A program made the translations under genes and the position numbers. The notes beneath the pieces were generated by a model. It was not told the DNA's origin. It ran no database searches and worked only from the letters and a program-made list of their open reading frames with translations. From positions 62,658 through 126,657 of the forward strand of contig JBGFRZ010000082.1 in assembly GCA_041694835.1 (NCBI GenBank): DNA of 64,000 nt, read 5' to 3'. Shown here in pieces: positions 1 to 64,000 of this stretch. This DNA comes from Ignavibacteria bacterium. Its GTDB lineage: Bacteria; Elusimicrobiota; Endomicrobiia; PHAN01. Numbering within the stretch: the stretch's first letter is position 1; the number at the start of each line of letters is the position of its first letter.

Positions 1-3000
1 CCATGATTTTTCTCTTAAAGCCATCTGCGTCTTCAGGACATAAAGTTGCCTGTCCAGAATCCTTACTTCATCGCGATTCGTTCCGACTAGAGCTTTTAGC
101 TTATGTTCTAACTCATCCCTCTTCCTATCAAGCGAATGTTTCTCGGCGGCATAATTCTGTGATGAGTTTTCAAACTTTGTTTTCATTTCATCTTCCAATA
201 CTTTTAGATTCTGCTGTCCAACTTTCAGTTTTTCTTCAACTTCGGATAACTCTTGCTCCTGCTTGATTTTTATGGCTTTCATCTGGTTTTCAAGATTTTC
301 TTTCCTTTTTTCAATTCTTTTGACGAACTGCTCATGCGATTGAAAATATGAATCTCTATTTTTTGTGTAATTATCCTCCTGTTCCTTCAATTTCGCATTT
401 AGTTCCTGAATCTGCTGCTGCCTTGTGGCAACCATCCCCGGATGTTTTTCTTCCAACTGCGCAAGTTCCATTTCATTCGATGTAATTTTGGAAATCAGCA
501 GTTCTTTGACTTTATTAAACTCGCTTTCCATATGATTCAACCTGGCTTTATACTCCTGTTCAAACCTCAAGTGGTCCGACTTAAGCTTTTCAATTTCACG
601 CTTTTTCTCCGCCAGCAACTCCGCATGGCGGGATTTCATCTCTTCCGATTCATTTTCAATCTTTTCTATTTCCTCATTTATGAGCTTTTTTTCATTTTCA
701 TTTTCTAACTCAAGAATTTTTATTTCTTTTTCATATTTGTGAATGTTGGTTTCACGAGATGCGTTTAAAAAAGTTATCTTGTTATCGAACTCTATTAAGA
801 TATCAGCATGTTTTTTTCTTGTTTCATCAAGTTTTTTTGAAGATTCTTCGAGTTTTTTTCTGACCAACTCAAGCTCCGCGCTTATTATGCTCTCCTTTTC
901 TTCTATCTCATATTTATTTGCCGAAATTAAATCATTCACTTTTTTACTTATCGCTTGTATATGTCTTTCGGACTCCGAAATTTCACTTTCGCATTTTTCT
1001 TTAAAAAAATTAAACCCGACTTTCGTCCTTTCAAGCGACTCTATCGCTATCTTCTTCTTGCCTTCAAGTTCAAAGCGGGTGGCGTCCAAATTTTTTTGTA
1101 ACACCGCTGTCTTTTCCAAAAGAACTTTTTCTAACTGATTGTTCTCATCGTTTTTCGCGCTTACGGTCTCATCAAATCTCTTTTGTTCTGAAATCACCAC
1201 ACTATTCAATTCCTCTATTTTAGCCTCAATACTTCCTTTTTCTTCTTTTAGTTTTACATTAAAACTTTCAAGCGCAAGAGAATGATTTTTCTTTTCATCT
1301 TCCATCTTTTGCATCAAAGACTGATGGACATTTTCAAGTTCCTTCATGTTTTTTGAATGTTCTTTTTCAAGCGATATTTTTTGAGAGTCAATCTCGTCTA
1401 TGTCGGCCTTTATTGAATCGATTTCGGCCGAGAGTTTATCGACTGACTGATGGTATCTACTTTCAAGCATATTTTCCTGATGGGCAAAACGTTGCTTCAA
1501 ACTTAAATAATCTCTTTCCTTTTCTGCCATCTTCTGCTTAAAATCCATCTCAAGACGCGCTTTTTTACTTTCAGCGACCTTCAGCTTTTCTTTATAAGGT
1601 TCAACTTCCACAAAAAGTTTCTTTTTAGCGTTCTCAAAAGACCTGGTGCTTTCCAAAAGTTCCGCTTCCACTGAATTTTTTGCGGCTTCAACCTGGGATT
1701 TCTTTTGAGAAAGAAGTGAAGAGTACTCCGTCTTTATTTTCGAAAAATCTTCCTGGAACTTTTGATATTTATCCTCGATGAGTTTTTTCTCCTCGGAAAG
1801 AATTTCAATTTGATGTTTATGTTGAAGATTCTTCTGTTCCTGGTTCGATTGCCAATCGTTTTTGAACTTTTCCATCTCTTCGTACTTTCCGGAGAGTTCA
1901 CTTTGATATTCTATTTTCTGGTTCAAAACTTCTTTTTCAAGATCAGTACATCTCAAAGAGATTCTCTTTTTTTCATTTTCAATATTTGTTTTGTATTTTT
2001 CTATTTCTGCGTTTTTCTCCCTTATCTTTATTTGAGCCTGGATTTTAATGTCTTCTATATCCTGATCCGCGACTCTTATCATATTCTCCCATTCGGATTT
2101 TTCCTGCTCATATTTCTGATGAAGCTCCTTGAGCTGTTTTTCAGCCAGAGATTTTGCCTCTTTGAACTCGTTGAAACGTTTTTCGCGAGCGGAACTTTCC
2201 TGCGTTTCCTGAAGCATCATGTCAATTTTTAGTTTATTGAAAGCATCTTCCCTCTCTTTCAATAGTTTCTCGTATTTCTCCTTTTCGGAAAGCGACTCCC
2301 TTTCCATCTCACTCATCTGAGCCACTAACTTTTCTTTTAAATCCTTAAGCAATATCTTTTTCGCATTCAGTTCCTGCTCATATATTATCTGACGCTGTTT
2401 CAAAGCCGAGCTGAATGCAAGCAATCCCTCTTTTTTATCGTTATAAATTTTCTGGAAGTTTGCTCTCATTTCGGAAAGATTTTTTTCAACACCATTCAAC
2501 TGATTATTGTAATTGCCTTCTAATTCTTTTTTCTCCCGATGAAATTTTTCCTCTTCCTGCCGGGACTGGTTGACTCTGAGGGATATCTGTGCTTTTAATG
2601 CCACGATTTCCTCTTCCCTGCCTTTCAGTCTTGTTACAAATTCCCCTATTTCCTGCTGTGCTTTTTTCTCGAAGGCAAGAAGCTGACTTTCTATCTCTCT
2701 TAATTCCTGAGTGGATGAAATTATCTCTTTTTCATCTTCGGCTTTTTTTTCGTTTTCCCTGGTTTGCAAATTTACTTTTGTTTCGTCTATCTCGGTTATG
2801 ATAGCTCTGATTTTTTGACCCCACTCTTTATCCTCTTCTTCTATCTTGCGCTCAACCCTTTGCAGTTCGTCATTCCATTTTTTTCTAAGCGAATTTATCG
2901 AGTCCTGATGAAGTTGCATGTTGTTTGAAAGTTCGAGTTCAACAAGTTCAAGATGGATGGAAAGTTTTATTTTTTCATCTTCTTTCTCTTTTTCTTTCTT

Positions 3001-3189
3001 CCTGTAATTTTCCCGCTCAACTTCGAGCATCTTTTCTATGTTTTCAAGTTGCTCACGCGCCGTTTTTTTTATGCTTTGTAAATCATGGCTGGCGGTAAGC
3101 TCTATCTTTTTCTCGTCGCACTCAATATCCGATGTCGCTTTTTTTTCGGCGACTGGTTCCTCTTTGTGTTTGATTAGCCACTTCCACAT
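1..3189 (-). CDS. Giant coiled-coil protein (>1063 aa, 3' end outside the window)
   Basis: ATG at 3189 after SD GGAGG (MWKWLIKHKEEPVAEKK...). The same frame reads E/K/Q/L-rich helical sequence at the window edge (...ILDRQLYVLKTQMALREKSW). Absent from the ORF track, consistent with no in-window stop. Confidence 0.85.
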   Translation of the reverse strand, partial: MWKWLIKHKEEPVAEKKATSDIECDEKKIELTASHDLQSIKKTAREQLENIEKMLEVERENYRKKEKEKEDEKIKLSIHLELVELELSNNMQLHQDSINSLRKKWNDELQRVERKIEEEDKEWGQKIRAIITEIDETKVNLQTRENEKKAEDEKEIISSTQELREIESQLLAFEKKAQQEIGEFVTRLKGREEEIVALKAQISLRVNQSRQEEEKFHREKKELEGNYNNQLNGVEKNLSEMRANFQKIYNDKKEGLLAFSSALKQRQIIYEQELNAKKILLKDLKEKLVAQMSEMERESLSEKEKYEKLLKEREDAFNKLKIDMMLQETQESSAREKRFNEFKEAKSLAEKQLKELHQKYEQEKSEWENMIRVADQDIEDIKIQAQIKIREKNAEIEKYKTNIENEKKRISLRCTDLEKEVLNQKIEYQSELSGKYEEMEKFKNDWQSNQEQKNLQHKHQIEILSEEKKLIEDKYQKFQEDFSKIKTEYSSLLSQKKSQVEAAKNSVEAELLESTRSFENAKKKLFVEVEPYKEKLKVAESKKARLEMDFKQKMAEKERDYLSLKQRFAHQENMLESRYHQSVDKLSAEIDSIKADIDEIDSQKISLEKEHSKNMKELENVHQSLMQKMEDEKKNHSLALESFNVKLKEEKGSIEAKIEELNSVVISEQKRFDETVSAKNDENNQLEKVLLEKTAVLQKNLDATRFELEGKKKIAIESLERTKVGFNFFKEKCESEISESERHIQAISKKVNDLISANKYEIEEKESIISAELELVRKKLEESSKKLDETRKKHADILIEFDNKITFLNASRETNIHKYEKEIKILELENENEKKLINEEIEKIENESEEMKSRHAELLAEKKREIEKLKSDHLRFEQEYKARLNHMESEFNKVKELLISKITSNEMELAQLEEKHPGMVATRQQQIQELNAKLKEQEDNYTKNRDSYFQSHEQFVKRIEKRKENLENQMKAIKIKQEQELSEVEEKLKVGQQNLKVLEDEMKTKFENSSQNYAAEKHSLDRKRDELEHKLKALVGTNRDEVRILDRQLYVLKTQMALREKSW

Positions 3190-3204
3190 ATTATTCCTCC
3201 GCTT

Positions 3205-5019
3205 TTATTTTCTTGATGCCTCGAGTTTTATCTGTTCAATAAAGTTTGACAGCTCCGTGTCATTTGGGTTTATGTTTAACACCGCTTCATAATTTGCAAT
3301 CGCTTCGTCATATCTTCCGAGAGCATAATATGAAGCGGCAATATAACTGTAGGCGTCGGTCAAAGTGTTGTCGATTGAAAGGACGTACTCAAGATAGCTT
3401 ATGGCATCCTCATAGTTTCCCGCTTCATAACTGGAGAGTCCTGCCTGATAGTAATCCGCAGCGTCACCTTCCGAAGGAGCGGCTTCTTCGTCAACAACCT
3501 CTTCACCCTCAAGAGCGCTGCTTTTCGGCTTTTCTCTTATAAAGATTTTACCGTCATCTTCAAGTTTTCTTATGACATCCATTATTTTCTTTCTTCCTTC
3601 TTCTGTCTGTAACGGCGTTACGGATTGGGTGTACTGCATTTCTTCTTGAATAAGTTGGACCGCGTTAGACGACATGTTGGCAAAAAACTTATTTACCACA
3701 TCCTGAGGCACTCCTTTGAGTGAGCGGGCAAGAAGTTCCGAATTTTTCAAATCTGGAAAGTTAAGTATTGTCTGCATCGTCTGATCCGTGAAGTTCTTAA
3801 TGTCATCAAACTTCAATATAAACTTTCTGACCCTGTCGTAGAGTTCCGGTTTTTCGTTCTGTAGATAATCCAGTATGTTGTCCCTTGTTACGTTGTCAAC
3901 CTGATCAAGCACTTTCAAAAGATGCTCTATGCCGCCTATTAGGAAGTCTATCTTTTCTTTTATGTCGTCGTCTATCTTCATTACCTTATCCCTCGTCATC
4001 TGTCTTATGGTCGCCATCTCTATGGCCACCTGCGACTGAACCTGCGCCGAAAGGCTGAGAAGTATCTCTTTGACATGCTCGGGTTTAAGATAACTTATTA
4101 CGAGAGCTATTATTCTTGCGCTTTCTTTCCTTATTAAATATATAAGTCTTTTAAGATTTTCGTCATCTACATAGTGAAACGGTTTGTACTTTTTTTTCTC
4201 CTCTTCCAGCGCTTCAAGCTCAGCCGCAGAAAGAGCGCCGCCTCCGCCTCCTCCTTCACCGCCTTCTGGCTCCCCCTCGGGGTTTTCGAATTTTGAATCC
4301 ACGGTAACTTCTGTTCCGCCCTTTTCCCTCATCGTTTTTACATATGCACGGAAAAAGCCAGCAAGAGGACCGAAAAGAAAAAATAAAAGAAGAAATGCTA
4401 TAACAAGAGGTATCAAAACAAGCGGCTTCAGCAGCTCTTCAAAAAATCCCGTCGTGAATTTTGTTTTCTTAAAATCTATCCGGTCACCGCGCTTTTGATC
4501 TATTCTGAGAGCGGAAGTAATAGCATCTTTTACGGCTTCAAGTTTCGACTCGGGAACTTTTTCATCGTGCAAAACAGTCACTATCTGTTTTTTCAGAGCA
4601 ATTTTGACCTCGACAGTTATTTTTTCCTGCTGGCCGGCCTCTTCTTTCGATTCGCCGACTTGATCCGCTTGAGAAACCGCTCTGGGCGCCGGAACACCCG
4701 GCAGCAGATACTCCACCTCGCCTATCGGCTTCTTTTTTTCGGCCTTTCTTTCCCTGACGAAGGTTTTTCTGGTTATCGTATCAAGACCGAATTCGACATC
4801 GACTATGGCTATCGCTTTATCCGGTCCAAGTATCCTGTCAAGGATGTCTTTCTGAACGTACTCCGTCTTTTCTTTTTCGTACTTGAGTTCATGTTCTATC
4901 AGTGAGATTTCCGCAGACTGCGGGGTCATCTGTCCATAAAGATAAACAAAAGAAGAAAGAGCCAGTAAAAGTGCCACCGCGCTTTGTTTCAAATTTTTAA
5001 GCTGTTTTAATTTTTTCAT
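3205..5019 (-). CDS. FliF-C(RBM3)-TM-FliG(M+C)-TPR fusion protein
   Basis: N-terminal hydrophobic/signal segment; FliF-C-like ILDRILGP..VDVEF..LPGVP..VTVLHD..KRGDRI; TM helix; FliG-like PFHYV..ESARIIALVISYL, GGIEHL, FFANMS..IRKLEDDGKI; C-terminal TPRs. Confidence 0.8.
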   Translation of the reverse strand: MKKLKQLKNLKQSAVALLLALSSFVYLYGQMTPQSAEISLIEHELKYEKEKTEYVQKDILDRILGPDKAIAIVDVEFGLDTITRKTFVRERKAEKKKPIGEVEYLLPGVPAPRAVSQADQVGESKEEAGQQEKITVEVKIALKKQIVTVLHDEKVPESKLEAVKDAITSALRIDQKRGDRIDFKKTKFTTGFFEELLKPLVLIPLVIAFLLLFFLFGPLAGFFRAYVKTMREKGGTEVTVDSKFENPEGEPEGGEGGGGGGALSAAELEALEEEKKKYKPFHYVDDENLKRLIYLIRKESARIIALVISYLKPEHVKEILLSLSAQVQSQVAIEMATIRQMTRDKVMKIDDDIKEKIDFLIGGIEHLLKVLDQVDNVTRDNILDYLQNEKPELYDRVRKFILKFDDIKNFTDQTMQTILNFPDLKNSELLARSLKGVPQDVVNKFFANMSSNAVQLIQEEMQYTQSVTPLQTEEGRKKIMDVIRKLEDDGKIFIREKPKSSALEGEEVVDEEAAPSEGDAADYYQAGLSSYEAGNYEDAISYLEYVLSIDNTLTDAYSYIAASYYALGRYDEAIANYEAVLNINPNDTELSNFIEQIKLEASRK

Positions 5020-5030
5020 ATATTTACCCT

Positions 5031-6665
5031 TTATCTAAGTTGGTTCAGGAACTGCGGAACCACTCTGTTTGTTGGATCTATTTCGAGCACCCGCATCCAG
5101 ACCTCTTTTGCTTTTTCCGGCTGATCCATCATAAAGAAAGCGCTTCCCATAATTTCGTAAGCTGTCACATGGTTCGGTTCAAGATTCAGCACTTCCTGGG
5201 CTTTAATAAGGGCTTTGTCATATTTGCCGTCTATTATGGCTTGTCTTGCGTCGAAGATCTTCTGATCTATTATAGTAAATCCTGCGATTGTTTCCTTGAA
5301 TGCTTCCGTAGGCGGGATGCCCATTTCTTTTTCAATCCTGTTCAACAAAGCAAGTAGCTTCATGTTCTCGGGTTTTTTGTAATAAGCATATCTGAAAGAG
5401 TTTATGGCGCCCGTGTCGTCGCCTTCTATATATGCTACAATCCCTTTTCTTGTCGCTACGGCATCTTCAGTATCTCCTACCACAGTGTCTATGTGACCTA
5501 TTATTACCTGTAGTTTTTTGGACATATTCTGTGCATCTTTATTGGCCGGGTCTATATCAAGAAGTTTTTCAAGTCGATTGTGGGAAAGAAGCATGTCTCC
5601 TTTTCTGTAGGATTCTATAGCTTCTTTCATAAGACGCACCACTATAGCCGCTCTGTTAGCGCTTACCGATTCCCCTATTTTCCACGAACCGGATATTCTA
5701 TGTGAAAGTCCGAGCTCATGCAAAGCAAACGCATAATCAAGCCCGTAATCTTTATATTTGAAACCAAAACCAGCGGTTGTCTCTCTTATTCTACCTTCGC
5801 CCTCGAATCCGAGACGCATGGCAAGATAATTCATAAGCCAGTATTCTGTCCCTATGTGCCAGCCGAGATTTGCGTTAAGCGATTTTTCAATATCAAACGC
5901 CAGTAAAAACTTTTTTTTCATAAACGGATGGGCCGCGCCGACTCTGAATATCATAGGAAGTTTGTCTTCCGTATCGCCAAAGCTCGTAGAAATTATGTTC
6001 CTGACACCGAAAGCAATTTTTATATCGGGCAACGTGTCATTTACTCCTTCAAGGAGCAGCGCAAGATCGAATGTTAGGGCTCCGCTTATAGAATCGGCCA
6101 GAGCATGGTTCATGTACTTCCCAGAAAGACCTATGGAGAGATTTTCTCTTATTCTTCTGCCGTATGCTGCCATTAAAGCCAGACGGGAATCTTCAAATGT
6201 GCCTAAATTTTCAATCTTAACTATGTCCTGTGTAGTTGGGTCTATGTTTATCGCTATTTTTTCAAAACCGCCCGAGTGGAGACGGACGATGTTTGCTCCG
6301 AAAACTCCCAACTTTGCGGTTGGATGCACATACGACAGAAAGTTATAGTTGGTATCGGCAAAAAGCGTGGCATGGAGAGCCATAACTTCTTTCCTGTCAA
6401 GCTGGGTCAGAGCTGCCGGATTCCAGTAAGTAGCGGAGGCATCGTCGGAAACCGCGAAAAACGCTTTTCCCATACCAAGTGATTTAGCGCCAGCACCCCA
6501 TGAAAGGAACTGCCCAGGCTGGCCGCCGGTGGCAGCGGCAAAGACAGAGGATAGCGGCGAGAGACAAGAGACGAGAGAACAAATAAAAACAAAAGCCATC
6601 CCTGACAAAGTTTTTGCGACTTTGTTCGCTAGTTTTGTCGAGAGTTTTGTTTTTGAATTTTTCAT
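5031..6665 (-). CDS. PorV/PorQ (UPF0164)-family beta-barrel protein with C-terminal TPRs
   Basis: Signal peptide, FLSWGAGAKSLGMGKAF..DDASATYWNPAAL, DYAF..LGLSHRIS barrel end, then TPR helices. Confidence 0.8.
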   Translation of the reverse strand: MKNSKTKLSTKLANKVAKTLSGMAFVFICSLVSCLSPLSSVFAAATGGQPGQFLSWGAGAKSLGMGKAFFAVSDDASATYWNPAALTQLDRKEVMALHATLFADTNYNFLSYVHPTAKLGVFGANIVRLHSGGFEKIAINIDPTTQDIVKIENLGTFEDSRLALMAAYGRRIRENLSIGLSGKYMNHALADSISGALTFDLALLLEGVNDTLPDIKIAFGVRNIISTSFGDTEDKLPMIFRVGAAHPFMKKKFLLAFDIEKSLNANLGWHIGTEYWLMNYLAMRLGFEGEGRIRETTAGFGFKYKDYGLDYAFALHELGLSHRISGSWKIGESVSANRAAIVVRLMKEAIESYRKGDMLLSHNRLEKLLDIDPANKDAQNMSKKLQVIIGHIDTVVGDTEDAVATRKGIVAYIEGDDTGAINSFRYAYYKKPENMKLLALLNRIEKEMGIPPTEAFKETIAGFTIIDQKIFDARQAIIDGKYDKALIKAQEVLNLEPNHVTAYEIMGSAFFMMDQPEKAKEVWMRVLEIDPTNRVVPQFLNQLR

Positions 6666-6701
6666 TTCATCAAACCCTGTCCTCTACTCTCTCCTCCGCT
6701 T

Positions 6702-7070
6702 TTAATGTATGACTCCAATTTTTCTTAAAGCCACTATCTTCCCGCCATCGACGGAAACCACACAGATATATCCGCCCTTGGCGACGTAATGACCGTTTTC
6801 GTCGCGACCGTCCCACAGGATTGTATCTCCAAAAAATTCGAGATGCTTGACGGGGCGGCCAAAAAGATCGAAAATTTTTACCGCAATTCCAACGTCGGTC
6901 TGATTTGATTTTTTTACAAGGATGCTTGTGGAAGTTTTTCTCGAATCGAACGGATTGGGATAGTTTGAAAGAAATATGTCAGAAGATGATGCGACGGATG
7001 CCGTCAACAAAAGAATTGATGAGGCGAAAGGGATAAGTAAAAGATAATTTAAAAAGTTGATGTGCTTCAT
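6702..7070 (-). CDS. Small secreted protein, FlgD-Ig / T9SS type A CTD-like domain
   Basis: Signal peptide followed by NYPNPF..IFDLFGRPV..WDGRDENG..VAKGGY..KIGVIH. Confidence 0.8.
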   Translation of the reverse strand: MKHINFLNYLLLIPFASSILLLTASVASSSDIFLSNYPNPFDSRKTSTSILVKKSNQTDVGIAVKIFDLFGRPVKHLEFFGDTILWDGRDENGHYVAKGGYICVVSVDGGKIVALRKIGVIH

Positions 7071-7072
7071 AA

Positions 7073-7219
7073 ATTGCCTTCGGTAACCCGGCCGCCATAA
7101 TCTCGCATTTTGCTTGATGTTAGGCCCGTATCCTGACCTATAGTCAGAATGACCCGATTCAACATCGGGATCGGCTTTGCGTCCTCCGGTTTCCCGGAGT
7201 TTGCCATTTATCGGACAAT
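7073..7219 (-). promoter_or_regulatory. c-di-GMP-I (GEMM) riboswitch, downstream copy, with a 43-nt two-hairpin insertion
   Basis: GGCAAACTCCGGGAAACCGGAGGACGCAAAGCC...ACGGGCCTAA...TATGGCGGCCGGGTTACCGAAGG; P1 ATTGTC/GGCAAT abuts the ATG at 7070. Confidence 0.85.
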
Positions 7220-7259
7220 CCTTACGTTTCCATCTCCGCCACGGCGGAAGGGGGCTATC

Positions 7260-7296
7260 AAAATAAAAATGCTACCGAACTTCCGCCCGGTAGCAT
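7260..7296 (-). terminator. Intrinsic terminator between the two riboswitch aptamers
   Basis: ATGCTACCG-ggcggaagtt-CGGTAGCAT followed by TTTTATTTT. Confidence 0.8.
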
Positions 7297-7371
7297 AAAG
7301 ATAGGGGGTCCTAAAACTTGTTGCAAACCACTACAACCGCAACCGCTAACAAATTAAACTTACTACACCTT

Positions 7372-7508
7372 CTCTCGGTAGCCCGGCCAGCTCCCCCGAC
7401 ATTATGTCGGGGGCATCGCTCCGATTTCCCGAAACGATTTTGATAGCCCCCTATCTTTAGCTCCGCGGCTTTGCGTCCTCCGGTTTCCCGAAGTTTGCCT
7501 TTATCGCA
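7372..7508 (-). promoter_or_regulatory. c-di-GMP-I (GEMM) riboswitch, upstream copy, enlarged P3
   Basis: GGCAAACTTCGGGAAACCGGAGGACGCAAAGCCGCGGAGCTAA...GCTGGCCGGGCTACCGA. Confidence 0.88.
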
Positions 7509-7511
7509 ATA

Positions 7512-7542
7512 TATATATAATAAAATTTATGACATTTGTCAA
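7512..7542 (-). promoter_or_regulatory. Sigma70-type promoter for the riboswitch operon
   Basis: Perfect TTGACA (7542-7537), about 17 bp spacer, AT-rich -10 (TATATA) just upstream of the aptamer. Confidence 0.6.
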
Positions 7543-7579
7543 GGTTTTTTTAACAGCCGAAATTCTGCCAAAAATTGCA

Positions 7580-8425
7580 CTAAACATTGTCTATCAGCCT
7601 TGTCCTGCCAACCTTGGCGGCTATCAGGATTCTTAAATTATTTTTCAGCGATATTCTCCCCTCAATATTCGTTAACGTTTTCGGATCGACAATTTCTACA
7701 TATTCAAGATTTATCCCGGAGATTTTTGAAACCGCTTTAGTTATATATTTTTTTACCGATACAATGTCTTTAAGATACCCCTCTGAAATTTTGACTTTCG
7801 CGTCCGATATCGCTTTATAAATTAATGCCGAATCTAATTTTTGACCCGTCGAAAGATATTTATTTCTGCTTGAAAACGCCAGTCCGAATTTTTCTCTTAT
7901 AGTCGGACACGAAATGATTTTCACGGGGATATTTAAATCATCTACCATTTTTTCTATGATTTTCAGTTGTTGAAAATCCTTCGTGCCGAAATACGCTCTT
8001 GTCGGTTGGATAATGTTAAACAGTTTTAAGACGACGGTTGTAACTCCGCGAAAATGTCCCGGGCGGAATTTTCCGCAAAGTATGTCTGAAAGATTTTTCA
8101 CTTCAACAAAAGTCAGATGCTCTTGTTTATAGATATCGTTTGTGGAAGGATAGAAAATTATGTCGACGCCAGTTTGTCGACAAATTTTTTTGTCTTGGCG
8201 AAATGTGCGTGGATATTTTTCAAAATCCTCGTTTTTGCCGAACTGCGCGGGATTTATAAATATCGAAACGACAACGAGAGCATTTTCTTTGCGAGCCCTT
8301 TTTATCAAAGAGAGATGTCCTTCGTGGAGCGCCCCCATCGTAGGGACAAAGCCGATTGTTTTGCCACACTTTTTAAGCTTTACAAAATATCTTTGGGCAA
8401 CAACGGGTGAAGTGATTATCTTCAT
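7580..8425 (-). CDS. panC: Pantoate--beta-alanine ligase
   Basis: GFVPTMGALHEGH, RPGHFRGV, GLAFSSRN, TRLIDN; start placed at MKIITSP because the ORF-track extension is heptamer-repeat DNA. Confidence 0.95.
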   Translation of the reverse strand: MKIITSPVVAQRYFVKLKKCGKTIGFVPTMGALHEGHLSLIKRARKENALVVVSIFINPAQFGKNEDFEKYPRTFRQDKKICRQTGVDIIFYPSTNDIYKQEHLTFVEVKNLSDILCGKFRPGHFRGVTTVVLKLFNIIQPTRAYFGTKDFQQLKIIEKMVDDLNIPVKIISCPTIREKFGLAFSSRNKYLSTGQKLDSALIYKAISDAKVKISEGYLKDIVSVKKYITKAVSKISGINLEYVEIVDPKTLTNIEGRISLKNNLRILIAAKVGRTRLIDNV

Positions 8426-8539
8426 TTTGAAACCGCTGAAAAACCTGTCAATAGTCCACAGTCCGCAGATTCTGTCGACCATCGACTATCGACTAAATTC
8501 TTTTGGGTGTCAGAAGGCCTTTTTCAATACCCTCATTTT

Positions 8540-8626
8540 ACAAATGTTCGATGCTTCAGACGATAAAAATCGACAATATTTAACAATGCTCCGACGATAA
8601 ATTCGAACAAATGTTCGAATTTTCAG
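8540..8626. repeat. Degenerate ~33-bp tandem repeat containing palindrome TTCGAACAAATGTTCGAA
   Basis: Units ACAAATGTTCG..CAGACGATAAA; the same palindrome and context recur at 49361-49412. Confidence 0.6.
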
Positions 8627-9499
8627 TCAGAGATTTTTGCTAAAAAATCTCGTTATTGTTTTCTTATACTCATCCGTATGCTCTATATAAGCTGTGCCAT
8701 GGCCGTGCGAATCGAAAACGACCAGTTCCTTGGGTTCCTCCGCTTTTTCATAAACCCTTTTTACCGCTTCAACCGGAATGTTTTCATCGCCAGAAGTAGC
8801 CAACAAAAGAACCGCTGTCGGCGAAACTTTCGATATATTTCGCATCGGAGAGTATCTCTCGGGCGAATGACCCAGGCGGATTATCGCACCCAGAATCGTA
8901 AGAACAACAAGTGGGTGCCGCGGGAGATTAAGAAAAAGTTTCGCATGGTGGGCTGTAATTTCGTTGAAAGAATCAAAAGGGCTTTCGGCCACAACTGCGT
9001 TTATTCTTTTGTCTTTGGAAGCAGCGTATATTGCAGCGACACCACCCATAGAAAATCCGAAAACGCCTATCTTCGCCGACAGAGAAGGTTTTTCCTCTTT
9101 GAGATATTTCACGGCTGAGAGCATGTCCTCAGATTCATATTTTCCCATGGAGGTTTTATTTCCGCCACTTTCTCCGTGATTCGTAAAATCGAAATATAGA
9201 AGATTGTAATGCTGATGGAGAAAAAATGTCGAATATAAAACATCGCCTTTAGAAGCGCCCCATCCGTGACAAATTATTATAGTTTTGGAAGTATTTTTCT
9301 GCGAAGTTATAAACCAACCTGATATTTTTCGTCTGCCGGATTTAAACTCTATTTTTTCAAAAGGAATTTTTAAGTTGTCCGGCGTTACATAATCTCTTAT
9401 GCGAGGTGCATTTAAAATTAAACGAGACGAAAACCATGCCCAAATTAAACAAGTGGTTAGAAAAATAAGTGCCCAAAAAACCGCAGGGTTGAGTTTCAA
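8627..9499 (-). CDS. Membrane-anchored alpha/beta hydrolase
   Basis: N-terminal TM, HGW, HGESGG, nucleophile elbow GFSMG, catalytic D/H region. Confidence 0.85.
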   Translation of the reverse strand: MKLNPAVFWALIFLTTCLIWAWFSSRLILNAPRIRDYVTPDNLKIPFEKIEFKSGRRKISGWFITSQKNTSKTIIICHGWGASKGDVLYSTFFLHQHYNLLYFDFTNHGESGGNKTSMGKYESEDMLSAVKYLKEEKPSLSAKIGVFGFSMGGVAAIYAASKDKRINAVVAESPFDSFNEITAHHAKLFLNLPRHPLVVLTILGAIIRLGHSPERYSPMRNISKVSPTAVLLLATSGDENIPVEAVKRVYEKAEEPKELVVFDSHGHGTAYIEHTDEYKKTITRFFSKNL

Positions 9500-9500
9500 T

Positions 9501-10901
9501 CTATATCTTCCCCCATGGTTTTCTTTTTACAAATCGCCCGTGTCCGACGGTGCCGGTAAATTTTCCGTCTTTCGCTACGATTTTTCCGCGAGAGATTGTA
9601 ACGGCGGGGTAACCTTTTAATTTCATACCCTGGAAAGGCGACCAGTCGCATCTGGTCTGCATATTATTAAAATCAATAACAACCCGTTTATTTGGGTCAA
9701 AGACGCAGATATCGGCGTCGGAGCCGACTTTGATTGTTCCTTTCTGAGGGTATAGTCCGAAAATTTTGGCGGGGTTCGTTGAGACGACTTCCACGAATCT
9801 GTTGAGCGAGAGTTTTTTCTTGTTAACACCCGCGGTAAATATCGTCGGAACCATCGTCTCAAGCCCCGGTATACCGAATGGAATTTTTGTAAAATCCCCC
9901 TGCCACATCGCTTTTTGTTTTGTGTCAAATGTGCAGGTGTCGGTTCCTATGGTGTCAATGTATCCTTTTTTCAATCCTTCCCAAAGACCCAGCTGGTCGT
10001 GTTTCTTTTTTACCTGCGGACAAATGCCGTAAAGGTGTCCCGTTTCCCTGGATTTATAAACATCGTCGGTCAAAAGGAGATAAGTCGGACAGGTCTCCGC
10101 CCATATTTTTACGCCGTCTCTTTTCGCCTCGCGCACAATCTCGGCGCTTTCCGACGCCGACATATGGACGATAAAAAGCCGTCCGCCCGTTTCTTTTGCC
10201 CAAGTCGCCGCGCGGCGGACCGCCTCGTATTCTGTATAACAAGGACGAGCCATCGCGTGAAGATAGGCGCCGTATTTATTCATCATCTCCTGCGTGTGGT
10301 ATCTCTCAATAAGGAGGTCCAGGACAATCGCACTCTCGGCGTGGACAAGGATTAGTCCTCCGTGTTTTGCCGTTTCCTCAAGCCCTTGAAAAAGTATTCC
10401 GTCGTCAGCCATCCAGCCCTGAGAGCGATAAATCATAAACATCTTAAAAGAGGTCACACCGTCCTTTACGAGGTCGCTCATATCTCTTCTCACATTCTCG
10501 TTCCACTTGGTTATTCCGCCGTGAAGAGCGTAATCCACGCACACTTTTCCGTCGGCTTCTTTCTTCCTCGCCTCAACGGTTTCAATAAGAGAACCCCCTT
10601 TGTCCTGTATGGCTATGGCGAAATCAATAACGGTGGTCACGCCGCCGCATGCCGCGGCTTTCGTGCCATTTTCAAAATCGTCGCATGAAACCGTTCCGCA
10701 AAAAGGCAGCTGCAAATGCACATGGGCATCAATCGCGCCGGGAAAAACAAGCAATCCCCTGGCATCGAGCATATGGGCGCCATCTGCTCTGATGTCTTTT
10801 TTGACCGAGACGACTTTCTCTCCTTTGATGGCGATGTCGGCAACAAATGTCTTTTCGGCAAGAACGATTTTTCCGCCTTTAACGACTAAATCAAATGACA
10901 T
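9501..10901 (-). CDS. hydA: Dihydropyrimidinase (D-hydantoinase)
   Basis: PGAIDAHVH, GTKAAACGGVTTVIDF, SFKMFM, DFTKIPFGIPG; SD GGAGG before the ATG at 10901. Confidence 0.92.
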   Translation of the reverse strand: MSFDLVVKGGKIVLAEKTFVADIAIKGEKVVSVKKDIRADGAHMLDARGLLVFPGAIDAHVHLQLPFCGTVSCDDFENGTKAAACGGVTTVIDFAIAIQDKGGSLIETVEARKKEADGKVCVDYALHGGITKWNENVRRDMSDLVKDGVTSFKMFMIYRSQGWMADDGILFQGLEETAKHGGLILVHAESAIVLDLLIERYHTQEMMNKYGAYLHAMARPCYTEYEAVRRAATWAKETGGRLFIVHMSASESAEIVREAKRDGVKIWAETCPTYLLLTDDVYKSRETGHLYGICPQVKKKHDQLGLWEGLKKGYIDTIGTDTCTFDTKQKAMWQGDFTKIPFGIPGLETMVPTIFTAGVNKKKLSLNRFVEVVSTNPAKIFGLYPQKGTIKVGSDADICVFDPNKRVVIDFNNMQTRCDWSPFQGMKLKGYPAVTISRGKIVAKDGKFTGTVGHGRFVKRKPWGKI

Positions 10902-11206
10902 AAAACCTCCTCTTAATATAGGCAAAGAAAAATAGGAAATAGGGAACGATGGAAAGAACGGTGCCAGATGTCAGATGCAGGTTAAAACGACAGATACACG
11001 TTGTAGCGGCACCGCCTTGCAGTGCAAATAATTGGCATCGTAAAGCTTGTCCTCGCAGGGGAACGATGCATCTACCTGTATTCTGTATTTGCTTTTCCTT
11101 TATCCTGCATCCTGTATCTGTTTTTTGGTATCCGGGATCCGGTATCCGCTATCGCTTTTGTCTGTTCTACTGCTCCGACCTCTGACCTCTCATCTCTGAC
11201 CTCTGT

Positions 11207-11680
11207 TTATTCCAGCATATATTCTTCAAAAGGAATTCCTTTCTTAATCAATTCTTCGCGCCAGAGTTGTTTTGCCTTCGGCATTTTTTCGCGTGAGCGT
11301 CTCACCCATTTTGATTCGGGCGGCGAAAAGAGTTCCGCCGCCGTCTGATACCATACATATGCATATTTTATTGACGATTCTTCTCGTTCTCTTTTATTGT
11401 TAAACTCAATGATTTCTGTTTGTATTTCGTATTCTTTCTGTGAGATTTTTTTTGAATCCAACTTCTTTTGAAGTGATGTTTTTTCTTTGGAGAGTTTTTC
11501 GTCAAAAAACTTCTCTTTTAATTGAGGGTTTTCGTGCCATGCCCAAAACTTTTCGCCTTCAAGATACGCCGAGCGAGCACGCATTACAACATCAACATAA
11601 ATGAGCGCATAAACTGCAATTATGGTAGCAACGACCGAGGCGGCAATTCTTTGCCATTTTTTAGGAAATAATTTATTCAT
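11207..11680 (-). CDS. Hypothetical membrane-anchored protein
   Basis: 157-aa ORF with a single N-terminal TM helix, co-oriented with neighbours. Confidence 0.7.
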   Translation of the reverse strand: MNKLFPKKWQRIAASVVATIIAVYALIYVDVVMRARSAYLEGEKFWAWHENPQLKEKFFDEKLSKEKTSLQKKLDSKKISQKEYEIQTEIIEFNNKREREESSIKYAYVWYQTAAELFSPPESKWVRRSREKMPKAKQLWREELIKKGIPFEEYMLE

Positions 11681-12077
11681 CTTTGTTTTTTATCTTTTTA
11701 TGTCTTTAATGTCGTGCGTCCGATAAAAATGTTCTTTTAATCTCTATAATCGTTTTCAACCTGCTCTTCTTTTTCCACAAACTCTTTTATCTACCTGCGA
11801 TGATTCGGTTACTCCAAAAAATTTTCGTCTTGTTTTTCTCATTTGAGCGAGCACATTAAGAGAGGTTTAAAAATTTTTCTTCGTTGAGCGATTCTGCTTC
11901 TTCGTAACTTCCCTGTCTCCAATAGATTTTTCTTCCATCTGATATTTTTTTCTAATTTTCATAATAGTGTTCCGGACAATGTTTTCATTGGTTTATTTCG
12001 CACAGAGGATTTTTAATTGAGACCCGTCTCCAATTCCATCCAATTCCAAATTCTGACAATTTACCACTGCTTTTATT

Positions 12078-13082
12078 CTAAACAGATAGTAATTTTAATT
12101 GATGAATATGTTGATACCGATAATGATTACGTTTAATCAAAGAATGCTTTTTTTCAATGTCAACTTCTTTCAATCTTCGAATAGCAATTTTTACATATTC
12201 ACTATTAGAATCAATTCCAATGTATTTCTTTTCTAATATCTTGGCAGCGACTGTCGTGGTAGCGCTCCCAACAAAAGGGTCTAATATAATGGCATTTTTA
12301 GAAAAAGCCGATAACTGAATCAAATATTCACAGATCGCTAATGGTTTCACTGTTTTATGTAGATTATAATCTCCTTTTTCTTTCTTTGATGGTTTGGGCA
12401 ACAGGAACACTTTATCAATCTCAGTGTTTATGTTTTCAGTGGTAATTACATTTGCTGGATACATATTTTTACCCAATCTAATATTCGTATTTACCAAACC
12501 AACTTTGTATTTCAACATGTTGTTTAGATAAGTAGTGTCTGTCGGTTTTTGCGCCACAGCAATAGGTTCAAAACAAGATTTAATCTGCGGGGTCTTCCAT
12601 CCGTGCAATCTTTCTCTAATAATATTTTTTTGGTCATTGCCAGCTCCCATCTTATCAATAAAATGATTAAGCCCCATTGCCTTTGCCTGATTTTGAGTAT
12701 AGAGCCACATGAAAACATCTCTGATCTCAAATCCCGCATCGTCCAATGCTGATGCCATTCTATGATATAGGCGAGGACTAGAAAATGAAAAGAAAAATCC
12801 ACCGGGTTTCAATAATCTGATAATTTCCTTTGATATTTTTAAATACCAACTATAAAATCTGACGCCTTGTTCTCTCTCAAATTTCATTCCAGCTGGCAAT
12901 GACTTTATGATGTAGTGATTGCGTGTATTAGTTACTACTTCATGATTCCATTGGTTGTCCAGTTTATCTAAAAAATACGGGGGGTCAGTTATAACAAGAT
13001 CTATTGAATTGCTTTCAATTTGCGGAAGCACGTTTAATGCATTATCACATATAATTTTATTCAAAAATTTTTTGTTTTTCAT
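12078..13082 (-). CDS. Type II DNA methyltransferase (N6-A/N4-C, beta class)
   Basis: ITDPPY near the N-terminus, HKTVKP, LDPFVGSATT; AT-rich. Confidence 0.9.
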   Translation of the reverse strand: MKNKKFLNKIICDNALNVLPQIESNSIDLVITDPPYFLDKLDNQWNHEVVTNTRNHYIIKSLPAGMKFEREQGVRFYSWYLKISKEIIRLLKPGGFFFSFSSPRLYHRMASALDDAGFEIRDVFMWLYTQNQAKAMGLNHFIDKMGAGNDQKNIIRERLHGWKTPQIKSCFEPIAVAQKPTDTTYLNNMLKYKVGLVNTNIRLGKNMYPANVITTENINTEIDKVFLLPKPSKKEKGDYNLHKTVKPLAICEYLIQLSAFSKNAIILDPFVGSATTTVAAKILEKKYIGIDSNSEYVKIAIRRLKEVDIEKKHSLIKRNHYRYQHIHQLKLLSV

Positions 13083-13085
13083 ACT

Positions 13086-13810
13086 CTATTTTATTTCGGA
13101 AGGTTTTTTACCGTCAAACTTATCATATAGAATTTTGTAAATTTTTATTTTTATCTCTCTATCGCAAGTTCTTACCACATTTGAATCGGCAACTTTTATT
13201 ACTCTGCCTTTTTCGTCATAAACCCATCTATTCCTATCTCCACGATTACACTTTTGACATTGAGGAATAATATTATCCGCAACTAATGGTTTACGAGGAT
13301 TCATATGAGCTTTTTGTAATTTTGTTTTTGTGGCAGGCCAATGCAAATGAGGCAGTCCTTCTTCGGAACCACATGTGGCGCATCTAAAATGATATTTTTC
13401 TTTCATCTTACTCCAATCGTCCGTATCACTAATTCTATGTCCTTTTTTAAAAGATGGGTAGGGCTTTTCTAATGTGTATAATTGATACTCCCCCCTTTTA
13501 AGATTCAAGACGATATTATCTCTGCCCCCTGCCACAATCCACCAACCTTTTTGTGCTCCTAAATGCCTGGCCTGTTGCACATCATTGACATCAGGGTCAA
13601 ACTCTCGAATAAATCTCGTTAGTTCTTCTTTAGTAACTTTATTCGTATATGGATAGTTCTGAGCTAAATAAACTAAAACAAGCGCATCCTTTTAAAATTG
13701 CCAGAAGCATCATGAAGTCTAGGTAAACCAACCCCATATTTTTCCAAATGTTTTGCATGACACTCTTTAATAATAGTGTGATAAATTCTATATATTTCGT
13801 TCTTATCCAT
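13086..13810 (-). pseudogene. HNH-type restriction endonuclease, frameshifted near 13690-13697
   Basis: MDKNEIYR..HDASGNF frame stops (TAG); the -1 frame continues KDALVLVYLAQ.. into the 164-aa ORF with CATC..H..AH..N..CQKCN. Confidence 0.7.
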
Positions 13811-13813
13811 ATT

Positions 13814-15022
13814 TTATGTTTTCATTTCGAGTGTCACGCAGGATTCTACGGGGCAAATCACGGCGCAGAGGCCGCATCCGACGCATTTTTCTTCGTCGAC
13901 CGACGGCAAACGGTTGCTGTCAAGGGTAATCGCTTGATGTCCCCCGTCGGAACATCCAAGATAACAAAGGTCACATTTCTCGCAGGTTTCTTTGTCGATT
14001 TTGCTGACCGGCTTTTTTTCTCTTGAAAGAGCGACGTGCGAAGAGATTTTTTGTGCAGAAACGCCGACCATGTCGGATATTTTTGCAAAGCCCTTGTCGT
14101 CCATGAAGTTTGAAAGTCCGTCTTTGAGGTCCTCGACGATTCTATAGCCGTAATGCATTGCCGCTGTACAGACCTGAAGTCCCGACGCTCCCATAAGTAA
14201 AAACTCGGCAGCGTCCCGCCAAGTGGTTATTCCGCCCATTCCCGATATCGGAAGACCCAGACGTTCGTCGAGATAAAGTTCGGTAATGAATCTGAGCGCA
14301 ATCGGTTTTACGGCGGGACCTGACAATCCTCCGAGAGCGGATTTTCCGTTTACCGTTGGGAGCGGAATCAGTGTTTCAAGGTCAACACCAATTACCGCCT
14401 GAACGGTGTTTATCGCGGCTATGGCATCCGCTCCGCCGTTTTTTGCGGCAAGAGCGGGCTCTCTCATATCTGTGATATTAGGTGTGAGTTTTGCAAGAAC
14501 AGGCATTTTGCCCGCGGCTTTTTTTACCCATCCGCAGACCTTCTCGACGTTTGAAGGCGATTTCCCCGTCGCAGAGCCCATTCCTTTTTCAGGCATTCCG
14601 TGGGGACATCCGAAGTTTAATTCAAGTCCGTCGACGCCGCAGTCAAGCACTTTTTTCGTTATTTCCGTCCACGACTCTTCGTCGTTTGCAACCATTAGCG
14701 ACGCTACTACGACATTTTTTGGATATTTTTTTTTCGTCTCGCGGATTTCTTTTAAGTTTACTTCAAGGGTTCTGTCGGTTATCATCTCTATGTTTTCAAG
14801 CGCGATGAGTTTTTTGTCCTCGTAGTCAAGTCCGGCAAGGCGCGGGCTGACGTTGACAATCGGAGTTTTTTCTTCCAATCCGAGAGTTTTCCAGACGGCG
14901 CCGCCCCAGCCGGCGTCAAACGCCCTCTGAATCATCTCGCCGGTATTTGTCACCGGACTTGAAGCCAACCAGAACGGATTTTGGGATTTGATACCACAAA
15001 AATCAATCGAAATGTCCGCCAT
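13814..15022 (-). CDS. preA: Dihydropyrimidine dehydrogenase catalytic subunit PreA
   Basis: NPFWLASSP, GWGGAVWKT, ELNFGCPHGM, KLTPNITD, two C-terminal 4Fe-4S motifs. Confidence 0.93.
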   Translation of the reverse strand: MADISIDFCGIKSQNPFWLASSPVTNTGEMIQRAFDAGWGGAVWKTLGLEEKTPIVNVSPRLAGLDYEDKKLIALENIEMITDRTLEVNLKEIRETKKKYPKNVVVASLMVANDEESWTEITKKVLDCGVDGLELNFGCPHGMPEKGMGSATGKSPSNVEKVCGWVKKAAGKMPVLAKLTPNITDMREPALAAKNGGADAIAAINTVQAVIGVDLETLIPLPTVNGKSALGGLSGPAVKPIALRFITELYLDERLGLPISGMGGITTWRDAAEFLLMGASGLQVCTAAMHYGYRIVEDLKDGLSNFMDDKGFAKISDMVGVSAQKISSHVALSREKKPVSKIDKETCEKCDLCYLGCSDGGHQAITLDSNRLPSVDEEKCVGCGLCAVICPVESCVTLEMKT

Positions 15023-15123
15023 AAAACCTCCTGACTCCGCTATAGCGGGAAGTTAAAGGTCAAAGGATAAAGGGTAAAGGTCAAAATATTTAGATTTTAT
15101 ACCTTTAATTTTAACCTTTCACC

Positions 15124-16365
15124 TTAAATTTTAACCTTTATATTCTTCTTATCAATCTCCAAAACTGTGTTTAGTAAAACATTTATGCCTTTGCAACAGT
15201 CATCAAGTGATGTAAATTCTAACTCGCAATGACTGTGTCCGTCTTTAGACGGAACAAAAATCATCGTGGCGGGAATTATATCGGCGACATACTGAGCGTC
15301 GTGACCTGCTCCGCTGTACATCTTTTTGCTTGTGTATCCGAAGGCGTCCGCACTTTTTTGGACAAGAGCGACTAATTCTTCGTTGAATCTGACCGTTTTG
15401 CGCGACCATGCCTCTTCGCATTTCACTTCGCACTTGTCAAATTCTTTTGGAATGTTTTTGATTATTTCCACAACTTGTTTTATGACTTCCGGTTCCTTGT
15501 GTCTTGCGTCCAATGAAAAATCCACATAGTCGGGTATGACGGTATGGATATTCGGATGGCAGATTATATTACCCGTCGTATAGACAAGAGCGCTGTCAAG
15601 TTTGTCAAGTTCCCGGTGAAGATATTTAATCGCGGAAGCCGCGGCCAATAGAGCGTCTCGTCTGAACTTCATCGGCGTTGTTCCCGCGTGGTCGGACTGC
15701 CCATAAGTTCTTATTCTGTAATTTACCATTCCCAAAACACCTTCTACAACACCGATTTCTTTTTTTTCGGCTTCAAGCACGGGGCCTTGTTCAATATGCA
15801 ACTCCAACATCGCTATGTAATCTTTCGGATTGAGCCGGTTCGATTGAGCGCCGACGTATCCACTCTCTTTTAGCGCTTCGCCGAATGTTTTTCCGTCGGG
15901 GCTTTTTGACGAGAGTATTTTTTCTTTTTCAAACTTGCCGCAGACGACGCCTGATGAGAGCATCGCCGGAGGATAGAGTGAGCCCTCTTCGTTGGTCCAG
16001 ATCATAGCGGTAACAGGGTGATTGTGGGGAATTTTTTGCGTAGCGAGTGTTTCCACTACTTCAAGAGCCGCAATGACTCCCAAAATGCCGTCGTAGTTGC
16101 CACCGTTTCTTACGGAATCGCAGTGGGAAGCAATCACAATTTTCGGAAGGCCTTTTTCGGGACCGGGGTGCGTCGCATACATATTTGCCATGTCGTCGGT
16201 TACGGTTTTTGCGCCTACTGAATTCATTCTTTTGACAAACTCGGCTCTTGCCTGAAGGTCTTCTTTCGACAGCGAAAATCTCGTTATTCCGCCGCGGGCC
16301 GTAGCGCCGAATTTCGCGAAAGTTTCGATTTTATTTTTTACTCTTTCTTTGTTGCAAGTCAGCAT
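15124..16365 (-). CDS. M20 Zn amidohydrolase, probable beta-ureidopropionase (N-carbamoyl-beta-alanine amidohydrolase)
   Basis: SHCDSV..GGNYDG, WTNEEG, ELHIEQGP, HAGTTPM, SGAGHDA; context with preA and hydA. Confidence 0.85.
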   Translation of the reverse strand: MLTCNKERVKNKIETFAKFGATARGGITRFSLSKEDLQARAEFVKRMNSVGAKTVTDDMANMYATHPGPEKGLPKIVIASHCDSVRNGGNYDGILGVIAALEVVETLATQKIPHNHPVTAMIWTNEEGSLYPPAMLSSGVVCGKFEKEKILSSKSPDGKTFGEALKESGYVGAQSNRLNPKDYIAMLELHIEQGPVLEAEKKEIGVVEGVLGMVNYRIRTYGQSDHAGTTPMKFRRDALLAAASAIKYLHRELDKLDSALVYTTGNIICHPNIHTVIPDYVDFSLDARHKEPEVIKQVVEIIKNIPKEFDKCEVKCEEAWSRKTVRFNEELVALVQKSADAFGYTSKKMYSGAGHDAQYVADIIPATMIFVPSKDGHSHCELEFTSLDDCCKGINVLLNTVLEIDKKNIKVKI

Positions 16366-16511
16366 ATTCTATACCCCGGCGACATAGCGACGCATCGACT
16401 CAGCGACATAATAGCAGAGCAACAGAGCAGTAGCGAGTAGCGGGTAGATAGTAGATAGGGGGAACAACCCTCGCTACTCGCTACCATCTACTATCTACTA
16501 TTCGCTATTTG

Positions 16512-18350
16512 CTATCTACCATCCAACTCCAGTTCTTTCAACTTTTCCTGCTTCGGTATTCCTTCTTCATCCCATCCGCGATGGACATAATACTCCATAA
16601 CCATTTTTGCGACATTCGGGACCACGCCTTTCGCTTTTCCTTCTTTTTTCGGATATACGGTAATTCTCGACGGTTCCAGGTCATCTTTTCTTGAAATGCC
16701 GAGGCGCGTGTTGTAGAGCCGTTTTAAATCGAACAATCGCTCGCCTGTTTTCATATAGTCGTCGAGTGTCCAGTCCCATCCACAAACGGCGTTGACCCAG
16801 TTTGAAATCTGCGACGGACCCACACGGGCGTGAAACAGAAATTTACAGAGTCCGAGCGGATTAAATAATGATATAAAATTTTGCATCTCAAAAACAATTT
16901 TCGGTTTGTCGGTTTCTTCAAACTGGTTCGGCGGGGCGGTGATTCCCAGATCTTTGCAAGGGACGCCCCTATCAAGAAAGTATGTGAGACCTTCAAGATG
17001 ACACGCACCTCTTGCGGCGGTCGCGTAGTTGATTGCCATAGAGACATGTCCTCTCGGGTCGTGGGCGGGAAAGTCAAGTCCTTTGTTGTGAGAAACATAC
17101 TCGATAGTATTTTTGCCGATGGCTTTTGCCGCATCTCTGACACCTTTTGCAAGGAGAACACCGATGTTTTTTTTGTAAGCGGTCATCTTAATTATTTCAA
17201 CGAGAGTCTTCGCGTCGCCCCATTTGAACTCAACGTCTCCAGTGTCTGCTCTTGTGATTTTTCCTTTCTCGTAACACTCAATCGCAAACGCGGCGACAGA
17301 GCCCATGGAAATCGTATCCATACCGAGCTTATTTGTGAGTTCGTTTATATACGCCAATACATAGAGGTCGTTATTTAAAACATTTGAGCCGAGCATCGCG
17401 ACGGTCTCATACTCGGGATAGTGGCCACAGAAACTTCCGAAGTTCTTTAACTCGCCCTTGACGAGCTTGCCGCAGCCGATGGGACATGCCCAGCAAGCGT
17501 AGTGCTTGACCCAGATTTTTTCTCTCATCGCCTGTCCCGAAATTTTTACAATATCGGGATACGTTCCAATGGCGTAATTTTTTATCGGAAGGTCGCCGAA
17601 CGACTCAACTGCAGGAGAGCCGCCGGCAGTACCAAATTCTCCGAGGGCTTTTGCATTTTCTTTTATCGCGGGTATTTCTTCTTTAAGCAGTGCTCTTAAT
17701 TTTTCGGGGTCTGCGACGGCGACTCTTTTCCCCTGACCTTTTACGACGATAGCTTTAAGGTTTTTTGAGCCCATGTTGGCACCGATGCCCGAGCGCGCCG
17801 CAAAACGGGAATTGGGCGGGTCAAAACAAATTGCGGCTATACTGACAAGATTTTCTCCAGCAGGGCCTATCGCGGCGACGAGATGCTTCTCATGTCTCTT
17901 TGAGAGAATTTCACCGGTTTCGTAGGTATCCTTTCCCCACAAATCACTGGCATCCTGTATCCTGCATCCTGCATCTATTATTAGATAAACCGGCTTATTG
18001 GATTTTCCCGTTATTAAAATTCCGTCATATCCGAGCATCCTGAATTCCGTCGGCCAATGGCCGCCCACGGTCGCTTCGTTCCAAATGCCCGTAAGCGGCG
18101 ATTTTGCGCAGACGGACATTTTGCAGGCAGTCGGCACGACTGTCCCGGTTAAAAGCCCCGACAAAAACAAAATTGGATTTTCTTCTGAAAGTGGCGCGAG
18201 GTTAACAGGGGCTTCGTTGTAAAGAATCTTTGCGGCAAGACCCGAGCCGAGCGTATATTTTTTGACATCCGTCTCATTGATTGGTTTCTCGCCGATTTTT
18301 CCCGACGACAAATCAACGGTTAAAATTTTCCCATGAAATCCGTTCGGCAT
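16512..18350 (-). CDS. Aldehyde:ferredoxin oxidoreductase (W/Mo, AOR family)
   Basis: KSPLTG, IGPAGE, MGSKNLKAIVV, CWACPIGC, EYET, GMDTIS, RGACH. Confidence 0.92.
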   Translation of the reverse strand: MPNGFHGKILTVDLSSGKIGEKPINETDVKKYTLGSGLAAKILYNEAPVNLAPLSEENPILFLSGLLTGTVVPTACKMSVCAKSPLTGIWNEATVGGHWPTEFRMLGYDGILITGKSNKPVYLIIDAGCRIQDASDLWGKDTYETGEILSKRHEKHLVAAIGPAGENLVSIAAICFDPPNSRFAARSGIGANMGSKNLKAIVVKGQGKRVAVADPEKLRALLKEEIPAIKENAKALGEFGTAGGSPAVESFGDLPIKNYAIGTYPDIVKISGQAMREKIWVKHYACWACPIGCGKLVKGELKNFGSFCGHYPEYETVAMLGSNVLNNDLYVLAYINELTNKLGMDTISMGSVAAFAIECYEKGKITRADTGDVEFKWGDAKTLVEIIKMTAYKKNIGVLLAKGVRDAAKAIGKNTIEYVSHNKGLDFPAHDPRGHVSMAINYATAARGACHLEGLTYFLDRGVPCKDLGITAPPNQFEETDKPKIVFEMQNFISLFNPLGLCKFLFHARVGPSQISNWVNAVCGWDWTLDDYMKTGERLFDLKRLYNTRLGISRKDDLEPSRITVYPKKEGKAKGVVPNVAKMVMEYYVHRGWDEEGIPKQEKLKELELDGR

Positions 18351-18371
18351 ACTTCCTCCGAAGTCATTAAC

Positions 18372-18563
18372 TTATGTACCAGTTTTAATAAAGTCAATAG
18401 CACAATCATCACATAAAGGCGCCCATGCCTGTTCAGTATAAAAAGCATCGTATTGGTTATTGTCTTTTTTCTTTGCTTCATCTTCGTCAATATAACCGAA
18501 TCTTACTTCAACCGCCATTGTCTCGTTATCAAATATTTCTTCACATTTTTCACATTTCCACAT
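18372..18563 (-). CDS. Small zinc-finger-like protein (63 aa)
   Basis: CEKC...CDDC, acidic, plausible SD; lies inside the R-M insertion. Confidence 0.55.
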   Translation of the reverse strand: MWKCEKCEEIFDNETMAVEVRFGYIDEDEAKKKDNNQYDAFYTEQAWAPLCDDCAIDFIKTGT

Positions 18564-18635
18564 AAATTCTCTTAAATCGAAACAGAAACCTTCGTGCCGA
18601 AATTAAATCGAAAGCATATTTGTAATAAGGAGCAA

Positions 18636-19424
18636 CTATTTCAAAAAATCACAGATAGACCCAACTAAACCAGAAAAATTGCCAATACCGTCAAGATGGT
18701 CGTAATTATTCAAAACAAACAATCCCCCTCCAAGTTTAATATCATCAATAATCAGTTGCACTTCTGTCTGTTTTACTGTTTTTCTGGTTTTTCCACTTTC
18801 ATTATATTTATCAAAATCCCTATATCTTGCCCAATCAAGAGTAATAAAACCATATTTGATTTGTAAATTTTCTTTTGTAAAAATGACCGTATATTTATCT
18901 TTACCATATTTTGCATTTAATACATCTTGATCCATCAAAAATAAATGAGATAAAAATTGTCCGATTCTTTCTCTTGTTGTACCTTTTGCCGATAATATAA
19001 AAGCCTTTTTTATTTTTTCAAAATTATCTTTAACAACTACAATATCACTATCAAATTTCTTGATGTGACTTGTATTTTTTCTCACAAGACACAGAGAATT
19101 GGTAACATAAGAAATAATATCGTTATAAGTTTTGTGGTTTGTTGCCAAATAATTTAATTTATTTTCCTTGAAGTAAGCATTGAGTAAATATACTATACTT
19201 TCTTCTACCAATTTTCCAAGAACCGAATCTTTGCTTGATTTTTCTTGCCTTGCTTCGTCCTCTGTTTTCTTCTTATCAAATTGCGAAGCATATTTTTTAG
19301 CATATTTATTTGCATCTGAAAAAATGAAGTATTTATTCAAGTTTACCCCAACATTTAAACTACCTTTGTCTTTTATCACTTTGCCTAATTTTCCTTCTAA
19401 ATAACTTTTGTGAACTAAATCCAT
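18636..19424 (-). CDS. Putative type II restriction endonuclease (PD-(D/E)xK, BsaWI/Cfr10I-like)
   Basis: GKLVEE..FDSDIVV..LSAKGTTRER; directly downstream of an MTase; AT-rich. Confidence 0.65.
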   Translation of the reverse strand: MDLVHKSYLEGKLGKVIKDKGSLNVGVNLNKYFIFSDANKYAKKYASQFDKKKTEDEARQEKSSKDSVLGKLVEESIVYLLNAYFKENKLNYLATNHKTYNDIISYVTNSLCLVRKNTSHIKKFDSDIVVVKDNFEKIKKAFILSAKGTTRERIGQFLSHLFLMDQDVLNAKYGKDKYTVIFTKENLQIKYGFITLDWARYRDFDKYNESGKTRKTVKQTEVQLIIDDIKLGGGLFVLNNYDHLDGIGNFSGLVGSICDFLK

Positions 19425-19441
19425 AATAAACCCTCTTTCCT

Positions 19442-20314
19442 TTATAAAAGTTTAGGTTGTCTTGCAACAATCTTTATATTTTTTTCTGCTATTTCACAAT
19501 ATTCTCGGCAATTATCTATATAAATATATTTTCTTTCAGTTTTTACACTAACAACTGGAACTGTTCCAGTTCCCCCAAAAGGGTCTAAAACTATATTATC
19601 AATGTATGAATAAAATTTAACTAAACGATATATAAGTTTTTCTGGAAAGGGTGCCGGATGTCCTTTTGGTTGAGTTTGAGGTTTTATGTCCCAAAATGAA
19701 TTTGAAAATTCTATAAATTCCTCTTTTGTAATATCTATCTTTTTAGGTTCTCCCTCTAATTTTTTTTCTTCTTTACTAAACACTAATACGAATTCATACG
19801 GTTGAACAACATAAGGATTTGATGGAGATTTCCAAGAACCCCAAGCAGTTCTTTTCGAAATTGCTTGTTTATACCACAATATATCACCTCTCATAATATA
19901 GCCAATTTTTCTCATTTGATTAACGACATCTACAAAAAGTGGTTGATATTGTCCGTCAGCCGTCACACTTGGTACATTTATGCAAATTCTACCTCCTTTA
20001 ATTAAAACACGATAGCATTCAAACCAAACTTTTTCAAGCCAATCTAGATATTCCTTGTAAGGCATATTATCATAATGGTTCTTGTATGGTTTTCCTACAT
20101 TATATGGTGGGGATGTAATTATAAGATGAATAAAATTTTCCGGCATTAATTTCATAACTTCTACACAATCACCACAAATAACTTGATTTATAAACCTATT
20201 TTCCGATTGAACAAGAATTTCTTTTTGAGTAATTGTGTGATATGGTATTACCGTTTCTTCCAACAAATTATTCTTTGTTACTTTCTTTTTTTTATATTCC
20301 ATTGATTTATCCAA
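19442..20314 (-). CDS. Type II DNA methyltransferase (SPPY, probably N4-mC, beta class)
   Basis: ITSPPYN, TAWGSW, HPAPFP, LDPFGGTGT; alternative ATG at 20302. Confidence 0.9.
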   Translation of the reverse strand: MDKSMEYKKKKVTKNNLLEETVIPYHTITQKEILVQSENRFINQVICGDCVEVMKLMPENFIHLIITSPPYNVGKPYKNHYDNMPYKEYLDWLEKVWFECYRVLIKGGRICINVPSVTADGQYQPLFVDVVNQMRKIGYIMRGDILWYKQAISKRTAWGSWKSPSNPYVVQPYEFVLVFSKEEKKLEGEPKKIDITKEEFIEFSNSFWDIKPQTQPKGHPAPFPEKLIYRLVKFYSYIDNIVLDPFGGTGTVPVVSVKTERKYIYIDNCREYCEIAEKNIKIVARQPKLL

Positions 20315-20430
20315 AATCGATAAGTACTGTTCATCGGTTACTACTTATACTTACCATATTCTTTTAGTATTTCTTTTGCGGGAAACAATTTATAAAAGTT
20401 TGCTGCGACTTAAAGAATGTCGTTCACATC

Positions 20431-21567
20431 CTAAATGTTTGACATTATCTCATCGGTGTGTTCGCCAAGAAGAGGGGCGGGCTTAAAATGTTTGTCGTCG
20501 CATCCGTCTATTTTTATCGGGGTGCCGGCGACTTTGATTTTTCCTATTTTTTTCTGATTCAATTCTACTATCATGTTCCTGTGGATTATCTGCGGATGTT
20601 TACAAACGCGGGATATGTCGTTCACAGGCCCGCAGGGAACGCCATGTCTGTTGAGGTTGTTTAAAAGTTCCTTTATCGTGTGCGCTTTTGTATATCTCTC
20701 GATTATCGATTTCAGTTTTTTCTCGTTTTTCAAACGCTTTTCATTGTTTTCGAAGTGTTTGTTGTGTATCAAATCTTCGCGGCTTATCGCCAGGCAAAAC
20801 TCCATCCAGAGATCCTCGTTTCCGCAGGCTATCGCCAAAAATCCGTCTTTTGCCTTAAATATGTCGAACGGGCAGAGAGACGGATGAAGCGAGCCTATGC
20901 GCTCGGGAGTTTTATTAGTAGCGTTATATCTTACTATGGCATTTTCAAGAACCGCTACGATGGAATCGACCATTGATATGTCAATACGGCAGCCCAATCC
21001 TGTTTTTTCTCTTCCGTAAAGGGCTGTAGTTATGCCGTAAGCCGCAAACATGCCGGCAAGTACATCTGCCATTGAAGTTCCGACTCTCGTCGGAGGCGTG
21101 TCGGGATAACCTGTGATGCTCATTATTCCGCCGACAGCTTGGGCGATAACGTCGTATCCGGCGTATTGCGAAAGCGGCCCCGTCTGGCCGTATCCGGTTA
21201 TCGAAGCATAAATGAGTTTTGGATATTTTTTTTTGAGCGAGTCATAATCAAGACCTAATTTTTTCATTGTTCCCGGACGAAAGTTTTCAAGAAGAATGTC
21301 AGTATTTTTAAGCAATCGCTTAATAATTTTTATTGACTCTTTATTTTTTAAATCCAAAACAACGCTTTTTTTTCCGCGGTTTACGCTTATAAAATATCCG
21401 CTCTGTCCGTCGATAAACGGTCCGAAGAGTCTTGAATCGTCGCCGGTCTTCGCTCTTTCAATCTTTATGACCTCGGCCCCCATGTCGGCAAGCATCATAG
21501 AGCAATATGGGCCGGAAAGCACCCTTGTAAAATCAATGACTTTCACGCCTTTAAGCGGTTTTTTCAT
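20431..21567 (-). CDS. Family III CoA-transferase (CaiB/BaiF)
   Basis: LSGPYCSMMLADMGAEVIKIE, NRGKKS, ENFRPG, SMADVLAG, APLLGEHT. Confidence 0.92.
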   Translation of the reverse strand: MKKPLKGVKVIDFTRVLSGPYCSMMLADMGAEVIKIERAKTGDDSRLFGPFIDGQSGYFISVNRGKKSVVLDLKNKESIKIIKRLLKNTDILLENFRPGTMKKLGLDYDSLKKKYPKLIYASITGYGQTGPLSQYAGYDVIAQAVGGIMSITGYPDTPPTRVGTSMADVLAGMFAAYGITTALYGREKTGLGCRIDISMVDSIVAVLENAIVRYNATNKTPERIGSLHPSLCPFDIFKAKDGFLAIACGNEDLWMEFCLAISREDLIHNKHFENNEKRLKNEKKLKSIIERYTKAHTIKELLNNLNRHGVPCGPVNDISRVCKHPQIIHRNMIVELNQKKIGKIKVAGTPIKIDGCDDKHFKPAPLLGEHTDEIMSNI

Positions 21568-21648
21568 ATATCAACTCTTCGTCCAATGTAACCTGGGGCA
21601 CTGCACTATTTTTCTATCCCCTATTTTCTATCCCCTATTTTCTATCCT

Positions 21649-21945
21649 CTATTCTTTGACCTTAACAAGTATATCATTTTTTCCAACTTTATTGCCAACT
21701 TTCACGAAAATCTTCTCTATTTTCCCTTTAACTTCTGAAATTATCTCGTTTTCCATTTTCATCGCTTCCAGAATTATAATCGTTTCTCCCGACGATACGG
21801 CATCCGTTTCTTTTTTTTTGACTTCAATTATAACGCCGGGGATAGGCGAAGCGATAAGATAAGGATTATTGGCCTTTTCTGCACGGATTTTTTTGTCCGG
21901 AAATTCGGTAATATACTCTCCGTCTTCAAGAATCAGTTTGTCCAT
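21649..21945 (-). CDS. Biotin carboxyl carrier protein
   Basis: SPIPG..LEAMKMENEI; start MDKLILEDG (upstream ORF extension is heptamer repeat). Confidence 0.88.
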   Translation of the reverse strand: MDKLILEDGEYITEFPDKKIRAEKANNPYLIASPIPGVIIEVKKKETDAVSSGETIIILEAMKMENEIISEVKGKIEKIFVKVGNKVGKNDILVKVKE

Positions 21946-22057
21946 AATCAGAGACAAGAGAACAGAGGTGAGAGGACAGAGGTCAGGGAAAAACCTCTCA
22001 CCTCTCATCTCTCTCCTCTATTCGCTATTCGCTGTCCACTATTCTCTATTCCCCAAT

Positions 22058-23593
22058 TTACAGCGGAATGTTGCCGTGTTTTCTGTCGGGTTTTTTTGAA
22101 CGTTTGTTTTTCATAACGGAAAGCGCTGAAACAATTTTAAGACGCGTTTCTTCGGGCAGAATAACATCGTCGATATAGCCGAACGACGCCGCAATGTAAG
22201 GCGAAGCGAATTTTTCGGTGTATTCTTTCATCTTGTCCTGTCTTGTTTTTTCGGGTTGGGACGAGGACTCTATCTCTTTCTTGAAAATTATGTTTGCCGC
22301 GCCAAGCGGACCCATAACAGCTATCTCGGCCGAAGGCCATGCGAACACAAAGTCGGCCCCGAGATGGCGGCTGCACATCGCTATGTATCCACCACCGTAG
22401 GCCTTCCTCAATATCACGGTAAGTTTCGGAACGGTCGCCTCAGAATATGCATAAAGCATCTTCGCTCCGTGCCTGATGACGCCCGAATGCTCCTGCTCAA
22501 TGCCGGGGAGATATCCCGGGATATCGGCGAAAGTTACGATAGGTATGTTAAATGAATCGCAAAATCTTATGAATCTTGCAGCCTTGTTGGAAGAATCTAC
22601 GTCAAGAACGCCGGCGAGAAACTTGGGCTGATTGGCGATTATACCGACGGATTCCCCGTCGAGATGTGCAAAACCTACGACTATATTTTTCGCGTGCATC
22701 GCCTGGACTTCAAAAAAATCTCCGTCATCGAAAACGGCTTTTATGACGTCCCTGACATCATACGGTTTTTTGGGGTCGGAGGGAACAATCGAATTTAAGT
22801 CGGCAGAAGGTGGGGGGCGCCGCTCGGCGAGGGGTGGTTTTTGTGCGTTATTATCTGGCAAGTAAGAAAGCAAAGTTTTAATCTGTTCAATACACTCCTT
22901 TTCACTTTCGGCATAAAAATGCGCATTGCCGGTTATTTCGTTATGAACCCTTGCGCCGCCGAGATCTTCCATACTTATTTCCTCTCCAAGAACGGTCTTT
23001 ATAACCTCCGGGCCGGTGATAAACATCTTCGATATTTTGTCAACCGTAAAAACAAAGTCAGTCAGAGCGGGGGAGTAAACCGCTCCTCCGGCACAAGGCC
23101 CGAGTATGACCGAAATCTGCGGGATTACCCCGGAAGAAAGGGTGTTTCTGTAAAATATTTCTCCGTAACCGGCGAGAGCGTTGATGCCTTCCTGTATCCT
23201 CGCTCCACCTGAGTCGTTTATGCCTACTAGCGGGATACCTGAACTTAACGCGAAATCCATTATTTTAGTAATCTTCCTGGCGTGCATCTCTCCCAGAGAA
23301 CCTCCGGCGGACGTGAAGTCTTGAGAAAATACAGCGAGACACCTCTCGTTAACTTTTCCATGACCAACAATTACGCCATCGGCCGGAATTTCTTTTTTGT
23401 CAAGTCCGAAATTGGATGAGCGGTGTTTAACGAAAGGGTCTATCTCGACGAAGCTTCCCTTGTCAAACAGCAAATCAAGCCTTTCCCTTGCTGTAAGCTT
23501 GCCGGAGTCGTGCTGTTTTTTAACAGCGACGCTGCCGCCGAGAGAAATTAGATTCCCGCGACTTTTGCCGAGTTCTTCGTTTTTATCCGTCAT
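22058..23593 (-). CDS. Acyl-CoA carboxyltransferase (PccB / methylmalonyl-CoA decarboxylase alpha family)
   Basis: GKLTARER, DSGGARIQEG, GPCAGGAVYSPA, RKAYGG, KHGNIPL. Confidence 0.93.
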   Translation of the reverse strand: MTDKNEELGKSRGNLISLGGSVAVKKQHDSGKLTARERLDLLFDKGSFVEIDPFVKHRSSNFGLDKKEIPADGVIVGHGKVNERCLAVFSQDFTSAGGSLGEMHARKITKIMDFALSSGIPLVGINDSGGARIQEGINALAGYGEIFYRNTLSSGVIPQISVILGPCAGGAVYSPALTDFVFTVDKISKMFITGPEVIKTVLGEEISMEDLGGARVHNEITGNAHFYAESEKECIEQIKTLLSYLPDNNAQKPPLAERRPPPSADLNSIVPSDPKKPYDVRDVIKAVFDDGDFFEVQAMHAKNIVVGFAHLDGESVGIIANQPKFLAGVLDVDSSNKAARFIRFCDSFNIPIVTFADIPGYLPGIEQEHSGVIRHGAKMLYAYSEATVPKLTVILRKAYGGGYIAMCSRHLGADFVFAWPSAEIAVMGPLGAANIIFKKEIESSSQPEKTRQDKMKEYTEKFASPYIAASFGYIDDVILPEETRLKIVSALSVMKNKRSKKPDRKHGNIPL

Positions 23594-23596
23594 AAT

Positions 23597-24805
23597 TCAC
23601 TTCCTCTCAGAGATATTTTTTATAGACCTCAAAGCGGACGGCGGATGCCTGTAGATTTTGCCATTCTCAGAAGCGCTCCAAAAATGCTTTCCATCGCTCC
23701 CGAAGGCGATGAGCCTGTAATCCTTTTTTTCGTATTCGGGAAAAACATAGATTTTTTCGAGAATTAAATCTTCGGGAGACATCTTGAAAATCCTGTTGGT
23801 CTTTGAATCCGCCAAATAAAAATGCTTCTTGTATTTTGTGAAACCACATGGATTTTCAACAGGTATATCGTATGAAGTTATCACAACAAGAAGATTATCT
23901 ATCTTTTGTTTGTATATTTTTTTCGTATGAATGTCGTATGACCATATGATATCGCCGTCCAGATAAACACCCGTGGGCGAAGGGCCGGGGGATTTATGCT
24001 CCTTTTTAAATGTTACTTGCGGCAAGGTCTTTTTCTCTCGGGACTTGAGAAAATGAAAGAAGAATCCCTGAAGAGAATCCGCTATCCAAAAATTTTCCGC
24101 ATCGACGGCTACGGCCGTCGGCTGGGCTTTATCCTGATTGAGCGCGTCTATCAGCTTAAAATTATTTTTATCATAAACATATATGCCATAATCCATCCAG
24201 TCGGAGACATAAACGGCATCGGAATTTATACAGATGTAAGATATATTTTTCGACCGGAAATCGAACGATGCGCCGCTATCGCGAAAGAGTCTCGACTTTA
24301 TGAGGAAAACCAACGATGAGAGAACGGCAAGAGTAAAAAAAATGAGAATGTAAGAGTAGCGGGAAGTTTTCCCAATTGACGGGGCTTTTGCTTTTTTGGC
24401 TTCCTTTTTAACCTGTTGCATGTTTTCCGTCGTGGGTATGGTTTTTTCAACGGCTTTTCTCAATTCTTCCATTCTGAAAGGTTTTGAAATTTTGGATGAG
24501 GCGCCCGATTTCATCGCGCTCTCAAGCAAAGTTTCGTCGCTGCCTATGCCTTCCATCACGACCACATTCGAGTTCGGACTCGCTTTTTTAAGATCCGCGA
24601 CAGCTCCCCGAACCGCATTGACTTCGGATATTTCAGGGAGTTGTATGTCGATGAAAATAATCTCCGGTTTCTCCTTTTGAGCGAGTTCCACGGAAGATTT
24701 CATCTCTTCTGATTCAATAAACTCCGTCTCGCATAAAGAAGAAAGGGAGTTCATCAGAACTTGTCTCATTGTTTTATCGTCGTCGATAATCAAAATTTTT
24801 GTCAT
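23597..24805 (-). CDS. Receiver domain - TM - extracytoplasmic beta-propeller protein
   Basis: ILIIDDD..IFIDIQLP..KPF; TM helix; repeats such as SPGPSPTGVYLDGDIIWSYD; ATGA overlap with the upstream gene. Confidence 0.75.
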   Translation of the reverse strand: MTKILIIDDDKTMRQVLMNSLSSLCETEFIESEEMKSSVELAQKEKPEIIFIDIQLPEISEVNAVRGAVADLKKASPNSNVVVMEGIGSDETLLESAMKSGASSKISKPFRMEELRKAVEKTIPTTENMQQVKKEAKKAKAPSIGKTSRYSYILIFFTLAVLSSLVFLIKSRLFRDSGASFDFRSKNISYICINSDAVYVSDWMDYGIYVYDKNNFKLIDALNQDKAQPTAVAVDAENFWIADSLQGFFFHFLKSREKKTLPQVTFKKEHKSPGPSPTGVYLDGDIIWSYDIHTKKIYKQKIDNLLVVITSYDIPVENPCGFTKYKKHFYLADSKTNRIFKMSPEDLILEKIYVFPEYEKKDYRLIAFGSDGKHFWSASENGKIYRHPPSALRSIKNISERK

Positions 24806-25644
24806 ATAGTGACTTCTCCGCGCCGCAAGCTGTGGCACTGTATGCTTATCGCACACGGGAGCGAAGCGATGTGTACCGGGAGCGCGGTTATATAAACCGC
24901 CAAAGCCGTCGTTTTGCCGCCGGTGCCCATCGGCCCGATGCCGGTCAGATTTATCAGATGCAGGAGTCTTTTTTCTTTTAAATCGTAAAATTTATCTGGA
25001 TTTTTCGCTCCTATATTTCTAAAAAGCGCCTTTTTTGCAGCGGCCGGGGCTGATGAAAAATTTCCACCCACCGCCACGCTGACAACCACCGGTGGACACG
25101 AATAGAGAGCTTTTTGATATACGTTTTCGAGTATATATCCCTCCAAAGAATCCCAAGAGACGTTGGGGGTAAAGAAATTGATTGAACTTGAATTTTCTGA
25201 GCCGGCGCCTTTTAGAAGAACTTTCAATTTTATATTATCGCCTTCGCTCGTTTCGACATAAACCGAGGCAGGGGTGTTGTCTTTTGTATTTTCTCTTTTG
25301 AATGGATCCCTTACGATTGATTTTCTGAATTTTTCATTCAGGTAGGCCGCAGAAACGCCTTCGTTAACAGCATCTTCCAGTCGTCCGCCAATTATCTTTA
25401 CAGAGCGTCCGAGTCTGGCAAAAACCTCGACGGCGCCTGTGTCCTGACAAAGCGGGCTCTCGTTTTTTTCGGCGATCCGGAGATTCTCCATTATCTGAAA
25501 CAGGGTATTTCTTGCCAGAAGGTTTTTCTCCCTCTTTCTCGCTTTTTTAAGGGCGGCGGAAACGTCTCCAGGAAGGACATAATTTATTTTTATACAAAGT
25601 TTTTTTACGGCATCTGCGATTTTTTTATATTCTATTTTGCTCAT
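24802..25644 (-). CDS. Fe-S hydro-lyase, fumarate hydratase/tartrate dehydratase alpha subunit
   Basis: PLCQDTG, KGAGSEN, CPP, TGIGPMGTGG, HIASLP..QCH. Confidence 0.9.
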   Translation of the reverse strand: MSKIEYKKIADAVKKLCIKINYVLPGDVSAALKKARKREKNLLARNTLFQIMENLRIAEKNESPLCQDTGAVEVFARLGRSVKIIGGRLEDAVNEGVSAAYLNEKFRKSIVRDPFKRENTKDNTPASVYVETSEGDNIKLKVLLKGAGSENSSSINFFTPNVSWDSLEGYILENVYQKALYSCPPVVVSVAVGGNFSSAPAAAKKALFRNIGAKNPDKFYDLKEKRLLHLINLTGIGPMGTGGKTTALAVYITALPVHIASLPCAISIQCHSLRRGEVTI

Positions 25645-25668
25645 CGGAGGAGGGTTTGACGCTTTGTA

Positions 25669-26733
25669 CTATTGTCCGGCGATTTCAGATATGTAGACAT
25701 CCACTATTTTAGGATCGAATCTGATTTCTTTTCCCATGGCAAGCATTTTGTTAACCGTAGCATCATCCATTCCGTTTGCCTTCATCTCGTCTATAGTTTC
25801 CGCCACATATAAAATTCTTGATGCAAGCGGTATCTGTTCACCCGAAAGTCCGTCCGGGAATCCCGTCCCGTCGTAATTTTCGTGATGATGCTTTATTATG
25901 ACAGCGGCCCCCTTCAAAAGATTTATGGGTTCAAGCATGCTGGCCCCGATAGACGGATGCTTCGTGTCGATGTCGATATCGGAGCCGGATGTGATAAATA
26001 TTCCTTCGGTTATCACTTTGTTTCCTTTTACAAAAAGTCTCCCTATGTCGTGAAGCATTGCACCGTAATAAAGGTCTTTGTATTCTTTGCCTGTAAGCCC
26101 CATGTGTCTGCCTATCATGGTAGTCAGCTGCGTGACTCTGGTGTGATGACCAAGGAGTTTGTTGTCCTGCGCCTCTATGGCAGCCACAAGAACTTCGAGC
26201 ATGTTTACAAAAAAGTTTCTCTGGTCTTCAGATAACTTTGCGTTGTGGATGCTTACAGCCGCAAGATCGGCCAAGGTCGCCAGAATCTCCTGGTCATCCA
26301 GGGTGTATTGTCCTTCTTTCTTATTAAGAACCTCGACGATGCCGATGAGTTCGTTTTCTATGAGCATCGGGACGCAGAGAATCATCCTCGTCATAAATCC
26401 GCTAGATTTATCAAGCACGCCCGTAAACCTCGGGTCCATCGATACATCGTTTACAATCGTTGGTTTTTTGTTTTCTGCAACCCACCCCGCTATTCCATGA
26501 CCAACCGGAACTTTCATTCTCTGGATGATGCCGCCTTTCGTTCCACTGGCCACCTTAAACGAAAGATTTTTTTTATCTTCGTCAAGAAGCATTATGGAAG
26601 ACGCCTCCGAACTGAGATGCTCTTCGGCAAGTGCGCTTATCTTTTTGAGCAGTATATCAACATCAAGCGTCGTGGCTATGTTTTTGGCTATCAAAAAAAT
26701 ACTCTTAAAAATCTCTCTGGTTTTTGGATCCAT
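25669..26733 (-). CDS. GAF + HD-GYP domain protein (partly degenerate)
   Basis: GAF GIAGWV..NKKEG; LHDIG, HHENYDGTGFPDGL; AETIDEM in place of ADxFDAM. Confidence 0.85.
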   Translation of the reverse strand: MDPKTREIFKSIFLIAKNIATTLDVDILLKKISALAEEHLSSEASSIMLLDEDKKNLSFKVASGTKGGIIQRMKVPVGHGIAGWVAENKKPTIVNDVSMDPRFTGVLDKSSGFMTRMILCVPMLIENELIGIVEVLNKKEGQYTLDDQEILATLADLAAVSIHNAKLSEDQRNFFVNMLEVLVAAIEAQDNKLLGHHTRVTQLTTMIGRHMGLTGKEYKDLYYGAMLHDIGRLFVKGNKVITEGIFITSGSDIDIDTKHPSIGASMLEPINLLKGAAVIIKHHHENYDGTGFPDGLSGEQIPLASRILYVAETIDEMKANGMDDATVNKMLAMGKEIRFDPKIVDVYISEIAGQ

Positions 26734-26741
26734 GCATTCCT

Positions 26742-28457
26742 CTATTGTGCCGAAGACAGAAGCTCTTCGACTGTGCTTAAACCCTGGGCTACCTTAATGA
26801 GACCGTCAGCAAAAAGCAACCTCATTCCTCTTTTTACAGCCAAATCCCTTATCGGCCCTGCTGCTATTTCCGTAAGTAAAAGCCTCCTTATCTCCTCATC
26901 CATAATGAGCAATTCGTGTATGCCCAACCGCCCCTTATAGCCGGAGCCCCTGCAGGTTTTGCATCCGACCGCTTGATAAAACTTTGTGCCTTTCATGTCT
27001 ATCCCATATTTTTTATATAACTCTATATACTTATCCTCCAAAGGAGCCGGCTGCTTGCATTCGCCGCAAAGTCGTCTTATCAAACGTTGAGCCAAAACCC
27101 CTTCTATGGACGAAGCTATCAAAAAAGATGGAATGCCCATCTCATGAAGCCTCGCTACGGCGGAAGGGGCATCGTTCGTGTGAATAGTCGAAAAAACAAG
27201 ATGGCCCGTCATGGCGGCCTCCATGCCGATCTGCGCCGTCTCCTTGTCTCTTATTTCTCCGACCATTATTATGTCCGGGTCCTGTCTCAAAAATGCCCTC
27301 AGGGCAGCGGCGAAATCAAATCCTATTTCCTGAATCACGTTCACCTGCATTATTCCGGCAAGATTGTACTCAACTGGATTTTCCGCCGTGAGTATTTTTA
27401 CATCAGGGGTGTTAATGGAGTTCAAAGCGGCATAAAGCGTCGTAGATTTTCCGGAGCCCGTTGGACCACAAACGAGTATAAGTCCGTACGGTTTTTCAAG
27501 CAAGGTCTGAAATTTACCAAATGTATCGGGAAGAAAACCGAGTTTTTGAAGATCGACCTGCACGGAAGCCCTATCCAAAACCCTCATTACGCAAGATTCG
27601 CCGAAAGCCGTAGGGATTATATTTACCCTAAACTCTATTGGATTCCCCTTGGCGATGACCTGTATCCTTCCGTCCTGTGGTCTCCTGCGCTCGGTTATAT
27701 CCATCTGGTTAGTCATGATTTTCAACTTGGCTATGAGGGCGTTTTTGAACGCCGGCGGCACGGGATGTCGCCATTCGTTGAGGACGCCGTCAACCCTGAA
27801 TCTTACGATGAATTTTTTCTCGAGCGGCTCCATGTGTATATCAGATGCCTTCATTGAAATAGCGTCGAGTATGATGGCGTTTACAAGTTTCTCAACCTCG
27901 GGGGCGCTTGCGTCAAGCTCCGTGATATCGGTCGGTTCTTGTGGCGCAGCCGCGGCGAGTTCGATGCCTTCCGTGTCTCTCTTTTCAATATCGCTTAGAA
28001 GTTTATCTACCACTTCCGTTCCACCTATCCCGTAAGCCTTGTCGAGACATTTTGTTATATCGTCGGACATAGCCAAAAAAGGCTGAACGTTTATATTCGT
28101 TCTAAGATGTATGTCCTCGACGGCAAAAATGTCTTTTGGGTCGGCCATAGCGACGTAGAGGTAGTCCTCTTCTTTCGCGAAAGGAACCGTTCTGTGACGG
28201 CGGGCAAGCGCTTCCGGGATGATTTTTACTATCTCCGGATCTATCTCGATGGCATCCAGATCCATCGACTTTACACCCCACTCCACCGAAAGAAGTTTCA
28301 GCAAAGCGAGTCTGTCAATTAATCCGAGTTTTATTATTGTTTGTTCAAGCGGCTGGTTCGTCCTTCTTGTCTCCGAAAGGGCGTGGTTAAACTGCTCATC
28401 AGATATGAGTTTTTTTTCGGTCAGAATTTCTTTTACCGTTTTTCTTCTGCCGGCCAT
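26742..28457 (-). CDS. GspE/PilB-family secretion/pilus assembly ATPase
   Basis: MshEN-like N-terminus, RFRVDG, PQDGR, GPTGSGKSTT, LRQDPD, AMTGHLVFSTIH, tetracysteine Zn motif. Confidence 0.92.
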   Translation of the reverse strand: MAGRRKTVKEILTEKKLISDEQFNHALSETRRTNQPLEQTIIKLGLIDRLALLKLLSVEWGVKSMDLDAIEIDPEIVKIIPEALARRHRTVPFAKEEDYLYVAMADPKDIFAVEDIHLRTNINVQPFLAMSDDITKCLDKAYGIGGTEVVDKLLSDIEKRDTEGIELAAAAPQEPTDITELDASAPEVEKLVNAIILDAISMKASDIHMEPLEKKFIVRFRVDGVLNEWRHPVPPAFKNALIAKLKIMTNQMDITERRRPQDGRIQVIAKGNPIEFRVNIIPTAFGESCVMRVLDRASVQVDLQKLGFLPDTFGKFQTLLEKPYGLILVCGPTGSGKSTTLYAALNSINTPDVKILTAENPVEYNLAGIMQVNVIQEIGFDFAAALRAFLRQDPDIIMVGEIRDKETAQIGMEAAMTGHLVFSTIHTNDAPSAVARLHEMGIPSFLIASSIEGVLAQRLIRRLCGECKQPAPLEDKYIELYKKYGIDMKGTKFYQAVGCKTCRGSGYKGRLGIHELLIMDEEIRRLLLTEIAAGPIRDLAVKRGMRLLFADGLIKVAQGLSTVEELLSSAQ

Positions 28458-28490
28458 AGTTGTTTATTAAACAAAATAATTAAAATAAAG

Positions 28491-29495
28491 TCAAACATCG
28501 GAGACGGTAGTTCTGTTTCTCCCGAGCTGTTTTGATTTGTACAGCGCCTCGTCGGCGTTTTTTATCAGTTTCAGAGCGTCCATTTTGATTGAAGAGCCCG
28601 CGACGCCAGCCGATATCGTCACTTTAAGAACCCTGCCCTCATGGTTGAACATCGTCTCCGCTATACTTTCCCTAAGACGTTCGGCCCCTTGATGGGCGTC
28701 CGATATATGTGTCTGGGGCATTATGACCGCGAACTCCTCGCCGCCGTAGCGCGATTTTACATCTGAAAAACGGAAAGCGTCTTTCAGGAGCCTTGCTATT
28801 TCTTTTATTACAAAGTCGCCCGCGAGATGGCCGTAGCTGTCGTTGAACCTCTTGAAAAAATCTATGTCAAAAATCATAAGCGACAAATCCAATCCGTATT
28901 TTTGGGAAAGATTCAGCTCGTCGGCGAGTCTCTTTTTGAAATAATTCTGATTGTAAAGTCCCGTCATCGGCTCGCTCACGGTGACTTTTTCAAGCACAGC
29001 GTTTTTGAGTGACTTAGAGGCAAGAGCAGCCATTATCCTAAGCGTCTCTTTTTCAAAATTCGCAACATCATGGAGACTTAAAACCCCGAGATGTTCCTGG
29101 CGATGTGTCAGAGGTATTACAAGCAAAGAACCACCCTTAAGAGGCTTCGTCTGCTCCTGAAAGAATCTTTTGTATCTGCTATCGCTCGATACTTCGTGGA
29201 TAAATACTATATCGTTTACCTTAAGCGCCTCTCCCACAACTCCCTGCGACGGAGAAAGTCTGACCGTTTTCCATGCCGCGGGGGAAAGCCCGGATGCCGC
29301 CCTTACGCTTAAAAGTCCGTCTTCGTCCGGAACCATCAGAGATGCCTTTTTCGTTTTCGTAAACTCCATGAAACTCTCCACGATGGCTCCGACAAGACGC
29401 TCGTAGCATTTTGCGTTCCCTATCTTTTTTACAGCGTCAGAAAGCTCCTTATTGCCTTGAGAATCTTTCCGAAATAATCCTATTGATTTCAACAT
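28491..29495 (-). CDS. GAF-GGDEF diguanylate cyclase
   Basis: DIDFFKRFNDSYGHLAGD, I-site RFSD, RYGGEEF; start overlaps the phoA 3' end. Confidence 0.9.
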   Translation of the reverse strand: MLKSIGLFRKDSQGNKELSDAVKKIGNAKCYERLVGAIVESFMEFTKTKKASLMVPDEDGLLSVRAASGLSPAAWKTVRLSPSQGVVGEALKVNDIVFIHEVSSDSRYKRFFQEQTKPLKGGSLLVIPLTHRQEHLGVLSLHDVANFEKETLRIMAALASKSLKNAVLEKVTVSEPMTGLYNQNYFKKRLADELNLSQKYGLDLSLMIFDIDFFKRFNDSYGHLAGDFVIKEIARLLKDAFRFSDVKSRYGGEEFAVIMPQTHISDAHQGAERLRESIAETMFNHEGRVLKVTISAGVAGSSIKMDALKLIKNADEALYKSKQLGRNRTTVSDV

Positions 29496-30561
29496 TATCA
29501 ATAAATCCTTTTATGTCGTCGGTCTTTGTGTCCGACACCGCCATTATCACGGGAATAGACGTATGCTGTCTGCTGACCCAATAAATGCCTTTTAAATTTT
29601 TCAACTCTTCAATCGTTGGATACCCGTAATCCTTCGATTTCTGAGTTATAGCAACTCCTCCTGTGTCGTGATCGGCGGTGACTATTACAACCGTTTCGGG
29701 ATTTTTCTTTTTGTATTCAAGAACAACCCCTATAGCGTCGTCGAACTCCAGAAAATCCTCTATAATGTCTTCCGCCGAGTTTGCATGACCGGCGTGGTCT
29801 ATCCTGCCGCCTTCGACCATTAGGAAAAAACCGTCCTTTGACTTTGAAAGAAAATCGAGCGCCGATTTCGTCATCTCCGGAAGCGAAGGCTCGGTGGGTC
29901 TTCTGTCCTTGTAGTAACTCATCTCGTTCTGGTTGAAAAAACCGAGGACGTAATTGGATTTCATAGACGGAAGTTTCTTGAGTTCTTTCTTTGCGTAAAT
30001 TGTGGCGTACCCTTTTGATTTTGAAGTTGCTTCGTCGAAGTATTTAGCGCCTCCGCCGAAAATAAGATTTACTTTTTTTTCAAGTTGCTGGATGGCTATC
30101 TCTTCCTTGTTCGCCCTCGCCGTAACGTTCGCGGAAAAAGCGGCGGGGGTGGCGTCTACGACCTCGCAGGTCGTCACAAGCCCCGTCATCATTTTTCTTT
30201 CATGGGCCAAATCCAATAGCGAGCGAAGCGGGTTTCCTTTTTCGTCGACTCCCACCGCTGTGTTATATGTTTTTTTGCCGCAGGCGATGGATGTGGCCGC
30301 AGCGGCGGAATCAGTAATAAGATGTGAGGCGGAATAAGTTGTAACGAGAGAAATTTTAGTGTCGGCTCTATTCATAAAATTTACTATGTTCATTTCAGAT
30401 TTTCCAAGAACAAAGTCGTTGTAGTATTTGGCAAGACCTATAACTCCAGGCCCCATCCCGTCGCCTATCATCAGTATTATCTTCGGAGATTGAGCGAATA
30501 AAAGTGAAGCAAATAGCAAGCAATAAGTGCTAAGTAACAAGAAACGATGCGATTTTTTCAT
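29449..30561 (-). CDS. phoA: Alkaline phosphatase (PhoA family)
   Basis: Signal peptide, IGDGMG, TDSAAAAT, DATPAAF, VEGGRIDHAGH, TADHDTGG. Confidence 0.9.
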   Translation of the reverse strand: MKKSHRFLLLSTYCLLFASLLFAQSPKIILMIGDGMGPGVIGLAKYYNDFVLGKSEMNIVNFMNRADTKISLVTTYSASHLITDSAAAATSIACGKKTYNTAVGVDEKGNPLRSLLDLAHERKMMTGLVTTCEVVDATPAAFSANVTARANKEEIAIQQLEKKVNLIFGGGAKYFDEATSKSKGYATIYAKKELKKLPSMKSNYVLGFFNQNEMSYYKDRRPTEPSLPEMTKSALDFLSKSKDGFFLMVEGGRIDHAGHANSAEDIIEDFLEFDDAIGVVLEYKKKNPETVVIVTADHDTGGVAITQKSKDYGYPTIEELKNLKGIYWVSRQHTSIPVIMAVSDTKTDDIKGFIDNVEINRIISERFSRQ

Positions 30562-30585
30562 AAATCCTCCAAATAGATAATAAAT

Positions 30586-32496
30586 TTATTTTCTGAAAAC
30601 TTCCGGAAGTTTGCCGGGCAGTTTTTCGCCAATCTTTTTTTTCAGCTCTTCTTCGGCTTTCTTTTTTTCTATCTCAACATATTCTTTAATGCGGTTTTCA
30701 ATCTCTTCAACTTTCGCTTTTGATTCGTCTATCCTGGAGCGAACTTCCTTCTGCTTGTCGATGTATTGTTTTTGTACAGATTCTTTTTTGGAGTTGAATT
30801 CTTTCATCACCTCGTTTTTCTTCTCGTTAGTTAGACGAACTATTTCGGCTCTGATTTTCTTGTGAAATTCGGCGATTTTTTCTCCGAAAAGCGCTTTCAA
30901 TCTTTTGGAAAATATCTTTTCGATATTTGAATTGACCGAAACTTTCAGGTTGTCCGACGGGCCGAGAACTCTTGCGTCGATATTTATGGCATCCATTCCC
31001 GACCAGAGGTTTTTCACAATTTCTTTGACCTCGTCGTCTTCTGGCGCTCGCGCTGAAACTTCGTCCATTGTGAGATTTAATCCACAGTCAATGATGTCGC
31101 CGTCCTTCACGAACTTGGCGGAGATTCTCGAATTGCTTTTCTCAAAAGATGGCAGATAATCCGAAGACGGCAATCCAAGAGATTTTGATTCCAATCCAAT
31201 GTAACTTATATTCAGGGAGTCGTAAGGCGTTGATTGTGTGTGATCCAACTTGGCTGAAATTTCAATCTTTTTTTTGCCTTTATATCCTTTTATGTCCACA
31301 AGCATCGGACGGCCTAAAAGAACGGGTTCTGAAGTTATGTCGGTCACCTCCCCTATAAATCCAAGAGGTTCTTCCTGACCAAATGCACCCGAGAGCGAGA
31401 TTTTTTTTATCAGGAAATCTGGCGATGTACCCTTTTTAGGGAAGATGACATCCGTACCCCTTAGACGTTTCCTGACGACTTTTTCCTCCTTTTTCCTGGC
31501 GGGCATGTATTTTCGGGCAAGATGAATGTAGTACATTACATTATTGACCCTTTCAATCCATACCCTTCCGAAAATCGCCTCGGAGATGTTGCCAAAAGAA
31601 ACCGGGGGAAGTTTCAACTTGTCGGCGAAAGCCCTGTAATCTTTCTCTTTAAGTTCGTTTAACCTGCCAAGTAAATTTTTTTCCGATCCGAAGTCGACGG
31701 AGATACTATCCGATATTTGCATAATTTCCAAATACGATTTTTCGAGCTCCTGTTTCGAGCGGTTCAGTTCGTTTATGACCTGCTTTGCATTTTCGATGTC
31801 TTTTGCATCCTGTATTTTTATTTGTCTTGCCATCTGCAGGGCGCTCTCGGCCGCTGCAAGTTGAGGGCTGAGCTTTAAATCCGAGAGTTTTGTTTCATAG
31901 TGAGAGTATTTCTGCGAGTAGCTTTCTTTAAGTGCGTCCATCTCCTTGACCGAGCCAAGCTCGTCGAACTTTACAACTTTGTCAATCGATATTTCCTTGA
32001 TTTCTTTCTCATATGATTTTATCTTAGAAAGAGCGGGGAGGGATGCTATCTCGCTCTCCGCTTTCTTTTTCAGTTTTCCGTAAAGCTCAGATGTCAGCCC
32101 CTGTTTTTTCTTCTTTTTCTCTATCTGCACCACCTTTTTCGGCGCAAGAGCGCCTGAAGTTTTACGAGGTGTTCCGGTTTTTATGCCTTCGACGGACATC
32201 TCCTCAATTATGAATTTTTTCGAAAGAAGCGGGACGGGCTTCACGGCGAATCTGATATCGGATATCTCAAATAAATTCTTCCATGGGTCGTTTTTATCGG
32301 CAACTTGCAGATTTGATATCCCGACAGAGAGGTTTCTGAATTTTGTTTTAAGTGAACCAACATCGACTTTAGCACCGAATATCATCTCTCCCGAAGCCAC
32401 CAGCGATTTCTTGAGCAGAATATCCAGCAAAAGGATATTAAAAAGCGTGATAAGAAAAATTATTGCCAACGCTGGAAGTAAAAATTTCCATCTCAT
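30586..32496 (-). CDS. TIGR03545-family protein
   Basis: MRW N-terminal anchor, GAKVDV..LQVADKNDPWKNLFE, PDFLIKKI; paired with TIGR03546. Confidence 0.75.
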   Translation of the reverse strand: MRWKFLLPALAIIFLITLFNILLLDILLKKSLVASGEMIFGAKVDVGSLKTKFRNLSVGISNLQVADKNDPWKNLFEISDIRFAVKPVPLLSKKFIIEEMSVEGIKTGTPRKTSGALAPKKVVQIEKKKKKQGLTSELYGKLKKKAESEIASLPALSKIKSYEKEIKEISIDKVVKFDELGSVKEMDALKESYSQKYSHYETKLSDLKLSPQLAAAESALQMARQIKIQDAKDIENAKQVINELNRSKQELEKSYLEIMQISDSISVDFGSEKNLLGRLNELKEKDYRAFADKLKLPPVSFGNISEAIFGRVWIERVNNVMYYIHLARKYMPARKKEEKVVRKRLRGTDVIFPKKGTSPDFLIKKISLSGAFGQEEPLGFIGEVTDITSEPVLLGRPMLVDIKGYKGKKKIEISAKLDHTQSTPYDSLNISYIGLESKSLGLPSSDYLPSFEKSNSRISAKFVKDGDIIDCGLNLTMDEVSARAPEDDEVKEIVKNLWSGMDAINIDARVLGPSDNLKVSVNSNIEKIFSKRLKALFGEKIAEFHKKIRAEIVRLTNEKKNEVMKEFNSKKESVQKQYIDKQKEVRSRIDESKAKVEEIENRIKEYVEIEKKKAEEELKKKIGEKLPGKLPEVFRK

Positions 32497-32526
32497 AATT
32501 TTTCTCCTGTGAAATCCTTCGGATTT

Positions 32527-33039
32527 CTATTTCAGTTTGTCGTATATCCCGTAAATTTTCGTAAGTTTAAGCACCTTCACTATTTTCAACTTTTCCACTT
32601 TCGTTTTCAGATTGGTGCGGTAGTAAATTATGAATTTTTTGGCGAGCAGATATACAGGAACAAAAAGTATAATCGAAATCAAAATGCTACCGAGAACAAC
32701 GGTGTTGTTGAATCTAGTGAAAGGAACAATGGGCAGGTTGTAAAGATAACTCCAAAAAGGAGCAAGTAAGCGGGCATCCACAAGCAGAGCGTAGCCGAAG
32801 ATATCGGCCAGCGGATCCGCAAAATAGGCCACGAGCTTGAACAAAAGCGCCGAAAATAAAGCTGCTCCTATGTTCACCTTAAGCAAGAATATCAACAGAA
32901 ATACGAAGATGCCGAGAACTAAGCTTAAAGGCACAAGACCAAGTATTACACCGAAAGCCACTCCGGCGGCGATCTCGGACGGAGAAATTTCACTGTGTAA
33001 CAACCTTATGATTTTCTGAATTATCTTTAGCCAAAACAT
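32527..33039 (-). CDS. TIGR03546-family (DUF2062) membrane protein
   Basis: SEISPSEIAAG, NLPIVPFTRFNNTVVLGS. Confidence 0.8.
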   Translation of the reverse strand: MFWLKIIQKIIRLLHSEISPSEIAAGVAFGVILGLVPLSLVLGIFVFLLIFLLKVNIGAALFSALLFKLVAYFADPLADIFGYALLVDARLLAPFWSYLYNLPIVPFTRFNNTVVLGSILISIILFVPVYLLAKKFIIYYRTNLKTKVEKLKIVKVLKLTKIYGIYDKLK

Positions 33040-33177
33040 CGATTCCCTCCCATGAAATCCTTCGGATTTCTACATGAGTGTGTATCAGTGCCGACTTAGG
33101 CATTCGCTTCCTGCAAACATTATAGTAATTATTTTTGGTTTTTCAAAAGGTGCTACACTCAAATGTACTGCGGGGGT

Positions 33178-33266
33178 TGACCCCGTTAGAAATTATAGCG
33201 CTCTTAAGAGGAAATTAAAAGTTTCCCTGAACTCCTCAAATCATCAGAGATTTCTAACGGGGTTGA
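33178..33266. mobile_element. Mini palindromic MITE (ACCCCGTTAGAAA...TTTCTAACGGGGT)
   Basis: 13-bp perfect terminal inverted repeat; shorter copies at 38373-38406 and 54119-54152, half copies at about 33903 and 34345. Confidence 0.7.
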
Positions 33267-33291
33267 CTAAAAAATTCGTATTTGATAGAAT
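33263..33291 (+). promoter_or_regulatory. Sigma70 promoter of the tRNA-Leu-rpmH operon
   Basis: TTGACT-17 bp-TAGAAT, about 20 bp upstream of the tRNA. Confidence 0.7.
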
Positions 33292-33310
33292 AACTCGCAT
33301 ATAATTTGAC

Positions 33311-33396
33311 GCCGGGGTGGCGGAACTGGCAGACGCAAGGGACTTAAAATCCCTCGGGGGGCAACCTCCATGTGGGTTCGATTCCCACCCTCGGCA
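33311..33396 (+). tRNA. tRNA-Leu(TAA), CCA not encoded
   Basis: Acceptor GCCGGGG/CCTCGGC, D-arm TGGCGGAACTGGCAGACGC, anticodon arm AGGGA-CTTAAAA-TCCCT, long variable arm, GGTTCGATTCC. Confidence 0.95.
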
Positions 33397-33408
33397 AAAG
33401 GAGAATTT

Positions 33409-33549
33409 ATGGTAAAAAGGACATTCCAGCCGAAGGTTAGGAGGAGGAACAAAAGAATCGGTTTTCGTTCAAGGATGAAAACAAGCGGCGGGCGAAAAAC
33501 CATATCCCGACGAAGAAAAACCGGAAGAAAGAGACTTTCCGTCGCCTGA
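33409..33549 (+). CDS. rpmH: 50S ribosomal protein L34
   Basis: [46 protein letters not shown] (translated by hand; below the ORF-track cutoff). Confidence 0.95.
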
Positions 33550-33902
33550 TGCCCCATAAATTCTACTACTCCGAAAGACTTCACGGCAAGAAGGAGTTTG
33601 GCGTTGTACTCAACGGCGGGTCTTACATAAACTCTGATTTTCTAACTATCATCTTTTACAAAAATCCTTTGCATAAAATCGTCCGTCTCGGATTGATCAC
33701 AAAAAAGTCTGTGGGTCAAGCCGTTGAAAGAAACAGGGCCAAAAGAAGGCTGAGAGAAATCTTCAGGCTAAACAAAGACCGCCTTCTTAAGGGGCTTGAC
33801 ATCGTATTTATGCTCAAGCCGCCAATAATAAAGATGAGTTACGGTGAAATAGAAACAAAAGCGATGGAGATGCTCGCCAAAAAAAACCTCATATTAAAGT
33901 GA
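33549..33902 (+). CDS. rnpA: Ribonuclease P protein component
   Basis: RLGLITKKSVGQAVERNRAKRRLRE. Confidence 0.93.
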   Translation: MPHKFYYSERLHGKKEFGVVLNGGSYINSDFLTIIFYKNPLHKIVRLGLITKKSVGQAVERNRAKRRLREIFRLNKDRLLKGLDIVFMLKPPIIKMSYGEIETKAMEMLAKKNLILK

Positions 33903-34042
33903 GCCCCGTCAGAAATTACCGGGATTCTATGAAAAATAAAAAAGTTCGGCTCTTCTCCAAATGTTTTTATACGCACAACAAAAAATGGCGAAGACCCGAA
34001 AGTTTTAACAAACCTTACAAATATCGGAAAGTTTCTTGTAGT

Positions 34043-34249
34043 ATGAAAAAGATAGTTTTTTTTATCATCGATTTCGTAAAAATGTTTCGCTTAATACCGG
34101 GTGCGGCTTGCCGTTTTCATCCATCCTGCTCCGTTTACACCAAGGAGGCCGTGGAGAAATACGGAATAACGCGAGGAATTTTGATGGGAGCGATGAGGGT
34201 TCTTAGATGCCACCCTTTTTCAAAAGGTGGCTATGCTCCTTTAAAGTGA
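34043..34249 (+). CDS. yidD: Membrane protein insertion efficiency factor
   Basis: CRFHPSCSVY..RVLRCHPFSKGG; start MKKIVFF. Confidence 0.9.
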   Translation: MKKIVFFIIDFVKMFRLIPGAACRFHPSCSVYTKEAVEKYGITRGILMGAMRVLRCHPFSKGGYAPLK

Positions 34250-34450
34250 ATTCGCGAACCCGCTTTGCGATTTTCATATAACTCTATCACTTTACTACCC
34301 TGTTATTTTTTACCGCTCTGCGACAGAAACCGATAAACCCTGCAAACGGGGTAAATCGGCGACTACATATATCAATTATCCGTGGCGCAGAACATCACTC
34401 GTTGTCTCTGCGGGCTTTGTAGTCGGAGTTTATTACATAGGAGGAAAAAA

Positions 34451-35959
34451 ATGAAAAAAAACACAATAATTGCTGTGATTTTATCGATTGCTTTTCTGAT
34501 ACTTTGGACGCGTTTTTATCAAGTCCCGAAGCAAAAAGAGAAAGTCGCTTTTCAGGAGACGACGCCGCCTCAAAATCAGAGGCAGGAAATCGTTGAACCA
34601 CCCAAAGAAGCCGCCAAAATGCGGGCGCCCGAAGAAAAAACGAGCACGATGGATAGGGTTAAATCAAAAATCACTTTCACAAGCAATGGCGGCGCCGTAA
34701 AAAAATACGAGGTGAAAGAAAAAGACAAGATTACGGATATAGTTTTTAAGGGAAGTGAATTTTTCTCGACTTATCCCGATACGTCGGCAAAAATAACGAC
34801 AACGAAAAACGCTGTCATATCAAGGCAGGAAATAGACGGACTCGTAATTCAAAAGACATACCTCTTGAACGACGACAGCATAGAGAAGTTGAAGATAGAG
34901 CTCGCAAACCAGCGAAGGGTGAAGGTTTCCTCGGAGTTTAAGATGAAAGTCTCCGGCGGGCTCGCTTCAGATTCTCCCGATGAAAAAGAAAACATAGACT
35001 TGAATAAAGTGCACATCTACTCTCAAAAAAAACCGCAGGTTGTCAAATCCGGAAAAAGAAGCCTTGAAAACGTGAAGTGGTTTACAAACGACAACAGATA
35101 CTTCCTGCTTGCACTGATGCCCGTAAAATACCAAAAAGAAGAAATAGAGGTAGTGCCGAAGACAAAAACCTCGCCACCTGTGGTCTATTTGACCACAAAC
35201 ATTTCTCTGGAGGCGGGAGAAAAAAAATCGCTTGAATACGGTGTATACATAGGCGGCAAATCATATTTTGAACTGACTAAAACAAACACGGGCCTTGAAA
35301 AAACCATTGCTCTCGGTCTCCTCGACGGGATGGCTAAATTCTTCCTTAAAGCGCTCTCTGCCATAAACAAAATTTTGGGAAACTACGGTTGGGCGATAAT
35401 AATCCTCTCCCTTGGAATACAACTTATAACATCTCCACTTTCCATAAAATCCATAAAAGCGGCAGCCGATATGAAGCGGCTTCAGCCTCATCTTAAAGAA
35501 ATACAGCAGAAGTTCAAGAACGACCCAAAAAGACTCAACGTCGAGGTAATGAATCTTTACAAAACTCACCGCGTGAACCCTTTGAGCGGTTGCTTGCCGA
35601 TGCTTCTTCAAATGCCAATATTTTGGGCACTTTTTTCGACACTGCAAAACGCTTACGAACTAAGACATGCCCCGTGGATTTTATGGATAAAAGACCTCTC
35701 CTCTCACGACCCTTATTATGTTCTTCCCCTTCTAATGGGTGCGGGAATGTTCGCTCAGCAGATAATGTCCGGAACAACGCACGATCCACAGAATAAGATG
35801 ATGAGTTATATCTTCCCGGCGGTTTTTACGTTTATGTTTTTGAAATTCCCGTCGGGGGTAGTTCTCTACTGGCTGATGAACTCGGTCCTCACGATAATTT
35901 TGCAGTTGCTCTTTTTGGAGAAAGAAGTGATAAAAGAACACCATATTGTTAAACGTTAA
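34451..35959 (+). CDS. yidC: Membrane protein insertase YidC
   Basis: GNYGWAII, NPLSGCLP, PWILWIKDLS..DPYYVLP; SD GGAGG. Confidence 0.95.
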   Translation: MKKNTIIAVILSIAFLILWTRFYQVPKQKEKVAFQETTPPQNQRQEIVEPPKEAAKMRAPEEKTSTMDRVKSKITFTSNGGAVKKYEVKEKDKITDIVFKGSEFFSTYPDTSAKITTTKNAVISRQEIDGLVIQKTYLLNDDSIEKLKIELANQRRVKVSSEFKMKVSGGLASDSPDEKENIDLNKVHIYSQKKPQVVKSGKRSLENVKWFTNDNRYFLLALMPVKYQKEEIEVVPKTKTSPPVVYLTTNISLEAGEKKSLEYGVYIGGKSYFELTKTNTGLEKTIALGLLDGMAKFFLKALSAINKILGNYGWAIIILSLGIQLITSPLSIKSIKAAADMKRLQPHLKEIQQKFKNDPKRLNVEVMNLYKTHRVNPLSGCLPMLLQMPIFWALFSTLQNAYELRHAPWILWIKDLSSHDPYYVLPLLMGAGMFAQQIMSGTTHDPQNKMMSYIFPAVFTFMFLKFPSGVVLYWLMNSVLTIILQLLFLEKEVIKEHHIVKR

Positions 35960-36020
35960 TAGTTCAAGAGTTTATTGGTGGTTCGTGATTCGTTTCCTCC
36001 AGCCACCAGCCACTTTTTTT

Positions 36021-36659
36021 ATGAACTACGAATTCAGGGGAAAAAGCGTCAAAGAGGCCCTTCAGAAATCCCTCAAAAAACTTTCGCTTGCCGAAGACGA
36101 GGTGGAAGTAACAATCCTTGACGAGGGAAAAAGGGGCCTTTTTTCGCTTGAAGGAAAGCAACAGGCGGTTATTCTCGTAAAACCCAGAAAAACGCAACTA
36201 ACCGCAGCAGACTTTATAGAAATCCAAAAAAAAATCAAAAAGCATCTTTCCGAAATCCTGAGGTGCGCGGGGATTCCGTTTAAAAAGATAAATACGACTA
36301 TGATGACTGGAAGGATATTCATCAATATCATCTGCGGCAAAAACCCGATGGACGAAGATTTCTTGTTCGCCCTTGAATCAATCATTTACGAAATCATAAA
36401 TAAAGACAAAACTTCCTCCCTGAAAATACACCTCGATTCAAACTTCATAATTAAAAAAATGGAAGAAAATCTCAGAGAGAAAACCATAAAGATAGCTCAT
36501 ATCGTTAAAAAAACCGGAAAACCGCATAAATTTAGCGAGCCTTTGAGATTTTTTTTCAGAAAAATAGTCCATGACGCCGTAAGGGAAGTGCCGGGAACAA
36601 CATCCGTCTCACACGGAAGCGGGGAAGAGAAAACGGTCGAGATATACCCGAAGCCGTAG
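36021..36659 (+). CDS. jag: Jag/KhpB (EloR) RNA-binding protein
   Basis: Jag_N (GKSVKEAL..ILDEGKRGLF), R3H motif RKIVH; synteny. Confidence 0.85.
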   Translation: MNYEFRGKSVKEALQKSLKKLSLAEDEVEVTILDEGKRGLFSLEGKQQAVILVKPRKTQLTAADFIEIQKKIKKHLSEILRCAGIPFKKINTTMMTGRIFINIICGKNPMDEDFLFALESIIYEIINKDKTSSLKIHLDSNFIIKKMEENLREKTIKIAHIVKKTGKPHKFSEPLRFFFRKIVHDAVREVPGTTSVSHGSGEEKTVEIYPKP

Positions 36660-38041
36660 TGAATAAAATGTATAGCGCAACCGAAACCATAACTGCAATC
36701 TCCACGCCCCCTCAGCTTTCTGCCATAGCGATAATACGTATAAGCGGGAAAAAATCTCATGAGATACTCTCACGGATATTCAGACCAGCCGCCGGCAAAA
36801 TCATTCCAAGAATGGCGTTGACGGGAAGCATCTTTGACGGTCAAAAACAGATAGACGAGGTCATAGCGATTCAATTCAACGGCCCCAACTCATACACAGG
36901 CGAGGACATGGCCGAAATCCACTGTCACGGAAGCCCCTTCGTCGTCCAGAAGATACTGAAACTCATATATAGTTTCGAAGGAACAAGACTCGCCGAAAGG
37001 GGGGAGTTTACATACAGGGCTTTCCTCAACGGTAAAATGGACCTTACTCAGGCAGAAGCGGTGGTTAAGATCATAGAGTCAAAATCGGAGCTTTCGCTAA
37101 AAAGTGGGTTGGGGCAGCTCAAAGGCAGACTCTCCGGGAAAGCAAAAGAATGGAAATCAGAGCTTGTGGGCATTTTGTCCACAATAGAGGCGTCTATAGA
37201 AGATTATGAGGACACGGAGACCCCAAATACCGGAAATATCACAGAAAAAATAAATAATTTGGTTGACGACATGGAAAAAGTTCTCGAAAAAACCGGCGAG
37301 TTCCTTTCAACGGACATACCGGTTGTTATAGTGGGTAAGCCCAACGCAGGAAAATCTTCGGTTTTTAACGCCCTGGCCGGCGAAGAAAGGGTGATAGTTA
37401 CCCCCATAGCCGGGACCACGACCGACATCGTCTCGGAGACGCTCCAGTGGGACGGGCTTTCATGGAAGCTCCACGACACAGCCGGAATAGGAAGCAATCC
37501 TACCGACATAATCGAAGAGATTGGTCAGAGCAAAACCCACCGCAAACTAAAAGAATCCGAGGTTATACTCTTTGTCCTGGATTCGTCGGTCCCCATGGAC
37601 GCGATAGACACTGAGATTATGAAAAAGATAGAACTGGTCGAAAACAAACTGCTCGTTTTTGTGCTTAACAAATCGGACAAATCCAGCGTGGTAAAAAAAG
37701 CCGACATTGAAGCTTTTTTCAAAAAAGAGGGAATAATCGCCGTCGAGCTGTCGGCAAAAACAGGCTTCGGAATAAGAACGTTAAAGGAAACTATGACAAA
37801 ACTTTGTGGCGGCGACGTTGAAAACTCCGAGGAGATAGTGGTGGGTTCGATGAGACAGAAAAATGCCATAAAAAACTCTGCCAACATCCTTAAAAAAGCA
37901 GTTTCGGAACCAGGAGACGACGAAGAGGTTTTGGCTCACCACATAAAACTCGCAATCGACCAGATAAGGGAGCTTTTGGGCGAGATAACCGCTGACGATG
38001 TCCTTGATGAAATATTTTCAAGATTCTGTGTCGGGAAATAA
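36659..38041 (+). CDS. mnmE: tRNA modification GTPase MnmE
   Basis: PNSYTGED, GEFTYRAFLNGKMDL, GKPNAGKSS, DTAG, NKSD, FCVGK. Confidence 0.96.
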   Translation: MNKMYSATETITAISTPPQLSAIAIIRISGKKSHEILSRIFRPAAGKIIPRMALTGSIFDGQKQIDEVIAIQFNGPNSYTGEDMAEIHCHGSPFVVQKILKLIYSFEGTRLAERGEFTYRAFLNGKMDLTQAEAVVKIIESKSELSLKSGLGQLKGRLSGKAKEWKSELVGILSTIEASIEDYEDTETPNTGNITEKINNLVDDMEKVLEKTGEFLSTDIPVVIVGKPNAGKSSVFNALAGEERVIVTPIAGTTTDIVSETLQWDGLSWKLHDTAGIGSNPTDIIEEIGQSKTHRKLKESEVILFVLDSSVPMDAIDTEIMKKIELVENKLLVFVLNKSDKSSVVKKADIEAFFKKEGIIAVELSAKTGFGIRTLKETMTKLCGGDVENSEEIVVGSMRQKNAIKNSANILKKAVSEPGDDEEVLAHHIKLAIDQIRELLGEITADDVLDEIFSRFCVGK

Positions 38042-38085
38042 TGTAGGGGCTTTCTAATGCTCTGTGCCATAAATAATTGACATTT

Positions 38086-38446
38086 TATCACAGAGACGCG
38101 GAGAAAAGTGAAAGTATCACAAAGAAATTACCAACGGAGATTTGAACTCTGTGTTTTTTCTCTGTGTTCTTTGTGCCTCTGTGGTAAGGCTTTTCAGTTC
38201 TGTGTTATTAAAACCCTTAACCACGAAGACACGAAAACGCGAAAAATATCGTTCTCTTTTTGTAAATCCCCCTGCTTCGCTTCCCCCTTTACAAAAGGGG
38301 GTTAGAGGGGGATTTTCCATGATTTCTAACTTTCGCGCTTTCGTGGTAAAGTTTTTTCTCTGTGTTCTCCTTGCCCCGTTAGATGCTTGCTATCTAACGG
38401 AGTGAATGTCTCTGTGGTGAATTTTAGCGAAGCGCCAGTGAACCCT
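38086..38446 (+). repeat. Composite nested MITE-like repeat, copy 1
   Basis: Long near-identical blocks shared with 54098-54441 (inverted) and 59275-59546. Confidence 0.85.
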
Positions 38447-38501
38447 AAATATCATCTGTGGGCGGCGCCTTATATGACTTTCGGCAGGAGCTATTGACTT
38501 T

Positions 38502-39299
38502 ATGTCTACAAAATACGGACAAAACTTTCTCATCGACAAAAACATAGCGCTCAAAATAGCCGAAGCCGCGGAAATTTCCGCTTCCGACACAGTCATAGAA
38601 ATAGGCCCTGGCAAAGGGATAATAACCGAACATCTACATGAGAGGGCGAAAAAAGTCATTGCAGTTGAAATAGATAAAAATCTCGCCGGACTTCTGAGCG
38701 AAAAATTTAAACACGGAAGAATTGATGTAATAAACGAAGATGTACTGAAAGTTGACCTTGCAAAACTCGCCGGAGCTGACAAAATAACGTTCGTAGGCAA
38801 CCTCCCTTACTACATATCAACTCCGATATTGCATAAGATAATGACGGGAGAATACTGGAAGACCGCCATATTCACCTTCCAGAAAGAGGTCGCCGAAAGA
38901 ATTGTGGCTAAACCATCTAAAAAGAATCCTAAAAATTATGGCTATCTTTCAGTAATCTGCACTCTCTACTCCGAGTCAAACATAATAATGAAAATACCAC
39001 CCGAGGCTTTTTTTCCGAGACCAAAAGTAATGTCGGCTGTCGTTAAGTTCAAGCCCATTTTTCCGAAAATAATAAAAGACGCCGATACGGAAAGACTCTT
39101 TTTTAAGACAGTCGGGACGGCTTTCGCTCAAAGAAGAAAAAAAATTTCGAACTCCATAGCGGCTGCGAGCGAAATTGAAAAAGAAAAAATAATAGAGATT
39201 CTGAAGCAATCCGGAATACCTTCCGACTCCAGGGCCGAAGAGCTCGGTTTGAGCGACTTCCTAAATTTGACTTACCACTTTAAAAATAGTATAATCTGA
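38502..39299 (+). CDS. rsmA: 16S rRNA m6,2A dimethyltransferase
   Basis: YGQNFL, EIGPGKG, GNLPYYIST, FFPRPKV, FAQRRK, RAEEL. Confidence 0.95.
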   Translation: MSTKYGQNFLIDKNIALKIAEAAEISASDTVIEIGPGKGIITEHLHERAKKVIAVEIDKNLAGLLSEKFKHGRIDVINEDVLKVDLAKLAGADKITFVGNLPYYISTPILHKIMTGEYWKTAIFTFQKEVAERIVAKPSKKNPKNYGYLSVICTLYSESNIIMKIPPEAFFPRPKVMSAVVKFKPIFPKIIKDADTERLFFKTVGTAFAQRRKKISNSIAAASEIEKEKIIEILKQSGIPSDSRAEELGLSDFLNLTYHFKNSII

Positions 39300-39319
39300 T
39301 ATCTAAAAATCCGCTTCTA

Positions 39320-39435
39320 TTTAAGGTTATATCAACTATTACATCTGTCTAAATAACAAAATATGACATTAAAAGGCAAAAAAAGATATCAACAAAAAGA
39401 TATCAACAAGTGTTGATAATTTTGTGGATAACATA
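39320..39435. promoter_or_regulatory. DnaA-box cluster upstream of dnaA
   Basis: Perfect TGTGGATAA at 39423-39431 plus variants TGTTGATAA and ATATCAACA (x2). Confidence 0.75.
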
Positions 39436-39443
39436 AGTTTGAA

Positions 39444-40844
39444 ATGGAAAACATTCAAGACATCTGGAAAAAGATAATAGAGGGGCTTAAAGGAAGGTTA
39501 ACATCAGAAGTTGTGGAGCTCTGGCTGGGCCCGGTTAAACTCCTAAAAAAAGAGGGTGCCGGCGAGTTATCTTTTGTTATAAAGGTGCCGAACAAATTCT
39601 TCAAAAATTGGATTGAAGAAAATCGCATAGTTGATGAGATAAAAAGGGCAATATCCGAAAAATACTCGCTCCACGACGATTCGTCCATATCCATAGAATA
39701 CCTGGAACTTCAGGATTTGTCGGCCTCAAAATCGGAAGGATTTTCCGCCGGCTTCAAACTTCAGAAAAGCGAGACGCAAGTAACAACCCGCCAGGAACAG
39801 GCCGTGGTTTCTTCGACGATTTTTAATCCCAAACTCACATTTTCAAGGTTCATAGTGGGAAAACAAAATCAATTCGCATATTCCGGGGCATGGGCGGTGG
39901 CTAATGATCCCGGAAAACAGTACAATCCTCTTTTCATATGGGGAGGAGTAGGGCTTGGTAAAACCCATCTTTTGCATGCCATAGGCAATCGGATAAAAGA
40001 AAAATCCCCGTCTTTAAAAACGCTCTATATCCAAACCGAAACCTTCATAAATGACTTTATAGATTCTCTCAGGTTCGATAAACCCGCTTCCTTCAGAAAC
40101 AAATATCGCTCGGTTGAATGCCTGCTTATCGACGACATACAATTTCTTGCTGGAAAAACAAGCTGTCAGGAAGAGTTCTTCTACACATTCAACGCCATAT
40201 ACGACTTCAAAAAACAGATAGTCCTCACTTCAGACAAACCCCCCAAAGACATTGAAGGTCTTGAGGAAAGACTAATATCCCGTTTTGTTTGGGGGCTCGT
40301 TGTTCCCATGGACCCGCCGGATCTTGAAACAAGGATAGCTATCTTGCGCTCAAAAGCCGAAGAAGAAAGGGTGTATGTTTCTGAGGACATAATACTCTAT
40401 CTCGCCAACGAGATAAAAACGAACATAAGGGTCCTCGAGGGGGCTCTAACAAAAGTTGTCGCCACCGCCGCCCTGCTTGATACCCCGTTAACTCTTGATG
40501 TCGCCAAAAAGATGCTCAGCGACATAATAACAAAAGAAAATGTTGGCGTTCCAATAAACATAGAAAGAATACAGAAAATCGTGGCGGAACATTACAACAT
40601 AAAGGTTTCGGATTTAAAGTCGAAGAAAAGAACGGAGATGCTCGCCATGCCCCGACAGATAGCGATGTATCTGTCGAGAGAGATGACGAGCGAATCTCAC
40701 ACCTCTATAGGTGACGCCTTCGGAGGGAAAGATCACAGTACGGTCATCCACGCAATAAACAAAATAAAATCGAAGGTTGTGGCAGATCCTTTTTTCAGCG
40801 CTGAAATAAACAAAATAGCTAAAAAAATAACTTTCAGCGAGTGA
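39444..40844 (+). CDS. dnaA: Chromosomal replication initiator DnaA
   Basis: YNPLFIWGGVGLGKTHL, LLIDDIQF, RQIAMYL, GGKDHSTVIHA. Confidence 0.98.
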   Translation: MENIQDIWKKIIEGLKGRLTSEVVELWLGPVKLLKKEGAGELSFVIKVPNKFFKNWIEENRIVDEIKRAISEKYSLHDDSSISIEYLELQDLSASKSEGFSAGFKLQKSETQVTTRQEQAVVSSTIFNPKLTFSRFIVGKQNQFAYSGAWAVANDPGKQYNPLFIWGGVGLGKTHLLHAIGNRIKEKSPSLKTLYIQTETFINDFIDSLRFDKPASFRNKYRSVECLLIDDIQFLAGKTSCQEEFFYTFNAIYDFKKQIVLTSDKPPKDIEGLEERLISRFVWGLVVPMDPPDLETRIAILRSKAEEERVYVSEDIILYLANEIKTNIRVLEGALTKVVATAALLDTPLTLDVAKKMLSDIITKENVGVPINIERIQKIVAEHYNIKVSDLKSKKRTEMLAMPRQIAMYLSREMTSESHTSIGDAFGGKDHSTVIHAINKIKSKVVADPFFSAEINKIAKKITFSE

Positions 40845-41085
40845 ATCTGTGTTGAATGAGTGTTGGGATTTTGTTAATAACTCTTTAAAACCGTAGATAA
40901 TTTCAAAAACCGTTGAAAAAAAGAAGTTATCAGAAAAATTTCAACTTAAAGATAAACTTTAAACATCCGCTAAAAGGTGATATTTTTACTGATAAAAAAA
41001 CGGCTTTCGAAAATTTTCAACAGAATTAACATCGCTAATACTACTAACACTAAATTAAAGATATAGTATTAAATCAACATTAAGG
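40845..41085. other. Probable oriC unwinding region
   Basis: AT-rich dnaA-dnaN spacer with degenerate boxes (TGTTGAAT, TGTTAATAA, TTTTCAACA) and DnaA-trio-like GCTAATACTACTAAC at about 41034-41048; gene orientation is mostly divergent around this region. Confidence 0.7.
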
Positions 41086-41092
41086 AGGATTT

Positions 41093-42244
41093 ATGTTTAT
41101 CAAAGCGCCGAAGGAAAAATTTGTATCTATGCTAAATGTAATACAAAATGCCGTATCCCAAAAGACGACGATGCAGATACTGAACAACTTCTACATAGGC
41201 ATAAAAGGAAAGAAGGTCCATCTTTCCGCCACGGACCTCGAGATATATGTTGAAGGAGAATTCGACATTGACGATGGGACGAAATCCGAAAAAGAGAAAA
41301 TAGAGCTTAAGGATGGCGAGTGCGCTATTCCAGCCAAGAGGTTCATAGATATGCTCAAAGAACAAGAGTCCGGAAAGATGCTTTCGGTTGAGATTGGAGA
41401 GTCAAACAGGGTGGATGTGAAATGCGGAAGGTCGCACTTTAATCTGCCCGGGTTTTCGGCGAAAGACTATCCCGAACCCCTTGAGTTTCCGAAACAGAAA
41501 GTCATCGCGGTTTCGTCAGTTCTTATGAAAGACATAATAGAAAAAACACTCTTCGCTGTATCGGCCGAGGACATAAGATATGCCCTCAACGGCGTTTATT
41601 TTATAGTTGAAAAAGATACTCTGAAGCTGGTTTCAACCGACTCTCGCCGCCTTGCTTTTGTAAGCGGGGATATAGACGGCTCCAAATTCACCCACAGCGC
41701 TATAGTTCCGCAGAAAGCCCTAAACGAACTTCTTCGTCTTATAGACTTACTGCAGCCGACGTCGATTAAAATAGGATTTTCGGACAATCAGGTTTCTTTC
41801 GAGTTGAACGAGGTTACTTTGAGCTCCAGAATTATCGACGGCGAGTTTCCGAACTACGAAAGGGTGATTCCAAAAACATCCGCCATATCTGCCAAGATAA
41901 AGGCTAAAGATCTTCTTTCAGGTCTCAGGCAGTTGCAGTTTCTGTCACAGGACAAATCCAGTGCGGTGAAGTTTTCGTTCAAAAAAGGAGTCCTCACGCT
42001 TGTGGCGTCTGCACAGGGCATAGGGCAGGGGGAGGTGGAGCTCGACATAGATTACAGCGACAAGCCGCTCGATATAATCTTCAATATGAATTATCTTTTC
42101 GATTTTTTAAAAGTTGTAAAAGAAAGCGAACTCAAGATTGAGCTGAATTCCGGGGTAAACCCGGCCATATTTTCACTGGCTTCGGAAATGATGCCGAACG
42201 TGAAGAAATATCTTTACATCGTCATGCCGATAAGAACGGAATAA
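41093..42244 (+). CDS. dnaN: DNA polymerase III beta clamp
   Basis: ATDLEI, RYALNGV, STDSRRLA, IDGEFPNYERVIP, IVMPIR. Confidence 0.96.
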   Translation: MFIKAPKEKFVSMLNVIQNAVSQKTTMQILNNFYIGIKGKKVHLSATDLEIYVEGEFDIDDGTKSEKEKIELKDGECAIPAKRFIDMLKEQESGKMLSVEIGESNRVDVKCGRSHFNLPGFSAKDYPEPLEFPKQKVIAVSSVLMKDIIEKTLFAVSAEDIRYALNGVYFIVEKDTLKLVSTDSRRLAFVSGDIDGSKFTHSAIVPQKALNELLRLIDLLQPTSIKIGFSDNQVSFELNEVTLSSRIIDGEFPNYERVIPKTSAISAKIKAKDLLSGLRQLQFLSQDKSSAVKFSFKKGVLTLVASAQGIGQGEVELDIDYSDKPLDIIFNMNYLFDFLKVVKESELKIELNSGVNPAIFSLASEMMPNVKKYLYIVMPIRTE

Positions 42245-42249
42245 TAAGC

Positions 42250-42528
42250 GTGGTAACGAAGGCGAAGGATATAGTCGAGCTTGTATTCAAGAAATTTGGT
42301 TTTTCTTCGAGAACTCAGGATATTTTTGAAGCGTGGGCTAGCCTCGATAGAGCCATAACGCTTGATTCGGAGCTTTGTGAGGTTTGCCGCGGAGTTCTTT
42401 ATGTTAAAGTGAGGTCTCCGATGGCATTTAATAGCTTGTACTACAACAAACGTAAGATAATACACTCGCTTAATGCGAGGCTCAAAGAAAAGGTTGTAAA
42501 AGATATAAAATTTGAAATGGCTCTTTAG
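42250..42528 (+). CDS. DciA/DUF721-family protein
   Basis: AW..GVLYVKV.S....L.Y.K.KII..LN..L....VKDIKF; position between dnaN and gyrB. Confidence 0.7.
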   Translation: MVTKAKDIVELVFKKFGFSSRTQDIFEAWASLDRAITLDSELCEVCRGVLYVKVRSPMAFNSLYYNKRKIIHSLNARLKEKVVKDIKFEMAL

Positions 42529-42577
42529 AGCATTCGTATAGAATATACAACGGCGAAAAGAGAGTTTCTTCCGTTAG

Positions 42578-45058
<2,481 letters not shown>

Positions 45059-45075
45059 AATCGTAAAAAAGTAGA

Positions 45076-46092
45076 ATGAAAACAAAGGTAAAATGTAAAC
45101 AAAGAGAGAACAAACAATCGTTTGTAAGAGAGAACGTAACCTCATCACTTTCTTATCGGATAACTATACCAAATTTTGAATATGGTGCTATTTGGGAAGA
45201 CCCGATTAGCGGACATAAAATTGGCTGCCTTGATGTATCAAAAAAGGAAGATGTTGAAAGGCTGATGCAGGGCAAAAAAGCAATCTTAGCGGTTCAAGAC
45301 CCGCCGTATAATGTTGATATAAATGACGAGTTTGGAAACTTGCCTTTGGAAAAATACATTAACTGGAGCGAAAAGTGGGTTGATAATACAATAGATATTC
45401 TTGATAAAAATTCCTCTCTTTATATTTGGCTTGGTGCAGATATTAGAAATGCCTTGCAACCACTACCAGATTTTATGATTATGATGAGAAACAAACCCGT
45501 TCAAATTAGAAACTTTATTACAATGAGAAATCAACGGGGGTACGGAACTCAGAAAAACTGGATGGCAATACGGCAAGAATTGCTTTACTACATAAAAGGC
45601 GAGCCGATTTTTAATGTTCAAGCCGAATATACAGACATACTAAAAAAAACAAAGGGATACTATAAAGAAGTAAACGGAAAAGTTACGGAAAATTTTGAGA
45701 GAAGCAAATCCTTAACTATCAGAGCAGGAAATGTTTGGCACGATATACAACAGGTTTTCTATTTAATGCATGAGAATGTAGAGGGTTGTTTTGCTCAAAA
45801 ACCACTTAAATCAGTAAAAAGAATTATTGAAGCAAGTAGTAATAAGGGCGACATTGTCATAGATTTTTTCGGCCATTCCGGTTCTACTTTGTTGCAAACG
45901 GAATTAAGTAAAAGAAAATGTTATACGATGGATATAAATCCCGCATATTGCAAAATAATGGCCGCCCGCCTGCTCCATTATCGCCGAACAGGCGAAACTG
46001 GCTGGGGCAGGACAAAAATTTTAAAGGATGGGAAAATTTTAGTGCAGGACGAACAATTATTAGGCACACCAACCTTATTAGATTTAATTTAA
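45076..46092 (+). CDS. Type II DNA methyltransferase (beta class)
   Basis: QDPPYN, AQKP, DFFGHSGST; AT-rich. Confidence 0.88.
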   Translation: MKTKVKCKQRENKQSFVRENVTSSLSYRITIPNFEYGAIWEDPISGHKIGCLDVSKKEDVERLMQGKKAILAVQDPPYNVDINDEFGNLPLEKYINWSEKWVDNTIDILDKNSSLYIWLGADIRNALQPLPDFMIMMRNKPVQIRNFITMRNQRGYGTQKNWMAIRQELLYYIKGEPIFNVQAEYTDILKKTKGYYKEVNGKVTENFERSKSLTIRAGNVWHDIQQVFYLMHENVEGCFAQKPLKSVKRIIEASSNKGDIVIDFFGHSGSTLLQTELSKRKCYTMDINPAYCKIMAARLLHYRRTGETGWGRTKILKDGKILVQDEQLLGTPTLLDLI

Positions 46093-46097
46093 ACAAT

Positions 46098-46829
46098 ATG
46101 GACAAAAGGAATTTAGACAAAAAACTGGAAGAATGGATTAAAGAATTACCACAGGAAAGTAAGAAATCTTTACTGGCTCGTTTAAGCGGTTTGAAATCTA
46201 TTTATCCGTTCAATGAATACGAATATCGTTTGATGTATCTTTTGGATAAGAAAATTATTACTTTCCGAGAGTATGAGGATTTGAGAAATTCCTATGTTAA
46301 TGCCAATCCTTATCTGAATCTCTATAGTATTTCGCCGCGAGTGTTTGGTGAAATTTGGGCCCAACAGCATTTAGTTGATATTGATGCAAGATTTAAGAAA
46401 CCGTCAAAAAAAATTGATAAAAAGTATTCCGGCGATTATGACCTTTATCTTGAAAACGAAAAGAAAATAATAAAAGTTGAAGTTAAGGCATGTCGGGCAA
46501 TCAATACAAAACTTCGTGGCGGACTGGAAACCAAAGCGTTAAGCTTTGAATCAGACGAGCCGTATTGGATGAATTTTCAGCAGATTAAATTGGACATAGC
46601 GGATGTTTTCGTTTTTGTCGGCGTTTGGGTAGATAAAATTCTTTATTGGGTTTTAACGAATAAAGAGGTTAAGAAACACCCAACCAGAAGTCATCAACAC
46701 AGAGGCGGTATTGAATACCAAATTGGCATTACAGAAAAGAATATAAAGGAATTTAAGAAATTTTTAGTTAAACCAAATCGATTAGTTGATAATATAAAAT
46801 CAAACTTGCTAAAGGATGGAATTACTTAA
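46098..46829 (+). CDS. Putative type II restriction endonuclease (PD-(D/E)xK)
   Basis: [23 protein letters not shown]; adjacent to the MTase; start MDKRNLD. Confidence 0.7.
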
Positions 46830-46831
46830 TT

Positions 46832-49354
46832 ATGACGGAACAGAATGAAAAAAATTTAGAAAAAAATCAAAAACAAGAAATCTTACCGACGGGCATAACC
46901 CCCAGAAACATTGAAGACGAGATGAAGTCGTCATTCATTGATTATTCGATGAGCGTTATAATGAGCCGCGCTCTTCCCGATATTCGCGACGGTTTGAAAC
47001 CCGTTCATCGAAGAATTTTATTCACAATGAAAGAAATGGGTCTTCGACATAACGTTGCATATAAAAAGTCAGCCCGCGTCGTCGGTGATTGCCTTGGAAA
47101 GTATCATCCGCACGGCGACACCGCCGTCTATGATTCAATGGTCAGAATGGCTCAGGATTTTTCGCTCAGATACCCGCTTGTCGACGGACAAGGCAATTTC
47201 GGCTCAGTCGACGGCGATAGCCCTGCCGCTATGAGATACACGGAAGTAAGAATGAAGACCATAGCCGACGAACTCTTGTCAGACCTTGACAAAGAAACGG
47301 TGGATTTTGTCCCGAACTACGACGGTTCACTTGAAGAGCCGTCCATACTTCCAGCAAAACTTCCCAATCTTTTAATCAACGGCTCGTCGGGCATTGCCGT
47401 CGGTATGGCAACGAACATACCGCCGCATAACCTGTCTGAGGTTATAGACGGAACGCTCGCCGTCATCGATGACCCTGAAATAACGGTTCAGGGGATTTCA
47501 AAAATCGTCAAAGGCCCAGATTTTCCGACGGCAGGAATAATTCAAGGAAAATCCGGAATAAAGAGTTATCTTGAAACCGGTCGCGGCTCCGTCAAGATGC
47601 GCGCCAAAGCCGAGCTCGAGGAGATGAAGGGCAACCGCGAGGCGATAATAATAAACGAGCTCCCCTACCAAGTGAACAAAGCGTCCCTGCTTGAAGCCAT
47701 AGCCGACCTTGTAAAGGACAAAAAACTCGACGGTATATCAGATCTCAGAGATGAGTCCGACAGAAAAGGGATGAGGGTGGTCATAGAGCTCAAGCGCGAC
47801 GCAAACGCTCAGATAGTTTTGAACCAACTGTTCAAGCACACCCAGATGGAGAGTTCGTTCGGCGTAATAATGCTTGCAATCGTCGACGGCAAACCGCGAA
47901 TATTGAACATAAAACAACTCCTTGAAAACTATATCGAGCACAGAAAAGTAATCGTCATAAGGCGGACAAAATATGAATTAAAAAAAGCCGAGGCTCGCGC
48001 CCATATCCTTGAAGGATTGAAAATCGCTCTCGACCATCTCGACGCCGTCATAAAGACGATAAGAGAATCAAAGGATGTTGAGTCGGCTCGCGAACGTCTG
48101 ATAGAAAAATTCAAACTCACAAAAATTCAGGCGCAGGCGATACTGGAAATGAAACTCCAGCAATTGACAAATCTCGAAAGAAAGAAAATCGACGACGAAT
48201 ATCTTGAGTTGATAAAGTTGATTGATAAATTGAAATCAATTCTGGCAGATACCCGAAAGGTATTGAACGTCATCAGGACGGAACTGGAAGAACTGAAAGA
48301 AAAACACGGCGACGCCCGCCGCACAAGGATTGTTGCCCAGATGGTCGAACTCGACGAGGAAGATTTGATTCAGCATGAAGAAGTCGCGGTAACGCTTTCG
48401 CATACCGGCTACATTAAAAGGATACCACTCTCTACTTACAGAGCTCAGGGTCGCGGTGGTAGGGGCGTTACGGGAATGACAACGAAAGACGAGGACTTCG
48501 TCGAACATCTCTTTACGACCGACACTCATGCGTATCTCTTGCTTTTCACGAATAAAGGACGATGTCACTGGCTCAGGGTCTATGAAATTCCCGAAGGAAC
48601 TCGCGCGGCGAAAGGCAAGGCGGCGGTTAATTTTATTCAGATCAGCTCCAATGAAAAAATAACGGCGGCCATACCCATCAAGTCATTTGAGGAAGAAAAA
48701 GAATCGTATCTTCTGATGGCGACAAAAACGGGAACGATAAAGAAGACACCCCTTTCCGAATATTCAAACCCTAGAAAAGGCGGAATAATAGCGCTCAATC
48801 TTGAAACCGGAGATGAACTCATAGATGTCAAGCATACCGACGGCGAATCCGAAGTGCTCATGGCCACCAGAGACGGCATAGCCATAAGATTCAAGGAGAC
48901 GGATGTCAGACCGATCGGCCGCGCAGGAAAAGGCGTAAGAGGTATAAAACTTGAAAAAAACGACTCTGTCGTAGGCATGGAAGCCGTCAGAAAAGACGAC
49001 ATATTTCTTACCGCCACCGAGAACGGCTACGGAAAAAGAACAGAGGTCGGCAAATATCGTCTTCAATCGCGTAGCGGAAAAGGCGTCAAAAATATGAAAA
49101 CGACCGATAGAAACGGAAGAGTCGTAGGGATAAAGAAAGCGATCGATACAGACGACCTTATGCTTATGACTCAAAAAGGCGTGACTATACGGCTTGCGTG
49201 TCAGTCAGTTGGTATAATAGGAAGAAATGTGCAAGGCGTTCGACTTGTGCGTCTTGATGAAGGCGATAAACTTTCTGCCATAGCGACCGTCGTTAAAGAA
49301 GAAAACGGCGACTCGGCCGCTAACCCCGAGAAATCGGAGAAATCTCAGCAGTGA
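46832..49354 (+). CDS. gyrA: DNA gyrase subunit A
   Basis: [22 protein letters not shown], GyrA-box QGRGGRG. Confidence 0.98.
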
Positions 49355-49420
49355 TAAATTTCTCAGACGAGAAATTCGAACAAATGTTCGAAAGTTCCGA
49401 CGAGAGAATTCGGGGGTTTA

Positions 49421-49840
49421 ATGGAAGGCTTCAAGCTAATAAACCACACCGCCGATACAGGGATAGAAGTCGCAGGTCATACCCTTGAAGAGCTTTTTGT
49501 AAATTCGGCTCGCGGCTTATATTGCATACTTCTTGGCGAAAAAGTTGAATCCCGCCTCAAAAAAAAACTTCCCCAAAAAAGCAATATCTCCCTCGATGCC
49601 CCGGATATAGAAACCCTAATAGTTGAATGGCTTAATGAGATTCTTTTTTTTGCCGTAAATAAAAACAAGTATTTTGATAAAATAGAGTTAAAGATATCTG
49701 GCAACGCGCTGAAAGCGTCGCTTGCCGGCGGCATATTTGAAGGCGGTTTCCGTCACGAGGTAAAATCGACGACATATCACGACTTAAAAATCGAAAAAAC
49801 AAAAAAAGGTTACAGAACAAAAATAATATTCGACATCTGA
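49421..49840 (+). CDS. Archease
   Basis: HTAD, EVKSTTYH, C-terminal FDI. Confidence 0.9.
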   Translation: MEGFKLINHTADTGIEVAGHTLEELFVNSARGLYCILLGEKVESRLKKKLPQKSNISLDAPDIETLIVEWLNEILFFAVNKNKYFDKIELKISGNALKASLAGGIFEGGFRHEVKSTTYHDLKIEKTKKGYRTKIIFDI

Positions 49841-49862
49841 AGCAGCGAAGCGAATAAAAATC

Positions 49863-51314
49863 ATGGAACTTTCACTTACTAAAGTTGATAGCTACAGGTG
49901 GAAAATCGAAAAAAGTGTTCCAATGAGAGTCGAAGGCTTGATTTTCGCCTCAGAGAAGATGATTCCTCATATACGTTCACAGAAAGCGGTCCAGCAGGTC
50001 TCAAATGTGGCTACGCTTCCTGGAATTGTTGGTATGTCCCTGGCTATGCCGGACATCCACTGGGGATACGGCTTTCCGATAGGTGGCGTGGCTGCTTTCG
50101 ACGTAAATACAGGAATAATTTCTCCCGGAGGAGTCGGCTACGATATTAATTGTGGAGTGAGGCTTCTGAGAACAAATCTGAAAAAGCAAGACATAAAAAT
50201 TCCCCCCCTTGTTGAAGAGCTTTTCAGAAATATCCCCTCGGGCGTGGGCTCGACCGGAAAACTGACACTGACGCAAACAGAAGTAAAAAATGTTTTGGTG
50301 GAAGGCGCCAAGTGGGCGGTAAAAAAAGGATTTGGTTTTCTTGAGGATATTAAACGCACGGAGGAAGGGGGAGCCATGGCCGGCGCCGACTATGATGATG
50401 TTTCGGCTAGGGCGATAGAGAGAGGAAAACCTCAACTCGGAACGCTTGGGGCCGGAAATCACTTTCTCGAGATTCAGGAGCTCGTCGAGATTTACGACGA
50501 AAAAGCGGCGGCGGTTCTCGGAGTATTCAAGGGACAGATAATGATAATGATTCATACCGGTTCCCGCGGGCTCGGGTATCAGGTCTGCGATGACTACCTT
50601 AAAATGCTACAGCATGCGATTCAAAAATACAACATTTTCCTTCCCGACAGGCAGCTAGCCTGCGCCCCGGTTGATTCGCCCGAAGGCAAGAAATACTTCT
50701 CGGCTATGGCCGCCGCTGCAAACTACGCATGGGCCAACAGGCAACTCATAACCCACTGGACGAGGGAATCATTCATAAGAGCGCTTTCAAAATCAATTTC
50801 GGATATCGGGCTTGAGGTCGTCTATGATGTCGCCCACAACATAGCGAAGTTTGAAGAGCATATCGTTTCCGATGACAATGCCCAAGAAGGCCGTCGGCGA
50901 CGGCTTCTTATTCACAGAAAGGGCGCCACGCGTTCTTTTCCCGCGAAGCATCCCGACATTCCGAAAGATTACATAACCGTAGGACAACCCGTGATAGTAC
51001 CGGGAACGATGGGAACCGAGAGCTATCTCCTTATAGGGACAGAATACGCGATGAAAGAAACATGGGGCTCCACTTGCCATGGGGCGGGCCGAATGATGAG
51101 CCGCTCCCAGATTTTAAGACAGGTGAGGGGGGAAGAGTTGAAGAATCGCTTACGCGATCAGGGCATCAGTGTCTTGTCCGAATCATGGAAGACGCTTGCC
51201 GAGGAAGCGCCCGAGGCGTATAAGGATGTCACAGAAGTTGTCGATGTCTGCCACAATGCCGGGATTTCGAAAAAAGTTGCCAAGATGAAACCCCTTGGCG
51301 TTATAAAAGGGTGA
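49863..51314 (+). CDS. rtcB: RNA-splicing/repair ligase RtcB
   Basis: MPDIHWGYGFPIGGV, GYDINCG, GNHFLE, HTGSRG, HRKGATR, STCHGAGR, EEAPEAYK. Confidence 0.96.
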   Translation: MELSLTKVDSYRWKIEKSVPMRVEGLIFASEKMIPHIRSQKAVQQVSNVATLPGIVGMSLAMPDIHWGYGFPIGGVAAFDVNTGIISPGGVGYDINCGVRLLRTNLKKQDIKIPPLVEELFRNIPSGVGSTGKLTLTQTEVKNVLVEGAKWAVKKGFGFLEDIKRTEEGGAMAGADYDDVSARAIERGKPQLGTLGAGNHFLEIQELVEIYDEKAAAVLGVFKGQIMIMIHTGSRGLGYQVCDDYLKMLQHAIQKYNIFLPDRQLACAPVDSPEGKKYFSAMAAAANYAWANRQLITHWTRESFIRALSKSISDIGLEVVYDVAHNIAKFEEHIVSDDNAQEGRRRRLLIHRKGATRSFPAKHPDIPKDYITVGQPVIVPGTMGTESYLLIGTEYAMKETWGSTCHGAGRMMSRSQILRQVRGEELKNRLRDQGISVLSESWKTLAEEAPEAYKDVTEVVDVCHNAGISKKVAKMKPLGVIKG

Positions 51315-51352
51315 CGCAACTTTATTAAAAATATATTATTTTTTTGTATAAT

Positions 51353-51528
51353 GAGCTCGTTGAAAAACCTTAATCTTTTGAACGATTTGGCAGTTTTAGG
51401 TTAAAAGTTGAAATCGTTTAGACCGCAATGTCCGACGAGCAAAGCGAGGAGTTTTGCGGTCTGATTGAAACTTTTAACCGTTAAGAAACTGCCCTTTAAG
51501 TGAAAAAGATGGGTTTTTCAATAATCTC
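51353..51528. mobile_element. 176-bp palindromic MITE with 5-bp flanking direct repeat ATAAT
   Basis: Ends GAG..TTGAAAAACC / GGTTTTTCAA..CTC; nested arms GGCAGTTT, GGTTAAAAGTT, AGACCGCAA; ATAAT at 51348-52 and 51529-33. Confidence 0.7.
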
Positions 51529-51541
51529 ATAATATCTTGCT

Positions 51542-52705
51542 ATGAAGCAAATACGTTCTTATGCAGAAATTAACGAGAAGATAAAAAATGGGAGAGCGGT
51601 GGTTCTCACCGCCGAAGAATTCATAAAACTCTCAAAAAAAGAAGGGCTCAAATCCGCTGCTAAAAAAGTGGACATAGTCACAACCGCCACTTTCGGTCCG
51701 ATGTGCTCTTCGGGCATTATCCTCAACTTCGGACACTCTGATCCGCCAATAAAAATGCAGAGCGTCTGGCTCAACGACGTTCCCACCCACGCGGGTCTTG
51801 CCGCCGTGGACATATATCTCGGCGCGACAGAAATTTCGACGACGAAAGGGATGGAATATGGTGGTGCTCATGTAATAGAAGATCTTATCAGGCGCAATAA
51901 AGTAACGCTCAAGGCCGTTGCCTACGGAACCGACTGCTATCCGAGGAAAGACATAAAAACAAAGTTCACGCTTGATTCAATAAATCAGGCGATAATGCTC
52001 AATCCTCGCAATGCGTACCAGAATTACTCCGTCGCAGTTAACTCGTCAAACAGGACGCTTTACACATACATGGGTGTGCTTCTTCCCAATCTTGGGAACG
52101 CTACTTACTGTAACGCAAGCCAACTTTCGCCGATGATAAAAGATCCCCTTTACAGAACTATCGGCGTTGGAACGAGGATTTTCTTCGGCGGCGCCGTCGG
52201 ATATGTAGCGTGGGAAGGAACTCAACACAATCCAACAAATGAGCGCGATCCGAATACGAAGATACCTTACACTCCATCTGGAACACTCTGTCTCATCGGC
52301 GATCTAAAAAATATGTCGACCGATTTTATCAGGGCCGCTTTGTTTCATAAATATGGAACGACTCTTTATGTCGGCGTTGGTATTCCTATACCTGTTCTGG
52401 ATGAGGATATGGCAAGACATCTCGCTGTGACCGACGACAAAATTTTCGCTACGATAATCGACTACAGCGTCCCGAAGAGGGCGAAGCCGAAACTAGGAAG
52501 GGTTTCGTATGCCGAGCTCCGTTCGGGTTACATAGAGATAGAAGGAAAAAAAGTTCCGACGGCTCCACTTTCAAGTTACGCCAAGGCGAGAGAGATTTCC
52601 TCAATACTTAAAAAGTGGATTGAAAGCGGCAAGTTCCCGATCACACAGCCCCTGGAAAGACTTTCCCTTGAAAGCACCTTCAAGCCGCTCGATGTGATGG
52701 AGTAA
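51542..52705 (+). CDS. Homocysteine biosynthesis enzyme (L-aspartate semialdehyde sulfurtransferase, DUF39; MJ0100/MA1821 family)
   Basis: VDIVTTATFGPMCSSG, GLAAVDIYLGAT, YGTDCYPR, NPRNAYQNY, EGTQHNP. Confidence 0.9.
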   Translation: MKQIRSYAEINEKIKNGRAVVLTAEEFIKLSKKEGLKSAAKKVDIVTTATFGPMCSSGIILNFGHSDPPIKMQSVWLNDVPTHAGLAAVDIYLGATEISTTKGMEYGGAHVIEDLIRRNKVTLKAVAYGTDCYPRKDIKTKFTLDSINQAIMLNPRNAYQNYSVAVNSSNRTLYTYMGVLLPNLGNATYCNASQLSPMIKDPLYRTIGVGTRIFFGGAVGYVAWEGTQHNPTNERDPNTKIPYTPSGTLCLIGDLKNMSTDFIRAALFHKYGTTLYVGVGIPIPVLDEDMARHLAVTDDKIFATIIDYSVPKRAKPKLGRVSYAELRSGYIEIEGKKVPTAPLSSYAKAREISSILKKWIESGKFPITQPLERLSLESTFKPLDVME

Positions 52706-52707
52706 CT

Positions 52708-53115
52708 ATGGCGGTTAAACGAATTGTTTTATATTTTCCTCAGAAACTGATAGACAAGCCGATAATCTACCATCTTGTGAAGGATTACGCCCTCGTCACG
52801 AATATATTGAGGGCGAACGTTGAACCTGACGAAGCGGGGAGGATGGTTATCGAGATTTCCGGGACACCTTCGGGTATAAGCAAGGGGATAAAATTTTTAA
52901 AGAAGCAAAAAATAGAGATAGAGTATCTTGCGAGAGAGATTTCTGTAGATGTCAAATCCTGTGTTGACTGCGGTGCCTGCACTGCCGTCTGCCCTCAGGA
53001 CGCTTTGGATATAGGGGAGCCCGACTGGAGGCTTAAATTCGACAAAAACAAATGCATACTCTGTGGTTTATGCGTCCCCGCCTGCCCGGTCGGAGCCATA
53101 AAAATAAAAGTGTAA
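52708..53115 (+). CDS. NIL-domain ferredoxin (MJ0099/MA1822 family)
   Basis: PIIYHLVKDY..NILRA NIL domain plus two CxxCxxCxxxCP motifs. Confidence 0.9.
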   Translation: MAVKRIVLYFPQKLIDKPIIYHLVKDYALVTNILRANVEPDEAGRMVIEISGTPSGISKGIKFLKKQKIEIEYLAREISVDVKSCVDCGACTAVCPQDALDIGEPDWRLKFDKNKCILCGLCVPACPVGAIKIKV

Positions 53116-53249
53116 TTTAGAACAAAGGACCGCTCAACAAAAACCAACAAGTATTTTCGCTCTTTTTCTCTCTCCACCAAGTCGTGTCGCCCTGAAGTTT
53201 TCCACCTCCAAAATAGCGGGGATGAATCTTTGTTCTCAAGAGTTTTTCA

Positions 53250-53984
53250 GTGAAACATAAATTCTGGGATGTAAGGTCCTACAGAAACTTTTCCGAAAAA
53301 GACAAAAACGAAAATAGACTTAAATACTTCAACGCGACCGTAGAAGAATCTGACATTTTTTTCCTCGCCGAGAGGGATCTTTCAGAAAATGCAATTAAAC
53401 TCATAAGGCGTTTCAGGAAAGATATTGAAAGTTATATCGTAATTCATCCCAATTTTTTGAGAGCATTTACTTCCATCAAAGCGATTGGAAATCCGCCCGA
53501 TATCGTAAAAGATATGATTCATTTTTCGAAAATCGCTAATGTCGGCCCGATGGCGGGCGTCGCCGGAGCGATAGCGGAATATGTCGGCAGGGAGCTTTTG
53601 AAGTTGAGCGGAGAAGTTATAGCCGAAAACGGCGGCGATGTTTTTGTATCAGTAAAAACTCCTATGGTAGCGGCTGTGGATATATCAAGCGAAATCCCTC
53701 CGATTAAAATAAAAATTTCACCTGAAAAAACGCCTTTGGGAATATGCACTTCTAGTGGAAAGTTCGGTCATTCGAAAAGCTTTGGAAAGGCGGATTCAGT
53801 TACAGTTGTTTCCGAAAGTGCTATATTGTCCGATTGTGCGGCAACTGCGGTGTGCAATGTCTTAAACTCCGAAGATGATATAGAAAATGTCGCCGAGCTT
53901 TCGAAAAAAATAGAAGGTGTAAGAGGCGTTATTGCAGTTTGCGGGGGAAAAATCGCGATTTGGGGAGAGGTGGAGATTGTCTGA
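53250..53984 (+). CDS. UPF0280 / ApbE-like protein
   Basis: VGPMAGVAGAIAE, ENGGD, GICTSSG..GHSKSFGKAD, ATAVCN. Confidence 0.88.
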   Translation: MKHKFWDVRSYRNFSEKDKNENRLKYFNATVEESDIFFLAERDLSENAIKLIRRFRKDIESYIVIHPNFLRAFTSIKAIGNPPDIVKDMIHFSKIANVGPMAGVAGAIAEYVGRELLKLSGEVIAENGGDVFVSVKTPMVAAVDISSEIPPIKIKISPEKTPLGICTSSGKFGHSKSFGKADSVTVVSESAILSDCAATAVCNVLNSEDDIENVAELSKKIEGVRGVIAVCGGKIAIWGEVEIV

Positions 53985-54097
53985 TGAGTTTAGAACATTT
54001 CTTCGCTTAATTTTCCGGAAATCTCGCCCGTCGTTCGTTTATGATTGCGGAACTCCCCGATAAATACGGGTGCGGACAATCCTCGCCGAAAACTTCT

Positions 54098-54441
54098 GAA
54101 AAATTCACCACAGAGGCATTCACCCCGTTAGAAAGGATTTTTCTAACGGGGCAAGGAGCACAGAGAAAAAACTTTACCACGAAAGCGCGAAAGTTAGAAA
54201 TCATGGAAAATCCCCCTCTAAATCCCCCCTCCCCCCCTTTATTAAAGGGGGAATAAAAGGGGGATTTAGGGGGAAGCGAAGCAGGGGGATTTACAAAAAG
54301 AGAACGATATTTTTCGCGTTTTCGTGTCTTCGTGGTTCAGGGTTTTAATAACACAGAACTCACATCTTCGTGGGTAATTTTCCCGATGACAATCGGGGTA
54401 GTTCTTGAACTACCTCATTTTTCCCCGTGTCTCTGTGGTAA
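54098..54441 (-). repeat. Composite nested MITE-like repeat, copy 2 (inverted)
   Basis: Reverse complement matches 38086-38425, with an expanded CCCCC/GGGGG hairpin and an extra CCCGAT..ATCGGG hairpin. Confidence 0.85.
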
Positions 54442-54474
54442 AAGGTTTTATTTTTGTAATAAACTGCTTGGATT

Positions 54475-57400
54475 ATGGATGCGTCTAAAAAAATAGTTAT
54501 TTTCGTAAAGAAGCTCAAAAGAAGGTTTTTACTGTTGAGCGTTTTTAATTTTTCGCTTGATTTTTTCTCCGCTACCGTTGTTTTTTTATTCCTTTTCATT
54601 GTGATGGCTCTGGTAAACGCCTATTTTACGGTTGAGCATTACTTCGCTGTTGTTTTCTTCTGGTTTTTTTATCTACTTTTGAGATATGTTAAACGTTTCG
54701 GGAAGCGATATAACGATGAGTCGTTGATAAAATACGTCGAATCCAGATTCCCTTCGTTTGCCGACGATATTTCGACAAGTTATTCGTTCATAAAAACCCC
54801 GATGCATTTTGTTTCTGAGACAAGTCTTGTATTCAAGAACGAACATCTAGAAAAGTCATGCGGTCACATCGAAAATTTGGAGATAAAAAAAGTGATGCCG
54901 TTTGAAATAACAGGCAGAGTCGCTGATTTATCCGCTGCGATGTTGATTTTGGCGGCTTACATTTTCGTTATGCCTGTTGAATTCAGATATGCGCTGAACA
55001 ACCTTCTCAGGAAACCGCTTGATATTGCCGTTGTGAAAATCACTCCCGGGGATGCGGAAGTTTCTTACGGCGACTCCGTCACGATTTCAGCGTCTCTTCC
55101 GGCGGAAGTTCCGTTTAGACCCTCGCTTTTGATAAGCACGAAATATGAAAAAACAAGTATTGAGGACATGGCATCGAAAAAAATTGACAACAAAATCATC
55201 TGGAGTTATCGCTATGATAAGGTTATTGACGATATTAAATATAAGTTTAAAATCGGAACATCCAAGACGAAAGAATATATCATCAAAACTGTCAGGCCAA
55301 TCGTTTTCAGAAATATCGAAATCAGATACACATATCCACAATACACAGGTCTTCCCGAGAAGATGACGAATAACGAGCCAAATATGGAGTGTTACGAGGG
55401 AACCCTGATTAATATAACGGCCAAAGCGGAGGAAAGCATCGACTTCGCGGAGTTGTTTTTTGAAAACAGAAGTCTTACGATGAGGCTTTCAAATGACGGG
55501 AAAACCGCGAGGTTGAGCATGAAAGCTTCAAAAAGCGAAACATACAAATTCGCGATACGCAAAAATTCAAAGACACACTTGAGTTCAACTTACAGGATAG
55601 ATGTCTTGAAGGATTTGCCGCCCAAAATAGATATAATTTCGCCGGCTCAGGATTTGCTCTTGAGCGGAGACGAAACCATCCCGATTATCTATTCTTTCGA
55701 GGATGATTTCGGCGTAAGTTCGCTCAAACTTGTTTATAAATCGGGTGATTCTCAAAACGAGATACCGCTTAAATTCGACCGGAAAAAAGGGGGATTGGGC
55801 GAACACCTCTGGGGATTTGGCAGAATTTCAGCAAAGCCCGGCGACACGATAAAATACTATTTGTCTGCGACGGACGGAAACGGTTCCGAGGGTTTTTCGA
55901 AGACATTTGTTTTTGAAATAGCGACTTACGAAAAAAACCACAAAAATATAATGCGGGAGCTGGACAAATTTTCAAATGAAGTTTTGAGGATTTTAAGCGA
56001 ACAAATCGCGGCGAGGGAAAAGCTGAGGTCGCAAAAAACGCCTCCGTGGGAAGGAATCAAAGAAGCCCAGAAGAAAATCCTCGACTCCGTCCGCAATGCG
56101 TCGGGCGGCTTAAAAGAAACGTTGAAAAAAATGTTGGAGGACCCTTTTTTCGATGGATATCTCATGAGCGAATATAGGGGGATGGAAGAAACCTTGAATT
56201 ATTTAGAGCGAAAACCTTTGAGTGGAGCGGTGAATTTCGCAGAAAAACAAGACGCGCACGGCGTTGAAAGCAATCAAACGGAAGCCATATCGCTCCTTGA
56301 GAAGCTCTCTCTTCTTTCACAGGACGTGATGAAGCATCAAAACCTCAGCGATCTTGAATCTAAATTCGCGGATATGGAGAAAAAATTTGACTTGGCGTTC
56401 GAAAATATAAAGGAGCATTCGGCGCAGGAACTTATGGCACAGATGGAAGAAATCTCAGAAATTATGAAAGAAATAGAAAATCTCATAAGGGATATGCCGC
56501 AAATACTGCCGGAGGAGTTCATAAACTCTTCGGCTTTGAAAAATATGGATTTCAAGACCGCTCAAGACGCCGCTTCCGCGATAAAAGACGCTCTTATGAA
56601 GTCGAATTTTGAAGAGGCGAAGAAAATTATGGAGAACTTGAAAGATGAGTTAAAAAAAATGAGAGACGCCATGAGAAAAGCCGCCGAAAATCTTGCCATT
56701 AAAAGCGCTCCGCGGGAAATCTCAGGGCAATTGTCCGATTTGAGTCGGAAAATGAAAGAGATAATAAAAAAACAGGAAGAACTTTATACCCTGACGTCGA
56801 AGCATGAGGATTCGCGTCTAAAAAAAGTGTTTTCGGCGCAGAAAAAACTCCTCAAAGAACTCGCCGTACGACAGAAAGAGTTGAATCGAAAAGCGGATTT
56901 ACTAAAAGTGAATATCCCAGGGATTGCGCAATCGCAGCCTCTTATGGAAAGGATATACGGCGAGTTTTCGTCGGGCAAGGTTCATAACTCCCAGAAATAT
57001 CTGCAAGACGTGCTCACGAATTTGTCTAACATAAAGGAGGTTCTTTTGATGGATGCAAAAGAGCCGAAAAAAGACGACATACTTGCCCTGAATGAGATAT
57101 TAAGCGGCGAGAAGGAAATCCTGGAGATTTTAAGAAAGACGCCCGCTACAGAGTTTTCCCAATCCGAGCAAAACGAAATGAACGCCGTTTCAAAGAGACA
57201 GTCCTCTCTCAGGGACGAATTAAATGACGTGCGGAAGAATCTGTCAAAAATAACAGCTGCGACCGCGGCGATACCTTATCAGATTCTTTCGAATATGAGC
57301 TCAGCTTCGGCGGAGATGGGGGCATCTTCGGAAAATCTCTCAAGGTATGATACGTTTAAAAGTCTGGAAAATCAGAAAAATGCGATTGATTTACTCTCTA

Positions 57401-57660
57401 ACCTGTTGTCCGATATGGAGTCGGCATCGGCTTCCATGGGGGCGATGAGTTATGGTCAAAAGCCGGTTCCGTCGCTCCGCCCGCGCGGTCCCGGCGGAAT
57501 TTACGGCGTAAGACTCGGAAAAGTTGAGCTCCCGGGTGCCGATGAGTTCAAGGTGCCGCAGGAATTCAGAAGCGAGATTTTGAAGGCCTTGCAGGAAAAA
57601 TACCCCGAGGAGTATGAAAAACTCATACAAAAATACTACAGGAAGCTTATAGGACAATGA
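54475..57660 (+). CDS. Large membrane protein, DUF4175-like (TM, Ig-like domains, coiled coils)
   Basis: N-terminal TMs, YTYPQYTGLP, DLPPKI..DDFGVS, long helical region, C-terminal PEEYEKLIQKYYRKL. Confidence 0.7.
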   Translation: MDASKKIVIFVKKLKRRFLLLSVFNFSLDFFSATVVFLFLFIVMALVNAYFTVEHYFAVVFFWFFYLLLRYVKRFGKRYNDESLIKYVESRFPSFADDISTSYSFIKTPMHFVSETSLVFKNEHLEKSCGHIENLEIKKVMPFEITGRVADLSAAMLILAAYIFVMPVEFRYALNNLLRKPLDIAVVKITPGDAEVSYGDSVTISASLPAEVPFRPSLLISTKYEKTSIEDMASKKIDNKIIWSYRYDKVIDDIKYKFKIGTSKTKEYIIKTVRPIVFRNIEIRYTYPQYTGLPEKMTNNEPNMECYEGTLINITAKAEESIDFAELFFENRSLTMRLSNDGKTARLSMKASKSETYKFAIRKNSKTHLSSTYRIDVLKDLPPKIDIISPAQDLLLSGDETIPIIYSFEDDFGVSSLKLVYKSGDSQNEIPLKFDRKKGGLGEHLWGFGRISAKPGDTIKYYLSATDGNGSEGFSKTFVFEIATYEKNHKNIMRELDKFSNEVLRILSEQIAAREKLRSQKTPPWEGIKEAQKKILDSVRNASGGLKETLKKMLEDPFFDGYLMSEYRGMEETLNYLERKPLSGAVNFAEKQDAHGVESNQTEAISLLEKLSLLSQDVMKHQNLSDLESKFADMEKKFDLAFENIKEHSAQELMAQMEEISEIMKEIENLIRDMPQILPEEFINSSALKNMDFKTAQDAASAIKDALMKSNFEEAKKIMENLKDELKKMRDAMRKAAENLAIKSAPREISGQLSDLSRKMKEIIKKQEELYTLTSKHEDSRLKKVFSAQKKLLKELAVRQKELNRKADLLKVNIPGIAQSQPLMERIYGEFSSGKVHNSQKYLQDVLTNLSNIKEVLLMDAKEPKKDDILALNEILSGEKEILEILRKTPATEFSQSEQNEMNAVSKRQSSLRDELNDVRKNLSKITAATAAIPYQILSNMSSASAEMGASSENLSRYDTFKSLENQKNAIDLLSNLLSDMESASASMGAMSYGQKPVPSLRPRGPGGIYGVRLGKVELPGADEFKVPQEFRSEILKALQEKYPEEYEKLIQKYYRKLIGQ

Positions 57661-57750
57661 ATAAAAGATTATTTATCTTGGCGTCGGCAGCGGTATAGCT
57701 TCACGAAATCCCGCGTCACAAATATTTTTTGTCGGATTGGTGCGAATTGT

Positions 57751-59178
57751 ATGGCTGTTATTTTTGCTTTTATCATGGCATTTTTTTGCGCTATTGATTT
57801 ATTTGCCGGGAACAGTTATGAAAGCTTCGCCTTAAAGATGCTCGACTCTGGAGATTTCGAAGGCTTCAACAATATGCTCGCGGATAAGCGATACTCTATG
57901 ATGGATAAACATAGGTACATGGCATGGTTTTTACTCTACACGGGGGAGTATTCAAAGGGTCTCGGGATTCTTGGCGCCGCAAAAAAAGATGATTTTCTGT
58001 TCCGATATTTAAGTTTTATGTCTTCGATTGAAAAAAGTTTCAGTGAAGTTCAATCAGAGCATTTCAAAGTGAGATACTTTCCCCCTGACGAGATAATGGC
58101 GGATTTTGCAGTTGAAGCCCTTGAAAAAATTTATGTAAAAAACGGAGAACTCCTCGGCTATTTTCCGCCCGACAAGATAGTTGTCGAGATTTATCCCGAC
58201 AAGAATTCATTCGCTATGGCATCTACTCTCGGGCTTGCTCTCCTTGAAAAATCCGGAACCGTCGGAATATGCAAATTCAACAGGATAATGCTCCTCTCGC
58301 CGAGAAATCTCCCCCTGGGTTACAGATGGCTCGACACTTTAAGCCACGAATACTGCCATCTTCTCATAAACAGGATAACAAGAAATAACGCCCCGCTGTG
58401 GCTTCATGAGGGCGTTTCAAGATATACGGACACACTGTGGCGACTTGATAAGTCGAATTATCTTTCGGACTACTCGGCTAAGATGCTCAAAGAAGCCGTT
58501 CAAAAAAACAGTCTCATTCCTTTTAAAAAGATGTCCCCTTCGCTTGTGTTTCTTCCGACTCAGGAAGATATTTCGCTTGCCTTCGCTCAGGTTGCAAGTT
58601 TCGTGGATTTTTTTGTCCAAAAATACGGTCAGGGCGCTTTGAAAAAGTGGCTTGAATACATCGCCGTATTGAAAGAAAAGGAATCTTTTAGAAAAGTATC
58701 AAAGGTTTCTTTTGAATCGATTGAGAGAAAATGGAAGGGAAGTATAGCGGCTGGAATTCAGGAAAGGATTTCGGACGGCGTACCGGATACTCCCAAGTAT
58801 GGAGCGAAGTCAGAGGAGGAGTTTTTATCGATTGATTCAATCGGCCATGTGAGGTTGGGAGATATTTTAAGAAGACAGGGAAGCTTTGAGAGTGCGCTAA
58901 TACAGTATCAAAAAGCTTATGACAGCGACAGATCCCCGGTCATAGCGGTAAAAATAGCGAAAGTCAAAATGGCTATCGGTAACATCGATGCGGCGCAGGC
59001 GCTTATGGAAGAGCTTATCAAGGGAAACGAGAACTACATAACCCCATATCTCCTGCTTAGGGAGATATCGCTTGGCCGCGGCGAGAAGAAAAAAGCGAGC
59101 TTTTACGCCCACGAGGCGTTCTCGATAAACCCATTTTATCCCGGATTATACGATATAGTGAAATCTATGAAACAATGA
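57751..59178 (+). CDS. Secreted peptidase MA (gluzincin)-like protein with TPRs
   Basis: Signal peptide, SEHF, HEYCH..PLWLHEG, C-terminal TPR-like helices. Confidence 0.78.
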   Translation: MAVIFAFIMAFFCAIDLFAGNSYESFALKMLDSGDFEGFNNMLADKRYSMMDKHRYMAWFLLYTGEYSKGLGILGAAKKDDFLFRYLSFMSSIEKSFSEVQSEHFKVRYFPPDEIMADFAVEALEKIYVKNGELLGYFPPDKIVVEIYPDKNSFAMASTLGLALLEKSGTVGICKFNRIMLLSPRNLPLGYRWLDTLSHEYCHLLINRITRNNAPLWLHEGVSRYTDTLWRLDKSNYLSDYSAKMLKEAVQKNSLIPFKKMSPSLVFLPTQEDISLAFAQVASFVDFFVQKYGQGALKKWLEYIAVLKEKESFRKVSKVSFESIERKWKGSIAAGIQERISDGVPDTPKYGAKSEEEFLSIDSIGHVRLGDILRRQGSFESALIQYQKAYDSDRSPVIAVKIAKVKMAIGNIDAAQALMEELIKGNENYITPYLLLREISLGRGEKKKASFYAHEAFSINPFYPGLYDIVKSMKQ

Positions 59179-59274
59179 AAATGAAAATGGAAAATGGGGA
59201 CGCTTCACATTTTTACTGATATTATTAGTGTTTCCGCCCATGGTTTCTTCCGGATTTCCGCCCGTTGTCTATAT

Positions 59275-59546
59275 TAGGGTCTGCTGACGCTACACTAAAA
59301 TGCTAATTACCACAGAGACACAAAGAAAAATGAGAACCTCACAGAGAAATCACCCGCGAAGATGTGAGTTCTGTGTTATTAAAACTCTGAACCACGAAGA
59401 CACGAAACAATCCCCCTTTATTAAAGGGGGAAATAGGTGGATTATTTTTTTCGTGATTTCTAACTTTCGCGCTTTTGTGGTAAAGTTTTTTCTCTGTGTT
59501 CCTGGTGCCTCTGTGGTGAATTTTAGCGAAGCGTCAGTGAACCCTA
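59275..59546 (+). mobile_element. Composite MITE-like repeat, copy 3, with intact terminal inverted repeats
   Basis: TAGGGTctgCTGACGCTacaCTAAAAT ... ATTTTAGcgaAGCGTCAGtgaACCCTA; interior matches copies 1 and 2. Confidence 0.78.
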
Positions 59547-59568
59547 TATTAAATCTTTTCGAGTAGAT

Positions 59569-60906
59569 TTACTTCTCTTTTTCGATTATTCCAAGGACTT
59601 CGTCAAGGACTTTGTAGATGAACTCGGCGTCGTCTTTGGTTATGCATAGTGGCGGTTTGATTCTTATGACATTGCCCGCCATCGCCCCTTTTCCGACGAG
59701 AAGCCCCCTGTCTTTGCAAAGGTCCATAACGCGCAATGTCTCTTTTGCCGCCGGCTCTTTGGTTTTTCTGTCTTTGACAAGTTCAAAGCCGAGCATCAGA
59801 CCTTTTCCTCTGACATCGCCGATGATTTTGTGCTTGTCCATCAGGGCGATGAGTTTATCTCTTAAGAATTTGCCGATGACAGCGGCATTGTGGGCGTAAT
59901 CATATTTTTCAATGACTTCCAGTACACCAAGACCAGCAGCCATCGAGACGGGATTTCCGCCATAAGTGTTAAAATGAACCTTCCCTCTCATAGACTCGGC
60001 GATTTCGGTCGTGGTGATTATTCCCCCAAGCGGAGCGCCGTTGCCGATGCCTTTTGCCATAGTGATTATGTCGGGTTTGACATCCCACTGTTCTATCCCG
60101 AAAAACTTGTCGCCCGTTCTGCCGAAGCCCGTCTGAACTTCGTCGGAAATATAGACGCCGCCGTATTTTTTGACGATTTCGTATGCAATTTTGAAATACT
60201 CTTTCGGCGGGTCAACCACACCTCCGAATCCCTGTATCGGCTCGGCGATAAATCCCGCTATATGTCCGCTGGTGGAGTATTTGATGACTTGCTCGATTTC
60301 TTTCGCGCAAGCCATGTCGCAGTCCGGATAAGTAATTCCGAAAGGACATCTGTAACAATATCCCGCGGGGGCGTGAGAGACGCCAAAAACATAAGGCAAC
60401 GAATGACGCCAGGCGCTCTGTCCCGTCAGAGACATAGCCATAAGCGTTCTGCCGTGGAACGAATGTCTCAGTCCGACGAACTCCATCTGCTTTGTGAAAT
60501 TTTTTGCAAGGAGAGCCGCCAGTTCGTTGGCCTCGCATCCGGCGTTGGTAAAGAAAGACACCTGAAGATTCGGATTTGCGTTCTTTGAGACCTCCGCCAT
60601 TTTTTTTGCATAAAGCGCTATATTGGGGTGGAAATAAAGGGTGGTCATGTGCTGAAGATTTGCGACCTGCGCCTGAATTTTTGGCACAATATCGGGATGA
60701 CAGTGCCCGACGGAAATCGTCACCACCGCTGAGAATCCGTCGAGATATTTTTTTCCCGAATCGTCGTAGACATACTGCATCTCTCCCCTGATTATATTTA
60801 TTGGTTCGGTGAAATAGGTCATCGTCGAGGGTAGCAGGTGCTTTGACCTCAGTTCGGCGATTTCTTTTGCTGATAGCGACTTTTTTGAAGCGGTGGATTT
60901 TGGCAT
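59569..60906 (-). CDS. Class III PLP aminotransferase (AGXT2/PydD-like, probable beta-alanine aminotransferase)
   Basis: SVGHCHP, SFHG, AEPIQG, DEVQTGFGRTG, MAKGIGNG, FNTYGGNP, RIKPP; SD before the ATG at 60906. Confidence 0.85.
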   Translation of the reverse strand: MPKSTASKKSLSAKEIAELRSKHLLPSTMTYFTEPINIIRGEMQYVYDDSGKKYLDGFSAVVTISVGHCHPDIVPKIQAQVANLQHMTTLYFHPNIALYAKKMAEVSKNANPNLQVSFFTNAGCEANELAALLAKNFTKQMEFVGLRHSFHGRTLMAMSLTGQSAWRHSLPYVFGVSHAPAGYCYRCPFGITYPDCDMACAKEIEQVIKYSTSGHIAGFIAEPIQGFGGVVDPPKEYFKIAYEIVKKYGGVYISDEVQTGFGRTGDKFFGIEQWDVKPDIITMAKGIGNGAPLGGIITTTEIAESMRGKVHFNTYGGNPVSMAAGLGVLEVIEKYDYAHNAAVIGKFLRDKLIALMDKHKIIGDVRGKGLMLGFELVKDRKTKEPAAKETLRVMDLCKDRGLLVGKGAMAGNVIRIKPPLCITKDDAEFIYKVLDEVLGIIEKEK

Positions 60907-61012
60907 AAACTCTCTCCTTTTCAATAAAACCAGGACGCAGAATGTAATTGTACAAAAATCGTTTTTATTTTCCAAATCAAAAAGCAAAACTTCACCCGCT
61001 GGCAAAAAAACC

Positions 61013-61041
61013 TTGAAAATCTTCGTGGATTATGCTAAAAT
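61013..61041 (+). promoter_or_regulatory. Sigma70 promoter (extended -10)
   Basis: TTGAAA-17 bp-TAAAAT preceded by TGn; ATG only 9 bp downstream. Confidence 0.6.
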
Positions 61042-61050
61042 ACCGCTGTT

Positions 61051-61692
61051 ATGTCGCTATCGCAAATTGAAGAAGTGAAATGTCCGTGCGGCGAGGTTTT
61101 TGTGGCGGAGTTATGGAGCGTTATAAATGTCATCGAAGATCCATCGCTGAAGGATTCTCTTTTGGGCGGCGAGATTAACGTCGTAAAATGTCCGAAGTGT
61201 GGCATCATGTTTTATGCGGAGCATTTTCTCCTATACCACGACTCGGTCAACGAACTGCTCGCTTTCGTCTATCCTGAAAGTTTTGCCGTTTCGAAGGAAC
61301 ACTGGCAGATGAAAATGATAGAGCAGTTCGAAAATGCACAAAGCGATTTTGGTCCAGAGGAAAGGCTGAAATATGAGCCTTTGCTGATTTTTGGTCTCGA
61401 AGAACTCCTCGCTCTCATCAGAAAGGAAGAAGAGCTTGAAGACGAGATAAGAATCGTCGAGTATGAATGCAGGAAAATGAACATACAGACGTTGAAGTTA
61501 AAGCCGTCGGTAGCCAGAAAAAAGCAAATACCCGCTTTGATTCCCTCGACGGAGAAGTTATACGGGAAGGATGAGTTGATAGTCGCTTTGAAAGCGATTC
61601 TTAAAGAAAACCCCCGCCTTGAGCACTACGGCAGATTCCTGGAGAAGATATTCTCGTGCCCTCCCTCGGATTTCGAGGAAATACTCCCCTGA
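61051..61692 (+). CDS. CpXC-domain protein
   Basis: VKCPCG..SVINV..P.LK..LL.GEIN..KCPKCG..LYHD. Confidence 0.8.
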   Translation: MSLSQIEEVKCPCGEVFVAELWSVINVIEDPSLKDSLLGGEINVVKCPKCGIMFYAEHFLLYHDSVNELLAFVYPESFAVSKEHWQMKMIEQFENAQSDFGPEERLKYEPLLIFGLEELLALIRKEEELEDEIRIVEYECRKMNIQTLKLKPSVARKKQIPALIPSTEKLYGKDELIVALKAILKENPRLEHYGRFLEKIFSCPPSDFEEILP

Positions 61693-61733
61693 ATTTTCTT
61701 GTTTTTGCGGAATTATTTTGGTAAAATAATCCC

Positions 61734-63212
61734 ATGGTTTTCAAAGATTTTTATATAAAAATGAGAGATAATGTCCTTTTGGTAAAAGATGCCCCAAAAA
61801 TATACACCGCCGTTCCTTCATCCATATCAGAGCAACCTTTCAGCGAAAAAATACTGAGAGCGATATGGTTCGAGCAGAAGTTCGAGAAAAGAAACTTGAA
61901 AGTTCTCTCTTCGGAAAAACTGAGAGTCATAAACCCCGGAGAGTGGAATCCCGACACCGGACCGGATTTCAGCGGTGCGGAGTTCATCATCGGCGAACAA
62001 AAATTTAAGGCCGATGTCGAAATTCACAAGTTCGCATCGGACTGGAAAAGACACGGGCACCACAATGACAAAAATTTCTCGGGCGTCAAACTCCATGTGT
62101 TTTTGGTAAACGACACGAAAAGGAAAGAGAACGGTATTTTCCAGCTTTGTTTGGGCGAGTATATTGCAGGGCCTTTCGATTTGAATCTCGACGACTATCC
62201 ATATCAGAGTTTTGCAGGAAGGGGGTTTTGCGGCGATAACATAAATCCTTCAGATTTTGAACATATCGAAAACTTTCTGAATGATGCCGGCGACGGCAGA
62301 ATCATATTAAAATCAAAGATGTTGTCAGATGACTCCGACGAGGAGATATACTCGGGTTTCCTCAAATCCCTGGGTTACAAGGAAAACAAGAAACAGATGG
62401 AAAAACTCGCCTCGCTTGTAACTTTCAAAAAGATAAAAACCGTGGTCGGCTCGTTAAACAACATCGAAAGAGCAACCCATATACAAGCTATTTTTTACGG
62501 CGCCGGCGGTTTTTTGGAAGGCGATTTTTCCGATGATGAGGAAACCGCCCATATTGTCCAGAACTATAAGCAAATTTTTCGCGGCTACAAAAAATATTGC
62601 GGAGAAATAATGAAAATCGGAGAGTGGTGCTTCAGGCGGATTAGACCCCCCAATTTTCCTCAAAGGAGGCTATACGGAGCGAGCTTCATAATAGATGCGG
62701 CGGTAAGAATCGGTTTTCTAAATCTCGCCGTTTCGTGGGTGAAAACTCTTTCCGTTTTAACTTCAGGAAAAAACGCTCCGAAAGATATAATCAAACTTAT
62801 CGGCGACCTATTTGCAGTAGAGCCCAAGGGCTATTTCGCCTCAAGAGCAAAGTTTGGTCATAAGTGGAATTCGCCCCCTTCCTCCTTAATAGGCCCTCAG
62901 AGGGCGCTTTCGGCGGTTGTCAACGCCGTAATCCCCGTTCTATACAAATGGACTAAATCAAATGATGCGTGCCTTGAAAAGATAATCCATAGTTTTTATT
63001 GCGAACTTCCCGCGCTTGAGCCGAACAGGACCACCAGAAAAATGGGATGCTATCTTTTTGGCGGCTATTTCGGAAGGAATTTCAGGATAAAAAAGGAAAG
63101 GCAGGCACAGGGTTTGATACAGATATTTCAGGATTTCTGCGGAGACAAAAGACAGGGATGCAAAACCTGTCTTTTGCCGGATACGATAAAGAGGTTTTCC
63201 GATGAACTCTGA
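61734..63212 (+). CDS. DUF2851-family protein
   Basis: PGEWN..GPDF, DVEIH..SDWKRHGHH.D..V.LHV, RPPNFPQRR, QGLIQIF..FC. Confidence 0.82.
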   Translation: MVFKDFYIKMRDNVLLVKDAPKIYTAVPSSISEQPFSEKILRAIWFEQKFEKRNLKVLSSEKLRVINPGEWNPDTGPDFSGAEFIIGEQKFKADVEIHKFASDWKRHGHHNDKNFSGVKLHVFLVNDTKRKENGIFQLCLGEYIAGPFDLNLDDYPYQSFAGRGFCGDNINPSDFEHIENFLNDAGDGRIILKSKMLSDDSDEEIYSGFLKSLGYKENKKQMEKLASLVTFKKIKTVVGSLNNIERATHIQAIFYGAGGFLEGDFSDDEETAHIVQNYKQIFRGYKKYCGEIMKIGEWCFRRIRPPNFPQRRLYGASFIIDAAVRIGFLNLAVSWVKTLSVLTSGKNAPKDIIKLIGDLFAVEPKGYFASRAKFGHKWNSPPSSLIGPQRALSAVVNAVIPVLYKWTKSNDACLEKIIHSFYCELPALEPNRTTRKMGCYLFGGYFGRNFRIKKERQAQGLIQIFQDFCGDKRQGCKTCLLPDTIKRFSDEL

Positions 63213-63723
63213 CATAGCCCGCCACTTCTCTTTAAGGCTCCTCGCCCCATTTTTTCTCTTTTTGGGAAAAATATTTTCCGGAAGCAGAGAGTATTTTGAA
63301 AAAAAGATAGTTAAACTCAACAACGATACCGTTCGCAGTGGTAAGTTCAGGGGTTTAATCGTGCTTCTTCCCCACTGCCTTCAGTTCGACGCCTGCCCTC
63401 ACAGGGTGACTACGGACATACTTAACTGCAAATCCTGCGGAAAATGCGACATAGCCGACATATTGAAAATCGAAGAAAAATTTGATATAATAGTAAAAAT
63501 AGCCACTGGCGGTCGCCTCGCAAAAAAATGGGTTGAGGAAAACCGCTCCGAACTCGTAGTGGCAGTAGCGTGCGAGAGGGAGCTTTGCGAGGGCATTCTG
63601 GCGGTATATCCTACGAAGGTTTTTGCTATACCGAATATAAGACCGATGGGTCCGTGCATAAACACGAAAGTCAACATTAACGATTTGAAAACCGCAATCG
63701 AAAAGTTTCTTGAAAAGTCATAA
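63202..63723 (+). CDS. DUF116-family protein
   Basis: LLPHCLQ..C..CKSCGKC.I, IATGG, VAVACEREL, GPCINT. Confidence 0.85.
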   Translation: MNSDIARHFSLRLLAPFFLFLGKIFSGSREYFEKKIVKLNNDTVRSGKFRGLIVLLPHCLQFDACPHRVTTDILNCKSCGKCDIADILKIEEKFDIIVKIATGGRLAKKWVEENRSELVVAVACERELCEGILAVYPTKVFAIPNIRPMGPCINTKVNINDLKTAIEKFLEKS

Positions 63724-63794
63724 TCGGGACGACTTTTATCGTGAAACTGCCTTTCAAAGATAAAGTTTGAGAGAATATGATGTAATAAATATAG

Positions 63795-64000
63795 AGCGCA
63801 GATAAAGACGGATTCGATTGGATTAATGCAGATATTCTTAGAATTATGAGCTTTAAAATCTGCGTTCATCTGCGTTCAATTATTTTTTTAGGACGCAGAT
63901 TTTCGCAGATTTGGTAGATATTAAAAACATCTGCGCCAATTTTGTCAACATCGGCATTGAGCTGCGTTCAATTATTTTTAGGACGCAGATTTTCGCAGAT
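63795..64000. repeat. ACGCAGAT/ATCTGCGT palindromic repeat cluster with a ~40-bp direct duplication
   Basis: CTGCGTTCAATTATTTTTTAGGACGCAGATTTTCGCAGAT at about 63870-63910 and 63962-64000. Confidence 0.75.

What the first reader, a model, noticed from the sequence alone, without database searches (positions are those of the whole stretch)
1..7542. Candidate undescribed envelope machine: c-di-GMP-riboswitch operon with a FliF-FliG-TPR fusion, PorV-like barrel and giant coiled coil
Seen: one promoter and a tandem c-di-GMP-I leader precede four closely spaced genes (11-36 bp gaps): secreted FlgD-Ig/CTD-like protein, PorV/UPF0164 barrel-TPR, FliF-C/FliG/TPR fusion, and a >1063-aa coiled coil. No fliE/fliH/fliI/fliM/motAB/flg genes are in the window. 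Known: FliF RBM3 forms the MS ring, FliG builds the C ring, and PorV shuttles CTD-bearing cargo in T9SS. Inference: flagellar ring modules have been repurposed and combined with T9SS-like outer-membrane parts and a filament/scaffold into a c-di-GMP-controlled secretion, motility or cell-shape apparatus.
Basis: partly seen in the sequence, partly recalled or inferred. Interest (0 to 1): 0.9.

Follow-up and report, generated by a model that had tools for sequence, protein, structure and literature searches.

The report
Flagellum-free rotor-stator envelope machine operon
A bacterium without flagella keeps a fused flagellar rotor protein in one c-di-GMP-switched operon with an outer-membrane barrel that holds surface proteins and with giant coiled-coil proteins, which points to flagellar motor parts reused in an undescribed cell-envelope machine.

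Summary
Two c-di-GMP-I aptamers lead a minus-strand operon. In the window it encodes a stand-alone sorting-tail protein, a PorV-family barrel with TPR, a FliF(RBM3)-FliG(MC)-TPR fusion, and a coiled coil that is 1616 aa in full. Five more genes follow left of the window; none is flagellar.

The 97%-complete Elusimicrobiota genome gave no match to FlhA, flagellin or the FliF N-terminal family. It has a paralogous barrel/fusion/MotA/MotB/MotB operon and an orphan flbD-motA-motB cassette.

In 80 related loci the order barrel then fusion is near-universal. A c-di-GMP aptamer motif lies upstream in 44 of 60 A-type loci, and MotA lies downstream in 28 of 48. One rotor-stator charge pair (MotA R90 / FliG D288-D289) is kept on both proteins. 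The other (E98 / R281) is lost on both.

Best reading: a MotAB-driven FliF/FliG ring coupled to an outer-membrane anchor for surface proteins. Its output is unknown; I favour gliding-type adhesin movement.

Six literature searches found no description. Earlier notes of this scan describe the same system in this genome and at least seven others.

The parts
7537..7542 (-). -35 hexamer TTGACA of the operon promoter, followed 17 nt later by an AT-rich -10 region (TATATA)
   Evidence: Read directly. The consensus scan reports a neighbouring, weaker hexamer pair at 7535-7508.
7373..7508 (-). c-di-GMP-I clan aptamer 1, with a 60-nt insert in its second stem
   Evidence: Rfam RF03167, 60.0 bits (gathering 59), E 1.2e-11, full model 1-80.
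7259..7296 (-). Intrinsic-terminator-like hairpin (12 pairs, 6 G-C) plus T-run. Probable expression platform of aptamer 1.
   Evidence: In the minimum-free-energy fold the hairpin forms beside a long-range helix that joins the aptamer insert to 7311-7297.
7079..7215 (-). c-di-GMP-I aptamer 2. It ends 9 nt before the ATG, and the GAAGG Shine-Dalgarno-like motif lies inside its 3' end.
   Evidence: Rfam RF01051, 45.2 bits (gathering 35). The fold pairs 7221-7214 with 7080-7073.
6702..7070 (-). A1: 122-aa secreted protein made only of a signal peptide and a sorting-tail (CTD) domain
   Evidence: 44% identity (E 5e-18) to the C-terminal ~100 aa of the 2278-aa protein of the paralogous locus; both end in KIGVIH. 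Family models all below cut-off.
5031..6665 (-). A2: PorV/PorQ-family 14-stranded outer-membrane barrel with a ~210-aa C-terminal TPR-like helical domain
   Evidence: NF033709, 140.5 bits against cut-off 90. AF2 model pLDDT 85, with 14 strands at 92-330 and 11 helices at 334-543. Best solved folds are chain F of T9SS entries 8gl6 (E 2.3e-13) and 6h3i (E 2.7e-11), ahead of FadL.
3205..5019 (-). A3: fusion of N-terminal helix, periplasmic FliF RBM3/collar-like domain (~37-196), TM helix (199-233), Gly/Glu-rich linker, FliG middle and C-terminal domains (289-494) and TPR (519-603)
   Evidence: Pfam. PDB sequence search: T. maritima FliG 1lkv, E 2.7e-30. AF2 model pLDDT 82. Foldseek: FliG E 2.8e-11; FliF S-ring/RBM3 entries 8z5v, 8z4g, 6sd1 at E ~1e-4; FliG_C of the MotAB-FliG complex 8ucs_H, TM 0.91.
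1..3189 (-). A4: first 1063 aa of a 1616-aa cytoplasmic coiled-coil protein with a C-terminal TPR-like end. The gene runs 1661 bases beyond the left window edge.
   Evidence: No signal peptide and no Pfam family apart from a weak TPR_16 match. Counterparts of 1550-2100 aa sit in the same position in 15 related loci.

Best explanation
The window holds the head of a ~20-kb operon for a non-flagellar, envelope-spanning machine built around the torque-generating core of the flagellar motor.

Shown:
- The parts listed below and their domain make-up.
- Their conserved order across the phylum.
- No match to flagellar export-gate or filament genes.
- The riboswitch leaders.

Inferred mechanism:
1. The FliF(RBM3)-FliG(MC)-TPR fusion assembles into an inner-membrane ring. 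Its FliG C-terminal domains face the cytoplasm.
2. Proton-driven MotA5B2 stators push on that ring through the retained MotA-R90 / FliG-D288-D289-type charge pair. In this genome the stators are encoded apart: flbD-motA-motB on contig C54, and motA-motB-motB in the paralogous operon on C81. In many relatives they lie inside the same operon.
3. The periplasmic collar of the ring contacts the TPR domain hanging from the PorV-type outer-membrane barrel.
4. The barrel holds a protein by its sorting tail. Here that protein is a tail-only stub. In the paralogous locus and in many relatives it is a 2300-2800-aa adhesin-like protein.
5. The cytoplasmic TPR and the giant coiled-coil proteins tether, space or guide the rotor units.

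Output and control:
- The output I think most likely is powered movement of surface proteins, that is, gliding-type motility or active handling of adhesins.
- Expression is gated by c-di-GMP at two levels: aptamer 1 with a terminator, and aptamer 2 overlapping the ribosome-binding site.
- I lean towards repression at high c-di-GMP, but the sign is not established.
For: Parts and absence of a flagellum:
- Domains and folds.
- Own genome (97% complete): FHIPEP, Flagellin_N and YscJ_FliF all gave no match, and each control rang in 4 of 14 known genomes.
- Phylum sample: FliG_C in 175 of 401 genomes, FlhA in only 9 of 401.

Conserved context in 80 related loci:
- PorV-like gene directly upstream: A-type 60 of 64, B-type 5 of 5.
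- MotA downstream within the flank: A-type 28 of 48, B-type 4 of 4.
- FlbD directly before MotA: 24 of 42 MotA genes, all in A-type loci.
- Aptamer motif upstream on the gene strand: A-type 44 of 60. All 53 motif hits, in 47 of 80 loci, lie on the gene strand.

Rotor-stator interface, with E. coli MotA and FliG as anchors:
- MotA R90 position is K or R in 40 of 40 fusion-linked MotAs.
- FliG D288 position is E in 79 of 83 fusions.
- MotA E98 position is Q in 37 of 40.
- Its partner, the FliG R281 position, is G, N or S in 83 of 83.
- These pairings are as stated in the introduction of PMC12505986.

Other points:
- The essential MotB Asp32 is kept in the C54 MotB and in one of the two C81 MotBs.
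- The Gly-Gly hinge of FliG is invariant in the family (G362, G363).
- Barrel and fusion keep 78% and 70% amino-acid identity to the nearest relative although synonymous sites are saturated.
- At least 7 GGDEF genes show that the organism makes c-di-GMP.
Against: - No experiment, image or transcript supports assembly or rotation. No sequencing run was listed.
- This operon carries no motAB of its own. Assigning the C54 cassette to it rests only on its FlbD, which is typical of A-type loci. The C54 MotA is unresolved in the tree, and it has E, not Q, at position 98.
- Contact between the collar and the barrel's TPR is pure inference. The complex prediction could not be run.
- PF08345 is marginally below its cut-off.
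- The fusion is not a FliG equivalog (TIGR00207, 115.6 bits against cut-off 226.7). The FliM-binding EHPQR motif is not kept (H126 in 0 of 76, R160 in 0 of 76).
- In flagella a rod passes torque outward. No rod homologue is in the operon, so how rotation would reach the outer membrane is unknown.
- RNAalifold gave no support for a stem that hides the start codon, so the sign of c-di-GMP control is open.
Confidence: 0.55

Rival explanations
1. The machine is the energiser of a T9SS-like export or attachment route. The MotAB-driven FliF/FliG ring stands in for the GldLM/PorLM motor. It powers export or outer-membrane loading of tail-bearing proteins through PorV-like shuttles, not their movement afterwards.
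For: - Tail-bearing cargo genes sit next to the barrel gene.
- The barrel's nearest solved folds are chain F of the T9SS translocon entries.
- The operon also carries a type-B-tail protein followed by a PorP/PorV-like barrel.
- The genome has one 1713-aa ORF with weak SprA-like segments and gave no GldM match.
- 16 of 19 tail hits in the genome lie within about 1.5 kb of a PorV-family hit. A general tail/barrel system therefore exists and would need energy.
Against: - Only 2 of the 29 PorV-family hits in this genome are linked to a fusion gene.
- PorV-family barrels persist in the two large families that almost lack FliG_C: f2 has PorV in 50 of 89 genomes and FliG_C in 1 of 89; f20 has PorV in 101 of 118 and FliG_C in 2 of 118.
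- The GldM search is uninformative, because its control rang in none of the 14 known genomes.
Confidence: 0.22
2. It is a static trans-envelope scaffold or adhesion complex. The FliG-like and FliF-like domains serve only as ring-building or protein-binding modules. They link a cytoplasmic coiled-coil skeleton to outer-membrane anchors (cell shape, polarity, attachment). MotAB is not functionally coupled to this copy.
For: - This operon has no stator genes.
- Its giant coiled coils (1616 and 1015 aa) dominate the coding length.
- In the 20 A-type loci without MotA in the flank, 15 have a coiled-coil gene of 1550 aa or more next to the fusion.
- R281 and the EHPQR motif are lost.
Against: - The acidic pair of the torque helix and the Gly-Gly hinge stay conserved in this subgroup too.
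- The same fusion family is co-operonic with FlbD-MotA-MotB in most other lineages.
- The genome keeps an orphan flbD-motA-motB with Asp32 intact.
Confidence: 0.15
3. The genes are decaying remnants of a lost flagellum, or parts of a divergent true flagellum.
For: - 9 of 401 genomes of the phylum do encode FlhA, so flagella exist in the phylum.
- The ISME J 2025 survey (PMC12199754, passages read) notes rotor genes without filament genes in 11% of non-motile species.
Against: - The frames are intact.
- The family is found in 92 of 123 genera sampled, with fixed neighbours and a dedicated riboswitch.
- Barrel and fusion are strongly conserved although synonymous sites are saturated.
- There is no match to the export gate, flagellin or the FliF N-terminal family.
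Confidence: 0.04

Closest known systems
Core of the bacterial flagellar motor (FliF MS-ring, FliG, MotA5B2 stator, FlbD/SwrD)
   Same: - RBM3/collar-like periplasmic domain between two membrane helices.
- FliG middle and C-terminal domains with the Gly-Gly hinge and the acidic pair of the torque helix.
- MotA, MotB with plug, Asp32 and an OmpA-like domain, and FlbD encoded in the same operon in relatives and elsewhere in this genome.
   Different: - No RBM1/RBM2, no FliG N-domain (replaced by covalent fusion), and no FliM-binding EHPQR motif.
- No export gate or flagellin found. No rod, hook or filament gene lies in the operon.
- An added C-terminal TPR.
- Partners are a PorV-type barrel, tail-bearing surface proteins and giant coiled coils.
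- Controlled by c-di-GMP riboswitches.
Chlamydiaceae FliF-FliG fusion protein (Bergeron 2016, PeerJ, PMC4768692; passages read)
   Same: A natural fusion of a shortened FliF with a FliG-like cytoplasmic domain in bacteria regarded as non-flagellated.
   Different: - The chlamydial protein is ~330 aa and carries only a FliG-M-like region. The paper discusses it in relation to the injectisome, and it sits beside FlhA and FliI-type genes.
- The protein here has FliG M and C domains plus TPR. It is linked to MotAB/FlbD and a PorV-type barrel, and the genome gave no FlhA match.
- Only a weak hit to the chlamydial-type model was seen (NF004606, 20.8 bits, cut-off 297).
Type IX secretion / Bacteroidota gliding machinery (GldLM motor, SprA translocon, PorV shuttle, SprB adhesin with SprF)
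   Same: - A PorV-family 14-stranded barrel next to tail-bearing cargo.
- A type-B tail protein followed by a PorP/PorV-like barrel.
- An ion-driven 5:2-type motor in the inner membrane as the presumed power source.
   Different: - The motor is MotAB acting on FliG, not GldLM.
- No GldM match, though the control was silent.
- SprA-like matches are below cut-off.
- The PorV barrel carries its own TPR domain.
- The phylum is Elusimicrobiota, not Bacteroidota.
Myxococcus Agl-Glt gliding complex (recalled from general knowledge; AglRQS is named as a 5:2 motility motor in PMC12204202, passages read)
   Same: A MotAB/TolQR-type motor coupled to a trans-envelope complex with outer-membrane barrels, TPR proteins and a cytoplasmic coiled-coil protein, moving a surface adhesin.
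   Different: No sequence relationship was tested or seen. Agl-Glt has no FliF or FliG modules and no PorV/sorting-tail pair.
c-di-GMP-I riboswitch ahead of the Clostridioides difficile flagellar operon
   Same: A class I c-di-GMP aptamer placed ahead of a long operon for a motility-type apparatus, with a transcription terminator as platform.
   Different: - Here there are two aptamers in tandem with two different platforms.
- The operon is non-flagellar.
- The direction of control has not been determined.

Membership tests
FliG (flagellar motor switch protein, TIGR00207 / PF14842+PF14841+PF01706) | Full-length equivalog score | tested here: not met
   TIGR00207 scores 115.6 bits against cut-off 226.7 and matches only model positions 99-329.
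FliG (flagellar motor switch protein, TIGR00207 / PF14842+PF14841+PF01706) | Middle and C-terminal domains | tested here: met
   FliG_M 49.9 bits (cut-off 25) and FliG_C 86.2 bits (cut-off 23.3). 1lkv E 2.7e-30. 1qc7_B TM 0.93, rmsd 1.3.
FliG (flagellar motor switch protein, TIGR00207 / PF14842+PF14841+PF01706) | N-terminal domain that binds the FliF tail | tested here: not met
   The only FliG_N match (28.3 bits) overlaps the M domain at residues 304-387. The TM helix is joined to FliG_M through a disordered linker.
FliG (flagellar motor switch protein, TIGR00207 / PF14842+PF14841+PF01706) | EHPQR motif that binds FliM | tested here: not met
   H126 in 0 of 76 and R160 in 0 of 76 family members; E125 in 68 of 76 and P127 in 62 of 76.
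FliG (flagellar motor switch protein, TIGR00207 / PF14842+PF14841+PF01706) | Charged torque-helix residues facing MotA (E. coli K264, R281, D288, D289, R297) | tested here: inconclusive
   D288 position is E in 79 of 83 and D289 position is E in 62 of 83. R281 position is R or K in 0 of 83, and R297 is mostly T. The pattern is half kept. MotA E98, the partner of R281, is lost in parallel.
FliF (MS-ring protein, PF01514 + PF08345) | RBM1/RBM2 (YscJ_FliF, PF01514) | tested here: not met
   No match in the protein or anywhere in the genome.
FliF (MS-ring protein, PF01514 + PF08345) | RBM3/collar domain between two membrane helices | tested here: inconclusive
   PF08345 scores 23.6 bits against cut-off 23.8, covering the whole profile 1-147. 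The predicted fold matches FliF S-ring/RBM3 chains at E 1e-4 to 9e-4, probability 1.00, TM (target) 0.44-0.59. Ring formation was not tested.
PorV/PorQ family (NF033709) and T9SS PorV proper (NF033710) | Family-level model over cut-off; 14-stranded barrel | tested here: met
   NF033709 scores 140.5 bits against cut-off 90. The model has 14 strands. The top solved folds are 8gl6_F and 6h3i_F.
PorV/PorQ family (NF033709) and T9SS PorV proper (NF033710) | Equivalog of the T9SS shuttle PorV | tested here: not met
   NF033710 scores 51.2 bits against cut-off 250. Pfam PorV scores 13.7 bits against cut-off 27.
Type IX secretion system | Core parts SprA/Sov, PorU, GldK/L/M/N present in the genome | tested here: inconclusive
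   SprA gave four weak segments in one 1713-aa ORF, all below cut-off. PorU gave only tail-region hits. GldM gave no hit, but its control rang nowhere. GldK, GldL and GldN were not searched.
T9SS type A sorting domain (TIGR04183 / PF18962) | Model over cut-off in the 122-aa protein | tested here: not met
   TIGR04183 scores 21.9 bits against cut-off 23. PF18962 scores 15 against 27. FlgD_ig scores 17.1 against 27. The protein is homologous to the tail of the 2278-aa protein.
c-di-GMP-I riboswitch clan (CL00126) | Covariance-model score over the gathering threshold, full-length match | tested here: met
   RF03167 scores 60.0 bits (gathering 59) and RF01051 scores 45.2 bits (gathering 35), both as full models. 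Ligand binding is not testable here.
MotA/MotB stator (for the genome's partner cassettes) | MotA_ExbB plus MotA_N; MotB plug, conserved Asp32 and OmpA-like domain | tested here: met
   Asp32 is kept in the C54 MotB and in C81 MotB1; C81 MotB2 has Asn. These MotAs group apart from the genome's ExbB/TolQ-like proteins (support 100).

The most novel reading that the evidence does not exclude
Elusimicrobiota carry an autonomous ion-driven rotary engine: a FliF/FliG ring with FlbD-MotAB and no export apparatus, rod or filament. It passes force across the periplasm to PorV-type barrels and so moves giant surface adhesins. That would be a new kind of motility or surface-handling organelle. It might also be a living relative of the motor module from which, or beside which, the flagellum was built.
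Probability: 0.3. Interest if true: 0.95.

Novelty: categorically new. Interest (0 to 1): 0.85.

Why it matters
FliG is known as the part of the flagellum on which MotAB stators push. A conserved, regulated FliG-MotAB pair working without a flagellum would be another use of 5:2 ion motors, beside flagella, Ton/Tol, Agl-Glt, GldLM and Zor. It would also be the first in which the flagellar rotor itself is reused.

- It gives a concrete answer to the question posed in the ISME J 2025 survey (PMC12199754): what are rotor genes doing in non-motile species?
- It bears on how the flagellar motor core evolved.
- It may explain how a phylum that mostly lacks flagella (FlhA in 9 of 401 sampled genomes) moves or handles its giant surface proteins.
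- The riboswitch ties the machine to c-di-GMP lifestyle switching and offers a simple experimental handle.

Tried and rejected
Complex prediction. I wanted to test the barrel's TPR domain (residues 334-544) against the fusion's periplasmic domain (36-196). It was never accepted because the queue was full, so there is no result.

Expression. No sequencing run was listed for window 3000-7600, so there are no expression data.

Direction of riboswitch control:
- By eye, the 5' flank of the single aptamers can pair with the AUG-CCC start region.
- RNAalifold on 25 sequences did not predict that stem. It supported only the internal aptamer stems, with 6 pairs showing compensatory changes.
- The direction of control is left open.

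dN/dS against three relatives. Synonymous sites are saturated and dS could not be computed for 14 of 15 gene pairs. Only dN and amino-acid identity are usable.

Protein-atlas look-up of the conserved N-terminal 340 aa of the 1015-aa coiled coil gave only generic eukaryotic coiled-coil clusters below 0.9. It is uninformative.

MotA tree. The careful search did not finish and a quick tree was used. The orphan C54 MotA falls in an unresolved polytomy, so the tree cannot assign it to the A-type clade.

The GldM search is uninformative because its control was silent.

Literature searches of the held library found no paper describing a FliF-FliG/MotAB/PorV system or a c-di-GMP riboswitch in Elusimicrobia. 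The word-start search for 'FliG' mostly hit unrelated words. Supplementary files were not opened.

Rejected reading: an ordinary fliF/fliG at the edge of a flagellar cluster.

Full report
**What is in the window**

All features lie on the minus strand.

- A perfect -35 hexamer TTGACA (7542-7537), with an AT-rich -10 region 17 nt later, sits just after the stop of panC.
- Two Rfam matches over their gathering scores follow: aptamer 1 at 7508-7373 (RF03167, c-di-GMP-I clan, 60.0 bits) and aptamer 2 at 7215-7079 (RF01051, 45.2 bits).
- Between them lies a terminator-like hairpin of 12 pairs with a T-run (7296-7269).
- Aptamer 2 ends 9 nt before the first ATG (7070). Its 3' end contains the GAAGG motif.

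Four genes follow, with gaps of 36, 11 and 15 bp. I call them A1 (122 aa), A2 (544 aa), A3 (604 aa) and A4. A4 runs off the window.

**The proteins**

A1 is a signal peptide plus one domain.
- The sorting-tail and FlgD-Ig models all score below their cut-offs.
- The domain is 44% identical (E 5e-18) to the last ~100 residues of a 2278-aa surface protein encoded in a paralogous locus. Both end in KIGVIH.
- A1 is therefore a sorting tail without a passenger.

A2 passes the PorV/PorQ family model (140.5 bits, cut-off 90) but not the PorV equivalog model.
- Its AF2 model (pLDDT 85) has 14 strands and then 11 helices.
- Its nearest solved folds are chain F of the T9SS translocon entries 8gl6 and 6h3i, ahead of FadL.

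A3 has the following make-up.
- An N-terminal helix.
- A periplasmic alpha/beta domain with two ~20-residue strands. PF08345 scores 23.6 against 23.8. Foldseek matches FliF RBM3/S-ring chains at about 1e-4, probability 1.00.
- A membrane helix, then a disordered Gly/Glu linker.
- FliG middle and C-terminal domains (1lkv E 2.7e-30; 1qc7_B TM 0.93; the FliG_C chain of the MotAB-FliG complex 8ucs_H TM 0.91).
- A TPR end.

A4 has no signal peptide and no family match.

**Beyond the window**

The window is C84:62658-126657 of a 1.9-Mb, 89-contig genome that is 97% complete. Earlier scan notes and the names of all named relatives place it in Elusimicrobiota.

Left of the window A4 continues to 1616 aa with a TPR-like end. 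These genes follow on the same strand, overlapping or nearly so:
- a 1015-aa coiled coil;
- a 183-aa coiled coil;
- a 1212-aa Fn3-repeat protein with a type-B T9SS tail (CHU_C, 45.1 bits);
- a 513-aa PorP/PorV-like barrel with LysM;
- a 693-aa protein made of a coiled coil, a membrane helix and a C-terminal domain.

After a 317-bp gap come DUF4416 and SMC. There is no flagellar cluster.

**No flagellum, but stators**

The genome gave no match to FHIPEP (FlhA), Flagellin_N or YscJ_FliF. The controls rang in 4 of 14 known genomes.

FliG_C occurs twice: A3 and a paralogue on contig C81. The C81 locus reads as follows:
1. a 2278-aa surface protein with an FlgD-Ig-like tail;
2. a barrel-TPR protein, 33% identical to A2;
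3. a 543-aa FliG_M/FliG_C protein, 32% identical to A3 over the FliG part;
4. a small inserted 23S-IVP-type gene;
5. MotA, MotB, MotB;
6. an 1115-aa protein.

A third stator set lies on C54: FlbD (91.6 bits), MotA, MotB. MotB Asp32 is kept in the C54 MotB and in the first C81 MotB. The second C81 MotB has Asn.

**Conservation**

A protein search found 108 full-length relatives of A3 at 30-79% identity. Every named one came from Elusimicrobia or Endomicrobia, or was labelled just 'bacterium'. The next hits are ordinary FliGs.

A scan of one genome per species returned 85 relatives, of which 80 loci were kept. All are Elusimicrobiota or unnamed-phylum MAGs. I labelled ORFs in these loci by phmmer against this genome's proteins and counted only loci with enough flank.

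| Feature | A-type (TPR-bearing) | B-type |
|---|---|---|
| PorV-like gene directly upstream of the fusion | 60 of 64 | 5 of 5 |
| Tail-bearing protein within 3.2 kb upstream | 30 of 60 | 5 of 5 |
| MotA downstream within the flank | 28 of 48 | 4 of 4 |

- Of the 20 A-type loci without MotA, 15 have a coiled-coil gene of 1550 aa or more next to the fusion, as here.
- FlbD lies directly before MotA in 24 of 42 MotA genes, all in A-type loci. This is a lower bound.
- The N-terminal ~300 residues of the 1015-aa coiled coil are conserved in 58 ORFs across the loci.

The common core across the phylum is therefore: aptamer, barrel-TPR, fusion, one or two coiled coils, FlbD, MotA, MotB. The window shows a variant with giant coiled coils, an extra surface-protein module, and the stator cassette moved elsewhere.

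**The riboswitch is part of the system**

A strict motif for the aptamer core was found in 47 of 80 loci (53 hits). Every hit is on the gene strand and upstream of the fusion.
- It is present in 44 of 60 A-type loci with at least 3 kb of upstream flank, and in 0 of 5 B-type loci.
- Rfam at gathering threshold found one further aptamer among 7 motif-negative loci.
- Six relatives share the tandem arrangement.
- In 25 aligned single-aptamer loci the aptamer ends 5-12 nt before the barrel gene's start codon. That points to translational control.
- The own genome has only three motif hits: the two here and one on C89.
- It has at least 7 GGDEF genes.

I could not settle whether c-di-GMP turns the operon on or off. 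I lean towards off, because the ribosome-binding region is folded into or against the aptamer.

**Evidence for a working rotor-stator interface**

The anchors were E. coli MotA and FliG taken from the annotated K-12 record. The known pairs are R90 with D288/D289 and E98 with R281 (introduction of PMC12505986, passage read).

- The MotA R90 position is K or R in 40 of 40 fusion-linked MotAs.
- The FliG D288 position is E in 79 of 83 fusions, and D289 is E in 62 of 83.
- The MotA E98 position is Q in 37 of 40.
- Its FliG partner R281 is G, N or S in 83 of 83.

One pair is kept on both proteins and the other is lost on both. That is what co-evolving partners would show. One long-branch MotA row was left out of this tally.

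The orphan C54 MotA has K and E. The Gly-Gly hinge is invariant. The FliM-binding motif is not kept (H126 and R160 each in 0 of 76). That fits a rotor without FliM, although FliM and FliN were not searched for.

**Distribution**

In 401 sampled genomes of the phylum:
- FliG_C occurs in 175 genomes, covering 92 of 123 genera.
- FlhA occurs in 9.
- Two large families almost lack FliG_C (1 of 89 and 2 of 118). In the rest it occurs in 171 of 193.
- PorV-family barrels occur in 345 of 401, including 50 of 89 and 101 of 118 genomes in those two families.
- The barrel family therefore does not depend on the fusion.

Within this genome, 16 of 19 tail-type hits lie within about 1.5 kb of a PorV-family hit. 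The pairing of tail-bearing cargo with its own barrel is a general theme. Only two such pairs carry the rotor module.

**Reading**

I think the most likely explanation (0.55) is a MotAB-driven ring of the FliF/FliG fusion, coupled through the periplasm to the TPR domain of a PorV-type barrel that holds a surface protein by its tail. Cytoplasmic coiled coils would serve as tether or track, and c-di-GMP gates expression.

The parts, their order, the lack of any match to flagellar export or filament genes, and the regulation are shown. Ring formation, rotation, the periplasmic contact and the output are inferred.

The rivals are:
- an energiser for T9SS-like export (0.22);
- a static scaffold in which the FliG part no longer meets a stator (0.15);
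- a relic or a divergent flagellum (0.04).

**Comparison with what is known**

The closest known things are:
- the flagellar motor core;
- the natural FliF-FliG fusion of Chlamydiaceae (PMC4768692, passages read), which is much shorter and has no stator link;
- the T9SS/gliding apparatus, which uses a different motor.

A3 fails the membership tests for FliG proper (equivalog score, N-domain, EHPQR) and for FliF proper (no RBM1/2). It is built from flagellar modules, not a member of either family.

Six full-text searches found no description of the system. The ISME J 2025 survey only remarks that rotor genes without filament genes might have another function (PMC12199754, passages read).

Earlier notes of this scan reached a similar reading for this genome and for at least seven other Elusimicrobiota genomes. 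From them I took one lead, FlbD, and tested it here.

**Limits**

- Everything rests on sequence, predicted structure and gene context in metagenome-assembled genomes.
- ORF calling in GC-rich loci was crude: longest ORFs, labels by phmmer at E up to 1e-5. The neighbourhood counts are therefore lower bounds.
- The complex prediction could not be run, and no transcript data were available.

Noticed in passing
G000 contig C81:209-17209 (locus L005): Paralogous operon without a riboswitch match. It encodes a 2278-aa surface protein with a sorting tail, a barrel-TPR protein, a 543-aa FliG_M/FliG_C protein, MotA, two MotBs and an 1115-aa protein of no family. The second MotB has Asn where the proton-accepting Asp32 should be.
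   Followed up: partly
G000 contig C81:10753-11136 (L005): A 127-aa 23S-rRNA-intervening-sequence-type protein gene (PF05635, 109.8 bits) is wedged between the FliG-like gene and motA. An earlier scan note describes such cassettes elsewhere in this genome.
   Followed up: no
G000 contig C54:30504-32207 (L111:4505-6208): Orphan flbD-motA-motB cassette, preceded by two ORFs of 473 and 463 aa with no Pfam match and followed by pyruvate phosphate dikinase. This MotA keeps both the R90-type and E98-type charges.
   Followed up: partly
whole genome G000: 29 PorV-family hits (11 over cut-off). 16 of 19 sorting-tail hits lie within about 1.5 kb of one. The genome seems to encode many 'cargo plus own barrel' gene pairs.
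   Followed up: partly
G000 contig C72:~16471-19437: One 1713-aa ORF with four weak, collinear matches to the SprA translocon model, all below cut-off. It may be a divergent SprA-like protein.
   Followed up: no
G000 contig C65:16247-23352 (L112): Another module: a 1676-aa protein with CarboxypepD_reg domains and an FlgD-Ig-like tail, then a PorV-like barrel, then an ExbB/TolQ-type MotA_ExbB protein of 206 aa.
   Followed up: no
G000 contig C89:~21308 (minus strand; L115): This is the genome's third c-di-GMP aptamer-core motif. It lies just upstream of a 178-aa ORF with no Pfam match and a 263-aa HEAT-repeat protein. It was not confirmed with Rfam.
   Followed up: partly
window 7458-7447 and 7308-7297 (minus strand): A 12-nt stretch inside the insert of aptamer 1 (AAAGAUAGGGGG) is perfectly complementary to a stretch ending just before the terminator hairpin. 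The minimum-free-energy fold joins them into a 15-pair long-range helix. It may be part of the switch.
   Followed up: partly
window ~28512-28970 (minus strand): A GGDEF-domain gene (144.7 bits, open frame 339 aa) lies about 21 kb from the riboswitch operon on the same contig.
   Followed up: no
window 33311-33396 (+): An 86-nt tRNA with a long variable arm (Rfam tRNA, 55.8 bits).
   Followed up: no
window 7580-10925 (minus strand): Directly upstream of the operon lie panC, an alpha/beta hydrolase and an amidohydrolase. An earlier scan note treats this as a pyrimidine-breakdown cluster. It is unrelated to the machine.
   Followed up: no
loci L096, L102, L103: The accessory module of this operon recurs as a block downstream of the fusion in three distant relatives. 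The block is an Fn3 protein with a type-B tail, a PorP-like barrel with LysM, a ~316-aa ORF, and a protein like the C-terminal part of the 693-aa gene.
   Followed up: partly

Follow-up and report, generated by a model that had tools for sequence, protein, structure and literature searches.

The gene cluster on the minus strand at positions 7580-23593 of the window (the whole 64,000-nucleotide stretch of DNA that was analysed) probably encodes reductive pyrimidine degradation with a previously undescribed anaerobic end, a reading that draws, beyond the family assignments of the encoded proteins, on gene neighbourhood. The cluster, from an uncultured anaerobe, shares with the known Pyd pathway the usual genes for uracil and thymine, and differs from it in the addition of a tungsten-dependent aldehyde:ferredoxin oxidoreductase (AOR), a CoA-transferase and a methylmalonyl-CoA enzyme. 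The same gene combination recurs in other anaerobes, which points to an undescribed end of the pathway, and a literature search returned no paper describing such a pathway. All the genes that a first-pass annotation of this DNA had named are indeed present and co-oriented, with good profile scores (Table 1), and its interpretation, a ferredoxin-coupled route via malonate, is partly supported by the genomic evidence. Two further genes inside the cluster were absent from that annotation. One encodes an alpha/beta hydrolase with 55% identity to a protein at the same cluster position in the related genome G001; the other encodes a 157-aa protein with a single N-terminal hydrophobic helix and zero cysteines, to which a Pfam search assigned no family and whose counterpart in G001 directly follows PreA.

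Table 1. Features of the cluster and of related or neighbouring genes, with window positions and supporting matches
Feature	Position	Strand	Support
Pantoate-beta-alanine ligase PanC	7580-8482	-	TIGR00018 324.8 bits (cut-off 212.75)
Alpha/beta-fold hydrolase	8627-9499	-	PF00561 and related families
Dihydropyrimidinase / D-hydantoinase (PydB role)	9501-10925	-	TIGR02033 472 bits (cut-off 393.25)
Conserved membrane-anchored 157-aa protein	11207-11680	-	71% identity to G001 counterpart
Inserted restriction-modification pair 2: DNA methylase (12078-13082), 164-aa Cys-rich ORF (13086-13580)	12078-13580	-	Methylase PF01555 114.4 bits
PreA-type dihydropyrimidine dehydrogenase subunit	13814-15022	-	NF006183 601.6 bits (cut-off 335)
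M20 carbamoylase-family amidase, predicted N-carbamoyl-beta-amino acid amidohydrolase (PydC role)	15124-16365	-	TIGR01879, NF006771
AOR, predicted (methyl)malonate semialdehyde oxidase	16512-18350	-	AFOR_N 234.5, AFOR_C 413.8 bits
Inserted restriction-modification pair 1: BsaWI-like endonuclease (18636-19424), N6/N4 DNA methylase (19442-20314)	18636-20314	-	Methylase PF01555 150.1 bits, endonuclease PF18643 28.6 bits
Family III CoA-transferase, predicted (methyl)malonate CoA-transferase	20431-21567	-	PF02515 439.3 bits
Small biotin carboxyl carrier protein (BCCP), 119 aa as listed	21649-22008	-	PF00364 58.9 bits
Acyl-CoA carboxyltransferase, MmdA / PccB / 12S kind, 511 aa	22058-23593	-	PF01039 653.6 bits
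Response regulator with 280-aa output part	23597-24856	-	PF00072 53.4 bits
Class I fumarate hydratase alpha subunit	24802-25644	-	PF05681 302.7 bits
AGXT2-like class III aminotransferase, predicted beta-alanine / 3-aminoisobutyrate aminotransferase	59569-61005	-	PF00202 307 bits

The restriction-modification genes, which had been set aside as inserts, are true insertions. Their GC content is 0.335 (pair 1) and 0.355 (pair 2) compared with 0.44-0.47 in the flanks, and both pairs are absent from G001, a genome of the same family but a different genus, where the two sites, the gap between the CoA-transferase and AOR genes and the stretch from PreA to the 157-aa ORF, span only 548 and 124 nt. The gene order of G001 is otherwise the same: carboxyltransferase, BCCP, CoA-transferase, AOR, carbamoylase, PreA, 157-aa ORF, HydA, hydrolase and PanC. 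A family search with the 164-aa ORF of pair 2 found none, and this ORF is probably the cognate endonuclease of the second methylase.

The PreA of the window combines an FMN domain (PF01180) with a C-terminal 4Fe-4S dicluster (PF14697), has no Fer4_20, and is 84-85% identical to its counterparts in G001 and G002 and 62% identical to that in G009. The reported lack of preT in the window extends to its whole contig, on which no PreT-type domain (PF14691) was found, while three proteins with this domain are encoded on other contigs of the genome. The dihydropyrimidinase, whose PDB matches are D-hydantoinases and dihydropyrimidinases, is the sole enzyme of the D-hydantoinase type that tblastn found in the genome. 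The M20 amidase scored 382.2 bits with TIGR01879 (cut-off 204) and 542.4 bits with NF006771 (cut-off 399), and among its PDB matches are 8C46, an N-carbamoyl-beta-alanine amidohydrolase, and the beta-alanine synthase of yeast. Its position in G001 is taken by a hydrolase of the nitrilase type, to which Drosophila beta-alanine synthase (2VHH) is closest in structure, and across the clusters the carbamoylase slot is mostly held by a nitrilase of the beta-ureidopropionase type.

The structure nearest to the window AOR is that of P. furiosus AOR (1AOR, 390 bits), and its orthologues retain the Cys residues along with the other invariant columns. AORs of at least 52% identity form one clade (SH-aLRT 99; support 100 in an earlier FastTree run with six clade members) that spans Elusimicrobiota, Spirochaetota and a single metagenome contig; its 12 loci do not amount to 12 independent events, as the clade was collected with this AOR as the query and many of its members are related to each other. 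Within the fetched flanks of ten of the 12 loci there is a gene for PreA, HydA or a beta-ureidopropionase-type hydrolase, and the remaining two are on short contigs, which pair AOR with the CoA-transferase (G002) or with the aminotransferase (G757). Near more distant AORs, a PreA or CN-hydrolase match was found at none of 155 loci and a weak HydA-like match at three. The first-pass annotation had made its interpretation depend on linkage of AOR, CoA-transferase and carboxyltransferase to pyd genes in other genomes; such linkage was found for AOR and the CoA-transferase, an outcome that favours the idea, but for the carboxyltransferase and BCCP it is confined to the window's family (window and G001). 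Together with the AGXT2-like aminotransferase, AOR and the CoA-transferase are linked to pyd genes in six or more families of Elusimicrobiota, in two genomes of Spirochaetota and on one metagenome contig. Among 41 relatives, AOR, PreA (at least 62% identity), the CoA-transferase (at least 46%) and the aminotransferase (at least 67%) occur in exactly G000, which is the window's own genome, G001, G002 and G009. A MoaD-like ORF ending in GG adjoins AOR in three genomes, and MoaC is present in the window genome. In G450 a glutamate dehydrogenase gene separates AOR from the hydrolase, and the clusters of G009, G450 and L029 include an NCS1 permease.

One pathway logic is preserved through three non-orthologous replacements: M20 and nitrilase-type carbamoylases alternate, a PRK06062-type aminotransferase stands beside AOR in L120 and L029 instead of the AGXT2-like one, and a two-subunit family I CoA-transferase directly follows AOR in G711 and G756 instead of the family III enzyme. 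The aminotransferase noted earlier as AGXT2/PydD-like is a real class III gene. Its orthologues align only from residue 31-38, so the true start is probably 60906, the shorter end given by the first-pass annotation. An orthologue (63-64% identity) lies within the pyd cluster of L047, and others (46-54%) directly adjoin AOR in G711, G724 and G757. Against our main reading, the gene lies 41 kb away from the cluster in the window genome, amid unrelated genes, and the nearest solved structure is a phospho-lyase (ethanolamine-phosphate phospho-lyase 6TOR), not a transaminase.

The family III CoA-transferase is nearest in structure to YfdE (4HL6) and SUGCT and scores under every named equivalog cut-off (YfdE 398.3 of 522 bits; succinate-glutarate 364.4 of 750). 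Orthologues adjoin AOR in G001, G002, L028 and L047, and the CoA-transferase invariably has a methylmalonyl-CoA enzyme nearby: in the window and G001 this is the carboxyltransferase, in G009 and L047 mutase together with epimerase, and in G711 and G724 mutase. As mutase and epimerase take the place of the carboxyltransferase outside the window's family, the conserved intermediate would be methylmalonyl-CoA, which arises from thymine, and not just malonyl-CoA. This points to a pathway that fits thymine no less than uracil; since the mutase cannot use malonyl-CoA, it also leaves uracil carbon in the mutase-type clusters without explanation, a point against the main reading. The carboxyltransferase (74% identity in G001, at the same position) scores 833.4 bits with the mmdA model TIGR01117, below the cut-off of 998.8; among solved structures it comes closest to 1VRG (758.6 bits), PccB and the 12S subunit 1ON3 (614.6 bits). 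The BCCP has an EAMKME biotinylation motif (AMKM) and 53% identity in G001, and its translation possibly starts at Met22. The Na+-pumping decarboxylation that had been suggested is not borne out, the decarboxylase beta subunit (PF03977) being found neither in the window genome nor in its three Elusimicrobiota relatives G001, G002 and G009. The search for a 5S-type partner yielded only a PycB-type protein that carries a biotin domain of its own and is encoded on another contig. The score below the mmdA cut-off, the missing beta subunit and the missing 5S-type partner count against the main reading and make the direction of the carboxyltransferase and its carboxyl acceptor tentative.

In the pathway that we propose, PreA would reduce thymine or uracil, the dihydropyrimidinase would open the ring, and the M20 carbamoylase would release CO2 and NH3 to give 3-aminoisobutyrate or beta-alanine, three steps well grounded by family assignment. 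Part of the beta-alanine would go to pantothenate via PanC, likewise on the strength of its family. For the steps that follow we rely on gene context: the aminotransferase would produce the semialdehyde of methylmalonate or malonate, which the dedicated AOR would oxidise to free (methyl)malonate while reducing ferredoxin, and the CoA-transferase would convert the free acid to its CoA thioester. In the window's family the MmdA-like carboxyltransferase and BCCP would then yield propionyl- or acetyl-CoA, which may be reused as CoA donor; our best guess is that the biotin-borne carboxyl group passes to pyruvate via the PycB-type protein, on contig C8. In other lineages a B12-dependent methylmalonyl-CoA mutase and an epimerase may lead to succinyl-CoA and on to succinate. 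The coupling of AOR to PreA through ferredoxin, as proposed in the first-pass annotation, does not hold as a general feature: four of the related clusters, those of L047, G711, G724 and G756, include PreT, so PreA does not as a rule depend on AOR for electrons. In the clusters that lack PreT, the window's included, ferredoxin reduced by AOR would be the likely reductant of PreA, and the final oxidation would then pay for the initial reduction.

It is unlikely that the pyd genes mainly supply beta-alanine to PanC and that AOR, CoA-transferase and carboxyltransferase are unrelated neighbours serving aldehyde detoxification or propionate metabolism. PanC does lie within the clusters of G000 and G001, and neither PanD nor PanB was found in the window genome, which is 97% complete; this absence is consistent with the earlier suggestion that PanC draws on pathway beta-alanine. 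However, clusters outside the window's family lack PanC, AOR, aminotransferase and CoA-transferase are still linked to pyd genes where it is missing, and these three share one phyletic pattern with PreA. Beta-alanine supply fits our main reading as a side branch, and by itself it leaves the conserved module unexplained. Quite improbable is the assignment of the cluster to the reductive uric acid pathway, with PreA resembling UacX, the dihydropyrimidinase HyuA and the M20 protein YgeY. The genome encodes an SsnA above cut-off (499.7 bits in the genome scan, 500.1 for the ORF), two proteins of the XDH family and an 858-aa fusion resembling YgfK/DPD, an XDH operon comes after PanC in G001, the window dihydropyrimidinase is the genome's only one of its type, and a preprint (10.1101/2025.05.19.654654) reports SsnA in Elusimicrobiota and Spirochaetota. 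Yet a search of 232 kb over 14 loci (the 11 pyd-linked clade loci besides the window, the G009 contig stretch with the family III CoA-transferase, and the sister loci L029 and L112) gave no homologue of SsnA, and an XDH only in G001. PreA scores far over the PreA equivalog cut-off and is paired with true PreT in four clusters, the carbamoylase slot is mostly held by a nitrilase, and the M20 protein reaches merely 23.9 bits with the YgeY model. Nor does that pathway, whose end products are diaminopropionate and pyruvate, have a place for aminotransferase, AOR, CoA-transferase or mutase. The window dihydropyrimidinase may nevertheless serve the genome's partial reductive uric acid pathway as well.

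Less probable still is that the module runs in reverse, from acetyl-CoA through malonyl-CoA and malonate to the semialdehyde, by AOR with ferredoxin, and then to beta-alanine for PanC. The presence of PanC in the cluster, the failure to find PanD, the missing decarboxylase beta subunit and the genome's two biotin carboxylases, which could complete a carboxylase, would suit such a synthesis, and acid reduction is known for AOR-family enzymes. But reducing acids is strongly uphill, beta-alanine is already produced by the pyd genes of the same operon, and clusters outside the family have mutase and epimerase and no PanC, where the reversed product would be 3-aminoisobutyrate, which has no known use. 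We consider it least probable of all that carboxyltransferase, BCCP, CoA-transferase and fumarase are left over from a Wood-Werkman-type fermentation of succinate to propionate and are unrelated to pyrimidines. The 12S-like carboxyltransferase, the 1.3S-like carrier and the adjoining fumarase do resemble that cycle, and mutase, epimerase and CoA-transferase occur together in G009 and L047. The window genome, however, has no methylmalonyl-CoA mutase, so that this route cannot supply its methylmalonyl-CoA, and tblastn with the L047 epimerase gave no match there; moreover, a CoA-transferase follows AOR in seven loci, in two of them from a different family. As for the neighbouring response regulator and fumarate hydratase genes, their membership in the pathway is uncertain; they are conserved in identical order in G001, and in G009 a fumarase gene lies about 10 kb from AOR.

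Every long ORF between 7580 and 23593 lies on the minus strand, and the co-oriented gene set that the first-pass annotation had read there was borne out by Pfam and NCBIfam profile matches. Contig C84, from which the window comes, belongs to a 1.9-Mb draft genome (G000; 89 contigs, 97% complete). Two pairs of methylase and endonuclease genes break up the cluster and lie in the two bins where the GC content of the region is lowest (0.335 and 0.355). Their reading as inserts was confirmed by G001, a genome of the same family and another genus, which lacks both pairs and has gaps of 548 and 124 nt in place of about 2.1 kb each in the window. Gene order in G001 is otherwise that of the window, running from T2SSE, GAF-HD, fumarase alpha and response regulator genes through carboxyltransferase, biotin carrier, CoA-transferase, AOR, hydrolase, PreA, a 157-aa ORF, dihydropyrimidinase (HydA) and alpha/beta hydrolase to PanC, with 53-85% identity from carboxyltransferase to PanC and 33-80% among the upstream neighbours. 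It carries an unrelated 6-kb insert of its own, with Tad-pilus-like genes, ahead of the dihydropyrimidinase gene. A promoter and terminator scan of the window cluster stayed near shuffle expectation, its one exception being a strong hairpin that follows PanC. Repeated purine-rich words occur in the spacer at 10930-11208, which separates the 157-aa ORF from the dihydropyrimidinase gene. At 23597-25644 a fumarate hydratase alpha gene is followed by a response regulator with an unassigned 280-aa C-terminal part in place of the beta subunit; the same succession occurs in G001, while in the more distant genome G009 a 183-aa ORF follows the fumarase alpha gene.

Features of the cluster at 7580-23593, and the aminotransferase gene encoded elsewhere in the window
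Feature	Coordinates	Strand	Evidence or remark
Carboxyltransferase, MmdA/PccB-type		minus	Pfam and NCBIfam
Small biotin carrier (BCCP)		minus	AMKM motif; 119 aa or fewer
Family III CoA-transferase		minus	PF02515, 439.3 bits, residues 5-371
Aldehyde:ferredoxin oxidoreductase (AOR), full-length	16512-18350	minus	AFOR_N and AFOR_C
M20 carbamoylase-family amidase		minus	family model above cut-off
PreA		minus	NF006183, 601.6 bits (cut-off 335), over full length
Dihydropyrimidinase		minus	TIGR02033, 472 (cut-off 393.25); PDB dihydropyrimidinases match
Alpha/beta hydrolase, then PanC		minus	Pfam/NCBIfam
Methylase and endonuclease inserts	12078-13580; 18636-20314		
Class III aminotransferase	59569-61005		surrounded by unrelated genes

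The AOR is an AOR proper, with its two domains spanning the full length, and it is closer to AOR than to FOR, GAPOR, WOR5 or BamB; its nearest structure is 1AOR of Pyrococcus furiosus (390 bits, versus 278 for FOR, 226 for WOR5 and 168 for BamB). C286, C289, C293 and C502, which by analogy with 1AOR we take to be the ligands of the 4Fe-4S cluster, are invariant across six orthologues. As to the supply of the pterin cofactor, MoaC is encoded in G000, and MoaD-like ORFs adjoin the AOR gene in relatives. The two full-length Pfam domains and the cluster cysteines are shared with 1AOR and with the bacterial enzymes 8C0Z, 9G7J and 9MQX. These studied AORs accept a broad range of aldehydes, whereas the window AOR belongs to a separate clade tied to genes of reductive pyrimidine degradation (pyd genes), with a 3-oxo acid semialdehyde as the predicted substrate. 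No AorA- or AorC-type partner subunit is encoded beside it.

We searched for AOR relatives in one genome per species (80 loci), in metagenome contigs (80 loci), in 41 related genomes and in 401 Elusimicrobiota and 401 Spirochaetota genomes, and compared the flanks with the cluster proteins by tblastn. An AOR of at least 52% identity was found at 12 loci, a set gathered by similarity to the query AOR whose members are kin and hence do not represent 12 independent events. PreA, HydA and/or a carbamoylase is encoded at ten of them, and the remaining two (G002, G757) are incomplete contigs. The first-pass annotation had made its route depend on linkage of the AOR to pyd genes in other genomes; this linkage holds at the ten clade loci, against none of the 155 other AOR loci for PreA or a nitrilase-type hydrolase (E <= 1e-15, at least half of the query covered). 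A HydA-like gene (37-39%) occurs at three of the 155 (L079, L091, L143). At the level of sequence comparison, the core of the interpretation that joins pyrimidine degradation to an AOR passes the test named for its refutation.

Maximum-likelihood analysis of 53 AORs placed the 12 in one clade (SH-aLRT 99), and a FastTree run with six clade members gave a support of 100. The nearest rows outside the clade were L029, a Clostridia MAG in which the AOR gene lies with those of an aminotransferase and an NCS1 permease, and L112, where the AOR gene is followed by that of a family III CoA-transferase. Members of the clade come from six or more families of Elusimicrobiota and from a second phylum. A metagenome scan with generic patterns from the AOR alignment added a single clade member (L120) from 80 loci, and the 401 Spirochaetota genomes held none beyond the query's own genome. 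Among the 41 relatives, AOR, PreA (at least 62%), CoA-transferase (at least 46%) and aminotransferase (at least 67%) all occurred in exactly the same four genomes, G000, G001, G002 and G009; PreA matches in other genomes were weaker (29-37%), mostly to PyrD-sized proteins of about 300 aa. A second, different pairing was seen at G020:C26:6353-19399 and on G018:C4, where several AOR paralogues (36-39%) adjoin a 401-aa PreA-like protein (29%).

The 12 loci of the AOR clade
Locus	Taxon	Genes
Window	Elusimicrobiota, family f1	full cluster 7580-23593
G001	f1	window order without the methylase and endonuclease inserts
G002 / L026	f1	4.8-kb contig: CoA-transferase and AOR only
G009 / L027	f5	HydA, PreA, putative carbonic anhydrase, NCS1 permease, HycI, nitrilase-type hydrolase, AOR
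G450	f19	flavoprotein, AOR, glutamate dehydrogenase, hydrolase, NCS1 permease
G711	f24	hydrolase, HydA, aminotransferase, AOR, MoaD-like ORF, CoA-transferase A and B, MeaB, mutase, B12 subunit, PreT, PreA
G724	f24	hydrolase, HydA, aminotransferase, AOR, MoaD-like ORF; PreT-PreA; MeaB, mutase, B12 subunit
G757	f24	contig end: aminotransferase, AOR, MoaD-like ORF
G756	f27	PreT, PreA, AOR, CoA-transferase A and B, MeaB
L047	Spirochaetota	one strand: PreA, PreT, epimerase, MeaB, B12 subunit, mutase, CoA-transferase; other strand: AOR, hydrolase, aminotransferase
L028	Spirochaetota	CoA-transferase, AOR, hydrolase
L120	metagenome contig	PreA, aminotransferase, hydrolase, AOR

We predict from these gene contents that the cluster is a variant of the known pyrimidine pathway with an AOR end. 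The first three steps and the aminotransferase step involve the same kinds of enzymes as the canonical reductive route, and PreA, dihydropyrimidinase and carbamoylase pass curated cut-offs. That route, as outlined in PMC7332683, comprises PydA/PreAT, PydB and PydC and is extended either by PydD/PydE to 3-hydroxypropionate or by a CoA-acylating malonic semialdehyde dehydrogenase (MSDH) to acetyl-CoA; the legend of its Figure 1 names PydD, PydE and MSDH as the only downstream enzymes. There the semialdehyde is reduced by PydE or CoA-acylated with loss of CO2 by MSDH, whereas the tungsten AOR predicted here would yield a free dicarboxylic acid, and the window adds a CoA-transferase and a methylmalonyl-CoA enzyme after it. 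Among the annotated ORFs of the clusters examined we noticed no PydE- or MSDH-type gene, and a literature search of full texts outside subscription journals returned no paper that linked AOR to the catabolism of pyrimidines, beta-alanine or 3-aminoisobutyrate.

The M20 enzyme matches 8C46 and yeast beta-alanine synthase in the PDB and is predicted to fill the PydC role. At the same position G001 encodes a nitrilase-superfamily hydrolase, which among solved structures comes closest to Drosophila beta-alanine synthase, with N-carbamoylputrescine amidase and human beta-ureidopropionase next. That two unrelated folds share one position argues for cleavage of an N-carbamoyl-beta-amino acid as the function kept there. 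The AGXT2/PydD-like aminotransferase of the first-pass annotation was recovered as an AGXT2-like class III protein; its best structure is human ethanolamine-phosphate phospho-lyase (314.5 bits), presumably a paralogue of AGXT2, the mammalian 3-aminoisobutyrate-pyruvate transaminase. At L120 and L029 a member of another class III subfamily (PRK06062) adjoins the AOR.

PreA of the window consists of a DHO_dh domain and a C-terminal Fer4_21 domain without an N-terminal Fer4_20, which is the architecture of E. coli PreA minus its partner. Contig C84 has no match to the PreT-type domain PF14691, and PreT is also absent beside PreA in G001 and G009. Three Fer4_20 proteins are encoded elsewhere in the genome, none of them linked to the cluster. 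As PreT acting in trans we rejected the one on C37, which pairs with an NfnA-like protein, and the one on C65, a YgfK/DPD-like fusion with SsnA encoded about 8 kb away; the third, alone on C39, is a possible candidate. The proposed coupling from AOR through ferredoxin to PreA is not universal, because PreT is present in four clusters (L047, G711, G724, G756), and we retain it for the PreT-less clusters as a prediction. A Cys-motif scan found no ferredoxin gene inside the cluster, its matches being PreA and an unrelated NIL-ferredoxin (52708-53115). A comparable enzyme is PydAc of Clostridium chromiireducens, described in PMC7332683 as a ferredoxin-dependent reductase; it and the window PreA both lack the FAD/NAD(P)H part and belong to strict anaerobes, and ferredoxin is the plausible donor for the window PreA too. 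PydAc keeps both ferredoxin domains, whereas the FMN domain of the window PreA is accompanied by the C-terminal dicluster alone. At G756:C29:8255-10585, PreT-like and PreA-like parts seemingly lie in one 776-aa frame, possibly a natural PreT-PreA fusion or a missed stop.

An alternative is that the cluster belongs to the reductive uric acid pathway, which as outlined in the 2025 preprint 10.1101/2025.05.19.654654 employs a PydA-like reductase, SsnA, a D-hydantoinase and an M20 hydrolase, and whose SsnA is noted there in Elusimicrobiota and Spirochaetota. From the gene set given for that pathway (XdhD, YgfK/UacX, SsnA, HyuA, YgeW/UacY, YgeY, YgeX), the window shares the reductase, hydantoinase and M20 hydrolase types, and its cluster has no SsnA, YgeX-type or XdhD gene. 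The genome does encode an SsnA (499.7 bits in the genome scan and 500.1 for the ORF, cut-off 455.5), on another contig than the cluster, as well as two XDH-family proteins, and in G001 an XDH operon follows PanC. The fusion on C65 (G000:C65:13391-15967) is an 858-aa protein with a PreT/GltD-like and a PreA-like part, found in the same four genomes as the pyd-AOR cluster; C65 carries SsnA and an 8-oxoguanine deaminase gene as well, and the two XDH-family genes lie on C22 and C76. Together these genes probably belong to a reductive uric acid pathway. No second enzyme of the dihydropyrimidinase type was found in the genome beside that of the window, which may therefore serve both pathways. Assigning the cluster as a whole to uric acid is opposed by the absence of an SsnA homologue from 14 loci covering 232 kb (the 11 clade loci besides the window, the CoAT3 contig stretch of G009, and the sister loci L029 and L112), by PreA, which is a strong PreA equivalog and is paired with a true PreT elsewhere, and by the aminotransferase, AOR, CoA-transferase and mutase, none of which has a role in the uric acid pathway.

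For the pyrimidine reading, the steps after the AOR depend on the CoA-transferase. Its nearest structures are YfdE (361 bits) and SUGCT (323 bits), and it scores below the cut-off of each named group (YfdE, SUGCT-like, mesaconate, Frc, CaiB). By their NCBIfam names its near relatives all act on dicarboxylates, as do YfdE (acetyl-CoA:oxalate) and SUGCT (succinyl-CoA:glutarate), whereas its context points to methylmalonate or malonate, a specificity that no paper found in our literature search described for such an enzyme. G711 and G756 instead encode, directly after the AOR, a family I CoA-transferase made of two subunits (PF01144; in G711, 219.5 and 145.6 bits). A methylmalonyl-CoA enzyme is always encoded near the CoA-transferase: a carboxyltransferase in the window and G001, mutase and epimerase in L047 and G009, and mutase in G711 and G724. 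The linkage with carboxyltransferase and BCCP put forward in the first-pass annotation is therefore limited to the window and G001, the other four carrying mutase instead. G000 itself encodes neither a mutase (PF01642) nor an epimerase homologue, so a Wood-Werkman cycle was rejected there and methylmalonyl-CoA cannot come from succinyl-CoA; free methylmalonate loaded by the transferase would be the simplest source. Because the epimerase accompanies the mutase and not the carboxyltransferase, we infer from the stereospecificities of the linked enzyme families that the transferase yields the (S) epimer.

A Na+-pumping decarboxylase, also suggested initially, was rejected: the beta subunit (OAD_beta, PF03977) is absent from all four Elusimicrobiota carriers (G000, at 97% completeness, G001, G002 and G009), while the same search was positive in two Spirochaetota and two control genomes. 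Biotin-dependent methylmalonyl-CoA decarboxylases occur in Veillonella and Propionigenium, and the Propionibacterium transcarboxylase consists of 12S, 5S and 1.3S subunits. Like both, the window system has a small biotin carrier (about 100-120 aa), and its carboxyltransferase belongs to their family. It differs from the decarboxylase in having no membrane beta subunit in the four genomes and in a mmdA model match (TIGR01117) of 833.4 bits, under the cut-off of 998.8; the 12S structure 1ON3 scored 614.6 bits. A carrier-free 5S subunit like that of the transcarboxylase was not found, the sole PYC_OADA protein (contig C8) being of PycB/OadA type with its own biotin domain (5S model 562.8, cut-off 827). 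A PycA-like biotin carboxylase is encoded on contig C4.

In the proposed route, PreA would reduce thymine or uracil, the dihydropyrimidinase would open the ring and the M20 enzyme would remove the carbamoyl group. The resulting beta-amino acid would be transaminated to a semialdehyde, which the AOR would oxidise to the free diacid with formation of reduced ferredoxin, and the transferase would convert the diacid to (methyl)malonyl-CoA. Carboxyltransferase and BCCP, in the predicted direction, would then give propionyl- or acetyl-CoA, a possible CoA donor for the next round; in mutase-type clusters succinyl-CoA would be the donor and succinate the product. As the mutase cannot use malonyl-CoA, thymine may be the main substrate of the latter clusters. 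Where PreT is lacking (window, G001, G009), the AOR would release two electrons, as many as PreA needs, which would close a loop between the last oxidation and the first reduction. The presence of PanC in the cluster, together with the failure to find PanD and PanB in G000, suggests that part of the beta-alanine goes to pantothenate via PanC.

The boldest reading, to which we give somewhat less than an even chance, is that a dedicated tungsten-AOR clade defines an undescribed pyrimidine branch of strict anaerobes, in which the semialdehyde becomes free (methyl)malonate, a new CoA-transferase activates it with no ATP, a B12 mutase isomerises the thioester to succinyl-CoA or a biotin-type enzyme transcarboxylates or decarboxylates it, and in PreT-less Endomicrobiia the AOR is the sole low-potential electron source for the lone PreA. 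The last step would then drive the first, possibly through direct contact of the AOR and PreA iron-sulfur proteins. Such a route would retain the carboxyl group and give reduced ferredoxin. To our knowledge, the physiological substrates of most bacterial AORs are unknown; if the reading is true, a whole AOR clade gains a specific substrate, and family III and family I CoA-transferases a new specificity. Thymine would be converted to succinate or propionate with full release of nitrogen and no ATP spent on activation, and small-genome anaerobes such as Endomicrobiia would be seen to scavenge nucleobases for nitrogen and beta-alanine.

The nitrilase-type hydrolase of G009 (L027/L024) is 79-81% identical to those of the Spirochaetota loci L047 and L028. 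This is far above the identity of their AORs to that of the window (about 55-62%), which suggests, as judged from these identities, that cluster parts were transferred between Elusimicrobiota and Spirochaetota. In G009 (L024 6960-15753) and G450 (C4, joined stretch, 12391-14016) a fumarate-reductase-like flavoprotein, 79% identical between the two genomes, is encoded directly beside the AOR. Behind it, G009 encodes Fe-S, HdrA-like and CCG-domain proteins as well as NiFe hydrogenase subunits, and a fumarase lies further on. These genes may form a reductase system that is linked to hydrogen or ferredoxin and connected with the cluster. Large ORFs without a Pfam family (592, 549 and 385 aa) are found in pyd-AOR clusters at L047 14523-16301, G756:C29:3037-4686 and G711:C295:26479-27636 (L220 2479-3636), and could encode transporters or further parts of the pathway. 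Elsewhere in the window, between 32000 and 41000, gene orientation changes from minus to plus near 32.5-33.5 kb, the lowest value of the cumulative GC skew falls at about 34-36 kb and DnaA is encoded at 39444-40844; the replication origin probably lies inside the window.
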